Source: Haloquadratum walsbyi J07HQW1 (lineage in GTDB: Archaea; Halobacteriota; Halobacteria; Halobacteriales; Haloferacaceae). Taken from it: a stretch of DNA of 40,000 bases. The notes below the pieces were generated by a model, which ran no database searches, was not told the origin of the DNA, and saw only the letters and a program-made list of their open reading frames with translations. The stretch lies in contig KE356560.1 of assembly GCA_000415965.1 (NCBI GenBank), forward strand, positions 698,895-738,894, in the 5' to 3' direction. Below are positions 1 through 40,000 of this stretch, in pieces. How positions within the stretch are numbered: position 1 is the stretch's first letter; the number at the start of each line of letters is the position of its first letter. Both the position numbers and the translations under genes were made by a program.

Positions 1-393
1 CTGTGATCGAATTACTTCGAACTCGCTATAACTGGTGTACGCATCATTTTCTTCAAGTTCGCGGAATGCAGCAAGGTAAGCACCAGCCGATTGTGGATTA
101 TCGCTGGATACAGTTACATTTTCATCTGTCTGTGTTATTGGTGTTTGATCAAACGTGTTTTGCGTGACTTCATCTGATTGTTCATCTCCAGACAGCGCTG
201 TTTCTCCTACTGTCTCTACCGGTATCCTCGTTTGGGTCATCGCTGTTCTCGGTTCGGCAGTAGGTGCCGTCTTTACAATATCTGATTGTGTTGTATTGGT
301 GCTCGCTGCCGTTCCAACTCCTGGAACAATCCCGGTAAAGGCAAACGCAATGATAACCAGAATGATCGCATAGTTTCTCCAGCATAGTGTCAT
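1..393 (-). CDS. Partial CDS (N-terminal part; continues past window start): signal-anchored or secreted protein, last visible gene of the tubulin-like cluster
   Basis: Absent from the ORF track because it runs off the window. Manual reverse translation from ATG (revcomp of cat 391-393) gives MTLCWRNYAIILVIIAFAFTGIVPGVGTAASTNTTQSDIVKTAPTAEP...DAYTSYSEFEVIRSQ, 131 codons open to position 1. It has an N-terminal hydrophobic helix followed by a T/Q/D/E-rich region. Same strand, 123 nt downstream of the 1096-aa membrane protein. Confidence 0.5.
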   Translation of the reverse strand, partial: MTLCWRNYAIILVIIAFAFTGIVPGVGTAASTNTTQSDIVKTAPTAEPRTAMTQTRIPVETVGETALSGDEQSDEVTQNTFDQTPITQTDENVTVSSDNPQSAGAYLAAFRELEENDAYTSYSEFEVIRSQ

Positions 394-516
394 GCCCACA
401 CCTCGACGCGTTCATCGAACTCCGATGTCGTCCGCAGTCTCTCCGGTGCACACATACATTGATTCGAATTATAGCGTTGTACGTAATCGAAGTTAATATT
501 CGTTTTTCTGCTCATG

Positions 517-3500
517 CTAGTATACCGTCCGTTCCATTCGTTCTCGTAGGGGGTCGTGTTCAAATAGCTCTCCAACAGCGTTCAGTAATGCCTCTGCAAC
601 AACAACAAACGCTGCTGATTCTACCTGATCAGCCGTATTTTGATCTCGAATCATTGTTGTTACTGATCCAACCATCTCCCGAGCAGGTGCAACCTCGGCG
701 ACCTCACCAACCGCCGATGAAACTGTTTCATCAACCTCTTCAATTTGCTCGTTCACCACACTTCGCTGCTGTCCGATATCCTCACGAGCGAGCGATGTGA
801 TTCGACTGATATCAACAGATCCACGCCATGTAATCGATACCTCAGCCATATTTGAGCATGCTGAGAATAAATCGACATTTCGCTTTGAGGTCATGACTGA
901 TTCGACAGTGTCAGCACTCATCTCGATAGCATCAAGCAACGATTCCGCAACCGCGTCAGGGCGGACATCACCACCAGCCATCAAGAGTTGATACCCACTC
1001 GATGGGAGACGCTCAACTGCACGGAGTGCCTCCATGAGAACACTTGCATAATACAGCGGAATCGCACTGTCACGCCGCTCAATTGATCCTATCTCATCGA
1101 TACGTCGTTCGAGTTGACGCCGACGGTTGCTCAGCCCAGATGGAAGTCGATAATCGAACGAAATTGGTAATTCGATTCGCTCTGTGTCACCATCTGTAAC
1201 TCTAATTTCTCGTTTACTCTCAGTAAACGCCTCATCGTATGCTGAGAGATCTGGTTTGACAGTATATGACCCGATTGGGGCATTCTTGAATACGGCCGAG
1301 CCACTTGCATCTGGGTCAAGGACTGCTTTATCTCCCGTCTCCTCTCGGATAGCTATAATAGGCACAGCCGAGACCGACTCATCACCAATTGTGACTGTCG
1401 CGTGAATTTCCCCGACGAGTTGCCGCATCTGGATAGTGGTCTGTGCTCGTCCGTTCCCAATTGCTATTGTTCGTGTTGTTTTTTCATACCGATTATGATC
1501 AGCTGTTATTTCGATTTCTGATGCCGATAATGGTACTTGTTGTCGCCACTGACCGCGCTGATCTGTCTGTCCACGATATGATTGTTTTTGAGAGTCATCA
1601 ATGACTTCAGCTGTTATGTCAACGCCTGCAATTGGGTTCGGGTCCTGAGAACTTGACTGATCAATCGTCTTCACTGCAACCTGTTGTCCGTCAAATTCGA
1701 GTGTGAGACGACTTTCAGTACTGCCCACAGACGTTTTGACCCGTTTTTGCTGCCCATTGATGATTGCTGTTGCTTGAACACGTCCCTGCCGCATCGAGAG
1801 TGTCTCAGATCCACCAGACACAGAGATTGACTGCGAGTTTGATGCTGTGGAGGATTGGTGCTCGATTGTGACATCGACCTCTCGCTCAATCGGAGTACCT
1901 GTCGCATCACGCAACTGAATCCGTAATGTGCCTGTCTGGTAGGAGGGAGTAGCCATCTGTTCTGCTGGTTCTACTCCAGTTTCAATTGCGAGGTACGTAA
2001 TAACCATACTAGATGTAATAAGCCCATATACAAGCCCATACAATGGATTTCGAATCTCACCCACACCAATGAGTATCGCTGCGAGTGATATTATCAGCAC
2101 AACGAGACAGCCTCCAATGATACTGAGCATTGCAGCACCGATATCATCCTTCGCAATCGATGTTGTCCTGAGTCTACTCCATCCGGCACCAACGACGACA
2201 CTGACCAGCAACGTTGTCAACACCGTCAGGGGTAAAGAACCAACGTTGCGCGCCCACCAACTGAATAGTAAAACAAATACCACCGCGCTCATACCCACAC
2301 CAACATTCGTCGCACGCGGGAGTGACTGCGTTCGACGCACCACGCTCGCCCCACCGAGCACGGCGACCCCGAGAATACCACTCATCATAAGTAATAGCGG
2401 ACTGTCGCCACTGAGAATCGTTGCAGTCAGACCTCCCGAGCTGTCGTTGGGTGATTGACCACCTGAGGTCTGTGATGCTCCTTCGGCATTTGATGCCGAG
2501 GTAATATTCACATTCCAGATTCTTCCGTCACTCCCAACGAGTAGAACGGACCCATTCTCCGGGACTGGATACGCGCTCGCATTGATACCCGATGATACAT
2601 CAGACACTGAATATTGAGTATATGAATCGTTTTGCGCTATCCAAAGTGTTGCTCGTCCAGACGCTACAGATCCGCTATCTGCTGTAATCTGATCTGTGCT
2701 CGTATTCCAGGTTACCGTCTGTCTTTGTGACTGAATATTAATTACGTCGTTCGGGGCTCCTCGTCTGTCATATATGATATTTCTGTCTGATCCATGTTTC
2801 TGCTCAATTGTAACATTGAGTGTGTTTGCGAATCGAACTTGCACAGGGACCGTGAGCGGTTGCGTGTCGGTAACTTCTTGTGTCTGTGTGTATACCCCGT
2901 CTGGATTCCGTGTTTGGACAGTCAATGTATACTCTTTACCAGGTGTAATGAGTGGATGCAATATGCTCTGCTGTTGAGCGCTCTTACTACCGGTGATTTC
3001 CAGACGAGGATTCTGTTCTGTGGTAAGCGTGTATTGTTGCGTTGAACCATCCGGCAGAACACGGATGTTAACATCGCTTGTGAGTGCAACACCGGTGTCA
3101 AGAAACGCTTCAGATGAGATTACAATTGCACGTTCATTTGAACGATACTCGCCGATAATGGTTTGACTAAGACCGTTTTGAGAAATCTGAATCGGGACCT
3201 CTGTTTCTGGAACTCCAATCACTGTCGATGAGGGAAGTTTGATACCATCAGACGTGATCTGTGGGGTATCATCCCCCTTTTCAACGTAACGGAGATCTGC
3301 GTTTGTCGATCCAGTCTTGTTCTGATTTACCACAGTCAATGTAATCTCAGCAGATTTGAGATTGAGATTCCGAGCATCGCCGATATCTCGTACGTTGAAT
3401 GTAATTGGTTGATTTTCAGTGAATGAAGTTGACTTGTTATTAACGACAGTCTGCCCAGCGACCGTGACACTGACTGGCTCTGTCCCATTGATCTCAAATC

Positions 3501-3807
3501 CTGAGGGCGTGATAGTGACCTCTCCGCTGTTATTATTTACACTCACATCAATCGAGGCAGCCGAGGCAGTTCCGACCCCATTAAAACCAACTCCGCCAAC
3601 AGCAAACACACACACAGCAACAATAACTAAAATGCAGACCCGGCGAGCAATCATCCATACTTGAATATCAGTATCATCCTCACGCTGTCTCGGGGGACCC
3701 GTCTGCATCTGCTGACCTGATTGTGATTGTGACTGTGGGCATGCTTGAGACGTTTCAGACGATTCGATTGATGCGTGTGGTTGTGTGTGTGAATGCGATG
3801 TATTCAT
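517..3807 (-). CDS. Giant polytopic membrane protein (about 1096 aa): cytoplasmic H/Q/S-rich tail, TM1, ~450-aa beta-rich exodomain, five more TM helices, ~500-aa predicted cytoplasmic region with a beta-sandwich repeat and an acidic helical C-terminus
   Basis: ORF track 517..3936. I prefer the internal ATG at 3805-3807 (MNTSHSH...), 4 nt after the stop of the upstream tubulin-like gene, over the 125-nt overlapping extension. Hydrophobic segments: WMIARRVCILVIVAVCVFAVGGVGF, SPLLLMMSGILGVAVLGGASVV, VGMSAVVFVLLFSWWA, LPLTVLTTLLVSVVVGAGW, IGAAMLSIIGGCLVVLIISLAAILIGVG, LYGLVYGLITSSMVITYLAI. Many N-x-S/T sequons lie between TM1 and TM2 (NNS, NGT, NKS, NKT, NVT, NTS, NDS, NAS, NGS, NIT). The motif AVFKNAPIGSYTVKP resembles carboxypeptidase-regulatory-like (prealbumin-fold) domains. 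Confidence 0.75.
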   Translation of the reverse strand: MNTSHSHTQPHASIESSETSQACPQSQSQSGQQMQTGPPRQREDDTDIQVWMIARRVCILVIVAVCVFAVGGVGFNGVGTASAASIDVSVNNNSGEVTITPSGFEINGTEPVSVTVAGQTVVNNKSTSFTENQPITFNVRDIGDARNLNLKSAEITLTVVNQNKTGSTNADLRYVEKGDDTPQITSDGIKLPSSTVIGVPETEVPIQISQNGLSQTIIGEYRSNERAIVISSEAFLDTGVALTSDVNIRVLPDGSTQQYTLTTEQNPRLEITGSKSAQQQSILHPLITPGKEYTLTVQTRNPDGVYTQTQEVTDTQPLTVPVQVRFANTLNVTIEQKHGSDRNIIYDRRGAPNDVINIQSQRQTVTWNTSTDQITADSGSVASGRATLWIAQNDSYTQYSVSDVSSGINASAYPVPENGSVLLVGSDGRIWNVNITSASNAEGASQTSGGQSPNDSSGGLTATILSGDSPLLLMMSGILGVAVLGGASVVRRTQSLPRATNVGVGMSAVVFVLLFSWWARNVGSLPLTVLTTLLVSVVVGAGWSRLRTTSIAKDDIGAAMLSIIGGCLVVLIISLAAILIGVGEIRNPLYGLVYGLITSSMVITYLAIETGVEPAEQMATPSYQTGTLRIQLRDATGTPIEREVDVTIEHQSSTASNSQSISVSGGSETLSMRQGRVQATAIINGQQKRVKTSVGSTESRLTLEFDGQQVAVKTIDQSSSQDPNPIAGVDITAEVIDDSQKQSYRGQTDQRGQWRQQVPLSASEIEITADHNRYEKTTRTIAIGNGRAQTTIQMRQLVGEIHATVTIGDESVSAVPIIAIREETGDKAVLDPDASGSAVFKNAPIGSYTVKPDLSAYDEAFTESKREIRVTDGDTERIELPISFDYRLPSGLSNRRRQLERRIDEIGSIERRDSAIPLYYASVLMEALRAVERLPSSGYQLLMAGGDVRPDAVAESLLDAIEMSADTVESVMTSKRNVDLFSACSNMAEVSITWRGSVDISRITSLAREDIGQQRSVVNEQIEEVDETVSSAVGEVAEVAPAREMVGSVTTMIRDQNTADQVESAAFVVVAEALLNAVGELFEHDPLRERMERTVY

Positions 3808-3811
3808 AAAC

Positions 3812-5044
3812 TCACCCAGAATTATCTGAAAGATAATCCTCAAGATTCTGTTTGATCTGTCGGAATCGCCGCGGCGGAAACGTCTCTCCTTCGAGACTAT
3901 CGACCCCACTTGAGAGACCGCTGTCTGTCGCCTCATCCATCATTCGTTCGAATTTTGACCATGAGACATCCAATAGCGGATCAAGGTCGAATCCACCGAA
4001 TAATAACAGTACATCGATGCTATCTCGACGAGATTGATGTGGCGTGAGCGTCGGCATCTGATGAACAACATTATCCATTCCATTGTTTGCAAGCCACTGT
4101 TGGAGGCGTCGCTCAAGACCAGCCTCTGAGTACTCACCATCATCGATTGCGTGTTGTGGGACCCGAACAATCGCGTACACGACTTTTGCGGTAGCCGGGT
4201 CCATCGGCACGAAGAGGTTATCTGCAGCTTTGTCAAAAAGCAATTCTAATTCAAATATCGATGGTTGCTCCATTGCAGTCCCGGCGGTAAAGTGGTACTC
4301 ATCGAGACGCCGTGGCCACGCAATGAGATCTCGAACGTCGACCACGCTGTATGTCTCTCGACCAGCACTAATCATCATATCAACTGCTTCAATCGCATTC
4401 CTGTTAACTGTCTCATGACGACTTTCATGATCCTCCCCGAGCTCGTCATCATTTGAGACATGTGAATTTGAGATTAATAATACCATCTCGGCGTTTTGAC
4501 TTCCATCATACCACCGAAGTAATCGCGAAAGTCCAGAAACAGCATTGAAATGACGCTGCCCTCCCTCAAAATTATATGGCCATGCGGCGAGGGCAACATG
4601 CGTGACATCGCGCATCGCGTTTGTCGGTGGATTGTTCTTCAACGTATCGATAACATATGGCACCGAACCATTCCCTGTTCCACCACCAAGAGTGGTCATA
4701 TAGAGAAATGCATCCGCTTCATCGACTCCACCAGTGGTAATTGCCTCTGTGATTCGCGTCTCATCAACCGCAGCACACTGCTCACCACCAGGGAAGTAAT
4801 TTCCAACACCATCAAGCGGACCGAACTCAAGTGTGTGATCGGCTCTGATGTCTTGAATATCAATTGTATTCTGTTCAATACGATCAATCGTGTTTGCAAT
4901 GTCTGCGCGATTCGTGTTCATGACTAAGACCCGGTCATCGATTCCGGGATTCTCAGTGCGACTGAACAGTGTCGATGCCATCCGGCCACCACCCTCGCCC
5001 GATGCGAGAACGGCCCAGCGCGTGTATGTGTCTGATTGCGACAT
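3812..5044 (-). CDS. Divergent tubulin/FtsZ/CetZ-superfamily GTPase (paralog 3, 410 aa)
   Basis: T4 tubulin signature MTTLGGGTGNGSVPYVIDTL. N-terminal glycine loop WAVLASGEGGGRMASTLF at the T1 position. By eye the following are collinear with CetZ/tubulin blocks: MNTNRADI (compare CetZ VNSAKADL), ALAAWPYNFEGG (compare ILPGSDEGG) and VLLISNSHV at the T7 position. The protein is acidic. A 483-nt AT-rich spacer lies upstream. Confidence 0.75.
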   Translation of the reverse strand: MSQSDTYTRWAVLASGEGGGRMASTLFSRTENPGIDDRVLVMNTNRADIANTIDRIEQNTIDIQDIRADHTLEFGPLDGVGNYFPGGEQCAAVDETRITEAITTGGVDEADAFLYMTTLGGGTGNGSVPYVIDTLKNNPPTNAMRDVTHVALAAWPYNFEGGQRHFNAVSGLSRLLRWYDGSQNAEMVLLISNSHVSNDDELGEDHESRHETVNRNAIEAVDMMISAGRETYSVVDVRDLIAWPRRLDEYHFTAGTAMEQPSIFELELLFDKAADNLFVPMDPATAKVVYAIVRVPQHAIDDGEYSEAGLERRLQQWLANNGMDNVVHQMPTLTPHQSRRDSIDVLLLFGGFDLDPLLDVSWSKFERMMDEATDSGLSSGVDSLEGETFPPRRFRQIKQNLEDYLSDNSG

Positions 5045-5527
5045 ATATGTCGGTATACGTCCAGTGTGTAGTTGCGTTTGTATGTGTGCTCAGTATCAAC
5101 TGTGATTGTGTATTGGTCCTGATCTTGATCTTAGTATTAATTTGATTACGTGTCTGATTCTGTCTGTGTTTTTACTGCAAATGGATATCATAAAATGTGG
5201 TTCAATATCTCACGTGGCATTCGATTATGTGAATATATCAATACCTGGTATGGCTTTTTGAAGTAATCTGATGGGACCGTCGTCTGGATTGACACCGTGT
5301 CGACTGATTCCCTCATAACTGCCATTTATGTGTCCGATGATGAATTGATCTTGAATGGGATTCGCTATCATGTCTATTGATAACTGGTATCATATATGGT
5401 TAGTTCAAGTCAGTATTCACTCATTGGTACATATAGTTACATGTGAAGGTGCATATGTAAATGTAGTTGTAATAGTTGGAATCATAGACGTGTCTTGATA
5501 CAATTTTCAACGATATTCATCACATAC

Positions 5528-7624
5528 TCATGATTCGTTTTTTTGTAGTTCCCCGTCACTGATTATACCATTCTCAATATCTGTGTTGACAACTGACTGT
5601 ATCTCATTATTTGGGACTGGGGCTGAGAGAAATCGCTCTCTTAATTCATCAAGCGAAATCGTCTCACTCTCGTCAAGATTATATCTAAGCACGTTTGTTA
5701 ACTCCTGTTGTAGACGGTCACTATCATACACGATGATTGTGCCATCAGAGTTTTCGGTTGCAGTGTTGTCAGTGCGCTCAGCCCACAACACGAGCAAACA
5801 CGGAACGTATGATTCATCAATCTGATATGACATCTCCGAGCTCAGGTATGTCGCTTCATCAAACCGCGTAGAAAATCGCGATGCAAGATCATCAAGATAC
5901 GCTGAGGCTTCCTCAGCTATCCCATCACAAACCCGATCTCGGAGGGTTATTGATGGAATTGATAGCGATACGTCAGTATCACCACTCACGGAAATTTCCG
6001 TCTCAGCTGACCCAAAGCCATCAACAGCAGCCACTGCTGTGACTGTATATTCGCCGAATGGGACGTCGTTGAATGTCGCTGTTCCAACGAGTGGTGTCTC
6101 AACGGTCGTTTCGTCGTCATAGTCCGCACCGTTCAAGACAATGCGAATTTGACGGTCAGGACCACCATGTTCGAATCGGGCAGCCACCGTCACGGTGTAT
6201 GTTTCAGTCCCGCCGACTCGTTTGAGACTTGGCACATCCATATTTAATGTTACTTGATCAGGATGTGACCGATAATACAAGCCTAAAAACTGAGTTTCAT
6301 GATTCCGGACAGGCAGTGCGTCGCCTGTGATCTGTCCATCACTCTGGAGCGCCGATTCAATCACCGGCTCGACCTGGTCATATCCACTGATGACAGCGAC
6401 TTTCGGCTTGACCTCATCAATCGCAGCCGTCAGTGCATCGACCGCAGTAGCCCATCGCTGTTCAAACATTCGAAGATTATCACTCTCCTGTACTTGCTTA
6501 AGATAATCCGTCTCAATCGCTCCAGGTTGTGTGTAGAACCCGTTTGGGATATCCGCAGTGGCAAGCTCTTCATCCATTGAATTGAGCTTTGTCATCAATG
6601 CGTCAATTATCTCAGTGCACTGTGCTCGTGTTTTCTTTCGATGCATCGCAAGTGTTGAAAGATCGACAGCATCATCCAGTTCAGCGACTGCTTGTTTCCG
6701 TTGAGTGACATCCGGTGTTGAGTCAGGGAGATACTGCTCAATATCGTATTCATCAACTGTCTGTAAAAGCGACTGGAGTTGCTCTCGATTCGTTCTGAAC
6801 GTGTTTTCACCTTCGGTTTTAATCGCATCACGTGCACGAAGGAGTGCAGTCACCGCATTAGTCATCTGGTGATTGCTGGCTGCTTCCCGTGCTGTCTCAA
6901 CCTCTTTTTCGATCGTTGTTATTTCGACATCATCAGTCGTTCGTGCAATAGACTGGATTGTCTCTGCAGCTGTATCGATTGTCTCTATTGCTTGTCCTCG
7001 GGCAGCTTCGAGTGATTCGCCCGCTGCAGTGGTCTCTGCACCTGCGTTGGTTGTTGTGACATTAATCGCACGCACAGCCTCCCCACCATCCTCGACGAGT
7101 GTATCTAGTCGATCAAGTGAATCAGCGATTGTCTCGAGACGGTCTTCAACAGTCTTGGCGAACGCCGCTGGTAGTTCATCCGCGGTATCATCAACTCGTC
7201 CTGACAATGAGTTAATTGTCTCAAGATCTGAAACATCTCCAAGTGAAAATGCACCAGTCTCAGTGTCGACATTGATTCCCGCTGTTTGAAGATCACGCTG
7301 CAGTGAGTCAATTCCAAGTCCGAGCCCATTATCAATGACAGTTGGATATGTCTGCTTCAACTGCTGGCGCGTCTGCCAGATATCATTGAACGTCTCACCA
7401 ACTTCTCGCGCACGCCGTCGAGTATATTTTGTTTGGTCTGTTCCTTTTGAATCGACCCGTTGTTGAATCCAGACGCCACCGCTGATGAGCAACAATGGTA
7501 CCATCCCAACTGCTGCATACACTGCCCATTGTGACCCAACAGCAACGAAAACGCCTGCACTCACCGCCCCAGCGAACACAACGAGTCCAATAAGTCCAGC
7601 CGCTGTCCGAGTTGCTGATTTCAT
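5528..7624 (-). CDS. Membrane-anchored acidic alpha-helical protein with C-terminal beta-sandwich domain (about 698 aa)
   Basis: ORF track 5528..7720. The preferred start is ATG 7622-7624 (MKSATRTAAGLIG...), which forms an ATGA overlap with the upstream stop (7621-7623). Two N-terminal TM helices (AAGLIGLVVFAGAVSAGVFVAVG, WAVYAAVGMVPLLLISGGVWI) are followed by a basic stretch KYTRRRAREV (positive-inside). A ~430-aa T/A/E/D-rich helical region follows, then TYTVTVAARF...ATFNDVPFGEYTVTAVAAVDGFG (CarboxypepD_reg-like motif) and a C-terminal domain. Confidence 0.7.
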   Translation of the reverse strand: MKSATRTAAGLIGLVVFAGAVSAGVFVAVGSQWAVYAAVGMVPLLLISGGVWIQQRVDSKGTDQTKYTRRRAREVGETFNDIWQTRQQLKQTYPTVIDNGLGLGIDSLQRDLQTAGINVDTETGAFSLGDVSDLETINSLSGRVDDTADELPAAFAKTVEDRLETIADSLDRLDTLVEDGGEAVRAINVTTTNAGAETTAAGESLEAARGQAIETIDTAAETIQSIARTTDDVEITTIEKEVETAREAASNHQMTNAVTALLRARDAIKTEGENTFRTNREQLQSLLQTVDEYDIEQYLPDSTPDVTQRKQAVAELDDAVDLSTLAMHRKKTRAQCTEIIDALMTKLNSMDEELATADIPNGFYTQPGAIETDYLKQVQESDNLRMFEQRWATAVDALTAAIDEVKPKVAVISGYDQVEPVIESALQSDGQITGDALPVRNHETQFLGLYYRSHPDQVTLNMDVPSLKRVGGTETYTVTVAARFEHGGPDRQIRIVLNGADYDDETTVETPLVGTATFNDVPFGEYTVTAVAAVDGFGSAETEISVSGDTDVSLSIPSITLRDRVCDGIAEEASAYLDDLASRFSTRFDEATYLSSEMSYQIDESYVPCLLVLWAERTDNTATENSDGTIIVYDSDRLQQELTNVLRYNLDESETISLDELRERFLSAPVPNNEIQSVVNTDIENGIISDGELQKNES

Positions 7625-8754
7625 AAAATCACCCCTATTGTTCCACTGAGGACGGCGATAATAATACCGACGAGAACCAACGCGCCGCCGCCGACAAGTT
7701 GAACGAAAATTGAAGACCACTCCAATTGCCGACCAAAGTCGGCAAAGTCTCTGGCTTTTCGTCCGAGTATATGCGTTCGATATCCAGCAATGACAGCTCC
7801 GAGTGCAATCCCTGGAACGGCGCCAATTGCAAGATCAGTTAAAACGCTGATTTGCGCACGCTGCTCAACAGCTGCAAGCTTTGTTGCGTACTGTTTCATA
7901 CTTTTGTTCACCTCCTGTGATCGCTTATGTTGTTCTGTTGTGATATTCTCAAGTGCTGTTAAATGTGCGTTTGACCCATTGCGCGCACGAGTGAATAGTT
8001 GACTGCGAAGTGTCGTCGTAGCTGCGCGGGCAGCCGCCCGTTCACGTCTCAGTGTGTTGAGCGTCTGGTTGGCTTCTCGAAGTCTGCTTACAGTAATAGT
8101 CATGTTAACACGTTGCCCATCGGCTGTGAGTTCCTCAGCAGTCGCATTAAGTGACCCAAGTGACTCTGTTATCGATTCTGTGGCGTTACGGTAGTCTTGC
8201 TCATTTTGCCGGTATGTAGTGTCATTCAGAAATACAAGTGGCTCCTGAGCTAACTCTGATTTGACAGTCCCCTCACGCTGTGTCCGTATTCGCACTGTGT
8301 TTTCAACAGGCGCGCTCACAGTGGTTTCATTAAGTGTCACCACTGCACTATTGGAGGCGACTGTCGCTTGATATGTTCGCCCGTTGGCACTCGGTGAGAT
8401 TCCAACCAGATTTTTTGTATTGATTTCCCACACTGTTTCTCCGCCTGGCTGAGGTCGCTCCGCACCGTTTGCTGTACAGTATCCAATATACAATTCAGTT
8501 CCTGGATACACCAGCGTGTTGGTCTCATACTCTTGATTATTCAGAAAGACAACAACTGTGTTATCATCCTTCTCATTACACGCATTCTCGACGGTATCCT
8601 CAGTAGGTTGAACAGCAGCAACTCCGCCGGTCGCCACCGTGAGCACTCCCCCGATAACAATGGTAGATATCAAACATGCGAGAGCTCCATACCACAGCCA
8701 CTGTCGCAACGGGATCACTGAGTTACTCTCTGGTAACCAGTCTGTGTTCCTCAT
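7621..8754 (-). CDS. Three-TM membrane protein with sequon-rich extracellular beta plus coiled-coil domain (377 aa)
   Basis: N-terminal TM helix LWYGALACLISTIVIGGVLTVATGGVAAV. The ~270-aa exodomain has many N-x-S/T sequons (NET, NDT, NAT, NMT, NQT, NGS, NIT, NKS) and a helical stretch LREANQTLNTLRRERAAARAATTTLRSQLF. Two C-terminal TM helices (ISVLTDLAIGAVPGIALGAVIAGY and IFVQLVGGGALVLVGIIIAVLSGTIGVIL). ATGA overlaps at both ends (8751-8754 and 7621-7624). Confidence 0.7.
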   Translation of the reverse strand: MRNTDWLPESNSVIPLRQWLWYGALACLISTIVIGGVLTVATGGVAAVQPTEDTVENACNEKDDNTVVVFLNNQEYETNTLVYPGTELYIGYCTANGAERPQPGGETVWEINTKNLVGISPSANGRTYQATVASNSAVVTLNETTVSAPVENTVRIRTQREGTVKSELAQEPLVFLNDTTYRQNEQDYRNATESITESLGSLNATAEELTADGQRVNMTITVSRLREANQTLNTLRRERAAARAATTTLRSQLFTRARNGSNAHLTALENITTEQHKRSQEVNKSMKQYATKLAAVEQRAQISVLTDLAIGAVPGIALGAVIAGYRTHILGRKARDFADFGRQLEWSSIFVQLVGGGALVLVGIIIAVLSGTIGVIL

Positions 8755-9023
8755 AGTTGATTATCCCAGTACAGAAACACACCGATACTTCCAAGAATGC
8801 TTCCGATGCCCGCTCCAAAGAATATACCAGCCCCAATGTGCGATAATGACCGTTGGCTCGTCTTCACCGCTGTAATCACTGACTCTGTTCGCGCTTGCAA
8901 GGTTGATACACTCGGTGGTGTTGCACCAGCAACGGGATCTGGTGTAAGAGAAATCATCACCACTATACAAGCAATCATACCGATGCAGGTGATTATTCCA
9001 GCAACAATTGGATTACCTCTCAT
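8751..9023 (-). CDS. Small membrane protein (90 aa, 2-3 TM)
   Basis: MRGNPIVAGIITCIGMIACIVVMISL ... GAGIFFGAGIGSILGSIGVFLYW. The start ATG (9021-9023) shares one base with the TGA (9023-9025) of the upstream tubulin-like gene, and the stop overlaps the next start (ATGA). This coupling is the main argument over the competing 69-aa ORF in another frame. Confidence 0.55.
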   Translation of the reverse strand: MRGNPIVAGIITCIGMIACIVVMISLTPDPVAGATPPSVSTLQARTESVITAVKTSQRSLSHIGAGIFFGAGIGSILGSIGVFLYWDNQL

Positions 9024-10315
9024 CAGGCGATCACCGCATCTGATTCTGTCTCATACTCTTCTGCGAGCGTCTCTAATTCAGCAAGCCGCTCGAGGTCCTC
9101 TCGTCGATAGGTAAACAACGTTGTGAATGAAACCAGACTTCGATTTGTTAATGTCGCGCCGAGATTCACTTCATCACATCGAGCGTGGAGAAACGACCGC
9201 AACGTTGATGTCTGAATCTGGTAATCCGTATCGGCAATGTATGTCGAAGGTGCACGCAACAGTCCAACCGCCTTTCGCGCCTCTCGTGTATCAACGTCTG
9301 CAACAGTCTGTTTTAGTTCCGCGACCTGTGAGAGTGCCGTTGCATCGATTTTATTTTGTCCAATAAAGGGCAATAGATATCCAGCAAGCGACTTCGTCAT
9401 CTCCACTGACCGACCCATTGACGCGTACCCAGTTTCGGTATCCTCCCCCAGACCGAACGAAAGGCTCGTCACAATATCCTGAATATCAATAATTGGCGGA
9501 TCAACATCATATTCGCTCCGATCAATCCGCTCAAGAACTGTCCCCGAAATAAGACTCACAATCGCAGAGGCAACATATTCATTGAGATCCGTGAACTGTC
9601 CTTCTGCGGCTTCGTGGTATGAAAGCCGCTCATTATCAACGAGGATAATCCCATCTGCAACCTGCTCGATCTGATTGAGTCCATAGCGAGCATTCCAGGC
9701 TTGCCGACTCGGTGAAGCACCCTCATCGGATTCATCATCGACTGTCCCAACCGGACCCTGAGTGTTTGGAAGCACACAGACCGCGATTGTTTTGCATGTT
9801 CCGTTGGTATACTCATCAATTGCATCAATGAGATGTGCGGTAATTCCACATCCTGTCCCACCACCAAGTCCACAGAACACAAACGCGAATGGCACGTTCG
9901 TCTCTTCAGTTTCAACCACTGACTCGGTCGCTGTTGTTTCGGCACCTGCTTCAGCATTATCACTAGCGGTGCTCGCGGTCCCCTCATCGATTTCAACCCG
10001 CTCTGTCAATTCATCGTACAGTGTATTATCAAGTGCTGCCCGGTTGTCCGCAAGTACCTCATCAGCCCGAACAGGATTACGCCCAAATCCGCCAGTTACC
10101 TGCTCTTCGAATCCGTCTGTCGTCCCAGGAACCAATCCTGTGCCCTCAGCAATTCCGTACCAGCTATTGCGATCGATATTTGTGAGTTTCCGCAGGTCTC
10201 TGACTGTCGAATTGAAAACAAGATGTGTCGCAATCTCGTCCATATTCTTATGAGCGAATATCTCGTCTACAATAGAACTGCCAGCCTGTCCTGCACCCAC
10301 AAAAAGGTATGGCAT
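9023..10315 (-). CDS. Divergent tubulin/CetZ-like GTPase (paralog 2, 430 aa)
   Basis: T1 loop MPYLFVGAGQAGSSIVDEIF (compare CetZ G-x-GQAGG). T4 signature FVFCGLGGGTGCGITAHLIDAI. T7-like ILVDNERL (compare tubulin/CetZ DNEA/DNDA). The blocks NSTVRDL, VCVLPNTQG and WNARYGLNQIEQVADG are collinear with CetZ. A ~40-aa acidic insertion (EGTASTASDNAEAGAETTATESVVETEE) sits before T4. Confidence 0.8.
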   Translation of the reverse strand: MPYLFVGAGQAGSSIVDEIFAHKNMDEIATHLVFNSTVRDLRKLTNIDRNSWYGIAEGTGLVPGTTDGFEEQVTGGFGRNPVRADEVLADNRAALDNTLYDELTERVEIDEGTASTASDNAEAGAETTATESVVETEETNVPFAFVFCGLGGGTGCGITAHLIDAIDEYTNGTCKTIAVCVLPNTQGPVGTVDDESDEGASPSRQAWNARYGLNQIEQVADGIILVDNERLSYHEAAEGQFTDLNEYVASAIVSLISGTVLERIDRSEYDVDPPIIDIQDIVTSLSFGLGEDTETGYASMGRSVEMTKSLAGYLLPFIGQNKIDATALSQVAELKQTVADVDTREARKAVGLLRAPSTYIADTDYQIQTSTLRSFLHARCDEVNLGATLTNRSLVSFTTLFTYRREDLERLAELETLAEEYETESDAVIA

Positions 10316-10340
10316 TATTGTATCTATGTTTAATCCACTC

Positions 10341-10348
10341 TGATAAAC
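10341..10348 (-). promoter_or_regulatory. Candidate TATA box (GTTTATCA on minus strand) for an internal promoter in front of tubulin-like paralog 2
   Basis: Located -26 to -33 relative to the ATG at 10315, inside the 105-nt spacer. This spacing fits haloarchaeal leaderless transcripts. Sequence-only call. Confidence 0.3.
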
Positions 10349-10420
10349 ATGTCTGCTCGCTCAGGATTATATCTGTGAGCTCAGTGTATAATTGACTGTC
10401 CCACGCTATAACTCTCTCAG

Positions 10421-12118
10421 TCATCCGCGTAACTGCTCAAGTAACACGCTATATGCTTGTCGCTCATATAATTCTCTCACCCAATCAAGTGTCTCATCAG
10501 CGGCTTGTAAATACCCAATAGCTCGGTCGGTATTCCCTGCTGCTCGTGCATCGCTGGCTGCCTCTTGGAGTGAACTCACGAGTTCAAGAAAGTGAATCGG
10601 AATACTATGATCGTGTGCTGGATACTCAGAAGGATACTCTGTGCGAAGGGTTGACCGTCGCGACTCAATCTCCTCAGCGAGTGTCTGAACACTGAGTCCA
10701 CTGGATTCTCCGGTCGGTGACTGTAGTTCTGGGCATAATGTTCGATCATAAAATCGTAACTCCTGCCGCGCTGCATACACACTTACACGATCTGCGGGTC
10801 CTGCTTGTGAGACAGTTGATTCAAGCTCAGCAGCACGATCAGCTAAGACTTTCCCAACTGCTGCATCGGTTTTTTGAAACTCAGTCACGAGTGACCCCGC
10901 TAATTCAGCGACAGAATCAGTCTCAACCCCCTCGAGCCGATCTGCGGTAACAGCGGCTTCATCAATTGCTGTCACAGCTGATTGTAACGCCTCAGCGTAC
11001 CTCGAAGTAGCAACATCATCTGCTCGGAGCACATCAATCAAACTCTGACTTCGACTACTTTGTGGAGAAACTGCCGCCCGCTCAATGACAGTCTCAATAT
11101 CGGTCACTGCTGTGGTAAATGCAATTTCTTCATTTATCAGTGCAGTAGTGATTTCATCAAGCGCCAAATCGGGTTTCATATTTGGATCAGCACTGATTGA
11201 CTTACCAGCCTGTTCGCGGACAGTATCGCATATTTCCTCGACGCTTGCACCGATTGATTCGTGTGTACTGCGACACTCATCTCTGTCGGTGATGACATCT
11301 GCAAGTCGCTCACCAATAGTGGTGACTGCTGATCCAGTCTCTCCACCGATTTCTGCTCCTTTTTGCTGCAGTGTTTGCGATAGTTGCTCCGCTTCGACAT
11401 GGGGTTGCACCGTTGATAATGCACGGTGTGTCTCAGCGTCGCGCTCGATGCGTTCGATTGCTGTGGTGAGTGTCTCAGTAAGTCGCCGTTCAGCGGTATT
11501 ATTTGGTGCCTCAAGATACCGAAGAAGTCGATTTGCGGTGTCTGTCTGTGGGTCCGTCCGTGCTGACGCTGTTTCAACTGCATTCGTCAATAACGCTGAG
11601 ATTGTCTCATTCGTTGTTTTTGTCGTTTCAGTGGTCCCCGCGTGGTTGTCTTGACCTCTTGATGTGCTCTCATCACTCATCACAACGCTTAGATTATTGT
11701 AATCTCCTGCTGCATTCTGTTCTCCAGACGATGCGTCATCAACCGAAGCGACTGGTGGAATGAGCTTATTTTGATCTGCAGCGCGAAGGATTGCAGTCGC
11801 CTGTGTCGATGGATCTGCATTTCGGTCAACGATTTCTCGTTCAATGAGTTTGGCTTCAGTGACAATCTGATTGATAGCATCGATGAAGACAGCGGGGTCG
11901 TGATTTGTGTGATTAATTCCCTCTGTTGTTTCTGCTGTTGAATCAACCTGCTTACGAGTCCCAGCGACAAATCCCACGACTCCACCAACGAATAATGAAA
12001 GTACAACTGAACCGGCAAATAATGGTATATTCTCAATACCGAGATTGCCGAGTACATTGACAACAACTACCACACTCTCACCGACAATCATTCCTCCACT
12101 AGCGAGTATGTTTATCAT
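10421..12118 (-). CDS. Membrane-anchored acidic alpha-helical protein (565 aa)
   Basis: N-terminal TM hairpin (ILASGGMIVGESVVVVVNVLGNLG, IPLFAGSVVLSLFVGGVVGFVAG) followed by TRKQ. The remaining ~500 aa are T/A/E/D-rich, look helical, and show no enzymatic motif. The start lies 6 nt after the stop of the zinc-finger tubulin-like gene. Confidence 0.7.
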   Translation of the reverse strand: MINILASGGMIVGESVVVVVNVLGNLGIENIPLFAGSVVLSLFVGGVVGFVAGTRKQVDSTAETTEGINHTNHDPAVFIDAINQIVTEAKLIEREIVDRNADPSTQATAILRAADQNKLIPPVASVDDASSGEQNAAGDYNNLSVVMSDESTSRGQDNHAGTTETTKTTNETISALLTNAVETASARTDPQTDTANRLLRYLEAPNNTAERRLTETLTTAIERIERDAETHRALSTVQPHVEAEQLSQTLQQKGAEIGGETGSAVTTIGERLADVITDRDECRSTHESIGASVEEICDTVREQAGKSISADPNMKPDLALDEITTALINEEIAFTTAVTDIETVIERAAVSPQSSRSQSLIDVLRADDVATSRYAEALQSAVTAIDEAAVTADRLEGVETDSVAELAGSLVTEFQKTDAAVGKVLADRAAELESTVSQAGPADRVSVYAARQELRFYDRTLCPELQSPTGESSGLSVQTLAEEIESRRSTLRTEYPSEYPAHDHSIPIHFLELVSSLQEAASDARAAGNTDRAIGYLQAADETLDWVRELYERQAYSVLLEQLRG

Positions 12119-12124
12119 TATACA

Positions 12125-13972
12125 TCACCCCATATTTTCTCGACCAAGACAATCAAATAGTGGCTCAATTGTTTCCCATGCCTCGCGTAACTCCTGTGCC
12201 TCCTTATTTTCGCTTTGCTCGACAAGTTCTCGTGCGTGCTTGTACATCCGCTCCAGTGTCGGGAGATTCGGATTCCATATGAGCCCCCATAGATAGACAT
12301 TGTCTACATGAGGTACAACGAGTTGATTGACATAGATGTCAATCGAACTCGGTCCATCATATTGCTCGCGTGCGAGAAAATCTTGACCGCTTAGAATCGA
12401 TGTTAATTCACCATCTTGTAGCAGTGGCTCAAGCTCTTCCATCTTTTCTGCCGGACCATATGCCATGAACGTGCCACCCCATGCACTCTTTGGGTCAAAA
12501 TCAACAAGTTGTCCCTGTAGAAGCGTCGACCGTGCGAGTGTATCTAAACGCGCTCTATCAAATCGACTGGCACTTGTCGTTCCGATAACCGGCGCCATCA
12601 CTACAGCAGGAGTGTACGCTCGGTCACTCGCGATGCCATATTTTCGTTGGACTGGGCGAAAACTATCCGGGACATCAAATACCTCACCACTAATTCGTTC
12701 TGTCCCCGTGGTGTCCGCTGACTGTGGCGTCGATGACATCGTAAATGCCTCAAGAAACGTTACCAGTAGGCGGTTGACATCGGTATACATTGGCGGGTTA
12801 TAATGTTCAAGCGCCGCCTGATCGATATCGACGGCAAAATCGGTTCGCTGTGCATCGAGCTTGCTATTATCGAACGGAATAATACCGTCAACGTGCTTTG
12901 AGAGGTATGCCATTCCAACAACCCCACGGACCATCTCTGATGCACCAAACTCAGTCTCTGATGGGAGGACCACGGAACTCAAAATTGGCTTTGAAAGTGT
13001 CGTTGCATCCGCAACACCCGTTCCTTCACTCACGAGATTGCGGATGTTCTTCGCGAGGACTGGCGTTGATCCACATCCAGTACCCTTTGTGACGCTGTGG
13101 ATCAACATCACAGCCTGTGACGCCTCTAGGTCACGCTGATTGACATCAAGTCGGTCTCTAATTGCATTTTTCTCTCCCTCGAAGTCTTTCTGCATGAGGG
13201 TTCGACCAACCTTCCAATTACGCCCTGCTCCGCTGTAATTATGATGACGGTAACCGATCATCCCATTCGTAATGAGTGATTCTTTTGAAAATTCTCGATC
13301 TTGCTGTGCATAAAACGTATCCCCCAACTCCGCAATATTGGTGTTTAATCCCGCGTAATCTGCGAGTCCACCATCCCACACCTGTGCAAGTGGACTGTTC
13401 TGTTCACGAAGTGTCTCTCGACGGAGTAAAATCGCATCAAGAATATGATTCCCAGCCCCCCCAATCCCAATCATCTGCCATTTGTTTCCTGTTGCACCAC
13501 TCAGCGGCGTCGATCCAGGAATATTCACATTGGTATCAATACCCCCGTCGCCGGTGTTTAGATGTGTATTATCACTCTGCGAGTGCCTCTGTCCGGAGAG
13601 TTGGTCTTCGTCGACGTCGGGTGTCGACTCCGGTGATGTTTGAGCACTCGATGTCGATTGTGCTGGATTTTGACCTGCTTGGGTGTTCAGATTACTATGA
13701 CTGCCCGTATTGCCATTCGACTGCGATTCACCTTTATTTCGATTTTTCTCATCTGACGTCGTAATATGCAGTGACGACCCACTGTTATCGTCATCTGAGT
13801 TATCATTGTGATACTGTGGTCGCAGTTCGCCATCACTGTCAAAGATTGTGCTATATCGGTCTGCGTACACCTCCTGGACGGATGCCGGCGTTCCTGCATG
13901 GTTGGCTGCGATGTGTTCTTCGATACTTTGCTCATCAATTTCGCGCAGGCAGATTTTGCAATTGTTTGTCAT
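12125..13972 (-). CDS. Zinc-finger-fused tubulin/FtsZ-superfamily protein (paralog 1, 615 aa) with a degenerate T4 signature
   Basis: The N-terminus CKICLREIDEQSIEEHIAANH has the pattern C-x2-C-x11-H-x4-H (C2H2-like). A ~130-aa S/N/Q/D/G-rich low-complexity linker follows. T1 loop WQMIGIGGAGNHILDAILL. T4 LIHSVTKGTGCGSTPVLAKNI (compare CetZ GLGGGTGSGGAPVLAK). VVLPSETEFG. T7-like IIPFDNSKLD. The start lies 6 nt after the upstream stop. Confidence 0.7.
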   Translation of the reverse strand: MTNNCKICLREIDEQSIEEHIAANHAGTPASVQEVYADRYSTIFDSDGELRPQYHNDNSDDDNSGSSLHITTSDEKNRNKGESQSNGNTGSHSNLNTQAGQNPAQSTSSAQTSPESTPDVDEDQLSGQRHSQSDNTHLNTGDGGIDTNVNIPGSTPLSGATGNKWQMIGIGGAGNHILDAILLRRETLREQNSPLAQVWDGGLADYAGLNTNIAELGDTFYAQQDREFSKESLITNGMIGYRHHNYSGAGRNWKVGRTLMQKDFEGEKNAIRDRLDVNQRDLEASQAVMLIHSVTKGTGCGSTPVLAKNIRNLVSEGTGVADATTLSKPILSSVVLPSETEFGASEMVRGVVGMAYLSKHVDGIIPFDNSKLDAQRTDFAVDIDQAALEHYNPPMYTDVNRLLVTFLEAFTMSSTPQSADTTGTERISGEVFDVPDSFRPVQRKYGIASDRAYTPAVVMAPVIGTTSASRFDRARLDTLARSTLLQGQLVDFDPKSAWGGTFMAYGPAEKMEELEPLLQDGELTSILSGQDFLAREQYDGPSSIDIYVNQLVVPHVDNVYLWGLIWNPNLPTLERMYKHARELVEQSENKEAQELREAWETIEPLFDCLGRENMG

Positions 13973-13978
13973 TGTCTG

Positions 13979-15907
13979 TTATGCGTATGCTGATTGTAAT
14001 TGCTTCATCACTCGTCGTGGACTCACTCCATCTGCAACTTCAATAGAAAGGAATCCTGGTGGTGGATTCGATGGAATCGTTACTTGTACTACATCACCTT
14101 GTCGCTCAGCGAATGATTTAATCTCAGTAAGAACGGCTGGTTTGATAAATTTCGCTGGAAGTCGCTCAGTTTGGAGTTCGACAGTGTTTTTACCACGCTG
14201 AGATGCAGCGCTCGCTTGCAGTTCACCAAGTACATACAGAACATCATCCTGTGGTACCTCCGTATCGCGAGGGGTCCCTCCAGTTAATGCTGCATGCTCG
14301 CCTGTACCGTCTGCTGTCCTGCTGCGTTCTGCCCCAGTAACACCACTGGTGGCATTACCTGCACCCGATTCCATCTCTGAATCGCTCCTTTCTGTTAGAT
14401 TCAATACATCATCTACGACCTGATACTCGATTTGATAACTCCGCTCGAATGGCACCCGTAGCTTCTCGATAAGATCAGTATCGATTGATGATGGTACAGG
14501 AATTGAACCGGACCCATACTCAATCGTCGCTGTGACGCTTTGTCCAAAGAATTCAGCAATCTGAACAATCTCTTTTGCTTCTGTCTCTGCTGTGTCAGCC
14601 GACTGTGTTGCTGCGTCGAATCGACACTCATGCAACGCCTCCAGTGCCTCCTTACGGTGGTCATCAACGATTGGCTTTGTTGGAAGCGATTCATTAGCTG
14701 ATAACTCTGGTGTCCGCCCTTCGAGTAGATACGCCTCAAGTCGCTCTTGAGCCGGTCCCTCTAATTTATTAAGATTTGTTGCAGTGGTTTCAATTGCGTT
14801 TTCTGCCGTATCTAAGGATTCAGCAATCGGTTCTTCATGAGTTTGAAGTGTTTCTTCAACTGCTTCAAGATGCGTATCAATTGCATCAACTGCCCCAGCG
14901 ACAGCAGCAAGTCCATCTGGATTCGTTTCGATTGTCTCAATAAGTCGGGTAGCTATTTCATGCTGTGCTCCGCCAATTTGAATAGCCGGTCCATCGATTG
15001 TCGGTGGTGAGACCGAATTATGGGTCCGCAAATTTCGGATCTTATACTCACGATTGAATCGCGACACATAGTGTACGTCACTATATTGTTCTTTAATCTC
15101 GTCTCTCAGTCGTCGCTTCAACGTAGATATTAACCGAACAGCAGTCTCTTCTGCAACTTCATTGAGTTTCGCCGCATCAGCCTGTAGTTGCGCAGCTGTA
15201 TCATGGCGCTCACGGCTTGATATCGATCCATCAACAACCGCATCCGCTTTATCCTGAACTGTTTGACAACGCTCTCGAAACTCGCTGCACTCTGATTCGA
15301 ATGCTGCGACTGCCTCTGGTGCGACTGCTCTCAGCGACGACCGTACCTGTTCGTCCACAACTCGCTCGACTTGATCATCGAATGTGGTGAGCGCCTGCTG
15401 TGTACTTTCACGAGCGGTAGATAACGCTTCTGCAGCCTCTGAATCAAGTGTCACATTCCAATCAAAGACAAGCGATGCCGCCCAACTCATTGCTGCGGTC
15501 CCGATTGGAACAAATAAGAATCCAGCAGTTTGAACCGCTGGAATTCCTGCAGAAGCAATTGGAAGATACACAAGCTCGAATAACACAAGAAACAGTGTCA
15601 CAAATCCTGTGGCACCAAGGGTCATAACGCGGTGTTGAAGAGCAAATAATCCAATCCCCTGGGCAATCCACGCAAGCGCGATGAGAACAAATAATATAAA
15701 CACGATAGTTGAACTTGACCGGAAAATATTACCTGCAGTCCGAAAGACAGATACCGACCAGAGAAATTGCGTGAGTGATCCAATCAGCGGAATCGTGGTA
15801 GCTGTCGTCTCAAACAGCGCGACCGTTGCCTGCACGAAGGATGCAAGAATTGGCAACCCAGCGACAGCCCAACACCCTGCCGCAACTCGCCGCCTATTCT
15901 GCAACAT
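13979..15907 (-). CDS. Polytopic (4-6 TM) membrane protein with a long acidic alpha-helical C-terminal region (642 aa); first gene of the cluster
   Basis: The N-terminal ~150 aa are hydrophobic (VAAGCWAVAGLPILASFVQATVALF, IPLIGSLTQFLWSVSVF, STIVFILFVLIALAWIAQGIGLFAL, VMTLGATGFVTLFLVLFELVYLPIA, IPAVQTAGFLFVPIGTAAMSWAASLVF). About 490 aa of E/A/T/D-rich helical sequence follow. No catalytic motifs recognised. Confidence 0.7.
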   Translation of the reverse strand: MLQNRRRVAAGCWAVAGLPILASFVQATVALFETTATTIPLIGSLTQFLWSVSVFRTAGNIFRSSSTIVFILFVLIALAWIAQGIGLFALQHRVMTLGATGFVTLFLVLFELVYLPIASAGIPAVQTAGFLFVPIGTAAMSWAASLVFDWNVTLDSEAAEALSTARESTQQALTTFDDQVERVVDEQVRSSLRAVAPEAVAAFESECSEFRERCQTVQDKADAVVDGSISSRERHDTAAQLQADAAKLNEVAEETAVRLISTLKRRLRDEIKEQYSDVHYVSRFNREYKIRNLRTHNSVSPPTIDGPAIQIGGAQHEIATRLIETIETNPDGLAAVAGAVDAIDTHLEAVEETLQTHEEPIAESLDTAENAIETTATNLNKLEGPAQERLEAYLLEGRTPELSANESLPTKPIVDDHRKEALEALHECRFDAATQSADTAETEAKEIVQIAEFFGQSVTATIEYGSGSIPVPSSIDTDLIEKLRVPFERSYQIEYQVVDDVLNLTERSDSEMESGAGNATSGVTGAERSRTADGTGEHAALTGGTPRDTEVPQDDVLYVLGELQASAASQRGKNTVELQTERLPAKFIKPAVLTEIKSFAERQGDVVQVTIPSNPPPGFLSIEVADGVSPRRVMKQLQSAYA

Positions 15908-15932
15908 CTATATATAAATACGTTGACCGGGG

Positions 15933-15940
15933 ATAAAATA
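15933..15940 (-). promoter_or_regulatory. Candidate TATA box (TATTTTAT on minus strand) for the cluster promoter
   Basis: -26 to -33 from the ATG at 15907, in the 145-nt spacer after mutS. A second AT block (TTTATATATAG) abuts the start codon. Confidence 0.3.
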
Positions 15941-16052
15941 CTTCGTGCATATGACTCACACACATCATACATGACAGGATCTGATATATATGCCACCTCA
16001 GAACAGGTAAACGACGGATAATCAACGACTACAATTAATTTATATTATCGTA

Positions 16053-18851
16053 TCACTCTTCAGCATTTGTGTTTGTTAGTTTTTCCTGCCACTGCTCGAC
16101 GGTTTGCAGTAGTGTCACCGGCGCTGTCGATTCGATGTCAAGTGATTGAAGATCATTAATTACTTCTTTTGTGTCTGCATCGACCGTTGTCTGCTCGGAC
16201 CCTTTGTTATCATTGATAGGGGCTGTCTGACTCTCTGTGTCCGCGTCCGCGTCCGTGTCTGTGTCTGTGTCTGTCCCAGCAACGCGAATATCACCGGTAT
16301 TGACGTCAAACACAACCTGTTGGGTTGTCTCTTCGCTGTTAGCACCTCCAGTCGTCCTCTTTTGTTGATCGCGGTTTGATGTATCAGCGCGATTTTGTGT
16401 TTCAACCTCGATTGCCTCATCAGCACGAAGTGTTGATAATACGTCCCTTGCTCGTGTCACAACCGGGTCCGGGACACCAGCGAGTTCTGCCACGTGAATT
16501 CCATACGAACGATCTGCTGGTCCTGGTTCAACAGTTCGAAGAAATGTCACATCGCCATGACGCTCCTCTGCGGCGACATGGACATTTGAAACACCTGTAA
16601 TTCGGTCTGCTAATGTTGTGAGTTCATGATAATGTGTTGCAAAAAGAACTCGCGGTGATGGTGCTGTTGGGCGCGCTGCTGAGAGATACTCCGTTGCAGC
16701 CCATGCAATCGAAATTCCATCATATGTTGCTGTCCCTCGACCAACCTCATCAAGAATGACCAGTGATTCCGAGGATGCCGAGTGAAGAATCTTCGAAAGT
16801 TCCTGCATCTCAACCATGAATGTCGAGCGACCCTGTGCGAGTTCATCTAATGCGCCAACGCGTGTATAAATTCCATCAACAGATCCGATGGTGGCGGCTG
16901 CTGCTGGAATGAAACTTCCAGCATGTGCAAGCAGGGTAATAAGTGCTACCTGTCGGAGATATGTGGATTTCCCACTCATGTTTGGTCCTGTGACGAGTAA
17001 GAAGTTCCGTTCATCTCCTAACCGGAGATCATTTGGCACAAACTCTGTTGTCTGCTCAACAACCGGATGTCGACCAGCCTCAATATCAACCGTGTGATCG
17101 CTACACAGCGTCGGACGTGTCCAGTCATTTTCGACGGCATGCGTCGCAAGTGAATAAAGTGCGTCTATTTCTGCAATAACTTGTCCGACTGTCTGTAACA
17201 TCGTGGCGTAGTCAGCGATCTGCTCACGGAGTTCACAAAATAGCTCATACTCTATTTCACCACGGGATTCTTCTAATCGGAGAATTTCTCGTTCGCGCTC
17301 GACGAGTTCATCGGTTTTGAATCGTTTTGAATTTTTGAGAGTTTTAATCTCCCGATAGTGTTCTGGGACCTGATCGGCGACAGATTTCCCAACTTGGATA
17401 TAATGACCATCGGTTTTGTTTCGATCGACACTGAGATGATTTAGATCATGTGTCTCTGTTTCTCGCTTGGCGAGTGTATCCATCCATTCTTGAGCGGTTT
17501 CATGACGCTCTCGAAGAGAGTCAAGCTCATCATCATACCCATATTGAAACAATCCACCGTCTCGAATTGTTTTTGGAGGGTCATCAACGAGTGCTGCTAT
17601 GAGTTCATCTCGAACAGCTCTCACAGTATCTTCGGTCGGTCGAGTGACCACTTGTGTCAAAGGCGAGTCGGACAATGTTGACTCTGTGATGACTTCATTG
17701 AGCGTCGGAAGCACATCAAGGGTCTCTCGGATTCGCAGTAGATCAGTGGCGTCAGCGCGTTCAGAAATACATCGCGCAGCTAGTCGCTCAAGATCATAGC
17801 TTCCATTGAGTGCTTCATTGATTCGCTCACGAGCCAATGGTGCGTCGACAAGCGCTTCGACACAATTGAGTCGACGAGTTATTTCTGTTTGCTCGCGCTG
17901 TGGTCGCATTATCCACTCTCGGAGCTGTCGTTGTCCTGCGCTCGTCGCGGTATGATCGATCGTTCCAAGGAGTGTCCCATCGCCACCGCGGTCACCATGC
18001 ATTGTCTCGGTCAATTCAAGATTACGCCGTGTCGTCGTGTCCAATGCAAGGTGAGTCTCTGAATCAAGCGGTTGGAGTCTCGTGATTGCAGCACGAACAC
18101 CTGTGTCTGTTTCGTCGATATATGCGAGTATCGCACCAGCAGCCTGGATTGCAACGTCAGTCTCAATATTGACACTGTCAATCGCAGTTGTACCAAACTG
18201 CTCGCTGAGAATATGACGCGCACGTCCAAGAGCGAAGGCTGCTGTTTCAAATGATGCTACCGTCGCATCAGTATCCTCACGAAGTCGCCGAATGAACTCA
18301 TCAGCATTCCGGACGGTTGGACCAGGAAGGATTTCAACCGGATCAAACCGGGTGAGTTCTGCATATGCAGTCTCAACATCCTCAACATCGCCAATAAAGA
18401 ATGACCCAGTCGTTACCTCCGCAAATGCAATTCCAATAGATGTTTCAGTCGTCTCAGTCGTTTCAGTTGTTGTGAGATCCCCAACGACGGCTGCGATATA
18501 CCGTGCATCAGCATCGTCCGTCGCGAGTAATGTACCTGGTGTGACAACTCGGCTGATACGACGGTAATGATCTCCATCGTCGGATTCATGTTGATCTGCG
18601 ACAGCAACCCGATATCCGCGTTCAACGAGCGATTTTAGATATGGTGTGAGATCATCAACCGGGACCCCAGCCATTGGATATGAAGACCCATGTGCGGATT
18701 TTTGTGAAATTGTGAGATCAAGCTCTGTGGACACTAACTCAGCGTCTTCAGCAAAGAATTCATAAAAATCACCACATTGCATCGTCAGTAAATCCGCGTC
18801 TGTCTCAGCGCGGAGTGAGAGGAACTCCTCAACGATTCCCTGCGAGGCCAT
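16053..18851 (-). CDS. mutS: DNA mismatch repair protein MutS (932 aa)
   Basis: The N-terminal mismatch-binding region has FLSLRAETDADLLTMQCGDFYEFF. Walker A LLVTGPNMSGKSTYLRQVALI. STFMVEMQE and ILDEVGRGTATYDG motifs. The C-terminal extension is acidic and low-complexity (TDTDTDTDADADTE). Confidence 0.95.
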   Translation of the reverse strand: MASQGIVEEFLSLRAETDADLLTMQCGDFYEFFAEDAELVSTELDLTISQKSAHGSSYPMAGVPVDDLTPYLKSLVERGYRVAVADQHESDDGDHYRRISRVVTPGTLLATDDADARYIAAVVGDLTTTETTETTETSIGIAFAEVTTGSFFIGDVEDVETAYAELTRFDPVEILPGPTVRNADEFIRRLREDTDATVASFETAAFALGRARHILSEQFGTTAIDSVNIETDVAIQAAGAILAYIDETDTGVRAAITRLQPLDSETHLALDTTTRRNLELTETMHGDRGGDGTLLGTIDHTATSAGQRQLREWIMRPQREQTEITRRLNCVEALVDAPLARERINEALNGSYDLERLAARCISERADATDLLRIRETLDVLPTLNEVITESTLSDSPLTQVVTRPTEDTVRAVRDELIAALVDDPPKTIRDGGLFQYGYDDELDSLRERHETAQEWMDTLAKRETETHDLNHLSVDRNKTDGHYIQVGKSVADQVPEHYREIKTLKNSKRFKTDELVEREREILRLEESRGEIEYELFCELREQIADYATMLQTVGQVIAEIDALYSLATHAVENDWTRPTLCSDHTVDIEAGRHPVVEQTTEFVPNDLRLGDERNFLLVTGPNMSGKSTYLRQVALITLLAHAGSFIPAAAATIGSVDGIYTRVGALDELAQGRSTFMVEMQELSKILHSASSESLVILDEVGRGTATYDGISIAWAATEYLSAARPTAPSPRVLFATHYHELTTLADRITGVSNVHVAAEERHGDVTFLRTVEPGPADRSYGIHVAELAGVPDPVVTRARDVLSTLRADEAIEVETQNRADTSNRDQQKRTTGGANSEETTQQVVFDVNTGDIRVAGTDTDTDTDADADTESQTAPINDNKGSEQTTVDADTKEVINDLQSLDIESTAPVTLLQTVEQWQEKLTNTNAEE
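16239..16274. repeat. Six-unit hexanucleotide microsatellite (GTCYGY) inside mutS, encoding the (TD/AD)n tract
   Basis: gtccgc gtccgc gtccgt gtctgt gtctgt gtctgt read directly. The reverse complement ACAGAC encodes Thr-Asp. Confidence 0.85.
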
Positions 18852-18875
18852 ATCGCCTTGTCCGATGCCGATGCG

Positions 18876-18881
18876 ATAAAA
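18876..18881 (-). promoter_or_regulatory. Candidate TATA box (TTTTAT on minus strand) for mutS
   Basis: -25 to -30 from the ATG at 18851. Same spacing as the two cluster candidates. Confidence 0.3.
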
Positions 18882-19020
18882 CGCTATGGTGTATTTGTCT
18901 CATCGGGACTACTGTAGTTATAGACACTCCGAGGCGAAAACCCATATCTCGAGCCGTGGTAGCTCAAGAATGCCATGTGATCAGCTGATGTGGTATCTGT
19001 ATACGTTATCAAGGCGACTA

Positions 19021-19041
19021 CCTCGGGGCTTTACCCCGAGG
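19021..19041. repeat. Perfect hairpin CCTCGGGG-cttta-CCCCGAGG (copy 1 of a palindrome family)
   Basis: 8-bp stem and 5-nt loop read directly. The upstream flank tcaaggcga is shared with copy 3 (20788-20796). Confidence 0.85.
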
Positions 19042-19112
19042 TGAAGCCGACAACAGTAACACATAAATAACACTCCAGAACATTTCTTAAGTTCTAACAC
19101 GCCCCAAAACGT

Positions 19113-19244
19113 GTGACGAAACGATATACCGTAACAGTCCCAGACGAAGATGGAGAGTGGCTTGATAGCCAACCGCATATCTCTCCAAGTGGATTGCTAC
19201 AGAGAGCAATTCAAGAACAGAGACAAAAAGAACAACCTGAGTAA
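19113..19244 (+). CDS. Possible 43-aa ribbon-helix-helix (CopG-like) mini-protein directly upstream of tnpB
   Basis: Not in the ORF track (short, GTG start). Translation: VTKRYTVTVPDEDGEWLDSQPHISPSGLLQRAIQEQRQKEQPE. The pattern is a basic beta-strand (KRYTVTVP), then helix, then S-x-S/G-x-L-hxxA-I helix, which is typical of RHH. The stop lies 5 nt before the tnpB ATG. The frame is closed upstream by TAA at 19095-19097. Confidence 0.35.
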   Translation: MTKRYTVTVPDEDGEWLDSQPHISPSGLLQRAIQEQRQKEQPE

Positions 19245-19249
19245 CACCG

Positions 19250-20431
19250 ATGAAACATACACTTCGCTTCCGCGCATACTTACCCGATGACGTGGCTAGC
19301 GAAGCGTGGCATCAGATTGATATTCTCCGACAGATTCGCAATCACGCTGTCCGAGACTACTACAACTCGGACTACAACAACAGACCATCTGACTCCGACC
19401 AACTCAGTAAACTCAAACACTGGGGAGACAACTGGGATATCTTCGCAGAACCCTCACAACACGCTGCACAACAAGCCATTCGCCAGATTCACAGCGATCT
19501 TGTGACCCTCCAAGAACGGCGAAATAACGGCTATAACGTCGGGCGATTGCAGTGGCAAGGTCGTGGTGAGTTTCGGTCTGTGTCGGACAATCAGTCCAGT
19601 CGCTTCAACGTGGATCACAACACGGGCGACGACCGATATGTACGATTCCGGCTCGAAAAGATTGGCTGGTTCAAAGTCCGTGCAAACTGCGACGTCCCAC
19701 CAGCAGACGAGATTAACCAGGTGATCCTGAAAACAGAGACGACTGGTGAATGGTACGTCTCACTCGTGACCACAGTAGAAGACACTCCTAAGAAACCACC
19801 ACTTAGCGAGATGAAACCACAAAACTGTGTGGGTATTGACCTTGGTATCACCAGCTACATCCACACCTCTGAAAACATGTCCGTGGATACATTTGAGTTG
19901 TCGGATGAGTACGACCGCTGTGCACGCGAACAGCGGAAACTCGACCGGAAAGAACACGGTTCCGATAACTGGGAGAAACAACGCCGGAAGGTGGCACAAG
20001 CAAAACGCAAAATCAAGCGGAAGGTGTGTGACTACCAGCACAAACTCACGACGTGGCTGGTGCAAGAGTACGACGTTGTGGCTGTCGAAGACCTAGACGT
20101 AGACGTGAAACCAATGTTGGAAACGAGCCAGAACGCGAAAAACAAGCAAGATGCTGCGTGGTCACGATTTATCGAGTTGCTGGAGTACAAGGCTGACCTA
20201 CATGGCACCCATGTTGAGAAGGTGGAACCGAAAGGCACGACCAAAGAGTGCGCTGTGTGTGGTGTTGAGACGGAGAAACCGATCTGGGTACGCGAACACT
20301 CCTGTCCAGCGTGTGGTCATACTGAAGACCGTGAGTTGAACGCAGCAAAGAATATTCTCAATCGTGGTTTGAAGCAGTTAGGGGCGGGACGCTCCGAATC
20401 ACCGTCGTCCGAGAGACGAAGTCTCTCGTGA
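19250..20431 (+). CDS. tnpB: TnpB (IS1341-type transposase-associated RNA-guided endonuclease family), apparently intact, 393 aa
   Basis: RuvC-I CVGIDLGITSY, RuvC-II VVAVEDLDV, zinc finger CAVCGVETEKPIWVREHSCPACG, RuvC-III EDRELNAAKNILNRG. Confidence 0.9.
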   Translation: MKHTLRFRAYLPDDVASEAWHQIDILRQIRNHAVRDYYNSDYNNRPSDSDQLSKLKHWGDNWDIFAEPSQHAAQQAIRQIHSDLVTLQERRNNGYNVGRLQWQGRGEFRSVSDNQSSRFNVDHNTGDDRYVRFRLEKIGWFKVRANCDVPPADEINQVILKTETTGEWYVSLVTTVEDTPKKPPLSEMKPQNCVGIDLGITSYIHTSENMSVDTFELSDEYDRCAREQRKLDRKEHGSDNWEKQRRKVAQAKRKIKRKVCDYQHKLTTWLVQEYDVVAVEDLDVDVKPMLETSQNAKNKQDAAWSRFIELLEYKADLHGTHVEKVEPKGTTKECAVCGVETEKPIWVREHSCPACGHTEDRELNAAKNILNRGLKQLGAGRSESPSSERRSLS

Positions 20432-20640
20432 TCACAAAAATCTTCGATTTTCGAACGACCTGTGCAGACTGCGCTCCCTACGTTCACACCTCACAGAGAG
20501 GCTGTGGATGCAAAGTGCGTTCACCAGACTCCGTCTGGTGGGCTGTCAGACGCAGTCTGACAACGTCATTGAAGCAGGAAGCCTCGGGGCTTTGATGTGA
20601 CCCCGAGGCAGGTTCACGAGGAGCTGTCCGTGCCTCTCTT
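20432..20640 (+). ncRNA. Candidate omega-RNA (reRNA) scaffold plus guide of the TnpB element (extent approximate; may start inside the tnpB 3' end)
   Basis: Three consecutive perfect hairpins: caccagac-tcc-gtctggtg (20522-20540), tgtcagac-gca-gtctgaca (20544-20562) and gcctcgggg-11 nt-ccccgaggc (20581-20609). The putative element end GGTTCAC follows. Known TnpB systems encode their guide RNA at this position. Confidence 0.3.
20581..20609. repeat. Hairpin GCCTCGGGG-ctttgatgtga-CCCCGAGGC (copy 2)
   Basis: 9-bp perfect stem and 11-nt loop read directly. Confidence 0.85.
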
Positions 20641-20657
20641 GATGAGTGCAATGAGTC

Positions 20658-20665
20658 TTTTTTTT
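20658..20665 (+). terminator. T8 tract, candidate archaeal oligo-T terminator for the tnpB/omega-RNA transcript
   Basis: tcttttttttgctcg, about 40 nt after the putative right end. Archaeal RNA polymerase terminates at oligo-T runs. Confidence 0.3.
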
Positions 20666-20799
20666 GCTCGTCGGAAGAGTTCACATATACTCATCGGAGC
20701 CACAGTCAGCACTTCTTCCATACAGAGTCATGCTCTCACCCGAACCCGGTCCGGTCCATCGTGCGTTTCAGACTGAGTCTACAGGCGGTCAAGGCGAGT

Positions 20800-20846
20800 G
20801 CCTCGGGGCTTTGATATTGATATTGATGTTGATGTGACCCCGAGGC
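20800..20846. repeat. Hairpin copy 3: same 9-bp stem as copy 2, with the loop expanded by GATATT/GATGTT hexamers
   Basis: gcctcgggg-ctttgatattgatattgatgttgatgtga-ccccgaggc. The 29-nt loop equals the copy 2 loop plus 18 nt (three extra hexamer units). It is followed by cacttcac, compared with caggttcac after copy 2. Confidence 0.85.
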
Positions 20847-20905
20847 ACTTCACAAGCCGTCTGCAGAACAACTGATTGAACAGACACACGATTCGTATGA
20901 GTGAT

Positions 20906-21652
20906 TCATGCTTCCTGCAGGCGACCACCATCGATTGCAATATTCTGCCCGGAAATATATGAGGCTGCATCAGTGCAGAAAAACAATATCGGTGCGATCA
21001 CATCACTAAATCGGGCTGGGCGACCGCGCGGATAGCCACTAACATCAACGACTGTATTCTCAACCGCGAAAGGTGAAACAGCATTGACTGTGATTCCATC
21101 ATCCTGTGTGTCATACGCAACTGTCCGTGTAAACAACAAGACAGCTTTTTTCGCTGCGAAATATGGGAAATTCATCGGAACAGCGCGATCATCACGGGCA
21201 TCAGCAACACCGAAATTAACGATCCGACCCCACTGATTATCACGCATTGCTGGGAGAGCCGCTTGCGTACAGAGATGTGTTCCATACAGACACCCCTCGA
21301 TTGTACGACGCCACTCTGCCAGTGAAAGTTCATCCCATCGTCCCTGTGGTAGTGGTCCAACAGCATTCACCAGTATATCGATTGTATCAAGTTCTGTCTC
21401 ACACCTCGCAATCATCTTATCTACCTCATCGGGGACGGTGACATCCGCCTGCACAGTCGTTACTGCAACATTATATTCACGCGCGGTCTTGGCGGTTGCT
21501 GCTGCCGCATCCTCACTATGTCGATAATGAACGGCAACATCAGCGCCTGCGTCTGCGAGTGCAAGCAGTACCTCGCGCCCGACACGTTTTGCTGAGCCAG
21601 TCACCAATGCGGTTCGTCCATCAAGTGTTGGTGTGAGATCAATATCAACCAT
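20906..21652 (-). CDS. Short-chain dehydrogenase/reductase (SDR) family oxidoreductase, 248 aa
   Basis: Cofactor loop ALVTGSAKRVGREV, NAVG motif, catalytic Y-x3-K (YFAAKKAV), C-terminal ISGQNIAIDGG. Confidence 0.85.
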   Translation of the reverse strand: MVDIDLTPTLDGRTALVTGSAKRVGREVLLALADAGADVAVHYRHSEDAAAATAKTAREYNVAVTTVQADVTVPDEVDKMIARCETELDTIDILVNAVGPLPQGRWDELSLAEWRRTIEGCLYGTHLCTQAALPAMRDNQWGRIVNFGVADARDDRAVPMNFPYFAAKKAVLLFTRTVAYDTQDDGITVNAVSPFAVENTVVDVSGYPRGRPARFSDVIAPILFFCTDAASYISGQNIAIDGGRLQEA

Positions 21653-21962
21653 AGTGACTTTATTTGAGCTATGAATATCAGTTATCTGGCAGCGGCACTT
21701 GAGACGAGTGTCGATATGAGGATGTTAAAAATACGAATCAGTCTGCCATTTTTATCACGCTGACTTTCATTTATCACTGGTTCTGATTCCGAACCTGTCG
21801 GCTACCGCCTCGCCCTGGTATAATAACGCCGAAATCAGTCGATGAGCACCCAGAGTTAAAGAGATACTGAACACCGAGAGCACATGCGCTCTGTGTCATA
21901 ATATATTATTGAGCGCTCGGTGCACTATGTCGTTTTGTGTGCTGACCTCATTATGAGTATCT

Positions 21963-22778
21963 ATGCGAACTGAGATAGTCGGTCCTGCGGGTGCAAATGA
22001 CACGCCTGAGGTCGCTGTAATCGGTGGGATTCACGGTGATGAGCCCTGTGGCGTGCGAGCGATTGAGCGATTTCGCTCAGGAGCACGAATCGACACTGTT
22101 CAGCGACCGGTGAAACTCATTATTGCGAACGAACGCGCACTTGAGGCAAATGTGCGGTATATCGAGGGCGATCTTAATCGATCATTCCCCGGTAACCCGG
22201 AGAGTGAACTGTATGAAGAACGTCTGGCGTTTGATCTTTATCAGGAAATTAAAGACTGCATTACACTTGGATTCCACTCAACAGTTTCATTTGATGAGCC
22301 GTTTGGAACGCTCGCAAACTTGACACCACAGAAAGCAACAATCATGCAATCATTGCCGCTCGAGCATGTCGCCGATTTCTCTGGACATGTCACTGGACGA
22401 GGCGTAAATCTTTCAGACTTTGTGAATGTTGAAGCTGGCTATCAGGGCTCTAAGGCTGCGGTTGAGAACGCCCACGCATGTCTGATTGCATATCTGCGTG
22501 TGATGAACGTTCTTCCAGAGAAAGCTGATATAACGCCAACAACACATTATCAAATTCAACACACGATAGAAAAAACCACAGAGGAGACATATCATGTGCA
22601 TGTTGAAAACTTTGAGCGGGTGGATTCAGGAATGGAATATGCAACGACCGAGATGGGAAAATCACTTCGAGCTGACGCAGCGTTTTGGCCGGTACTCATG
22701 TCCTCGGATGGGCACGATACACTTCTTGGATATGCAGCCAAACGAACAGGCGAGATTAGTGCTGCAGTGAGCAAATGA
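21963..22778 (+). CDS. Succinylglutamate desuccinylase/aspartoacylase (AstE/AspA) family zinc hydrolase, 271 aa
   Basis: VAVIGGIHGDEPCG (H-x-x-E zinc ligands) and GDLNRSFPG motifs typical of the family. Substrate not assignable. Confidence 0.8.
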   Translation: MRTEIVGPAGANDTPEVAVIGGIHGDEPCGVRAIERFRSGARIDTVQRPVKLIIANERALEANVRYIEGDLNRSFPGNPESELYEERLAFDLYQEIKDCITLGFHSTVSFDEPFGTLANLTPQKATIMQSLPLEHVADFSGHVTGRGVNLSDFVNVEAGYQGSKAAVENAHACLIAYLRVMNVLPEKADITPTTHYQIQHTIEKTTEETYHVHVENFERVDSGMEYATTEMGKSLRADAAFWPVLMSSDGHDTLLGYAAKRTGEISAAVSK

Positions 22779-22962
22779 CAGTTATTAGCATTGTGAGTGT
22801 CGGTACTCGAATGTGCAGTGGAACGCGTAGACGGGCGTTCCAGATGCACTGAGTCTGCGTGTGGGTTTAGAGAGAAGTGCTGCTCAAAGTGCCACCGACT
22901 GATAAGCGATTCTGATCCGTTCTGCTCCGCTGAGGAGAGGGGTCCGGACGAAGAGCGAAGGG

Positions 22963-22997
22963 CGAAACGCAAAACGCAAAACGCGAAACGCGAAACA
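22963..22997. repeat. Five-unit heptanucleotide tandem repeat (CRAAACR)
   Basis: cgaaacg caaaacg caaaacg cgaaacg cgaaaca read directly in a non-coding spacer. Confidence 0.85.
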
Positions 22998-23451
22998 GGT
23001 GATTTTATAGATTGGAGTATGTCTCCCGTTTCCAACGGTGTTTGTAGGGACAAACAGCACGTCACGATGATGCTTGTTCACAATAATTTTCGTTTCTACA
23101 GAGCTCAAAGATTATGACTCGGAACTTCAAGCCCTATCAGTGGTAATGAAGATGATACAATCTAAACGTGGGTATCATTCTCTTGACATTAACGTGTTGA
23201 ATTGTATTCGTCACGATAGTGCTCAAGGACTGTATCTAGCTGTGTCAGATATAATGTACATTCACATCCGCTTGCTACTTTGCTTATTTTGCAGACTCGT
23301 TCATGCGGAAGTTGAGTATGAGTACTCCGAGTTGTACCAGCCACTCATTACTCGTATCTCCTGTTGGAGGACTCTGAGTTATGATCTGTCAGGTATCCAC
23401 TGCCACTGTGCTATGTATACCCGTAGTCATGTTGTTCTGCATGACTCACAC

Positions 23452-23484
23452 ATATCAATGTCAATATCAATATCGATATCGATA
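23452..23484. repeat. About 5.5-unit hexanucleotide microsatellite (ATRTCR)
   Basis: atatca atgtca atatca atatcg atatcg ata. This is the reverse-complement motif of the GATATT units in the loop of hairpin copy 3. Confidence 0.85.
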
Positions 23485-23573
23485 AGCTGCCATTCAATTC
23501 GCTGTAGTCCAATTTATATATAGCTACGAGTGGCGCTCGCGGTGCCGTTGCCACATCGTATTGATTTATATTC

Positions 23574-24467
23574 ATGATCTCGATTCCTCTGTGGATTCTA
23601 ACCGGTGTCGTCGCTGTTTGCGCTCGGGCAGTCATGAGTCCATATCAGAAGCGGTTGCTTGCTGACGCTTCGGAGTCCGAGGTATTGTTTGTTCGAGATA
23701 CCGTCGCGCTCGGATTGTTTCTACCGGTGGTTGGATGGACCGCGTTGAGATATGGATTCTCAGGGACGCCACGGAGTGCTGTTGCGATGGTGCTGACAGG
23801 AGTATTGAATATCATCGGTGCATTCATGATATTTGCAGCACTGTCACGGGAAGATGCATCTGTTGTGATTCCACTCACATCTTTATCTCCAGTCATCACC
23901 TCACTGGTCGAACCGCTCTTACGTGATACAACTATCACGCCATTTGTGATTGCTGGCGCTATTTTGAGCGCCTGCGGGGCTGCAATCGTGAATTCTGAGC
24001 AGAACACGCTGCAAAGCGTTTTGTATGGCTCAGACACGACAGCGGTCGCGTTGGCAGTATCGGTTAATTTCATTTTTGGCGTGACGTCCACGCTTGATGG
24101 CATCGCTACTGCGAGTATCAATCCACTGTATGTCTCAGCAATTATTGTTTTCTTTGTTGGAATCGGGAGTGCAGGTCGATTATGGCGTGCTGGTGTTGTT
24201 CATGAGCCGTCTCAGCGGAGGCAGCTTTTGTCGCTTTATCAGAGTGACAAAGGCGTTCTTGGTATCTTACAATTTGGTGGGCTTGCAGCAACCTTATTTA
24301 CATTTGGTGCAGCCCCGAGTGCAACGCAAGCCTCAATTTTATTCCGGGCAAGCATCATTCTAGTTGTCATCATAAGTAGTGTTGGGCTCAAAGAGGGTCA
24401 TCTCCGACGACGCACTATTGGAGCAGTACTCATTGCTCTTGGAGTAGGGTTTGGTGTCAGTGGTTGA
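23574..24467 (+). CDS. DMT/EamA-like integral membrane transporter, 297 aa
   Basis: About 10 hydrophobic segments in two halves, glycine-rich TM ends, and a size typical of the drug/metabolite transporter superfamily. The family call rests on architecture only. Confidence 0.6.
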   Translation: MISIPLWILTGVVAVCARAVMSPYQKRLLADASESEVLFVRDTVALGLFLPVVGWTALRYGFSGTPRSAVAMVLTGVLNIIGAFMIFAALSREDASVVIPLTSLSPVITSLVEPLLRDTTITPFVIAGAILSACGAAIVNSEQNTLQSVLYGSDTTAVALAVSVNFIFGVTSTLDGIATASINPLYVSAIIVFFVGIGSAGRLWRAGVVHEPSQRRQLLSLYQSDKGVLGILQFGGLAATLFTFGAAPSATQASILFRASIILVVIISSVGLKEGHLRRRTIGAVLIALGVGFGVSG

Positions 24468-24580
24468 ATGCGCAGTTGATCATATATCGAGTCAATCTCT
24501 CAGGCGATACTGTGAATATTTTATCTGAACGAGCCTTGACGCCCAGGGCACTTTTATCACTGCTGTCCGAGTCATTGGGT

Positions 24581-25786
24581 ATGTCATCTGCTCACGGAGA
24601 CCGTCTGGGGACACCAGAGAGTCCAAACGCGACGACACTGCTACTGCTTGGAAGTGGGGAACTTGGAAAGGAAGTTGTCCTTACAGCCCAACGGCTCGGG
24701 GTAGAAACGGTTGCCGTCGACCGATATGAGCACGCACCAGCGATGCAAGCTGCACATCGGAACTACACGATTGATATGACCGACGCAGCCGCAGTCCGAG
24801 AGATCGTCCAAGAGGAAGACCCTGCAGTGATTATTCCGGAAATCGAGGCTATTGCGACCGAGGAGCTGAAACGATTAGAAACACAGGGCTACGATGTCGT
24901 ACCAACGGCTCAAGCGACTCGGTTGACGATGGATCGCGAGTGGATCCGTGAGTTTGCTGCTGAGGAAGTCGGTGTCACAACAAGTGAGTATGCCTTCGCT
25001 GATACTCATGACACATACCGCAAAGCGGTCGAAGATATTGGGATCCCAGTCGTTGTCAAGCCCACAATGTCATCGTCAGGGAAAGGACAATCAATCGTGC
25101 GTGAACATACAGAAATCAGTGACGCCTGGGAGACCGCCAGGGAGGGATCGCGGTCAGATACAGGTCGTGTGATCATCGAGGAGTTTGTTGAGTTTGATTC
25201 TGAGTTCACGCTTCTTACAGTGCGCCATACTGACGGAACGACATTCTGTCCCCCAATCGGACATACACAACAAGACGGTGACTATCGAACAAGTTGGCAG
25301 CCACACTCATTAACAACTGAGCAACGAACAACCGCACAGCGAATGGCTCAGGAGGTGACCGATGGGCTTGGTGGATACGGCATTTTCGGGGTTGAATTCT
25401 TTGTGCGGGATGGAACAGTAATCTTCAGTGAACTTTCACCACGACCACACGACACCGGACTGGTAACATTGAGCTCTCAGCGATTAAGCCAGTTTGACCT
25501 CCATCTGCGCGCTATTCTCGGTCTCCCGATACCCGATATTGATGTTGCGCGCCCAGGTGCAACTAAAGCACTAGTCGTTGATGAACCACTTACCCAACCT
25601 GCGTTCACTGGAGTTGATGAGGCGTTATCCGTATCTGACGTTGATATACGATTATTCGGTAAGCCTGAGGCATATGCTGGTCGACGAATGGGTGTTGCTG
25701 TCGCGACAGCTGCTGACATTGATACAGCACAACAGCGGGCTTCAGAAGCCGTTGACTGTATTACTGTGAGTGATGACGAGACATGA
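24581..25786 (+). CDS. purT: Formate-dependent phosphoribosylglycinamide formyltransferase (GAR transformylase 2), about 401 aa
   Basis: N-terminal LLLLGSGELGKEV. ATP-grasp core with PVVVKPTMSSSGKGQS (E. coli PurT has VKPVMSSSGKGQ), EEFVEFDSEFTLLTV and GIFGVEFF. I prefer the ATG at 24581 (MSSAHGD...) over the 39-codon upstream extension that overlaps the DMT gene. Confidence 0.9.
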   Translation: MSSAHGDRLGTPESPNATTLLLLGSGELGKEVVLTAQRLGVETVAVDRYEHAPAMQAAHRNYTIDMTDAAAVREIVQEEDPAVIIPEIEAIATEELKRLETQGYDVVPTAQATRLTMDREWIREFAAEEVGVTTSEYAFADTHDTYRKAVEDIGIPVVVKPTMSSSGKGQSIVREHTEISDAWETAREGSRSDTGRVIIEEFVEFDSEFTLLTVRHTDGTTFCPPIGHTQQDGDYRTSWQPHSLTTEQRTTAQRMAQEVTDGLGGYGIFGVEFFVRDGTVIFSELSPRPHDTGLVTLSSQRLSQFDLHLRAILGLPIPDIDVARPGATKALVVDEPLTQPAFTGVDEALSVSDVDIRLFGKPEAYAGRRMGVAVATAADIDTAQQRASEAVDCITVSDDET

Positions 25787-25858
25787 ATGACTTGCAATTA
25801 CTGTTTATTTGATAGTGATTAGTGCAAGTCTTTATCGCCGTGATTATCCGTATCGGTG

Positions 25859-26200
25859 ATGGGAGCCGCTGAACTCGCGTTATTCGACACTGTCGATAAA
25901 ACTATTCGAATTAATCAGTATGAATGCAGGCGCTTAGCCGCCTTCCATGATGAGTCTTCGCAAATCAACGATTCTGGTGATTCCGCCGACTATGCAGGTA
26001 CATCTATGAGTCAGTGTTCCGATAGACTCTGCGGATATCGAATCATCTCAGCGATGAAAACCTGCTTTGGCGTTGTCTTAGTCAATGAGGAATATCATTG
26101 TAATAATCTCGACGCACCAATTCCAAACAGACAGCACGCTCACGTCCGTCTCAATTCATACGTGACGCTTACGCACGATCAAAACCATGATGCGAATTAG
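25859..26200 (+). CDS. Hypothetical protein (about 113 aa), weak call
   Basis: The only ORF of 60 aa or more in a 600-nt gap. The composition is moderately acidic but Cys/His-rich, and no motif was recognised. Confidence 0.25.
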   Translation: MGAAELALFDTVDKTIRINQYECRRLAAFHDESSQINDSGDSADYAGTSMSQCSDRLCGYRIISAMKTCFGVVLVNEEYHCNNLDAPIPNRQHAHVRLNSYVTLTHDQNHDAN

Positions 26201-26249
26201 ACAGTGAGTCTCAAAACTCAGCAGTTTCGAGGCGGAGCCCCCGATCTCA

Positions 26250-27375
26250 AGCAGCGAGAGCTTCCGACTGGTCGGAAGCACGACGCGAGTAGACCGGGAC
26301 CGGGGAGGAAGCCGACACTGAGTGATGCAAACCACGAGACAGTAGCCGTCTGACTCCCAAACTGTGGAAAACCATCAGAACAACATCTGAAATATGGAGG
26401 TCAGGCGAACCGCACCGGTCAAACTTGTCGTTCCCGACGAGTACCACAACGACCTCCACGAAACCGCCGACCAATTCCTCTACTGCGCGAACGAAGCCAG
26501 TGACTACTGTTGGTGTTGGGACGACACCGACTACGAGGATTGTATCACGTCAAAACGCGAAAAGTAGAGACAGACGGTGAGGGTGTCGAAGGTGAGGATT
26601 CGGACGATACCGAGTACAGTACAGTCCTCGGGATCGATCTCGGTGTGAACAGCCTTGCCGTTTCGTCAACGGGTACGTTCTGGAGTGGCGACGAGTTCGA
26701 CCACTGGATTCAAGAGTTCGAGAAGCGCCGGGCGGAGCTGCAACAGTGTGGCACACAAGCCGCTCATAACGCTTTGTCCCAGTTGAGAAGCGAGAGCGAG
26801 TATGGCGGAAACAGTACCAGTACATCCATCCGGTCGCTAACGACATCGTCACCGAAGCCATTGAATATGGCTGCGATGTGATCGTGTTCGAGGAGTTGAC
26901 CGACATTCGAGAACGGTTTCCCCACGCTGAGTGGCATCATATCTGGGCATTTCGCCGTCTTGTCGAGTACGTCGAATACAAGTCCAAGTCCCTACAACGG
27001 GGTGTCTCGGTTGAACAGGTTGCCCCCGGTCACACCAGCCAGCGGTGTTCTCATACCGACTGTGGGTTTCCCCACGAAGACAACCGCGATGGCGAGCAGT
27101 TCCGATGTCTGAAGTGTAGGCACGAAATCAACGCAGACTACAACGGAGGGAAAAACATCGGTCTGGGGTATCTGCGGAAGCGACAATACAGCCTGCGTTT
27201 CCCGCCCACGTCGGGGAGCGCAGACGCACCAGTAGACGTGCGTGTAAATGGTGGGACGTTGAGCAACGACGGCTATCAACCGCCGACAGTTGATCGCTGG
27301 GAGTCCAGATCAAAGCCCCACCCTCACCGAGCGAACCCGTCAGGGTGAGCGAAGTAGGGTGGGGTAGTTTACACG
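26250..27375 (+). mobile_element. Decayed IS200/IS605-family TnpB element (copy B)
   Basis: Left hairpin cttccgac-tg-gtcggaag (26261-26278). Broken tnpB. Right-end hairpin with 9-bp outer stem ccccaccct/agggtgggg (27316-27324 / 27356-27364) spanning the stop codon, followed by tagtttacac. Confidence 0.65.
26394..27348 (+). pseudogene. tnpB: tnpB pseudogene (premature stop, frameshift, probable internal deletion)
   Basis: Fragment 1, 26394-26567: [40 protein letters not shown]...KREK*. Fragment 2, another frame: ...[19 protein letters not shown] (RuvC-I). Fragment 3, from 26878: IVFEELTDI (RuvC-II), CSHTDCGF...FRCLKCRH (zinc finger), [11 protein letters not shown] (RuvC-III). The N-terminal region is far shorter than in the intact copy. 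Confidence 0.8.
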
Positions 27376-27421
27376 CTGGCTTGCGTCTGCAGCTTTGTGT
27401 CTCAGAACATATGATTAACCA

Positions 27422-29116
27422 TCACTCAGACATTAAATTCGAGTCTTCGATGTGTGAAATCAGTTGCTCGTGAACCGAGCCGTTGCTCGCAAGTAGTGGT
27501 GTCCGCTTGTCAGTCGTATTGAAGCTTAATTCATAAGATGACCCGTATTGATCTGTTGTTTTCCCGCCAACTTCTCGAAGCAGACAAAGTCCAGCTGCAA
27601 CATCCCATGGATGTGTGTCATGTTCCCACACGGCATCAGCGCTCCCCGAAGCAACATATGCAAGATTGAGCGCAGCACTGCCTAATCGACGAACGCCTTG
27701 TGTCTCGTGATAAAACGCCTGGAGAAACTCACCACTTGGGTCATAGCCAGAAAGCAACATACTTTCATCAAGTTGATTTCTTGATGTTGGCTTTATTTTA
27801 TGCCCATTTTGATATGCCCCCCTTCCATCAATCGCGTAGAACATATCCGCAGGTTCTGGCGCGTAAACAACACCGACAACTGGATTTCGATCCTTCAATA
27901 GCGCGATTGAAACCGAGTAATTTGGGTTTCCATGAGCGAAGTTTCCGGTCCCATCAAGCGGGTCAATAATCCATGCATAGCCCTCTGTGGGAGCGGTTTG
28001 ATCGTTTTCCTCAGATTGCACAACGTGATCGGGAAACTCACTGTTAATTGCTGTTTCGATGATATCATTCGCCTGATAATCTGCCTCAGTGACGATATCT
28101 GATTTGTCGGTTTTATACTGAACATCCTCGACTTGTCCATGAAGTTCCTGAAGCGGTTCACCGGCAGATCGAGCAGCCTCTCTTGCAACGCGCGCAGCAC
28201 GCTCTTTGAAATCAGATGATCCAATATTATCCTCAAGTGCTGATCGAGGACCGTCGTTATCGACGGTTCGGAGTCCCCAATCAAGTTTATCAACCATCGC
28301 AGTAATGAATGCATCATCATACGGCGTACGAACGGTTTGAACCGGCTGATTTGCACCAGAGATATGAACGACAGTGTCTGATTCGAGTCGTTCAAACTGC
28401 CGTCCACCATCAATGTCTATATCGAAGTCAGCGTCAAGAACGATATCAATCTCCGATTCCTGACTAACGACTATTGGGTCAACTGCCGCGCTGATTGTTT
28501 CATGCGGAATGATCTGTAGCGTTCGGTTGTTCTGTGGATAATGCACTGGACCACCATTCGAATACGCTCGTCCGGTACTCCCCGTTGGGGTCGAGACAAT
28601 CAACCCGCTGCCAAAGTACTCACCAACGTATTCTTGATCGACAAATACGTGTAGTGATCCAACTTTCGTTCCATAACGGTCCTCTGGTGGGTGTTTTTGT
28701 AAAAACATCTCATTGATACCTGTTGTATTGATATCCCCAGCAGTGACCTCATACTGCTGTCTTGCGTTAATTGAACCCCGTCCACGGTAGACGGCTGTTA
28801 GTGCATCCTCTACATCAAGTGGTTCAACACGAGCTAAAAATGCTAACGTGCCAGAGTTGATTCCCATCAGTGGAATCTGGAATGGAGCAAACGAACGGGC
28901 GGCTTCTAAGAACGTTCCGTCACCCCCGATAGAAAGTCCGAGTGTTGTCTTCTCTCGTTCAATATGCTCATCAGTTATCTCTGTCCCAACATCAAGAATG
29001 GTTAATCCGATATCATTCGATTTCGCCCATGATTCGACAATATCTATAATCTTCGTGCTTTCTGGTGCTGCCAGTCCGACGATCTCATCGAGCGTAGCAA
29101 GGCGTCTACCGTGCAT
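27422..29116 (-). CDS. Bifunctional-looking fusion: N-terminal NAD kinase domain plus C-terminal inositol-monophosphatase-family (IMPase/NADP phosphatase-like) domain, 564 aa
   Basis: NAD kinase motifs: SIGGDGTFLEAAR (GGDGT), GINSGTLAFL, STPTGSTGRAYSNGGPV. IMPase motifs: VTEADYQAND, WIIDPLDGTGNFAHG, WDVAAGLCLLREVGG. Confidence 0.85.
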   Translation of the reverse strand: MHGRRLATLDEIVGLAAPESTKIIDIVESWAKSNDIGLTILDVGTEITDEHIEREKTTLGLSIGGDGTFLEAARSFAPFQIPLMGINSGTLAFLARVEPLDVEDALTAVYRGRGSINARQQYEVTAGDINTTGINEMFLQKHPPEDRYGTKVGSLHVFVDQEYVGEYFGSGLIVSTPTGSTGRAYSNGGPVHYPQNNRTLQIIPHETISAAVDPIVVSQESEIDIVLDADFDIDIDGGRQFERLESDTVVHISGANQPVQTVRTPYDDAFITAMVDKLDWGLRTVDNDGPRSALEDNIGSSDFKERAARVAREAARSAGEPLQELHGQVEDVQYKTDKSDIVTEADYQANDIIETAINSEFPDHVVQSEENDQTAPTEGYAWIIDPLDGTGNFAHGNPNYSVSIALLKDRNPVVGVVYAPEPADMFYAIDGRGAYQNGHKIKPTSRNQLDESMLLSGYDPSGEFLQAFYHETQGVRRLGSAALNLAYVASGSADAVWEHDTHPWDVAAGLCLLREVGGKTTDQYGSSYELSFNTTDKRTPLLASNGSVHEQLISHIEDSNLMSE

Positions 29117-29332
29117 AAAAATAATGACGATTTATGTGCCATTAACTTCATTGGATATCTTCTGTGAGTGTTCGCAGTGATAACAGAATGCTAATATCGT
29201 GTAGTGTCAGTTTATTCTGCTGCATGTACACAAATCACTCTCGTCATCATATATGTGTCATAACACCTTATCGGTTCACAGGCATCATTCTTAGATACTG
29301 ACTCTCACTCTCATAAACGTGATATATTAGTT

Positions 29333-29765
29333 ATGTATCAGGAATACTCTCTTAGTAATCGCGCGCTCGATTATAATATAGAGCGTCAACACGCCTCGAC
29401 TAGCACAGAATGGGAAGCGCAGAATAGTTACTCACAAGCGATTCGGACGGGAAACATCGTATATATTGCTGGGACAACAGCAGTCGATACCGAAGGGAAC
29501 ATTGCTGGCGAAGACGACCCACATCGGTCGGTGGCAATCTGACCACCGTGTCTATCCGAACCCACAGTTGGTTCAGCTGGAACGCCCGGTAACGCGTTCC
29601 GCTGCAACTTTGAAGACAGAAATCAAATTACCAACACCTGCTAAGCTCCAAACACTAGTGAACGAACCTACAACACGTGTATTTGGAAATATTGCACATC
29701 CCCATCAAGTGCATCGCTCGAAATATCGGTTTGAGCTGAGACATACTGCAGTTGATGACGAATGA
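29333..29765 (+). pseudogene. RidA/YjgF/L-PSP-family gene interrupted by a frameshift
   Basis: Frame A (29333-29542): ...YSQAIRTGNIVYIAGTTAVDTEGNIAGEDD..., the typical RidA N-terminal motif, then a stop. Another frame (to 29765) continues with ...LKTEIKL...VFGNIAHP...ELRHTAVDDE, resembling the RidA C-terminal half. The shift lies near 29520-29545. Confidence 0.55.
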
Positions 29766-30050
29766 ACCCACCGGAGAGATTGTCGAACACGATTGCTCAC
29801 ACACCGTGTGCGAGGACGTGACCGACGTGTGAAAGCATATCTCGGGGGGACGTGAAACCACTACGTATTCTGACGGCTTTTCAAGCATGGCAAATACGCC
29901 CTCGAGGGGTCTGTCATGAAAATCGCTCACGTCGTGACCCCCAGGACGCGTCCATATTGAGCATTCGCCTTGCCCTTTCACAGCACTATTCTCGGCGAGA
30001 GCGGGCATCTACGCGAAAGCCGTAGGGCTTCTCTGCGGTTCCGAGGACGT

Positions 30051-31283
30051 TTACGGTGATGTCAAAGCGATTCCAGACTCAGACATTTGCCATGCGGAGA
30101 GCCCTCCTGCGACACCAAGACTACCCACAAACCAGAGTATCACTACATATCCTCCAGTAATTGCAACAAGCTCACCGGCGATAACGGGCGCAATAAATGA
30201 TCCCAGCCAACCAGCAACGCTCGCAATTGAGACGGCTGTCCCAGCAGCCCTTGCATCAACGAACTCCTGTGCGGACTGGTACAGCAGTCCAATCTGAAGC
30301 TGAATAATTACTCCTGCAAGCACAAGCATCAGTATCAAAATAGTGATTTTCACTGTATAAAAAAGAGCAACTGCGACTGCAATCGCCCCGATGAACGAGG
30401 CGGCGAAGATAGGTCGTCGACGCTGGTCTAATACCACATCAGAGACCCATCCACCCACCGGTCGGGCAATAATGCCGACGGCTGGAAATAATGCGACAAA
30501 CGTCCCACTTTCTGCTACTGAAATATCAAACTGCTGAACGATGTATGTTGGCATCCATGAGTTGAATACCATATATAGTGAGTACGCGAGGACAGTGACA
30601 ACGACAATCGACCAGATGTTTCGGTTAACAAACACCTGTTTAAACTCAGCAAACGTGGGTGATTCAGCCGGCGTCTCAAATCGAGTGACATGTCCAACCG
30701 CAAAGTAAAATATAACCGATGATAATACTACTGCCGCACCAAAGAGTGGGAATACTCCCGGCCATCCGACAATCTCGGCAATGCGAGGGGCGCTAAATTG
30801 CCCGAGCGCGTATCCCGCTGGGTACCCAGAAATAATCACTGATGTTGCTGTTGCTCGTCGGGTTGGTGGAACAGTACTTGATGCGACATTGATACAGACG
30901 ACCCATAGGACAAACATCCCAGCGCCAGCGAACAGCCGCGACACAATGAGTAATGAGATGTTCCCTGCGCCGCCGGCAAACCAGTCACCGACACTCCCGA
31001 TAAGAAGTACAACAGCAGCGGCAGGGACGACGCCACGAGTTTGGACACGGTCGAGATATACCCCAACTGGTATACCAACAACCGTTGCTGTAACCTGTGG
31101 CATTGAGACAAGAGCCGCAGCTGTTGCCTCGGTGATATTGAGGTCGTTCATAACTACTGTGAGAATACTCGCTGGGGTAATGAGATATGAGCCGACGAAT
31201 AAAAGCACCAACCACCCGGTTGCAATGGTAATGACACGCCAGAGTATGATACTTCTCTTATCAGTCGACTCAAAAATCTCCAT
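30051..31283 (-). CDS. Major facilitator superfamily transporter, 410 aa
   Basis: About 12 hydrophobic segments. The loop between TM2 and TM3, GVYLDRVQTRG, resembles the MFS motif A. Substrate unknown. Confidence 0.8.
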   Translation of the reverse strand: MEIFESTDKRSIILWRVITIATGWLVLLFVGSYLITPASILTVVMNDLNITEATAAALVSMPQVTATVVGIPVGVYLDRVQTRGVVPAAAVVLLIGSVGDWFAGGAGNISLLIVSRLFAGAGMFVLWVVCINVASSTVPPTRRATATSVIISGYPAGYALGQFSAPRIAEIVGWPGVFPLFGAAVVLSSVIFYFAVGHVTRFETPAESPTFAEFKQVFVNRNIWSIVVVTVLAYSLYMVFNSWMPTYIVQQFDISVAESGTFVALFPAVGIIARPVGGWVSDVVLDQRRRPIFAASFIGAIAVAVALFYTVKITILILMLVLAGVIIQLQIGLLYQSAQEFVDARAAGTAVSIASVAGWLGSFIAPVIAGELVAITGGYVVILWFVGSLGVAGGLSAWQMSESGIALTSP

Positions 31284-31356
31284 ATCACTACTGGATTGAG
31301 GTCCGAGGAAATTCTATCGATTTGACGAACTTATGTGACACCCCGATGGTCAGGAA

Positions 31357-32400
31357 GTCAATTACCCCCACATACTTTGATCACCCCTGACAGATTCGCC
31401 TGTTGAGGGTGAGGCTTGTCAGTGGTCTCTGCCTCTGACCCGTGACGGTTATTATGGGTGAGAGCTGTGTGCTCTGGGTCGGTGTCCGTAGCCCTGAGTT
31501 CAGAGCATATTGGCTGATGATCTCCCCGCAAGACGGTTGATGCTCTCTTAGGACATGTACAGTTCGGCGATGTTCTTTGCCGTCGCAAAGTCACGCCGTG
31601 ACTTTGCTACCCGCCAGACGTAATCCGCAGACAGCGTTATAATCAGCGTGGTTCTATTTCCCGTGCTGCTGACATTCAAGCTCATCCTGATGACGATTGT
31701 CGTCATGGACGCACCCGCGTTTGTTGCACCGCTTCGACGTGTTCTCTGCATTCATCGTCTTCACAGACACGCCTCGCTTTTCTGGGTTGTATTCAACGAG
31801 TTACTTGAATTTGCGGAGTGGCTACTGTGGGTACCAGTCAGCGTCCGGGAAGCGATCTCGAATCTCATCAAGCGTCTTGAAGATGATGCCGTCGCCGTCA
31901 CACTCGTGCTCAAGTGCTTCCTCGACGATTCCGTTTTCGACCGAGTCAAAGACATGCTTGACGTACTCGTCTTCTCGAACACTCACTTCTTGAAGCGTGG
32001 GTGTGCTGACTGCGTGCCACAGTCCTAGAGGTTGCCACGAGTGTTCTCGAATTCCCTGCGAGCATAATTGAATACGCCTACACCGAAGAAGCGAGCCGTG
32101 CTTGTGATGACGATTTGGTTGCCGCCGAGGTCAGCACCCAGAGCCGAACCGTGTTGTACCGGTCCGTTTTGCGTCGTTGCCTCTGGCTCACGCTCAGGCT
32201 TGTTATTTCTGTATCCGACGGTAGTGCAGTGTGCCTTCGGTATACTCTCAATCCTCGGCGCCCAAGTATTGGTATTGATACCAATCGTCGTCGCTTGGGA
32301 GTGCGAGGTTAGATCTGACGGATGAATGGTCGCCTAGCACCGTTGGCAACACCTGCCTTCTTATCGAACACTGTTGACCTATTATGCGTGATTGATTCAA
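31357..32400 (-). mobile_element. Decayed IS200/IS605-family TnpB element (copy C); upstream boundary uncertain
   Basis: Manual minus-strand translation in shifting frames: ...PKAHCTTVGYRNNKPEREPEATTQNGPVQHGSALGADLGGNQIVITSTARFF (RuvC-I), LQDCGTQSAH, EDEYVKHVFDSVENGIVEEALEHECDGDGIIFKTLDEIRDRFPDADW (RuvC-II region), TSKRCNKRGCVHDDNRHQDELECQQHG (zinc finger), HADYNAV (RuvC-III), with stop at 31591-31593. The 3' 64 nt (31357-31420) align by eye at about 78% identity to 27311-27375 of copy B. Confidence 0.65.
31591..32400 (-). pseudogene. tnpB: tnpB pseudogene (multiple stops and frameshifts)
   Basis: See the element entry. At least four frame changes or stops are needed to read through the RuvC-I, RuvC-II, zinc-finger and RuvC-III blocks. 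Confidence 0.65.
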
Positions 32401-32531
32401 TCACGAGGTTATCAATCTCTTCAACATCAGAGCGTAACAGAATATCCAATCTTTTTCAACGGCACGGTGAACCCACCTCGGGGTTAACCCTCAGAGCAGT
32501 CGCCCTGGTCGTCTATACAGCACAGGCATAA

Positions 32532-32560
32532 ACTCAGACTCAGACTCAGACTCAGACTCG
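32532..32560. repeat. Hexanucleotide microsatellite (ACTCAG, about 4.8 units) just 3' of pstB
   Basis: actcag actcag actcag actcag actcg read directly, 20 nt beyond the pstB stop codon. Confidence 0.85.
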
Positions 32561-32579
32561 GAGTTGAACTCGGCATCCA

Positions 32580-33503
32580 CTACCCAAATTTCCCTGTAAT
32601 ATAATCCTCGACCCGTTCGCTCTGTGGGCTTTCGAAGACCTGGTCAGTGTCACCGTACTCGACAAGTTCGCCGCCGGTCAAGAACACTGCTGTCTGTTCT
32701 GATATTCGTGCGGCTTGCTGCATATTATGGGTAACGATAACAACCGTGTACTCTTTGCTAAGTTCGGCAATAAGATCCTCAATCTTCGCAGTTGCAATCG
32801 GGTCCAGCGCCGACGCGGGCTCGTCCATCAAAATCACTTCCGGATCGACTGATAAACACCGAGCAATACAGAGCCGCTGTTGTTGACCGCCCGAAAGACC
32901 GAGAGCGTTGTCATCAAGACGATCATGAACCTCATCCCACAGCGCGGCGTCCCGAAGACACCGCTCGACTAGCTCCTCGCGTTGCTCTTCGTCACTGCGA
33001 CCAAGTAGCCTCGCGAGCACGCCAGTGTCAATATCGCCGTGTTTCTCCGGACCATATGCGATGTTTTCGCGGATTGATTTCGGAAACGGGTTCGGTGACT
33101 GAAACACCATTCCAACCCGCTTTCGAAGTTCAACCAGATTCACACCATCTTGATAAATCTCCTGATCATCAAGAGTAACCGACCCCTCAATCCGCGCGCT
33201 TGACACGCGGTCGTTCATCCGATTGAGACATCGGAGGAACGTCGATTTTCCACAACCTGAGGGACCGATGAGTGCGGTTACACTCTTTTCAGGAATTTCC
33301 ATCGACACACCTTCTAGCGCCTGGTCATTGCCGTAGTACACATCAAGATCGCTGACCCCAAGCTTTGTCGGGGCATCAAAGGAGTACTCACGCCACTCTT
33401 CACGGACGCGCTCATCGGTCTCGCCGGTCGTCGTTCCGACCATGCTGTCAGTACTGTTGGTATCGTCGGTATCCTCGGTCGTCGTGTATGTAGTCTCACT
33501 CAT
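32580..33503 (-). CDS. pstB: Phosphate ABC transporter ATP-binding protein PstB (about 307 aa)
   Basis: Walker [20 protein letters not shown], signature [15 protein letters not shown], Walker [14 protein letters not shown]-loop VIVTHNM. The start is taken at MSETTY (ATG 33501-33503), overlapping the pstA stop by 8 nt. The 93-codon upstream extension in the ORF track is S/R/L-rich and non-acidic, so it was rejected. Confidence 0.95.
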
Positions 33504-35106
33504 GTTGGAGCTTCCTCCGGAAGTAGTATCGCGCTCCGATTCCGACTGCGTAGAACGAGAGCACAATAAAGAGTAGGACGAACGCAGTCGCCCACTGGAA
33601 CTGCTCGGGTGAACTGACGGTGTCGCCCAGTCCAACCCCTGCAGTAATAAGCGCATATAGCTGGAAAGGTAGAGCGGTTGTTGCCTGGAGCAACTCGGGG
33701 TTGGCAACGAACGGTGGCGTTGCGGTGAACTGGAATCCGCCGATGACATCGGCTGTCTGACCACCTGGTACGAATGTCCCACCAGTCATCGTTAGGAGGA
33801 TAGGCGCAGTCTCGCCTGCGATCCGACCCACACCAAGGATGACACCGGTCACGACGCCAGGTAACGCCGCCGGCACAACCACACTCCGAATCGTCTGCCA
33901 TTTCGAGACTCCCAGTGCCGCGCTTGCGTCGCGGTACTCGTCGGGGACGGCGAGTATCGCCTCGCGACTCGTGATCAGCACGAGCGGGAGCAGCATGAAT
34001 CCGAGCGTCAGCATCCCCGAGATCAGCGACTTGTTGCCGCCGAACCGTGGCACTAAGAATGCAAACCCAAAGAGTCCGAAAACAATGCTCGGCGTGCTCC
34101 ACAAACCATTCGTGGCCACCTCAACCACTTGAGTAAACCGACCGCGCTCGGCGTATTCGGTCAGGAAAACCGCCGCTCCAACGCCAAGGGGAACCGCAAA
34201 CATGACCGCGCCAATTACGAGCCAGATTGTCCCGACAATCGCAGGCAGCACACCCTGAAACTCGTTGAGCAGTGACGCACCGTTCATCACGAACGGTAGC
34301 GAGATTGGGAGTGTCATCCCAAACACTGTTGGACCGACTCCAGGACCGACTGCCGCGCCGGTGAATAAGCCCGGAACTCCCTTCAGGGTGGTAAACGCAA
34401 TGAGAATAAACAGCACGCCGACAATGGAGGAGGCGTTCAGATAAATTAACAGATATGCTCCCATCCGCCGACCGCGCGCGCCGAAGCCTCCATATGCTTT
34501 CGCCGCAGCCCACCCGGTGAGAAGCGCACAGAGTAAAGTCCCGACTGGGATTACAAACTCCGCAGTCAGCGACGCCTGCTGTTCCCAACTCAGCTCCCAG
34601 ATCCACGCAGGACCGATTGTACCGGTGAGGTATACAGCACCCACAAGCAGGGTTACCGCGCCCGCTGGGAGCGTCGAGCCGATGTCCTCCCGCAGAACGG
34701 CTGTCACCGCGAATGCCGCCCCGCCGACAGCGAGCGCGATGGGCAACCATGCAATTCCGTCGAGCCCGATTACCTGCGCCATGATTCCGCCCAGGGCGAA
34801 CCATACGAGCGAGAATGTCGCAGACGCAACGAGACCAGCGCTCGAACTGGGTTGTGTCTCAACAACGCCCACGTATGACCCGACGCCGAAACCAATCACG
34901 ACACCGCCGAGTAGAACCAATATCCCACCCAGCAGTGTCACAATCGGGATCCCAGCGACAGGGTCACTGATCGTGATAACCTCGAACAGTGCAGCTAGCG
35001 ACAGTGCGAACAACAGCGCCGATAGTCCGATTGTGACCGCTGCGACCGCGTCCACCCCTGAGGTGTCGCGGCTGATAAGTCGAGTTTCTGTCGCACCCGC
35101 CATCAA
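33496..35106 (-). CDS. pstA: Phosphate ABC transporter permease PstA (536 aa)
   Basis: Polytopic. The C-terminal half carries the ABC permease EAA-like loop ([37 protein letters not shown]). Position in the pstS-C-A-B order. 4-nt overlap with pstC. Confidence 0.9.
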
Positions 35107-36227
35107 TTCTCACCCCCGAGTTTCCGTTGCATCTGCCACTCGATATACTGTGAGCCGATCGAAATGATGATCACGGTAATAAACAGGATGACGCCCGCCG
35201 CGAATAGCGCGTCCATCTGAAGCCCGTCAGCCTCGCCATAGTTATTCGCAATCAATGAAGTAAGAGTAGCCTGACCGTAAAAGGCGTTGTATAGTGGTTT
35301 CGTCAACTGCGGGACACCCCGGAGCATAACCGTTGCCGCCATTGTTTCACCGATTGCTCGCCCAACTCCGAGCAAAACCGCCGCCGAAACCCCAGAAAAG
35401 GCAGCAGGCAGCGTGATCGAGGTCATCGTCTGCCAGTCAGTGGTCCCCATCGCCAAAGACCCACTTTTCATCGACTCGGGGACACTACTGAGGGCATCCT
35501 CAGCGACCGAGACAACCGTCGGCAGCGCCATCAACCCAACGACAATTCCAACGAACAAGTACGACCCCTGACCGGTGATCCGGAACTGTTCGGCCGCCCA
35601 TGGGCTCAGGATAGTGAACCCAATGAATCCATAAACAATCGAGGGAATGCCGGCGAGGATTTCGACGCCCGGCTTGACGAGTTCACGGACGGTTGTGGGC
35701 GCAATCTCCGAGAGGAAAAGCGCTGCTGAGACACCAAGCGGTGCGGCTACCACCGTCGCGATCGTTGTCACCATAACCGTGCCGTGGATCATCGGGACCA
35801 TTGAGTATCGGATTGGCGGTGACACCGCATCCCACTGCACTTGAGTGAACATCCGGAGTCCTGGCACAGTGATACCGAGGATGCTTTGACTCTCGTATTG
35901 GATCACGGGGATTGACTTCATGAAAATAAACAGCGTAATCAAAAGCAGGATCAAGATGGTTGAGACCGTCATCGAGAGTGTCAGCATCCGCGCAGTTAGC
36001 CCCTGATAGTTCAACCACCCATAGCTAGCTGCGATGAGAAATATGCCGAAGGGAATGATGGTATATGGCGACACAAGTAAGAAGCCTGCCAGCGCTGACA
36101 CCAGCGCGATCGTCATAATGCTGACCGTCGCAACAGCCAGCGGCTCCTGATCCCCGACGAAACTGGATAATCGCTGCCACCGGTGCGTGAGCGCGTTACG
36201 CGCGGCAACAACCTGTGTTCCTATCAT
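35103..36227 (-). CDS. pstC: Phosphate ABC transporter permease PstC (374 aa)
   Basis: Polytopic. EAA-like loop AEDALSSVPESMKSGSLAMGTTDWQTMTSITLPAAFSG. Located between pstS and pstA. Confidence 0.9.
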   Translation of the reverse strand: MIGTQVVAARNALTHRWQRLSSFVGDQEPLAVATVSIMTIALVSALAGFLLVSPYTIIPFGIFLIAASYGWLNYQGLTARMLTLSMTVSTILILLLITLFIFMKSIPVIQYESQSILGITVPGLRMFTQVQWDAVSPPIRYSMVPMIHGTVMVTTIATVVAAPLGVSAALFLSEIAPTTVRELVKPGVEILAGIPSIVYGFIGFTILSPWAAEQFRITGQGSYLFVGIVVGLMALPTVVSVAEDALSSVPESMKSGSLAMGTTDWQTMTSITLPAAFSGVSAAVLLGVGRAIGETMAATVMLRGVPQLTKPLYNAFYGQATLTSLIANNYGEADGLQMDALFAAGVILFITVIIISIGSQYIEWQMQRKLGGEN

Positions 36228-36285
36228 AATGTGTTACGTGTGTTTATTATCAAAAAACGGGCGGAATGTTGTCGGCGGACGGTAC

Positions 36286-37449
36286 TTACACCTGATCCGG
36301 CAACTTCTCGGCCTCAGCTTGGATATCCTTCGTAGGCAACGGAATATAGTTATTCTGTTCAACAAACACCTGCTGACCGAATGAGGTCAGGAACATATTC
36401 AGGAATGCGCCTTCCTGCATATCGGTCCCACTCGGGGTCTCCTCAGTAATCAGTGTGTACATGTGGAGGTCACGGTTAAGCGGATATGCACTGTCGAAAA
36501 TAGTGTTCTCGGCGTCTTTATCCGGCTTGTAGACCGTGTCGTCGAAATCGATTGAGACTGGTGGAACCTGGTCGCTAGTGAATGCTAGCGCCATGTATGC
36601 GATTGCGCCATCATTATTCGCGACCGCTTCGGCAACCTGCTGATTCTGCCCGAATCGCGAGCTAACGCCCGACATTGACGCATCTGCGGAGCCCAGCATA
36701 TTCAGCCGGAATGAGGTGTCAGTACCGGAACCTTCGGCACGACCGATGACAAAGATTTCCTGGTCGGGACCACCAATCTCCGACCAGTTGGTAATTTCAC
36801 CCTGGTAGATCCCTCGGATTTGCTCGCCGGTGAGCTGGGTCACGCCGGCGTCAAAGACTTCCTTGCTCACGACGACTGGCTGACCGTCGCGGCCAACAAC
36901 ATGGTCGACGTATTTCTCTGATGCTTCCTCATCGCTGATTCCGAGTTCAGCGGTGATTGGTCCCGAGGAGTTCCCGATGTCAACGAGTCCGTCACGAACC
37001 GCTTTACACCCGGTTCCTGAGTGACTCAGGCTCACTGTCGTCGGGTACGGTGGGTCAGAGCGCGTTTCGGTCGGCTCAAAGCCGTATAAGCTCGCGAAGT
37101 AGTCTGCGAGATTCATATCGGTATTGTCGAACTCGCTCCATCCTGGGACCGTGCTCTCGTCGTTGGAGCCCCAGTACTCGCCGTCACTTGGCGGCGCGTT
37201 TGCATTCCAGTAGGAACTGCCCTTATTTGAGATTGGATAGACGGTCGATGATCCCTCTGCGTTAAGAAGGCTGACTTCGCTACCGCTGGAGCTGTCACTA
37301 CTATCGGAGCTGTCGCCACCATCGGAGTCGTCGCCACCGTCGCCTTCACTTGACGAGCAACCGGCAAGACCGGCTGCGCCGATTGCCCCTGAAGTGAGGA
37401 GGAACTTTCGCCGCGATACTCGTGTGTCGTCCGCGTTGACCTTTGACAT
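36286..37449 (-). CDS. pstS: Phosphate-binding lipoprotein PstS with Tat signal (387 aa)
   Basis: Twin-arginine signal SRRKFLLTSGAIGAAGLAGC with lipobox LAGC. An acidic S/D/G linker follows. PBP-like body with GSSTVYP, SHSGTGC and GSGT motifs. First gene of the pst operon. Confidence 0.9.
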   Translation of the reverse strand: MSKVNADDTRVSRRKFLLTSGAIGAAGLAGCSSSEGDGGDDSDGGDSSDSSDSSSGSEVSLLNAEGSSTVYPISNKGSSYWNANAPPSDGEYWGSNDESTVPGWSEFDNTDMNLADYFASLYGFEPTETRSDPPYPTTVSLSHSGTGCKAVRDGLVDIGNSSGPITAELGISDEEASEKYVDHVVGRDGQPVVVSKEVFDAGVTQLTGEQIRGIYQGEITNWSEIGGPDQEIFVIGRAEGSGTDTSFRLNMLGSADASMSGVSSRFGQNQQVAEAVANNDGAIAYMALAFTSDQVPPVSIDFDDTVYKPDKDAENTIFDSAYPLNRDLHMYTLITEETPSGTDMQEGAFLNMFLTSFGQQVFVEQNNYIPLPTKDIQAEAEKLPDQV

Positions 37450-37624
37450 CGACTAATAATCCATCAACTCCGAGTAAAACGATTTATAATACCCCTACCG
37501 AGGACTCAATAGACGTGAGGCTTAAAGTGAGTGCTATATATTCCATTATAGCTCTCTATGCGAGTCATGTTTTCAGGGAACAACACTTATCAAGAGTTAC
37601 CCATCGAAAACGTAGATTGCAAGT

Positions 37625-38578
37625 ATGCACACCGAGGAGTCCAGTCGGATCACCGTTAGCGACGTGGTGGCAGCAGTCGACGATGCCGACATCGACACCG
37701 ACACTGACACTGTCCGCGACGCGCTCGAACCAGTGACTAATGACGGAATAGTCACCCAGGCGGCGATAGAAACTACCGTATCCGATGTCTCAAAGCTTCT
37801 TGCAACAGCAGAGACCCGAATCGAACTCGCCGGGGATGCTTACGATGATATAGCCAGAGCGGCCGAACCCGTTGAGGATGTCCCAGCGGTGCAGGCGCGC
37901 CTTGATGGATTCAGTGAGCGACTATCAGCAATCGAATCACGGATTCCGGAGCTTCGTCCTGAGCTGTCAATCCCAGAGGACGTCGAAACCCGACCCGTTG
38001 CAATCTACGAGTTCGCGGTCCATGTCCGAGAGATTGTTGTGACTGCACAGGAGGCAATTGAGGCGGCCGAAGACTTCTCCTTCGACGCCGAGCAGTTTGA
38101 GTCGTGGCTGACTCGTCCGGATCGCCGCTACGACGAGTTCGCTGAGGACCTGGAGGTAGTGGTTGACGCAACCGACGAACTCGCTGTCACAGTTGATGCG
38201 CTGGCGGGCGACCCCATGAGCATGACCGCGATTGTGGATCCGGCAGTCCAGTGGGCGGACGCCACAATGCGGACACAGGTGCTTTTACTTCTACTCACCG
38301 ACCTCCGTGCGGAGCTTGCTGACCTCCGCACACTCGCCGACCGCACAGACGCCCATGTCCGAACCGGACTCGCCGATCGAATAAACCGGGCGGAGGAACA
38401 GGTCACTGATCTCAACTCAGCGCTCGGTACGCACGCCACTCCAGCATGGCGCGACCGGTTCGGGGACGACATCGCAGCGTTTGATTCGACGCTTAATAGG
38501 TTCGATCCACCAGTTGACTGGGGCGCCGTTGACCGGACACTGGCGGAACATCAACCGGATGGTTCCGATAAGGAGTAA
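37625..38578 (+). CDS. Acidic alpha-helical cytoplasmic protein of unknown function (317 aa), divergent from pstS
   Basis: Long clean ORF with a strongly acidic haloarchaeal composition and no TM segment or catalytic motif recognised. It shares the elevated GC of the pst genes. Confidence 0.65.
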   Translation: MHTEESSRITVSDVVAAVDDADIDTDTDTVRDALEPVTNDGIVTQAAIETTVSDVSKLLATAETRIELAGDAYDDIARAAEPVEDVPAVQARLDGFSERLSAIESRIPELRPELSIPEDVETRPVAIYEFAVHVREIVVTAQEAIEAAEDFSFDAEQFESWLTRPDRRYDEFAEDLEVVVDATDELAVTVDALAGDPMSMTAIVDPAVQWADATMRTQVLLLLLTDLRAELADLRTLADRTDAHVRTGLADRINRAEEQVTDLNSALGTHATPAWRDRFGDDIAAFDSTLNRFDPPVDWGAVDRTLAEHQPDGSDKE

Positions 38579-38635
38579 TGTAATCGCATGATGTGTTTGT
38601 CTTAGCTAAGCTATGATGACACTCTGTCGAGCAGC

Positions 38636-38779
38636 ATGCGCTATCTGTCCAAAGACATCCCTGAGGAAGTTGTGAGTGATCGGATAAACGTCGGACAGGA
38701 CACCCTGGACAAGCACTACGACAAGCGAACTCAGGAACAGAGAGTGAAACAACGACGCGGCTATCTTGAGGACGTCTAA
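38636..38779 (+). pseudogene. C-terminal fragment of a tyrosine recombinase (phage-type integrase)
   Basis: Not in the ORF track. Manual translation: MRYLSKDIPEEVVSDRINVGQDTLDKHYDKRTQEQRVKQRRGYLEDV*. This matches the extreme C-terminus of haloarchaeal XerC/D-like integrases (..vpeevvsdR.nvs.dvLdkHYd.r, with the catalytic Tyr in HY). The frame is closed by TAG at 38603-38605, so only about 50 codons remain. Confidence 0.5.
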
Positions 38780-38855
38780 ACCCGCCAATCGGAGTATAAA
38801 AACTATTTAAACACGCGTACCGGATTGAGGTCAAAATCATGGTTTGGGATAGCCT

Positions 38856-39560
38856 TCAGATGGAGAGGGAGAGTGATAGCTGAAATCGCTCAGTACGAAT
38901 CAAACCACGCTTCCGTATCTTCATAGAAGGTCTGAAGGGTGTTCTTATGGAACTGTCCAAGGAAACACAGGGGATACTGCTGTTCGCTTGTGTTGGTGTG
39001 TCGTAGGAAGCGGTTAGGGTCAGACCGCTGTCGTCCATGGGTGCCTCTCTTTCAAAAACGATGTGATATCCGGCGAAATCTCCAAGTTCTCCCGCTTTAT
39101 TGAAGCTAAAACTAAAACAAGAGAACCCGCCGTGTTGGAAGTCAGTCCTCAACCCGCGAAGGAAAGTCAATTTTCTGCTATGGTGGAGTTGGTCTGTTCC
39201 CCCTAAACCGGGAGTTGAAGTCACGGTCTTCTAAGGGATTCTACCGGGGGAATGCTGACTGAAGAGTACGCGAATCGTCCCATTGAACGAATAGATCGAT
39301 GCAAGGTAATTGTGGAGAACTCGGAGTTCTTCAAACCCTTCCTCTTCCCGATCCTCATTGTGGCAGATAAATATTGTATTCGTCTCAAGATTCCCGTCAA
39401 TATACTCATCTATCTCAAAGTAATTCTGATCAAGGGTACGCTTGGCTACGCTCAGACGCGTTCTGTTGCCACCGCTGATCCCTCTATCCGGACTTACGGC
39501 TTGTCCGGCGATCTCCTGTATTTGAAATTCACACTCAGATAAAAAAGAATCAGAAGACAC
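38856..39560 (-). pseudogene. Hypothetical ORF interrupted by one in-frame TAG (109-aa and 122-aa halves in the same frame)
   Basis: ORFs 39231..39560 and 38856..39224 share a frame. They are separated only by TAG (39231-39233) plus two codons, and the second half starts at GTG. No family recognised. Confidence 0.3.
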
Positions 39561-39568
39561 AGAAGCCG

Positions 39569-39688
39569 CTATTCGTCCGCGTCGTCGTTGAACTTGACAG
39601 CACGGAGCGCACGCTGAGCAGTCACTACGTCATCATCAACTGCTGTAGCGACCTTCTCAGCCGTGGGGATGTCGCGTTTCTCAGCCAT
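39569..39688 (-). CDS. Possible 39-aa acidic mini-protein
   Basis: Manual translation: MAEKRDIPTAEKVATAVDDDVVTAQRALRAVKFNDDADE*. The composition is haloarchaeal-like, but the ORF is short and unsupported otherwise. Confidence 0.2.
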   Translation of the reverse strand: MAEKRDIPTAEKVATAVDDDVVTAQRALRAVKFNDDADE

Positions 39689-40000
39689 CTCATTCGTGAG
39701 TGCCGGTTGAGGGCTGTTAACTGTTGAGCACAGGTTGAGGCGACTATAGGTATCGGTATCAGGCAGGATCTAAGCGACCTTTGCCACCCTAATCACGCTC
39801 AATCTGATTCCTCAATCGCTTCCTTCGCCTCTTGTGGCGCTTCCGACCCTGCTGCCCTTCCCACAGTAGGACGGTACAGAGTCGGATCATCGGCCCACTC
39901 GCAATGCATCATGGCGCTCTCACGCTTTATGTTTCGGACGCTGTATGCAATACTGTTAGCTAGCTACCTCTATTCAATTTCCGTGATGATTTACAGGGGA

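Follow-up and report, generated by a model that had tools for sequence, protein, structure and literature searches.

Among described systems, the closest counterpart of the locus analysed here is Halo_adaptin, a computationally predicted ESCRT-like system typified by Haloquadratum walsbyi C23, with the same arrangement in Halobacterium salinarum, Natrinema, and Halobaculum (Makarova et al. 2024, mBio 15:e00335-24). Its gene set comprises a Vps4-like AAA+ protein with a VAT/Cdc48-type N-domain, an ESCRT-III-like protein, the winged-helix proteins of arCOG11740 and arCOG11741, and a PQQ/Ig "adaptin-like" protein; the ESCRT-III assignment is weak, with an HHpred probability of 33 to PspA. Table S2 of that study lists four C23 genes in the system, namely HQRW_RS02575 ("FtsZ3", arCOG02202), HQRW_RS02570 (arCOG04500), HQRW_RS02565 (arCOG12846), and RS02560, which are the equivalents of the genes that we call T410, g1096, g398, and g906, respectively. 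Halo_adaptin is thus the same locus, and the sequence-only reading of this DNA was mistaken in calling the cluster undescribed. As published, however, the neighbourhood stops five genes from Vps4 and omits g698, g377, g90, T430, g565, T615, and g642, that is, two of the three tubulins and all of the TM-anchored helical partners. Two further differences are that g906, adaptin-like in the published account, looks extracellular in our analysis, and that we find the tubulin/membrane core also in loci with no ESCRT arm found nearby.

A paralogue group named "Halo.Tub", with quasi-tandem copies, has also been noted (Santana-Molina et al. 2023, Front Microbiol 13:1100249); judging from the published description, it probably corresponds to the tubulins analysed here, although that study is a phylogenetic note only, with no partner families, topology, or ESCRT link. 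The other seven genes were covered by neither Makarova et al. 2024 nor Santana-Molina et al. 2023. In H. salinarum, expression of the tubulin-family gene "cetZ5" (VNG6260G) changes over the growth curve. We take VNG6260G to be plasmid-borne and probably to come from the H. salinarum copy of the locus.

CetZ proteins (Duggin et al. 2015; PDB 4b46, 4b45, and 3zid) are the nearest solved structures and sequences to T430 and T410, with about 17-20% identity to T410 over structural alignments. The present locus differs from CetZ in being a conserved operon with membrane proteins and in the zinc finger and TKGTGCG T4 loop of T615. Membership of FtsZ itself was rejected, with the three tubulins reaching 26, 28.7, and 32.4 bits on the FtsZ equivalog TIGR00065 against a cut-off of 295.2. 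The likeness to the FtsZ tethers SepF, ZipA, FtsA, and EzrA would lie in a membrane-anchored partner that holds a filament via a short C-terminal peptide; the overall plan of g698, g565, and g642 is EzrA-like (an N-terminal TM segment followed by a long helical cytoplasmic domain), but EzrA, SepF, and ZipA gave no match by profile or by Foldseek. Like alpha/beta-tubulin and like BtubA/BtubB with BtubC, the core of the locus co-encodes two divergent paralogues and a helical partner (T430-g698-T410). Unlike BtubC, this partner is membrane-anchored and not a TPR protein, and a heterodimer is only a candidate arrangement. Both T430 and T410 retain the T7 acidic pair, which beta-tubulin is not known to have.

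FtsZl1 proteins, which are also divergent GTPases of the FtsZ type, have a predicted role in membrane remodelling by multi-component systems (Makarova and Koonin 2010), but they are about 1000 aa long, contain a coiled coil and PF13809, lack T6-H7, and neighbour vWA, GTPase, and OmpA genes. We rejected FtsZl1 membership because PF13809 (Tubulin_2) scored 19.4 and 14.3 bits against a cut-off of 27, the proteins are 410-615 aa long, and vWA, GTPase, and OmpA neighbours are missing. A TubZRC type III partition system was rejected on the grounds that TubZ and RepX score far below CetZ and that the cluster has no small DNA-binding adaptor gene. Searches with PADLOC defence and PHROGs phage models returned no significant matches except the generic AAA+ similarity of the Vps4-like ATPase.

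Gene layout of the cluster

The window, a 40,000-nucleotide stretch of H. walsbyi J07HQW1 DNA, carries nine complete genes and one cut gene at positions 1-15907, all on the minus strand. An ORF check reproduced the coordinates, lengths, strand, and junction distances given by the sequence-only reading. Its count of ten co-directional genes was right for the minus-strand ORFs, except that the tenth consists of the first 131 codons of a 398-aa protein. In the direction of transcription, the order is g642, T615, g565, T430, g90, g377, g698, T410, g1096, and g398. Spacers of 6 nt separate g642/T615 and T615/g565, and one of 4 nt separates T410/g1096, while T430/g90 overlap by 1 nt and g90/g377 and g377/g698 by 4 nt each, so that start and stop codons overlap between cluster genes, g90 with both of its neighbours included. 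Larger gaps of 105 nt (g565/T430) and 483 nt (g698/T410; positions 5045..5527, without an Rfam match) lie between the three modules of the sequence-only reading. That division follows gaps found only in H. walsbyi; at the g698/T410 junction, the 483 nt are peculiar to the H. walsbyi lineage, against 0-6 nt in Natronomonas, Halosimplex, and Halobacterium. Modules 2 and 3 are instead one ancestral unit, to which module 1 (g642-T615-g565) is an add-on found in Halobacteria only.

Past the left edge of the window lie the rest of g398, a ~900-aa Ig-repeat protein (g906), and then a convergent ESCRT-like operon. The window matches the H. walsbyi C23 locus in gene lengths and spacing, and L003, a second locus with 99.6% identity to the window, extends into the PQQ gene of that operon. 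Both L003 and L004 contain the complete g398 gene.

Three divergent tubulin-superfamily proteins

T615 (615 aa, 12125..13972), T430 (430 aa, 9023..10315), and T410 (410 aa, 3812..5044) score 49.4, 43.2, and 41.8 bits, respectively, with Pfam PF00091 (Tubulin), all above its gathering cut-off of 33 bits. Their family profiles reach CetZ, FtsZ, TubZ, and tubulin structures, and the proposed tubulin/FtsZ-superfamily identity is therefore upheld for all three. They were aptly called mutually very divergent, since BLASTP finds no significant match among them, yet the family profiles still align pairwise with hhalign probabilities of 98-99% over about 300 columns (290-300 against T410; 98.3-98.4% for T615 against T430 and T410). 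The T4 strings first noticed in the letters are present and conserved within each family. The T7 acidic pair is also invariant (D236/D239 in T410, D277/D280 in T430, and D433/D436 in T615), with T7 positions assigned by alignment order and a CetZ alignment rather than a solved structure, and each family has short conserved C-terminal motifs. The invariance of T1, T4, and the T7 DxxD, non-halophile orthologues included, suggests that the proteins are catalytically competent.

T410 has the motifs SGEGGGR (T1), LGGGTGNG (T4), and D236xxD239 (T7), with T1 and T4 invariant in 43 sequences. Its AF2 model (pLDDT 88.2, pTM 0.90) contains the H7 helix and the C-terminal domain, and Foldseek matched the model to CetZ (E = 1.6e-18), to beta/gamma-tubulin (TMq 0.72-0.75), and to FtsZ (TMq about 0.61), with TMt up to 0.85 across these matches. 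The tubulin fold is thus assigned by profile for all three families and by Foldseek as well for the T410 model, according to which T410 is predicted to be a full two-domain tubulin fold nearest to CetZ and tubulin. In T430, the motifs GAGQAG (T1), GLGGGTGCG (T4), and D277xxD280 (T7) are invariant in 27 orthologues, including non-halophile ones. Its family profile aligned over the full length with CetZ1 (4b46, E = 5.6e-21), and other matches included TubZ, RepX, BtubA, and BtubB, with CetZ scoring far better than TubZ and RepX. Judged by its profile, T430 is a predicted CetZ-like tubulin-superfamily GTPase and a core component of the cluster, being present in all three locus types described below.

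T615 joins an N-terminal zinc finger, with a CxxC...H....H pattern invariant in 20 orthologues, through a disordered linker to a very divergent tubulin-superfamily domain. This domain has a canonical T1 (IGIGGAGN), a variant T4 that is invariant in the family (TKGTGCG), a T7-like FDVPD, and a conserved C-terminal peptide, EPLFxCLGRENM. Since its T4 is variant and its family profile is barely detectable against solved tubulins (PDB FtsZ/BtubA at E about 1e-4), T615 may not be a normal GTPase.

Membrane-anchored partners and surface proteins

The TM segments and N-glycosylation sequon clusters that we predict agree with the earlier description. g642 (642 aa, 13979..15907) has 3-4 predicted N-terminal TM segments and a ~490-aa helical domain, matches no Pfam or NCBIfam family, and precedes the T615 orthologue in 33 loci; its helices weakly resemble those of g698 (hhalign of profiles, 87.9% over 72 columns). 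In g565 (565 aa, 10421..12118), a membrane hairpin at the N-terminus is followed by an acidic stretch of low complexity and a helical domain, and g565 orthologues in other genera (Natrinema, Natronomonas) carry a Pfam bPH_2 domain and/or a zinc ribbon. Two families occur in 41 loci each, exclusively in Halobacteria: g90 (90 aa, 8751..9023), a small membrane protein with two predicted TM segments, and g377 (377 aa, 7621..8754), which has an N-terminal TM segment, a sequon-rich exodomain (nine NxS/T within residues 142-283), and C-terminal TM segments.

g698 (698 aa, 5528..7624, ATG start) lies between the T430 and T410 genes in every core locus. It is predicted to begin with a TM hairpin and a ~370-aa cytoplasmic domain of long helices. 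Next come a winged-helix-like unit, small and conserved, a beta-sandwich of the prealbumin/CnaB type, and an alpha/beta domain at the C-terminus; non-halophile forms (~455 aa) lack the last two. Foldseek comparison of its AF2 model (pLDDT 76.8) to the PDB matched the beta-sandwich alone, with no significant structural match for the helical domain, and a profile search against PDB sequences found only a NOMO-type beta-sandwich. The family is rare, with 110 matches among 1.84 billion representatives. g1096 (1096 aa, 517..3807, ATG start) is predicted to have an N-terminal TM segment, a ~400-aa sequon-rich exodomain, 4-5 TM segments, and a ~500-aa cytoplasmic domain. Residues 747-881 of g1096 align with residues 425-557 of g698 (hhalign 92.3%), so that a winged-helix plus beta-sandwich module is, by profile comparison, predicted to be common to g698 and the g1096 cytoplasmic domain. 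The Hydrothermarchaeum g1096 orthologue has a signal peptide, an extracellular beta-propeller, one TM segment, and a homologous cytoplasmic domain.

g398, whose N-terminal 131 codons occupy positions 393 to 1 before the gene (398 aa in full) runs off the window, is a membrane-anchored helical exoprotein with a C-terminal 290-residue region paralogous to the C-terminus of g906 (hhalign 97.5%). The signal-like N-terminus, C-terminal TM segment, and hypervariability between strains of g906 make it look extracellular. Between strains, the tubulins and helical partners are sequon-poor and 99-100% identical, whereas the predicted exodomains are sequon-rich and hypervariable: the g1096 exodomain drops to 80% identity while its cytoplasmic half stays at 96-100%, and g398 is 78% identical overall, falling to about 50% in its first 100 aa. 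This partition bears out the proposed inside/outside topology, with conserved helical partners and tubulins on one side and variable exodomains on the other.

Conservation of the cluster and of the ESCRT-like arm

A genome scan, from which 80 loci were kept, found the full 11-gene order collinear in 33 halobacterial loci, along with an 8-gene form in seven loci and a divergent 6-gene core in 11. The core consists of two tubulins, a TM-anchored helical partner, and three transmembrane exoproteins, and all 11 core loci are non-halobacterial (Hydrothermarchaeota, a contig labelled Ca. Methanoperedens, and other MAGs). The three tubulins stay in strict synteny with the TM-anchored helical proteins g642, g565, and g698, the polytopic g1096, and the bitopic exoproteins g377, g398, and g906. 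The linkage to membrane proteins is thus conserved in related genomes, and the cluster is both real and widely conserved among archaea. Genes like T410 are also found on their own in ANME-2 genomes and, in Halobellus, as second copies, and so an obligate T430/T410 heteropolymer is not required.

In Halobacteria, the cluster faces a convergent operon encoding a PQQ/Ig protein, a Vps4-like ATPase, an ESCRT-III-like protein, and winged-helix proteins. The PQQ gene lies beside the cluster in 38 halobacterial loci, and the AAA+ gene is seen in every halobacterial locus whose sequence stretch reaches far enough. The arm is complete on H. salinarum pHS2 and on Natrinema and Halobaculum plasmids; the loci L087, L088, and L089 carry the full arm, with AAA and CDC48_2 Pfam matches. 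The Halo_adaptin gene set accordingly adjoins a tubulin gene in L087, L088, and L089 and in the C23 table. The 226-aa candidate ESCRT-III-like protein of H. salinarum has no Pfam match, and no profile similarity was found between the tubulin arm and the ESCRT-like arm. In the 11 non-halobacterial loci, no Vps4-like or PQQ gene was detected in the flanks examined, so the ancestral mechanism cannot have been ESCRT coupling. New to the present analysis are the 11-gene collinearity, the conservation of the convergent arm, the non-halobacterial core, and the strain hypervariability of the surface proteins.

A proposed tethered filament machine and the alternatives to it

The cluster forms the tubulin-rich arm of a ~16-gene haloarchaeal super-locus whose other arm is the predicted Halo_adaptin module. 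Its anatomy, as predicted from genes, synteny, and topology, is best read in the way first proposed, with a filament system tethered to a complex that spans the membrane. We put at roughly 50% the probability that the locus encodes a tubulin filament machine that is tethered to the membrane and coupled across it, with the ESCRT-like arm alongside and membrane remodelling as its overall function. T430 and T410, the ancestral pair flanking g698, would polymerise, perhaps jointly, along the membrane on its cytoplasmic side, and g698 would tether their filament through the conserved C-terminal peptides of the tubulins. Through the winged-helix plus beta-sandwich module that g698 and g1096 share, the filament would then be coupled to a complex formed at the surface by g1096, g398, and g906, such that filament dynamics driven by GTP would position or deform the membrane at externally marked sites. 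Additions in Halobacteria would comprise the g642-T615-g565 set, which brings a third tubulin together with anchors for it, a pair of small membrane proteins, and the convergent operon, whose PQQ/Ig, Vps4-like AAA+, ESCRT-III-like, and two winged-helix proteins may supply scission or disassembly. We infer polymerisation, heteropolymer formation, and every protein-protein contact in this scheme. Of the roles suggested by the sequence-only reading, membrane remodelling (e.g., vesicle budding, protein sorting, or local envelope turnover) is the one to which the adjacent ESCRT-like arm points, whereas shape and partitioning lack specific support.

We consider it unlikely that the tubulins instead form a CetZ-like cytoskeleton that controls cell shape, such as the flat squares of Haloquadratum, or positions surface organelles, with the membrane proteins as anchors and the ESCRT-like operon unrelated. 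Among solved structures, T430 and T410 are closest to CetZ1, CetZ2, and Methanosaeta CetZ, T410 is filed under the CetZ arCOG02202, and CetZ1 is described as governing shape and motility in Haloferax. However, the cluster is patchily distributed across host genera of many different shapes, with some copies plasmid-borne or beside IS elements, and the conservation of the PQQ/Vps4-like arm beside it in 38 loci speaks against a chance neighbour. To our knowledge, the shape model Haloferax volcanii has no copy, and none was present among the 80 kept loci or the named matches listed. The H. walsbyi protein, moreover, falls outside the main CetZ clade, as Makarova et al. 2024 (mBio 15:e00335-24) relay from Duggin 2015.

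Equally doubtful is that the locus is a horizontally travelling accessory island with a task at the cell surface, directed at other cells or viruses. That task could be strain-specific recognition, exchange or antagonism on contact, transfer of DNA or plasmids by vesicles, or the exclusion of viruses, with the tubulins driving the assembly or turnover of a surface structure that varies. The island sits between mutL and mutS in H. walsbyi, is carried by Natrinema and Halobaculum megaplasmids, and is accompanied on H. salinarum pHS2 by ISH8/ISH6 transposase genes on the ESCRT-arm side; g398, g906, and the g1096 exodomain are only 50-90% identical between strains with identical tubulins. Against it, Pfam and NCBIfam detected no toxin, nuclease, integrase, or relaxase domains in the cluster, the PADLOC and PHROGs results offer no family beyond generic AAA+, and housekeeping genes flank the Hydrothermarchaeum locus (L083), the sole core locus with flanks identified. 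This explanation is compatible with the tethered filament machine, as it concerns purpose rather than mechanism.

Less probable still is that the tubulin-like proteins do not polymerise and are GTPase switches or pseudo-enzymes regulating membrane or surface protein assembly or secretion. The deviant T4 and extreme divergence of T615 and the lack of BLAST-level similarity among the three would fit, and the divergent superfamily member FtsZl1 was proposed to be possibly non-filamentous (Makarova and Koonin 2010). However, both the H7 helix and the C-terminal domain are intact in the T410 model, and the T7 acidic pair, whose sole role is in hydrolysis across a polymer interface, is invariant in all three families, which argues against mere switches. 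A TubZ-like DNA or plasmid segregation system on megaplasmids is very improbable: some copies are plasmid-borne, TubZ and RepX are among the profile matches, and the T615 zinc finger, the zinc ribbons of some g565 orthologues, and the g698 winged-helix-like unit could bind DNA, but most copies are chromosomal, CetZ outscores TubZ by far, no TubR-like small DNA-binding adaptor was identified in the cluster, and seven of the 11 proteins are membrane or exo-proteins superfluous for partitioning.

Read as a membrane-tethered filament machine with an ESCRT-like arm, the locus may reveal how tubulin filaments work together with ESCRT-like machinery at an archaeal membrane.

The tubulin-superfamily gene cluster

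Window positions 1-15907 hold ten minus-strand genes, of which nine are complete and one is truncated, and ORF calls there reproduced the gene lengths and junctions given by the sequence-only reading, whose topology sketch was also matched by simple hydropathy and sequon counts. The only enzymatic domain that Pfam saw in the cluster proteins was the Tubulin/FtsZ GTPase domain, in the 615-, 430- and 410-aa proteins (T615, T430 and T410; neighbours are named by their length in amino acids, as in g642). The rest of the window comprises unrelated housekeeping genes and an IS605 tnpB: MutS (16053-18851), an IS605-family TnpB just past it (OrfB_IS605 plus Cas12f1-like TNB, 19250-20431), SDR, PurT, NAD kinase/IMPase, an MFS transporter and a pst-type ABC system. 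The G+C content shifts from ~48% to 54-57% at 32001-38000, a stretch carrying ABC-transporter and phosphate-binding-protein genes.

All three GTPases exceeded the gathering score of 33 for PF00091 Tubulin (T615, 49.4 bits; T430, 43.2 bits; T410, 41.8 bits). BLASTP found no significant similarity among them; their family profiles align mutually at 98-99% probability in hhalign over ~300 columns, C-terminal domain included. The T410 family profile matched solved structures of CetZ1 (4b46, E = 3e-13), CetZ2, FtsZ, TubZ and gamma-tubulin, and the T430 profile matched CetZ1 end to end (E = 5.6e-21), while T615 is much more divergent, its family profile meeting FtsZ and BtubA only at E ~1e-4. An AlphaFold2 model of T410 built from 43 homologues (pLDDT 88.2, pTM 0.90) contains a GTPase domain, a long H7 helix (206-229) and a C-terminal sheet. 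In a Foldseek search with this model, CetZ was the top match (E = 1.6e-18, TMt up to 0.85), and the query-normalised TM-score was highest for beta- and gamma-tubulins (0.72-0.75, compared with ~0.61 for FtsZ). The PF00091 scores, the T410 model and the T430 profile thus bear out the tubulin/FtsZ-superfamily assignment that had been proposed for these proteins.

Membership of FtsZl1 was ruled out, with PF13809 under threshold and the wrong architecture and neighbours, as was canonical FtsZ, since the FtsZ equivalog TIGR00065 gave just 26-32 bits against a cut-off of 295. Within each of the three families the T1 loop, the T4 loop and a DxxD pair at the T7 position are invariant; in T615 the invariant T4 loop is non-canonical (TKGTGCG) and is accompanied by an invariant N-terminal CxxC...H....H zinc finger. 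Each family ends in a short conserved C-terminal motif, which may be likened to the partner-docking peptide of FtsZ.

Conservation of the locus

T410 homologues are widespread in Halobacteria, one in Natronomonas moolapensis being annotated 'FtsZ family protein, noncanonical'. The N. moolapensis and Halosimplex rubrum loci share the gene order of the window and add two more co-directional genes (~340 and 770-960 aa, corresponding to the truncated g398 and to g906, which lies beyond the left edge of the window) as well as a convergent PQQ beta-propeller gene. When one genome was scanned for each species, 80 loci were returned; ORFs were then called in these loci and iterated HMMs built for each window protein. 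The full collinear set g642-T615-g565-T430-g90-g377-g698-T410-g1096-g398-g906 was present in 33 of these, from ~17 halobacterial genera (four loci are H. walsbyi-like), and the last eight genes only in 7; among the latter, the Halobellus sequence extends far enough upstream to establish that the first three genes are missing. A further 11 loci have a compact core split between the strands, with T430-g698-T410 running divergently from g906 and g398; their sources are Hydrothermarchaeota, Ca. Pyrohabitans, a contig labelled Ca. Methanoperedens and other MAGs. A g1096 orthologue is present in eight of these 11 loci and lies beside g906 in six of the eight. The expected linkage between tubulins and membrane proteins is therefore retained in the collinear, eight-gene and core loci alike.

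These layouts identify the ancestral unit as T430-g698-T410 with g398, g906 and g1096, to which Halobacteria added g90 and g377, the trio g642-T615-g565, and the adjacent ESCRT-like operon. The earlier division into three modules (642/615/565; 430/90/377/698; 410/1096 and a secreted or anchored protein) does not survive this comparison, since its second and third modules span one ancestral unit and its first is a halobacterial addition.

A T410-like gene alone was found in 27 loci, mostly from ANME-2/Methanosarcinales. In 23 of the ANME-2/Methanosarcinales loci (within L043-L065, from MAGs) the stand-alone gene (~36% identity) adjoins cdhC, as exemplified by L055 (9986-11281), where an S-layer protein gene lies nearby; no partner families of the tubulins were detected in L043-L065. 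A functional link with cdhC was set aside, and the adjacency was treated as synteny among related genomes. Second loci in Halobellus marinus and H. ordinarius (L072 and L074) carry another T410-like paralogue without detected partner genes, and both genomes also hold the eight-gene form. The core T430-g698-T410 with divergent g398 and g906 also occurs on a 450-kb contig from a MAG labelled 'bacterium' (L066, JAZJZE010000005.1), which could reflect either a mislabelled or misbinned MAG or transfer of the core between domains.

Closer to the window, the exact 410-aa protein is encoded on Lake Tyrrell and other saltern metagenome contigs, one of which (L003) is 99.6% identical to the window in DNA sequence, and HQRW_RS02565-02575 of H. 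walsbyi C23 equal the window's genes in length and spacing. The g698-T410 junction, 0-6 nt long in other genera, is a 483-nt AT-rich intergenic gap in the window (5045-5527); some assemblies call a 48-aa ORF within this gap, and Rfam gave no match anywhere in the window, this gap included. A 41-aa ORF between g1096 and g398 (390-515, minus strand) is recognisably similar in other H. walsbyi-like strains; g1096 and g398 abut in other genera, so there is no room for it there.

The mutS and mutL genes are normally neighbours. In H. walsbyi, the whole super-locus (~29 kb), together with three small genes, sits between mutL (HQRW_RS02515) and mutS, which are on the same strand, according to C23 coordinates from the literature; its position looks like an insertion into the mutS-mutL pair.

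Membrane and surface partners

g698 has an N-terminal TM hairpin, a long-helix region of ~370 residues and a small, conserved unit resembling a winged helix, in which Y415, G430 and Y450 are nearly invariant. Halobacterial forms, and those on the non-halobacterial contigs L035 (labelled Ca. Methanoperedens) and L070 (labelled uncultured Halobacteria), additionally carry a beta-sandwich and an alpha/beta C-terminal domain. The family is rare: in a search of 1.84 billion cluster representatives, 110 matched at E up to 1e-3. The g698 model rests on a shallow alignment, because homologue searches with g698 alone and then with an alignment (A2) gave the same 8 relatives, A2 adding one marginal match (E = 3.8e-4). 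Foldseek against the PDB and a profile search of PDB sequences returned nothing beyond prealbumin/CnaB/NOMO-type beta-sandwiches; PRC1 was not significant (E = 0.066), and an EzrA- or spectrin-like fold was unsupported.

Simple triplication of a 'partner plus tubulin' module was likewise unsupported, since g642, g565 and g698 lack convincing mutual homology (at best 87.9% over 72 columns in hhalign). Domains are shared elsewhere in the cluster: hhalign related g698 residues 425-557 to g1096 residues 747-881 (92.3%) and the C-terminal 290 residues of g398 to their counterpart in g906 (97.5%). Among g565 orthologues, some contain a bPH_2 domain and a zinc ribbon. In Hydrothermarchaeum, the g1096 orthologue combines a signal peptide and an extracellular PQQ/WD40 propeller with a single TM segment and a cytoplasmic domain homologous to that of g1096; the g1096 family is thus the only component to place large domains on each face of the membrane.

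Strain comparison of the surface proteins covered window 1-3807 and positions 11238-18561 of the metagenome contigs L003/L004. Between co-occurring H. walsbyi-like strains, the tubulins and their helical anchors and cytoplasmic partners are 99-100% identical, whereas identity in these otherwise near-identical strains drops to 90% for g906 and to 78% for g398 (~50% across the first 100 residues of g398), and g1096 falls to 80% in exodomain windows against 96-100% in its cytoplasmic half. Hypervariability of the parts predicted to be exposed, against near-constancy of the cytoplasmic parts, thus provides independent support for the topology.

The ESCRT-like arm

In Halobacteria the tubulin arm converges on an ESCRT-like operon encoding a PQQ/Ig protein, a Vps4-like ATPase, an ESCRT-III-like protein and winged-helix proteins. 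The convergent PQQ gene was found in 38 halobacterial loci and the AAA+ gene in 13, which are all those whose fetched stretch reaches far enough. Annotated records show the complete layout of 11 + 5 genes on three plasmids: pHS2 of H. salinarum R1, one from Natrinema and one from Halobaculum. The 16-gene pHS2 copy (L087, NC_010369.1 159083-194963, OE_RS12000-OE_RS12075) has ISH8/ISH6 transposase genes past the ESCRT arm. On the Halobaculum halobium plasmid (L089, NZ_CP126159.1), the annotation splits both the T615 and the T430 orthologue into two short ORFs in succession, which could be frameshifts or pseudogenes in the plasmid copy, or sequencing errors.

The H. salinarum ATPase matches AAA and CDC48_2, and its PQQ protein is predicted to be cytoplasmic because it lacks both a signal peptide and a convincing TM segment, with a single weak peak in hydropathy. 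Profile comparison of the winged-helix and ESCRT-III-like proteins with the tubulin-arm partners found no similarity across the arms, and no defence-system or phage families were matched. The flanks of the non-halobacterial core loci yielded neither a PQQ nor a Vps4-like gene, and in Hydrothermarchaeum the neighbours are housekeeping genes. Since the core can be found where no ESCRT arm is close by, the tubulin machine is probably older than this arm and not dependent on it. The only expression evidence found was for H. salinarum 'cetZ5' (VNG6260G), a gene that we take to be plasmid-borne and part of this tubulin locus and that changes across the growth curve.

Discussion

Parts of this system have been catalogued. 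Santana-Molina et al. 2023 (Front Microbiol 13:1100249) named a Halobacterota paralogue group 'Halo.Tub', and Brown and Duggin 2023 labelled such proteins collectively 'non-canonical TSF'. Makarova et al. 2024 (mBio 15:e00335-24) defined the 'Halo_adaptin' ESCRT-like system, type H. walsbyi C23, and proposed that it acts in sorting proteins or forming vesicles. HQRW_RS02560, RS02565, RS02570 (572922..576212) and RS02575 (576217..577449, labelled 'FtsZ3') appear in their Table S2, and we map them to g906, g398, g1096 and T410, respectively. The cluster was thus not undescribed, as the sequence-only reading had supposed; the architecture it outlined stands, and its novelty and module parsing do not. 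The Table S2 listing ends at T410, five genes from Vps4, leaving the seven other cluster genes, two of the three tubulins among them, uncovered; the H. salinarum and Halobiforma neighbourhoods in that study ended at the same point. We found no literature follow-up to the published Halo_adaptin description, and the gene set assembled here extends beyond that neighbourhood. We conclude that the system is a distinctive variant inside the tubulin superfamily, partly catalogued by comparative genomics.

Its anatomy supports a membrane-tethered tubulin-family filament system coupled through the membrane to exposed proteins. Alongside the demonstrated fold, motif conservation, synteny, domain sharing and between-strain variability pattern, we propose a mechanism in which the tubulins would polymerise, T430 and T410 possibly as a co-polymer; g698, g565 and g642 would tether them via their C-terminal peptides; coupling would go through g1096; and the role would be membrane remodelling. 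The patchy distribution, plasmid- and IS-adjacent copies, mutL-mutS site and hypervariable surface parts suggest an accessory, horizontally moving, environment-facing system.

Taken together, these data admit a reading to which we give a probability of roughly one in five: that the six-gene core (T430-g698-T410 with g398, g906 and g1096) is an ancient euryarchaeal machine, sufficient in itself, whose two tubulin paralogues are obligately paired and form a heteropolymer at the membrane. Heteromeric tubulin would then have arisen here independently of alpha/beta-tubulin and BtubA/B; a transmembrane adaptor would couple the polymer mechanically to a variable extracellular apparatus, and Halobacteria would later have docked an ESCRT-like scission module onto the machine. 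If true, tubulin and ESCRT machinery would be working together at a single membrane site in a prokaryote.

Halobacterium salinarum R1 is genetically tractable, and its complete pHS2 copy makes the model directly testable; the ESCRT-free core in non-halophiles moves the question of which part is ancestral. If the model holds, archaeal tubulin-family systems would gain a third functional class next to FtsZ (division) and CetZ (shape control). It would also mean that, outside eukaryotes, a filament system built of tubulins has a genetic tie to ESCRT-like components, a linkage that would bear on how cytoskeleton and membrane-remodelling machinery began working together.

Follow-up and report, generated by a model that had tools for sequence, protein, structure and literature searches.

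A Halo.Tub tubulin-superfamily protein with a leashed N-terminal C2H2-type finger, encoded among membrane and envelope protein genes in Halobacteria

Described systems and the place of the Halo.Tub family

Proteins of the tubulin superfamily are normally coupled to membranes or cargo by short C-terminal peptides or by separate adaptor proteins. The protein discussed here, encoded in a 40,000-nucleotide stretch of the Haloquadratum walsbyi J07HQW1 genome (contig KE356560.1, positions 698,895 to 738,894) that is called the window below, combines three parts in 615 amino acids: an N-terminal finger of the form CKIC-x11-H-x4-H, a linker predicted to be disordered and an entire tubulin/FtsZ fold. 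Its family has been described before, under the name 'Halo.Tub', by Santana-Molina, Saz-Navarro & Devos 2023 (PMC9871819). A top match of the Halo.Tub-C HMM in that study, WP_006088651.1 from Natronorubrum tibetense (1e-106; P0037 among our homologs), is 48% identical to the window protein, and the further top matches are proteins from Natrinema versiforme, Halobaculum gomorrense and Halogeometricum rufum. The study is one of phylogeny alone, placing Halo.Tub unstably between CetZ and the tubulins; its main text never mentions the word 'zinc', and its account of Halo.Tub includes neither the finger, the leash, the T4 loop variant, the triad that the gene forms with its neighbors g1 and g3, nor the 11-gene cluster, all described below. 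The finger is likewise undescribed in the literature that we searched, in which we found neither functional work on the family nor anything relevant on the Haloquadratum cytoskeleton or Halobacterium ftsZ5. An earlier, sequence-only reading, which knew of no zinc-finger fusion among characterized FtsZ, CetZ and TubZ proteins, had missed that the family was already named. Members of the family are annotated as 'FtsZ family protein, noncanonical'.

As to the closest described systems, the best structural matches of the predicted core are CetZ1 (4b46, TM 0.81) and CetZ2 (4b45, TM 0.76), and the CetZ1 and CetZ2 proteins of Haloferax volcanii are cytoskeletal tubulin-superfamily GTPases from Archaea of the same class. 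However, identity to them is 15-17%, CetZ proteins possess neither an N-terminal finger nor a leash, and their T4 loop is canonical. We reject membership in CetZ, as the profile match to CetZ (E 2e-7) is no better than the matches to FtsZ (1.6e-7) or BtubA (2e-6), and covers the GTPase domain alone, and as Halo.Tub falls outside CetZ in the published trees, its genomic context being unrelated (PMC9871819).

Another system for comparison is FtsZ, which follows the logic proposed for Halo.Tub, with a globular GTPase that assembles, an intrinsically disordered spacer that differs in length and a small conserved element for docking. The D-x-x-D pattern of the Halo.Tub T7 loop is also FtsZ-like. 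In contrast to FtsZ, the leash and the putative docking element of Halo.Tub are N-terminal, and the latter is a folded putative zinc finger. Membership in the cell-division FtsZ family is also rejected, with the NCBIfam ftsZ model (TIGR00065) scoring 26 bits against a cut-off of 295.2, and to call it 'cell division protein FtsZ', as RefSeq does, is therefore an over-annotation. A recently described relative in terms of architecture is CdpC of Haloferax volcanii, which links FtsZ1 to the membrane and has two zinc fingers separated by a long disordered linker, the fingers being essential (bioRxiv 10.64898/2026.07.16.738847). By analogy, CdpC may serve as a precedent for a zinc finger and a disordered linker joining a tubulin-superfamily filament to the membrane, although CdpC acts in trans, as a protein of its own, with zinc ribbons of the C3H and C4 types instead of C2H2 fingers, and the likeness meant here is one of architecture.

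Two further systems have been considered. In the TubZ/TubR/tubC and PhuZ systems, tubulin-superfamily filaments are coupled to a nucleic-acid-binding adaptor, and some of the Halo.Tub clusters are likewise found on megaplasmids. TubZ is a weaker structural match to the Halo.Tub core (Foldseek TM 0.61, rank 29), and assignment to a TubZ-type (type III) segregation system is rejected based on the lack of a TubR gene and of repeats, the membrane-protein neighbors, the lack of phage copies and the acidic nature of the finger. The FtsZl-1/Tubulin_2 system, predicted to remodel membranes (Makarova & Koonin 2010, PMC2875224), also features a divergent tubulin-superfamily GTPase within a cluster of membrane-protein genes. 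The Halo.Tub cluster, however, has no counterparts of its vWA, OmpA and additional GTPase partners, and identity with it is rejected, as Pfam Tubulin_2 (PF13809) scores 19.4 bits against a cut-off of 27. Overall, Halo.Tub is a separate haloarchaeal branch of the tubulin/FtsZ superfamily. As the published trees place it between CetZ and the eukaryotic tubulins, its biochemistry bears on how the archaeal tubulin-like filaments have diversified.

The finger, the linker and the tubulin core

The features of the protein are as follows, with positions counted from the first letter of the window.

12125..13972, minus strand: finger gene of the Halo.Tub family (zinc finger, linker, tubulin-superfamily core), 615 amino acids plus stop, ATG start, from the open reading frame list
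13835..13972, minus strand: finger module, residues 1-46, with a beta-hairpin, a helix at 17-24, helices at 29-35 and 37-43/44, and an invariant Y36
13898..13960, minus strand: putative zinc ligands C5, C8, H20 and H25 (CKICLREIDEQSIEEHIAANH, residues 5-25), from the homolog alignment and genomic loci
13484..13834, minus strand: disordered linker rich in S/N/G/D/T/Q, residues 47-163 (117 amino acids), from AlphaFold pLDDT
12128..13483, minus strand: core of tubulin/FtsZ fold, residues 164-615, with GTPase domain, H7, activation domain, two C-terminal helices and the tail LGRENM
13448..13468, minus strand: T1 loop GIGGAGN, residues 169-175, present as G-[VI]-G-G-A-G-N in 91 of 91 homologs
13070..13096, minus strand: T4 loop SVTKGTGCG, residues 293-301, a family variant of GGGTGSG
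12662..12679, minus strand: T7-type loop FDVPDS with D433 and D436, both Asp present in 91 of 91 homologs; aligns with VVDVRD of tubulin paralog 3

The homologs of the window protein that we found number 110, and the conservation figures refer to an alignment of the 91 that are full length, which are 32-88% identical to it. The joining of a C2H2-type finger and a core of the tubulin superfamily in one protein, proposed from the sequence alone, is real and conserved, with the ligands kept in the homologs and the core matching CetZ1, and the pattern C-x2-C-x11-H-x4-H, as originally read, is exact, at residues 5-25. C5, C8 and H20 are invariant and H25 is conserved in at least 90% of the 91 homologs, in which the mean column identity within the finger module is just 40%; on this comparison, conservation of the putative ligands exceeds chance. 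The entire protein contains four Cys (5, 8, 300 and 608), two of them within the finger.

Many ortholog entries begin downstream of the finger (P0044-46, P0063, P0064, P0077, P0082 and P0085, for example), as would be expected if the finger were an artefact, arising from a wrongly assigned start or from Cys and His codons that happen to be so spaced in a leader that is not translated. We give this explanation practically no credence and consider it refuted. The motif is encoded in 34 of the 34 genomic loci with an intact 5' end, and it is in frame in the DNA, as in Halorubellus sp. PRR65 (L022), where the locus reads MTGTCKICVTARDGWERDTLEAHIAHEH and the annotated start is MTARDGW, while the truncated entries start at a Met or a Val right after CKIC, with both His still present. 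Orthologs thus retain the Cys/His ligands and begin upstream of them. In the window, the stop codon of the preceding gene, g1 (13979-13981), is found 6 nt before the ATG, and the start of the finger gene is therefore the most upstream one possible.

The finger module, modeled alone, is predicted by AlphaFold as a beta-beta-alpha unit followed by two helices (pLDDT 86, pTM 0.62), and its pLDDT in the full-length model is 86-97. Its best Foldseek matches are almost all classical C2H2 fingers, with an rmsd of about 2 A over 26-28 columns, these matches being non-significant (all E >3) because the domain is so small. The window protein fits the classical pattern C-x2-4-C-x12-H-x3-5-H, except that its central spacer of x11 is one residue under the canonical x12, and the hydrophobic residue expected three positions ahead of the first His is I17; among orthologs, the central spacer varies from x9 to x14, with H-x3-5-H, and the distant relatives P0162, P0163 and P0177 possess the textbook C-x2-C-x3-F-x5-L-x2-H-x3-H. 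No Pfam zinc-finger model matches any of 59 finger modules above its cut-off, the sub-threshold matches being to zf-Di19 (18), zf-met2 (12), zf-BED (7), zf-C2H2_12 (5) and zf-C2H2_4 (3), and a search with the finger-module profile against 5.8 billion proteins returned nothing at E 0.01, the query being too short for a database of that size. Relatives carry zero, one, two or three fingers in series on the same leash, as expected for a docking element of the avidity type, with the fingers of the multi-finger proteins spaced 30-50 amino acids apart.

One observation from the models bears on where the finger may dock. Residues 11-50 have pLDDT of 94-97 in the full-length model versus 84-90 in the isolated module, which could reflect docking of the finger on its own tubulin core instead of a partner. 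In that case the finger would regulate assembly or nucleotide turnover, either by autoinhibition or by sensing zinc or redox state. Cys-based zinc sites can sense redox state, and a further conserved Cys, C300, is positioned within the T4 loop (in 86 of the 91 homologs). Such docking seems improbable to us, as a leash of up to 150 amino acids and two or three tandem fingers are ill-suited to a single docking site, and the gap in pLDDT may reflect alignment depth alone (91 versus 59 sequences).

The linker had been described as disordered, rich in S/N/Q/D/G and about 130 amino acids long. The first two properties hold, with S+N+Q+D+G accounting for 58% and hydrophobic residues for 10% of its composition, and with pLDDT below 50 over residues 59-161, giving a disordered stretch of some 105-117 amino acids, while the length was slightly overestimated, residues 47-163 amounting to 117. 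Across the family, the linker measures 25-150 amino acids (median 45) and is acidic and rich in G/D/S/T/E.

The remainder of the protein is confidently modeled (full-length pLDDT 83.9, pTM 0.75; pLDDT mostly above 90 for residues 165-615) with the two-domain fold of tubulin/FtsZ, consisting of a nucleotide-binding domain, H7 and a C-terminal activation domain. Pfam Tubulin (PF00091) matches residues 167-372 with 49.4 bits (cut-off 33, E 8.6e-13). Foldseek against the PDB returns CetZ1 at the top (4b46, E 3e-15), along with CetZ2, the FtsZ of M. jannaschii, OdinTubulin and tubulins, aligned across both domains, and the alignments of the predicted core to CetZ, FtsZ and tubulin extend over 410-510 columns with probability 1.00. 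In terms of profiles, the family aligns by hhalign with E. coli FtsZ, for which an approximate sequence was used, over the GTPase domain alone, up to T6 and thus short of T7.

The T1 loop GIGGAGN, the T4 loop TKGTGCG and the block TPVLAKN are all present, as read earlier from the sequence. The description of this nucleotide-binding signature as degenerate, however, is not supported. TKGTGCG departs from the canonical [SAG]-G-G-T-G-[SA]-G, keeping just the G-T-G-x-G core, but the variant is itself nearly invariant, and the other nucleotide-contact loops, along with D433-x-x-D436 of T7, are invariant. Counts in the 91 homologs are 91 for S293, 90 for V294, 86 for T295, 90 for K296, 91 for each of G297, T298 and G299, 86 for C300 and 91 for G301. 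The full set of positions that are invariant or nearly so in these homologs includes G[VI]GGAGN, N210-T-N, G248-x-G250, SVTKGTGCG, P337, F367-D-N369, N400, E408 and D433-x-x-D436, and also the C-terminal tail LGRENM, with G610 and R611 invariant. By this pattern, TKGTGCG is a family signature under strong selection, as in a constrained, working pocket rather than one in decay. We take the FDVPDS loop to be the counterpart of the N-x-D-x-x-D motif of FtsZ and, by motif and position, its acidic residues are the ones predicted to complete the active site of the neighboring subunit. As T1, T3, T5, T6, H7 and the D-x-x-D of T7 are invariant, GTP binding and polymerization-dependent hydrolysis are probably kept.

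The level of this activity is a separate matter. The ftsZ84 mutation of E. coli FtsZ (G105S), a change at the equivalent first glycine of T4, lowers the GTPase activity, and as the first two T4 glycines are replaced in Halo.Tub, its activity may be low or altered. A stronger version of this argument would make the finger protein a poor or dead GTPase, with the role of nucleating, capping or structurally supporting the filaments formed by the two canonical paralogs of the cluster, similar to gamma-tubulin, with the finger fixing the site of nucleation. Indeed, the finger protein alone among the three paralogs departs from GGGTG, as paralog 2 has LGGGTGCG and paralog 3 has LGGGTGNG where they align with its SVTKGTGCG; in Halobacteria, the three tubulin genes always occur together; and with the T7 pair retained, the finger protein could still activate the GTP of a neighboring subunit. 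We nevertheless give this model a slim chance. The base and phosphate contacts in T1, T3, T5, T6 and H7 are invariant, which would be unexpected if nucleotide binding were lost, and in the wider clade the Lys position of T4, directly before the invariant GTG-x-G, is occupied by K, R, G, N, H or Q, apparently a variation that the loop tolerates. In addition, the triad occurs in distant relatives without paralogs 2 and 3, and its tubulin-superfamily protein therefore functions in their absence.

The gene neighborhood and its distribution

In Halobacteria, the triad of g1, the finger gene (g2) and g3 is part of an 11-gene cluster that also encodes two further tubulin paralogs, all three mutually very divergent, and Ig-like envelope proteins. 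The members of the cluster that surround the finger gene in the window are listed below.

13979..15907, minus strand: g1, 642 amino acids, about five membrane helices at the N-terminus, an extended helical region and a globular domain at the C-terminus, by hydropathy
10421..12118, minus strand: g3, 565 amino acids, N-terminal membrane anchor and a long helical domain
9023..10315, minus strand: tubulin paralog 2, 430 amino acids, canonical T4 GLGGGTGCG; Pfam Tubulin, 43.2 bits
8751..9023, minus strand: g5, 90 amino acids, two membrane helices; its ends overlap both adjoining genes
7621..8754, minus strand: g6, 377 amino acids, N-terminal membrane helix, predicted outside domain, helical stretch and two C-terminal membrane helices
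5528..7624, minus strand: g7, about 698 amino acids, membrane helices, an extended helical region and a domain of the prealbumin/Ig-like type; weak Pfam SpaA match
3812..5044, minus strand: tubulin paralog 3, 410 amino acids, T4 LGGGTGNG, T7 VVDVRD; Pfam Tubulin, 41.8 bits
517..3807, minus strand: g9, about 1096 amino acids, likely ATG at 3807; N-terminal membrane helix and a large predicted outside region
1..393, minus strand: 5' part of g10, encoding a signal-peptide protein and extending beyond the window

Further details come from other genomes. The g5 position is occupied by an ORF of 81-99 amino acids, the g6 position is conserved, and the ortholog consensus for g7 begins with MK..., its likely start in the window being the ATG at 7624, which overlaps the stop of g6. 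The g9 protein also possesses four to six membrane helices, a beta-sandwich of the CarboxypepD_reg type and a helical C-terminus. In H. walsbyi C23 and on pHS2 of H. salinarum, g10 is followed by g11, encoding about 900 amino acids with a signal-peptide-like N-terminus and a single weak Ig-like match in Pfam, and the C23 ortholog of paralog 3 is annotated as 'FtsZ family protein, noncanonical'. BLASTP of the finger protein against paralog 2 gave no significant match, and relationships among the three tubulins are apparent at the level of profiles, with hhalign probability of 97.6% over 301 columns for the finger family versus paralog 2, and of 97-98% for paralog 3 versus the other two. For the helical membrane proteins that precede the three tubulin genes, hhalign gave one match, of 35 columns between g1 and g7 (90% probability), and their paralogy is therefore not established. 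Profiles of g1 and g7 matched coiled coils alone among the PDB sequences. In scans of all the cluster proteins against Pfam, NCBIfam, PADLOC and PHROGs, no defense-system or phage family was recognized, and besides the three Tubulin matches these scans returned weak Ig-like/prealbumin matches and coiled-coil noise.

The gene order g1-g2-g3 is kept in approximately 30 loci of Halobacteria, with g1 immediately upstream of the finger gene. Among distant relatives, a g1 homolog flanks the gene in all 8 of 8 (immediately upstream and in the same orientation in 7, divergent in one, L047), and a g3 homolog is found downstream in 6 of the 8, with the contig too short or no match for the other two. Relatives without a finger retain the same g1 and g3 neighbors, so the finger is not required for the triad as such. 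The presence of the C-terminal domain of g1, examined as a guide to the partner of the finger, does not correlate with that of the finger: of 4 relatives with a finger 3 have this domain, and of 4 without one 2 do. The mutS gene next to the cluster in the window (16053-18851) was rejected as a functional partner, as it is not a neighbor in any other genome.

As to distribution, a scan for the cluster by exact peptide patterns detected it in at least 32 species. Most copies are on large chromosomal scaffolds, and five PLSDB records place the cluster on large secondary replicons (pHS2 of H. salinarum R1, where the genes are OE_RS12075 to OE_RS12025, Natrinema sp. SYSU A 869 and three Halobaculum species), with an additional example on plasmid p1 of Natrinema sp. 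74. The presence on secondary replicons, in both PLSDB and p1, brings up the question of whether the finger binds nucleic acid, the protein then forming a DNA-moving filament similar to TubZ or PhuZ, with its adaptor in cis, for replicon segregation or nucleoid anchoring. Classical C2H2 fingers typically bind DNA, the best, non-significant, structural matches of the module are DNA-bound fingers, some relatives possess two or three fingers in series, and in one finger-less variant the triad is followed by a gene for an Mrr-type nuclease. We consider a role of this kind unlikely. The finger module is strongly acidic, with a mean net charge of -6.5 in the family (range -13 to 0, never positive), which by itself weakens the earlier suggestion of a nucleic-acid tether. 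The distances between serial fingers are unlike those in the tight arrays that read DNA, no centromere-like repeats or iterons, nor any RNA families, were found in the intergenic regions of the cluster, and a TubR-like adaptor is absent. No copies were found in 50,697 phage records or in IMG/VR, and the predominantly chromosomal location argues in the same direction. Finally, the conserved neighbors of the finger gene all encode membrane or envelope proteins.

A membrane-attached filament as the preferred reading

Taken together, the acidic finger and linker are best read as a protein-binding tether, with a DNA-binding role being less likely, and tethering of the finger to a protein partner is plausible. 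In the model that we prefer, and to which we give nearly an even chance, the Halo.Tub protein would be a GTP-binding, self-assembling filament subunit, in which the C2H2-type finger and its two-helix extension, on an acidic leash of 25-150 amino acids, would act as a flexible protein-binding hook. The hook would attach the polymer to the co-encoded membrane proteins, most likely g1 and/or g3, in analogy with the disordered linker and the C-terminal peptide of FtsZ that binds membrane anchors. The analysis shows the fold, the conservation of the finger ligands and of the nucleotide and T7 motifs, and the synteny, while zinc binding, GTPase activity, polymerization, the partner of the finger and the cellular role are all inferred.

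At the level of the cluster, its context points to an unstudied membrane-attached cytoskeletal machine. The two further divergent tubulin paralogs and the predicted extracellular Ig-like proteins suggest that the 11 genes may encode a filament-driven machine spanning the envelope. We put forward, as a more tentative proposal, that this would be an uncharacterized envelope-spanning cytoskeletal machine of haloarchaea, built from three ancient tubulin paralogs, each encoded after its own membrane-anchored helical protein, and from Ig-like surface proteins.

If true, the leashed zinc finger would represent a new kind of filament-to-membrane coupler, and Halo.Tub would be the first tubulin-superfamily protein with its own folded N-terminal docking domain. 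A folded finger on an N-terminal leash, in one to three copies, would solve the coupling problem differently from the C-terminal peptides and separate adaptors of the other systems. The naturally occurring T-K-G-T-G-C-G loop, in turn, can be seen as an experiment by evolution on the superfamily's most conserved motif. The proposal is directly testable, as the cluster is found not just in the square archaeon Haloquadratum but also in Halobacterium salinarum R1, which is amenable to genetics and carries it on plasmid pHS2, and as gene deletion and imaging are established practice in organisms with the 11 genes (Halobacterium salinarum, Haloarcula, Halorubrum and Natrinema).

The finger and its start codon

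The gene under study here, the finger gene, is the second of a cluster and encodes a tubulin/FtsZ relative with an N-terminal C2H2-type finger:
12125-13972, minus strand, finger gene (ATG start, 615 aa product)

Only 6 nt separate its ATG from the stop of the upstream gene, making an earlier start impossible. What the sequence-only reading had described is all present in the ORF: the finger (residues 5-25, CKICLREIDEQSIEEHIAANH, pattern C-x2-C-x11-H-x4-H, with two of the four Cys of the protein), a disordered linker, a tubulin-like core, and the motifs GIGGAGN, TKGTGCG and PVLAK, the linker, however, measuring about 105-117 aa and not about 130 aa. Residues 47-163 are of low complexity (58% S/N/Q/D/G, 10% hydrophobic). 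The GC content of the window is about 48%. The finger protein of Haloquadratum walsbyi C23 has 628 aa, and an equally long homolog (P0002) shares 86% identity with the window protein; the window thus belongs to a Haloquadratum strain other than C23.

Among 5.8 billion proteins searched, 110 homologs were found, and all those bearing an organism name are from Halobacteria. The pattern C-x2-C...H-x3-5-H is found in every homolog with a complete N-terminus, the remainder being fragments or beginning at a Met/Val right behind CKIC. An alignment of 91 full-length sequences, which share 32-88% identity with the window protein, shows no variation at C5, C8, H20 and Y36 and at least 90% conservation at H25, against a mean column identity of only 40% in the finger module. 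When DNA was read for 35 loci from species-representative genomes, the finger was encoded in frame at each of the 34 whose 5' end is intact; in Halorubellus sp. PRR65 it is present in the DNA though the annotated protein begins downstream. The concern that the finger might reflect a mis-called start is thus dispelled, and it is the shorter database entries that are the mis-calls. Many ortholog entries (P0044-46, P0054, P0056, P0063, P0064, P0067, P0072, P0073, P0077, P0082, P0085) begin at the Met/Val just past CKIC and so lose the two finger Cys, with the full finger present in genomic DNA, as in locus L022 (10001-11596). This systematic mis-call hides the finger domain from architecture searches.

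Modeled alone by AlphaFold, the 46-residue module (pLDDT 86) forms a beta-hairpin, a helix carrying both His and two more helices. Nearly all of its closest PDB matches are classical C2H2 fingers (about 2 Å over 26-28 columns), although so small a domain leaves them without statistical significance, and Pfam yields only sub-threshold matches to several C2H2-type families.

Tubulin core and nucleotide site

The core is predicted to fold as tubulin/FtsZ, as originally proposed. Pfam Tubulin matches residues 167-372 (49.4 bits versus a cut-off of 33), and the AlphaFold model built with the 91-sequence alignment (pLDDT 83.9, pTM 0.75) is mostly above 90 pLDDT over residues 165-615 and below 50 over residues 59-161. 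The best Foldseek match in the PDB is CetZ1 (4b46, E 3e-15, TM 0.81), followed by CetZ2, M. jannaschii FtsZ, OdinTubulin and eukaryotic tubulins, with alignments that span both domains and show 13-18% identity. By sequence profile, the family is roughly equidistant from FtsZ (1.6e-7), CetZ (2.3e-7) and BtubA (2e-6), with only the GTPase domain aligning, and the NCBIfam ftsZ score is 26 bits versus a cut-off of 295. The protein is therefore a member of the tubulin/FtsZ superfamily outside all characterised families, and the name it commonly carries in RefSeq, 'cell division protein FtsZ,' is unjustified.

The T1 loop reads GIGGAGN and the T4 loop SVTKGTGCG, followed by TPVLAKN. Across the 91 sequences, S293, G297-T298-G299 and G301 are found in 91, V294 and K296 in 90, and T295 and C300 in 86. 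Invariant are T1 (G-[VI]-G-G-A-G-N), N210, G248, G250, P337, F367, N369, N400 and E408 of helix H7, and D433 and D436 of the motif F-D-[VP]-x-D-S, which takes the place of T7 and lines up with VVDVRD in tubulin paralog 3, a further tubulin gene of the cluster. The signature had been called degenerate; with T4 near-invariant and the T1, T3, T5, T6, H7 and T7 residues invariant, the pattern is the opposite of decay, and the T-K replacing G-G in T4 is a fixed family character within an otherwise fully constrained pocket. Residues expected to activate hydrolysis in the neighbouring subunit are retained, and we infer GTP binding and assembly-dependent hydrolysis from the conserved sequence. The notion of a GTPase-dead nucleator is weakened because these nucleotide contacts do not vary and because some relatives lack the other two paralogs.

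When 1.84 billion cluster representatives were searched exhaustively with the profile, just 48 proteins reached E <=1e-30, and the family is thus small; T4 in this wider clade reads H-S-x-x-[K/R/G/N/H/Q]-G-T-G-x-G. The extreme C-terminus, F-x-x-L-G-R-E-N-M (residues 605-615, 12125-12160), is nearly invariant, with G610 and R611 invariant, and might serve as another docking motif or cap the structure.

The gene cluster and its surroundings

Every gene at about 393-15907 lies on the minus strand, and spacing between the genes is tight.

Genes of the cluster in order (membrane and topology calls by hydropathy, domain calls by Pfam)
g1, minus strand, about 5 membrane helices and a long helical region
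finger gene, minus strand, between g1 and g3, tubulin superfamily with finger
g3, minus strand, membrane anchor and long helical domain
tubulin paralog 2, minus strand, between g3 and g5
g5, minus strand, 90 aa, two membrane helices
g6, minus strand, membrane helices at both ends
g7, minus strand, membrane anchor, helical region, Ig-like domain
tubulin paralog 3, minus strand, between g7 and g9
g9, minus strand, about 1100 aa, large outside part, several membrane helices, CarboxypepD_reg-type beta-sandwich
g10, minus strand, start only (rest beyond the window edge), signal peptide, C-terminal anchor
g11, outside the window (seen in C23 and pHS2), about 900 aa, signal-peptide-like N-terminus, one weak Ig-like Pfam match only

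This order is common to about 30 loci, from Haloarcula, Halovenus, Natrinema, Halorussus, Halopenitus, Halorubrum, Haloarchaeobius, Halorubellus, Halobiforma, Halolamina, Haloparvum, Halobaculum, Natronomonas and Halanaeroarchaeum, and g10 and g11 extend it to 11 genes in H. walsbyi C23 and on plasmid pHS2 of Halobacterium salinarum R1. R1 is a standard laboratory strain, and its complete pHS2 cluster (NC_010369.1, 172619-189846, on a 195 kb plasmid) offers the simplest way into genetic work; paralog 3 and most other genes there carry the annotation 'hypothetical protein.' BLASTP produced no alignment among the three tubulin paralogs; profile comparison finds them homologous, with a probability of 97-98% across about 290 columns. 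H. walsbyi RefSeq proteins, among them a C23 protein annotated 'FtsZ family protein, noncanonical,' fall into the 90%-identity clusters of paralogs 2 and 3.

In eight distant relatives, finger-bearing and finger-less, g1 homologs always flank the tubulin gene, directly upstream on the same strand in seven and divergent in one (L047), and a g3 homolog lies behind it in six, while these loci lack g7 and both other paralogs (2 and 3); the conserved core is therefore the triad of g1, tubulin gene and g3. In L047 (1-550), a 1145 aa Tubulin_2 (FtsZl-1-like) protein adjoins a two-finger relative, placing two non-canonical tubulin systems side by side. In L043 (5766-6743) and L044 (5837-6814), a gene with an Mrr-type restriction-endonuclease domain, plus another gene, is found directly behind a finger-less metagenomic triad.

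The family is the 'Halo.Tub' group, already known by name, for which quasi-tandem copies and coiled-coil neighbours were described, and WP_006088651.1 (P0037) is listed in the respective HMM search (Santana-Molina et al., 2023, PMC9871819); the main text of that paper makes no mention of a zinc finger. A CetZ survey groups such proteins as 'non-canonical TSF proteins,' and no experimental work on the family was found in the literature searched. Four points appear unreported: that one or more fingers, a leash and a tubulin core are joined in one protein, that the T4 variant is fixed, that the triad is conserved, and which genes make up the 11-gene cluster.

A non-coding spacer of about 480 bp (5045-5527) separates g7 from paralog 3, compared to about 700 bp in C23 (L038, 9306-10001) and 2-6 nt in other genera; neither strong repeats nor an Rfam match were found in it, and it may hold a Haloquadratum-specific internal promoter. 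An A/T-rich palindrome, ATCTATATATAAAT (15906-15919), lies right at the annotated g1 start and may be the TATA element of the cluster promoter; if so, g1 might actually start slightly downstream. The upstream mutS was rejected as a conserved neighbour, being absent beside the cluster in other loci. About 400 bp past mutS is a TnpB/IS605 OrfB-type gene (19250-20431, plus strand; OrfB_IS605 and Cas12f1-like TNB domains). A 564 aa ORF (27422-29116, minus strand) joins NAD kinase domains with an inositol-monophosphatase-family domain. At 32000-38000, across phosphate ABC transporter genes (PstB-like ATPase, permease, PBP-like binding protein), GC reaches 0.54-0.57, up from about 0.48 and far higher than the Haloquadratum-like background.

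Proposed docking of the finger

In the model that we prefer, the finger protein would form a membrane-tethered filament, its core assembling on GTP, as the fold and the invariant T1-T7 residues suggest. The finger would be a small folded unit for docking, carried on a disordered leash that is acidic and varies in length, and would hook the polymer to a partner; the likeliest candidates are the helical cytoplasmic portions of g1 or g3, which are encoded beside the finger gene. A close functional precedent from the same class of organisms is CdpC of Haloferax, acting in trans, which joins FtsZ1 to the membrane via two zinc fingers with a long disordered linker between them (bioRxiv 10.64898/2026.07.16.738847). 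In the wider clade, the leash carries zero, one, two (P0144, P0147, P0159) or three (P0152) fingers, of the textbook form C-x2-C-x3-F-x5-L-x2-H-x3-H in P0162, P0163 and P0177, and more distant members have a leash without finger or no N-terminal extension; variable copy number would fit a docking element with valency-tuned strength.

Binding of the finger to DNA, with a TubZ-like segregation role, would agree with the classical function of C2H2 fingers and with the location of some clusters on megaplasmids. However, the module is acidic (mean net charge -6.5, never positive), which argues for a protein partner over nucleic acid, repeats and adaptor genes are missing, no copy is present in 50,697 phage records or in IMG/VR, and the neighbourhood is all membrane proteins. 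Docking of the finger on its own core is hinted at solely by its pLDDT, higher in the full-length model than for the module alone. As to the membrane-tethered filament, the Ig-like extracellular parts of g6, g9, g10 and g11, and possibly of g7, suggest that the version found in Halobacteria couples cytoplasmic filaments to the envelope.
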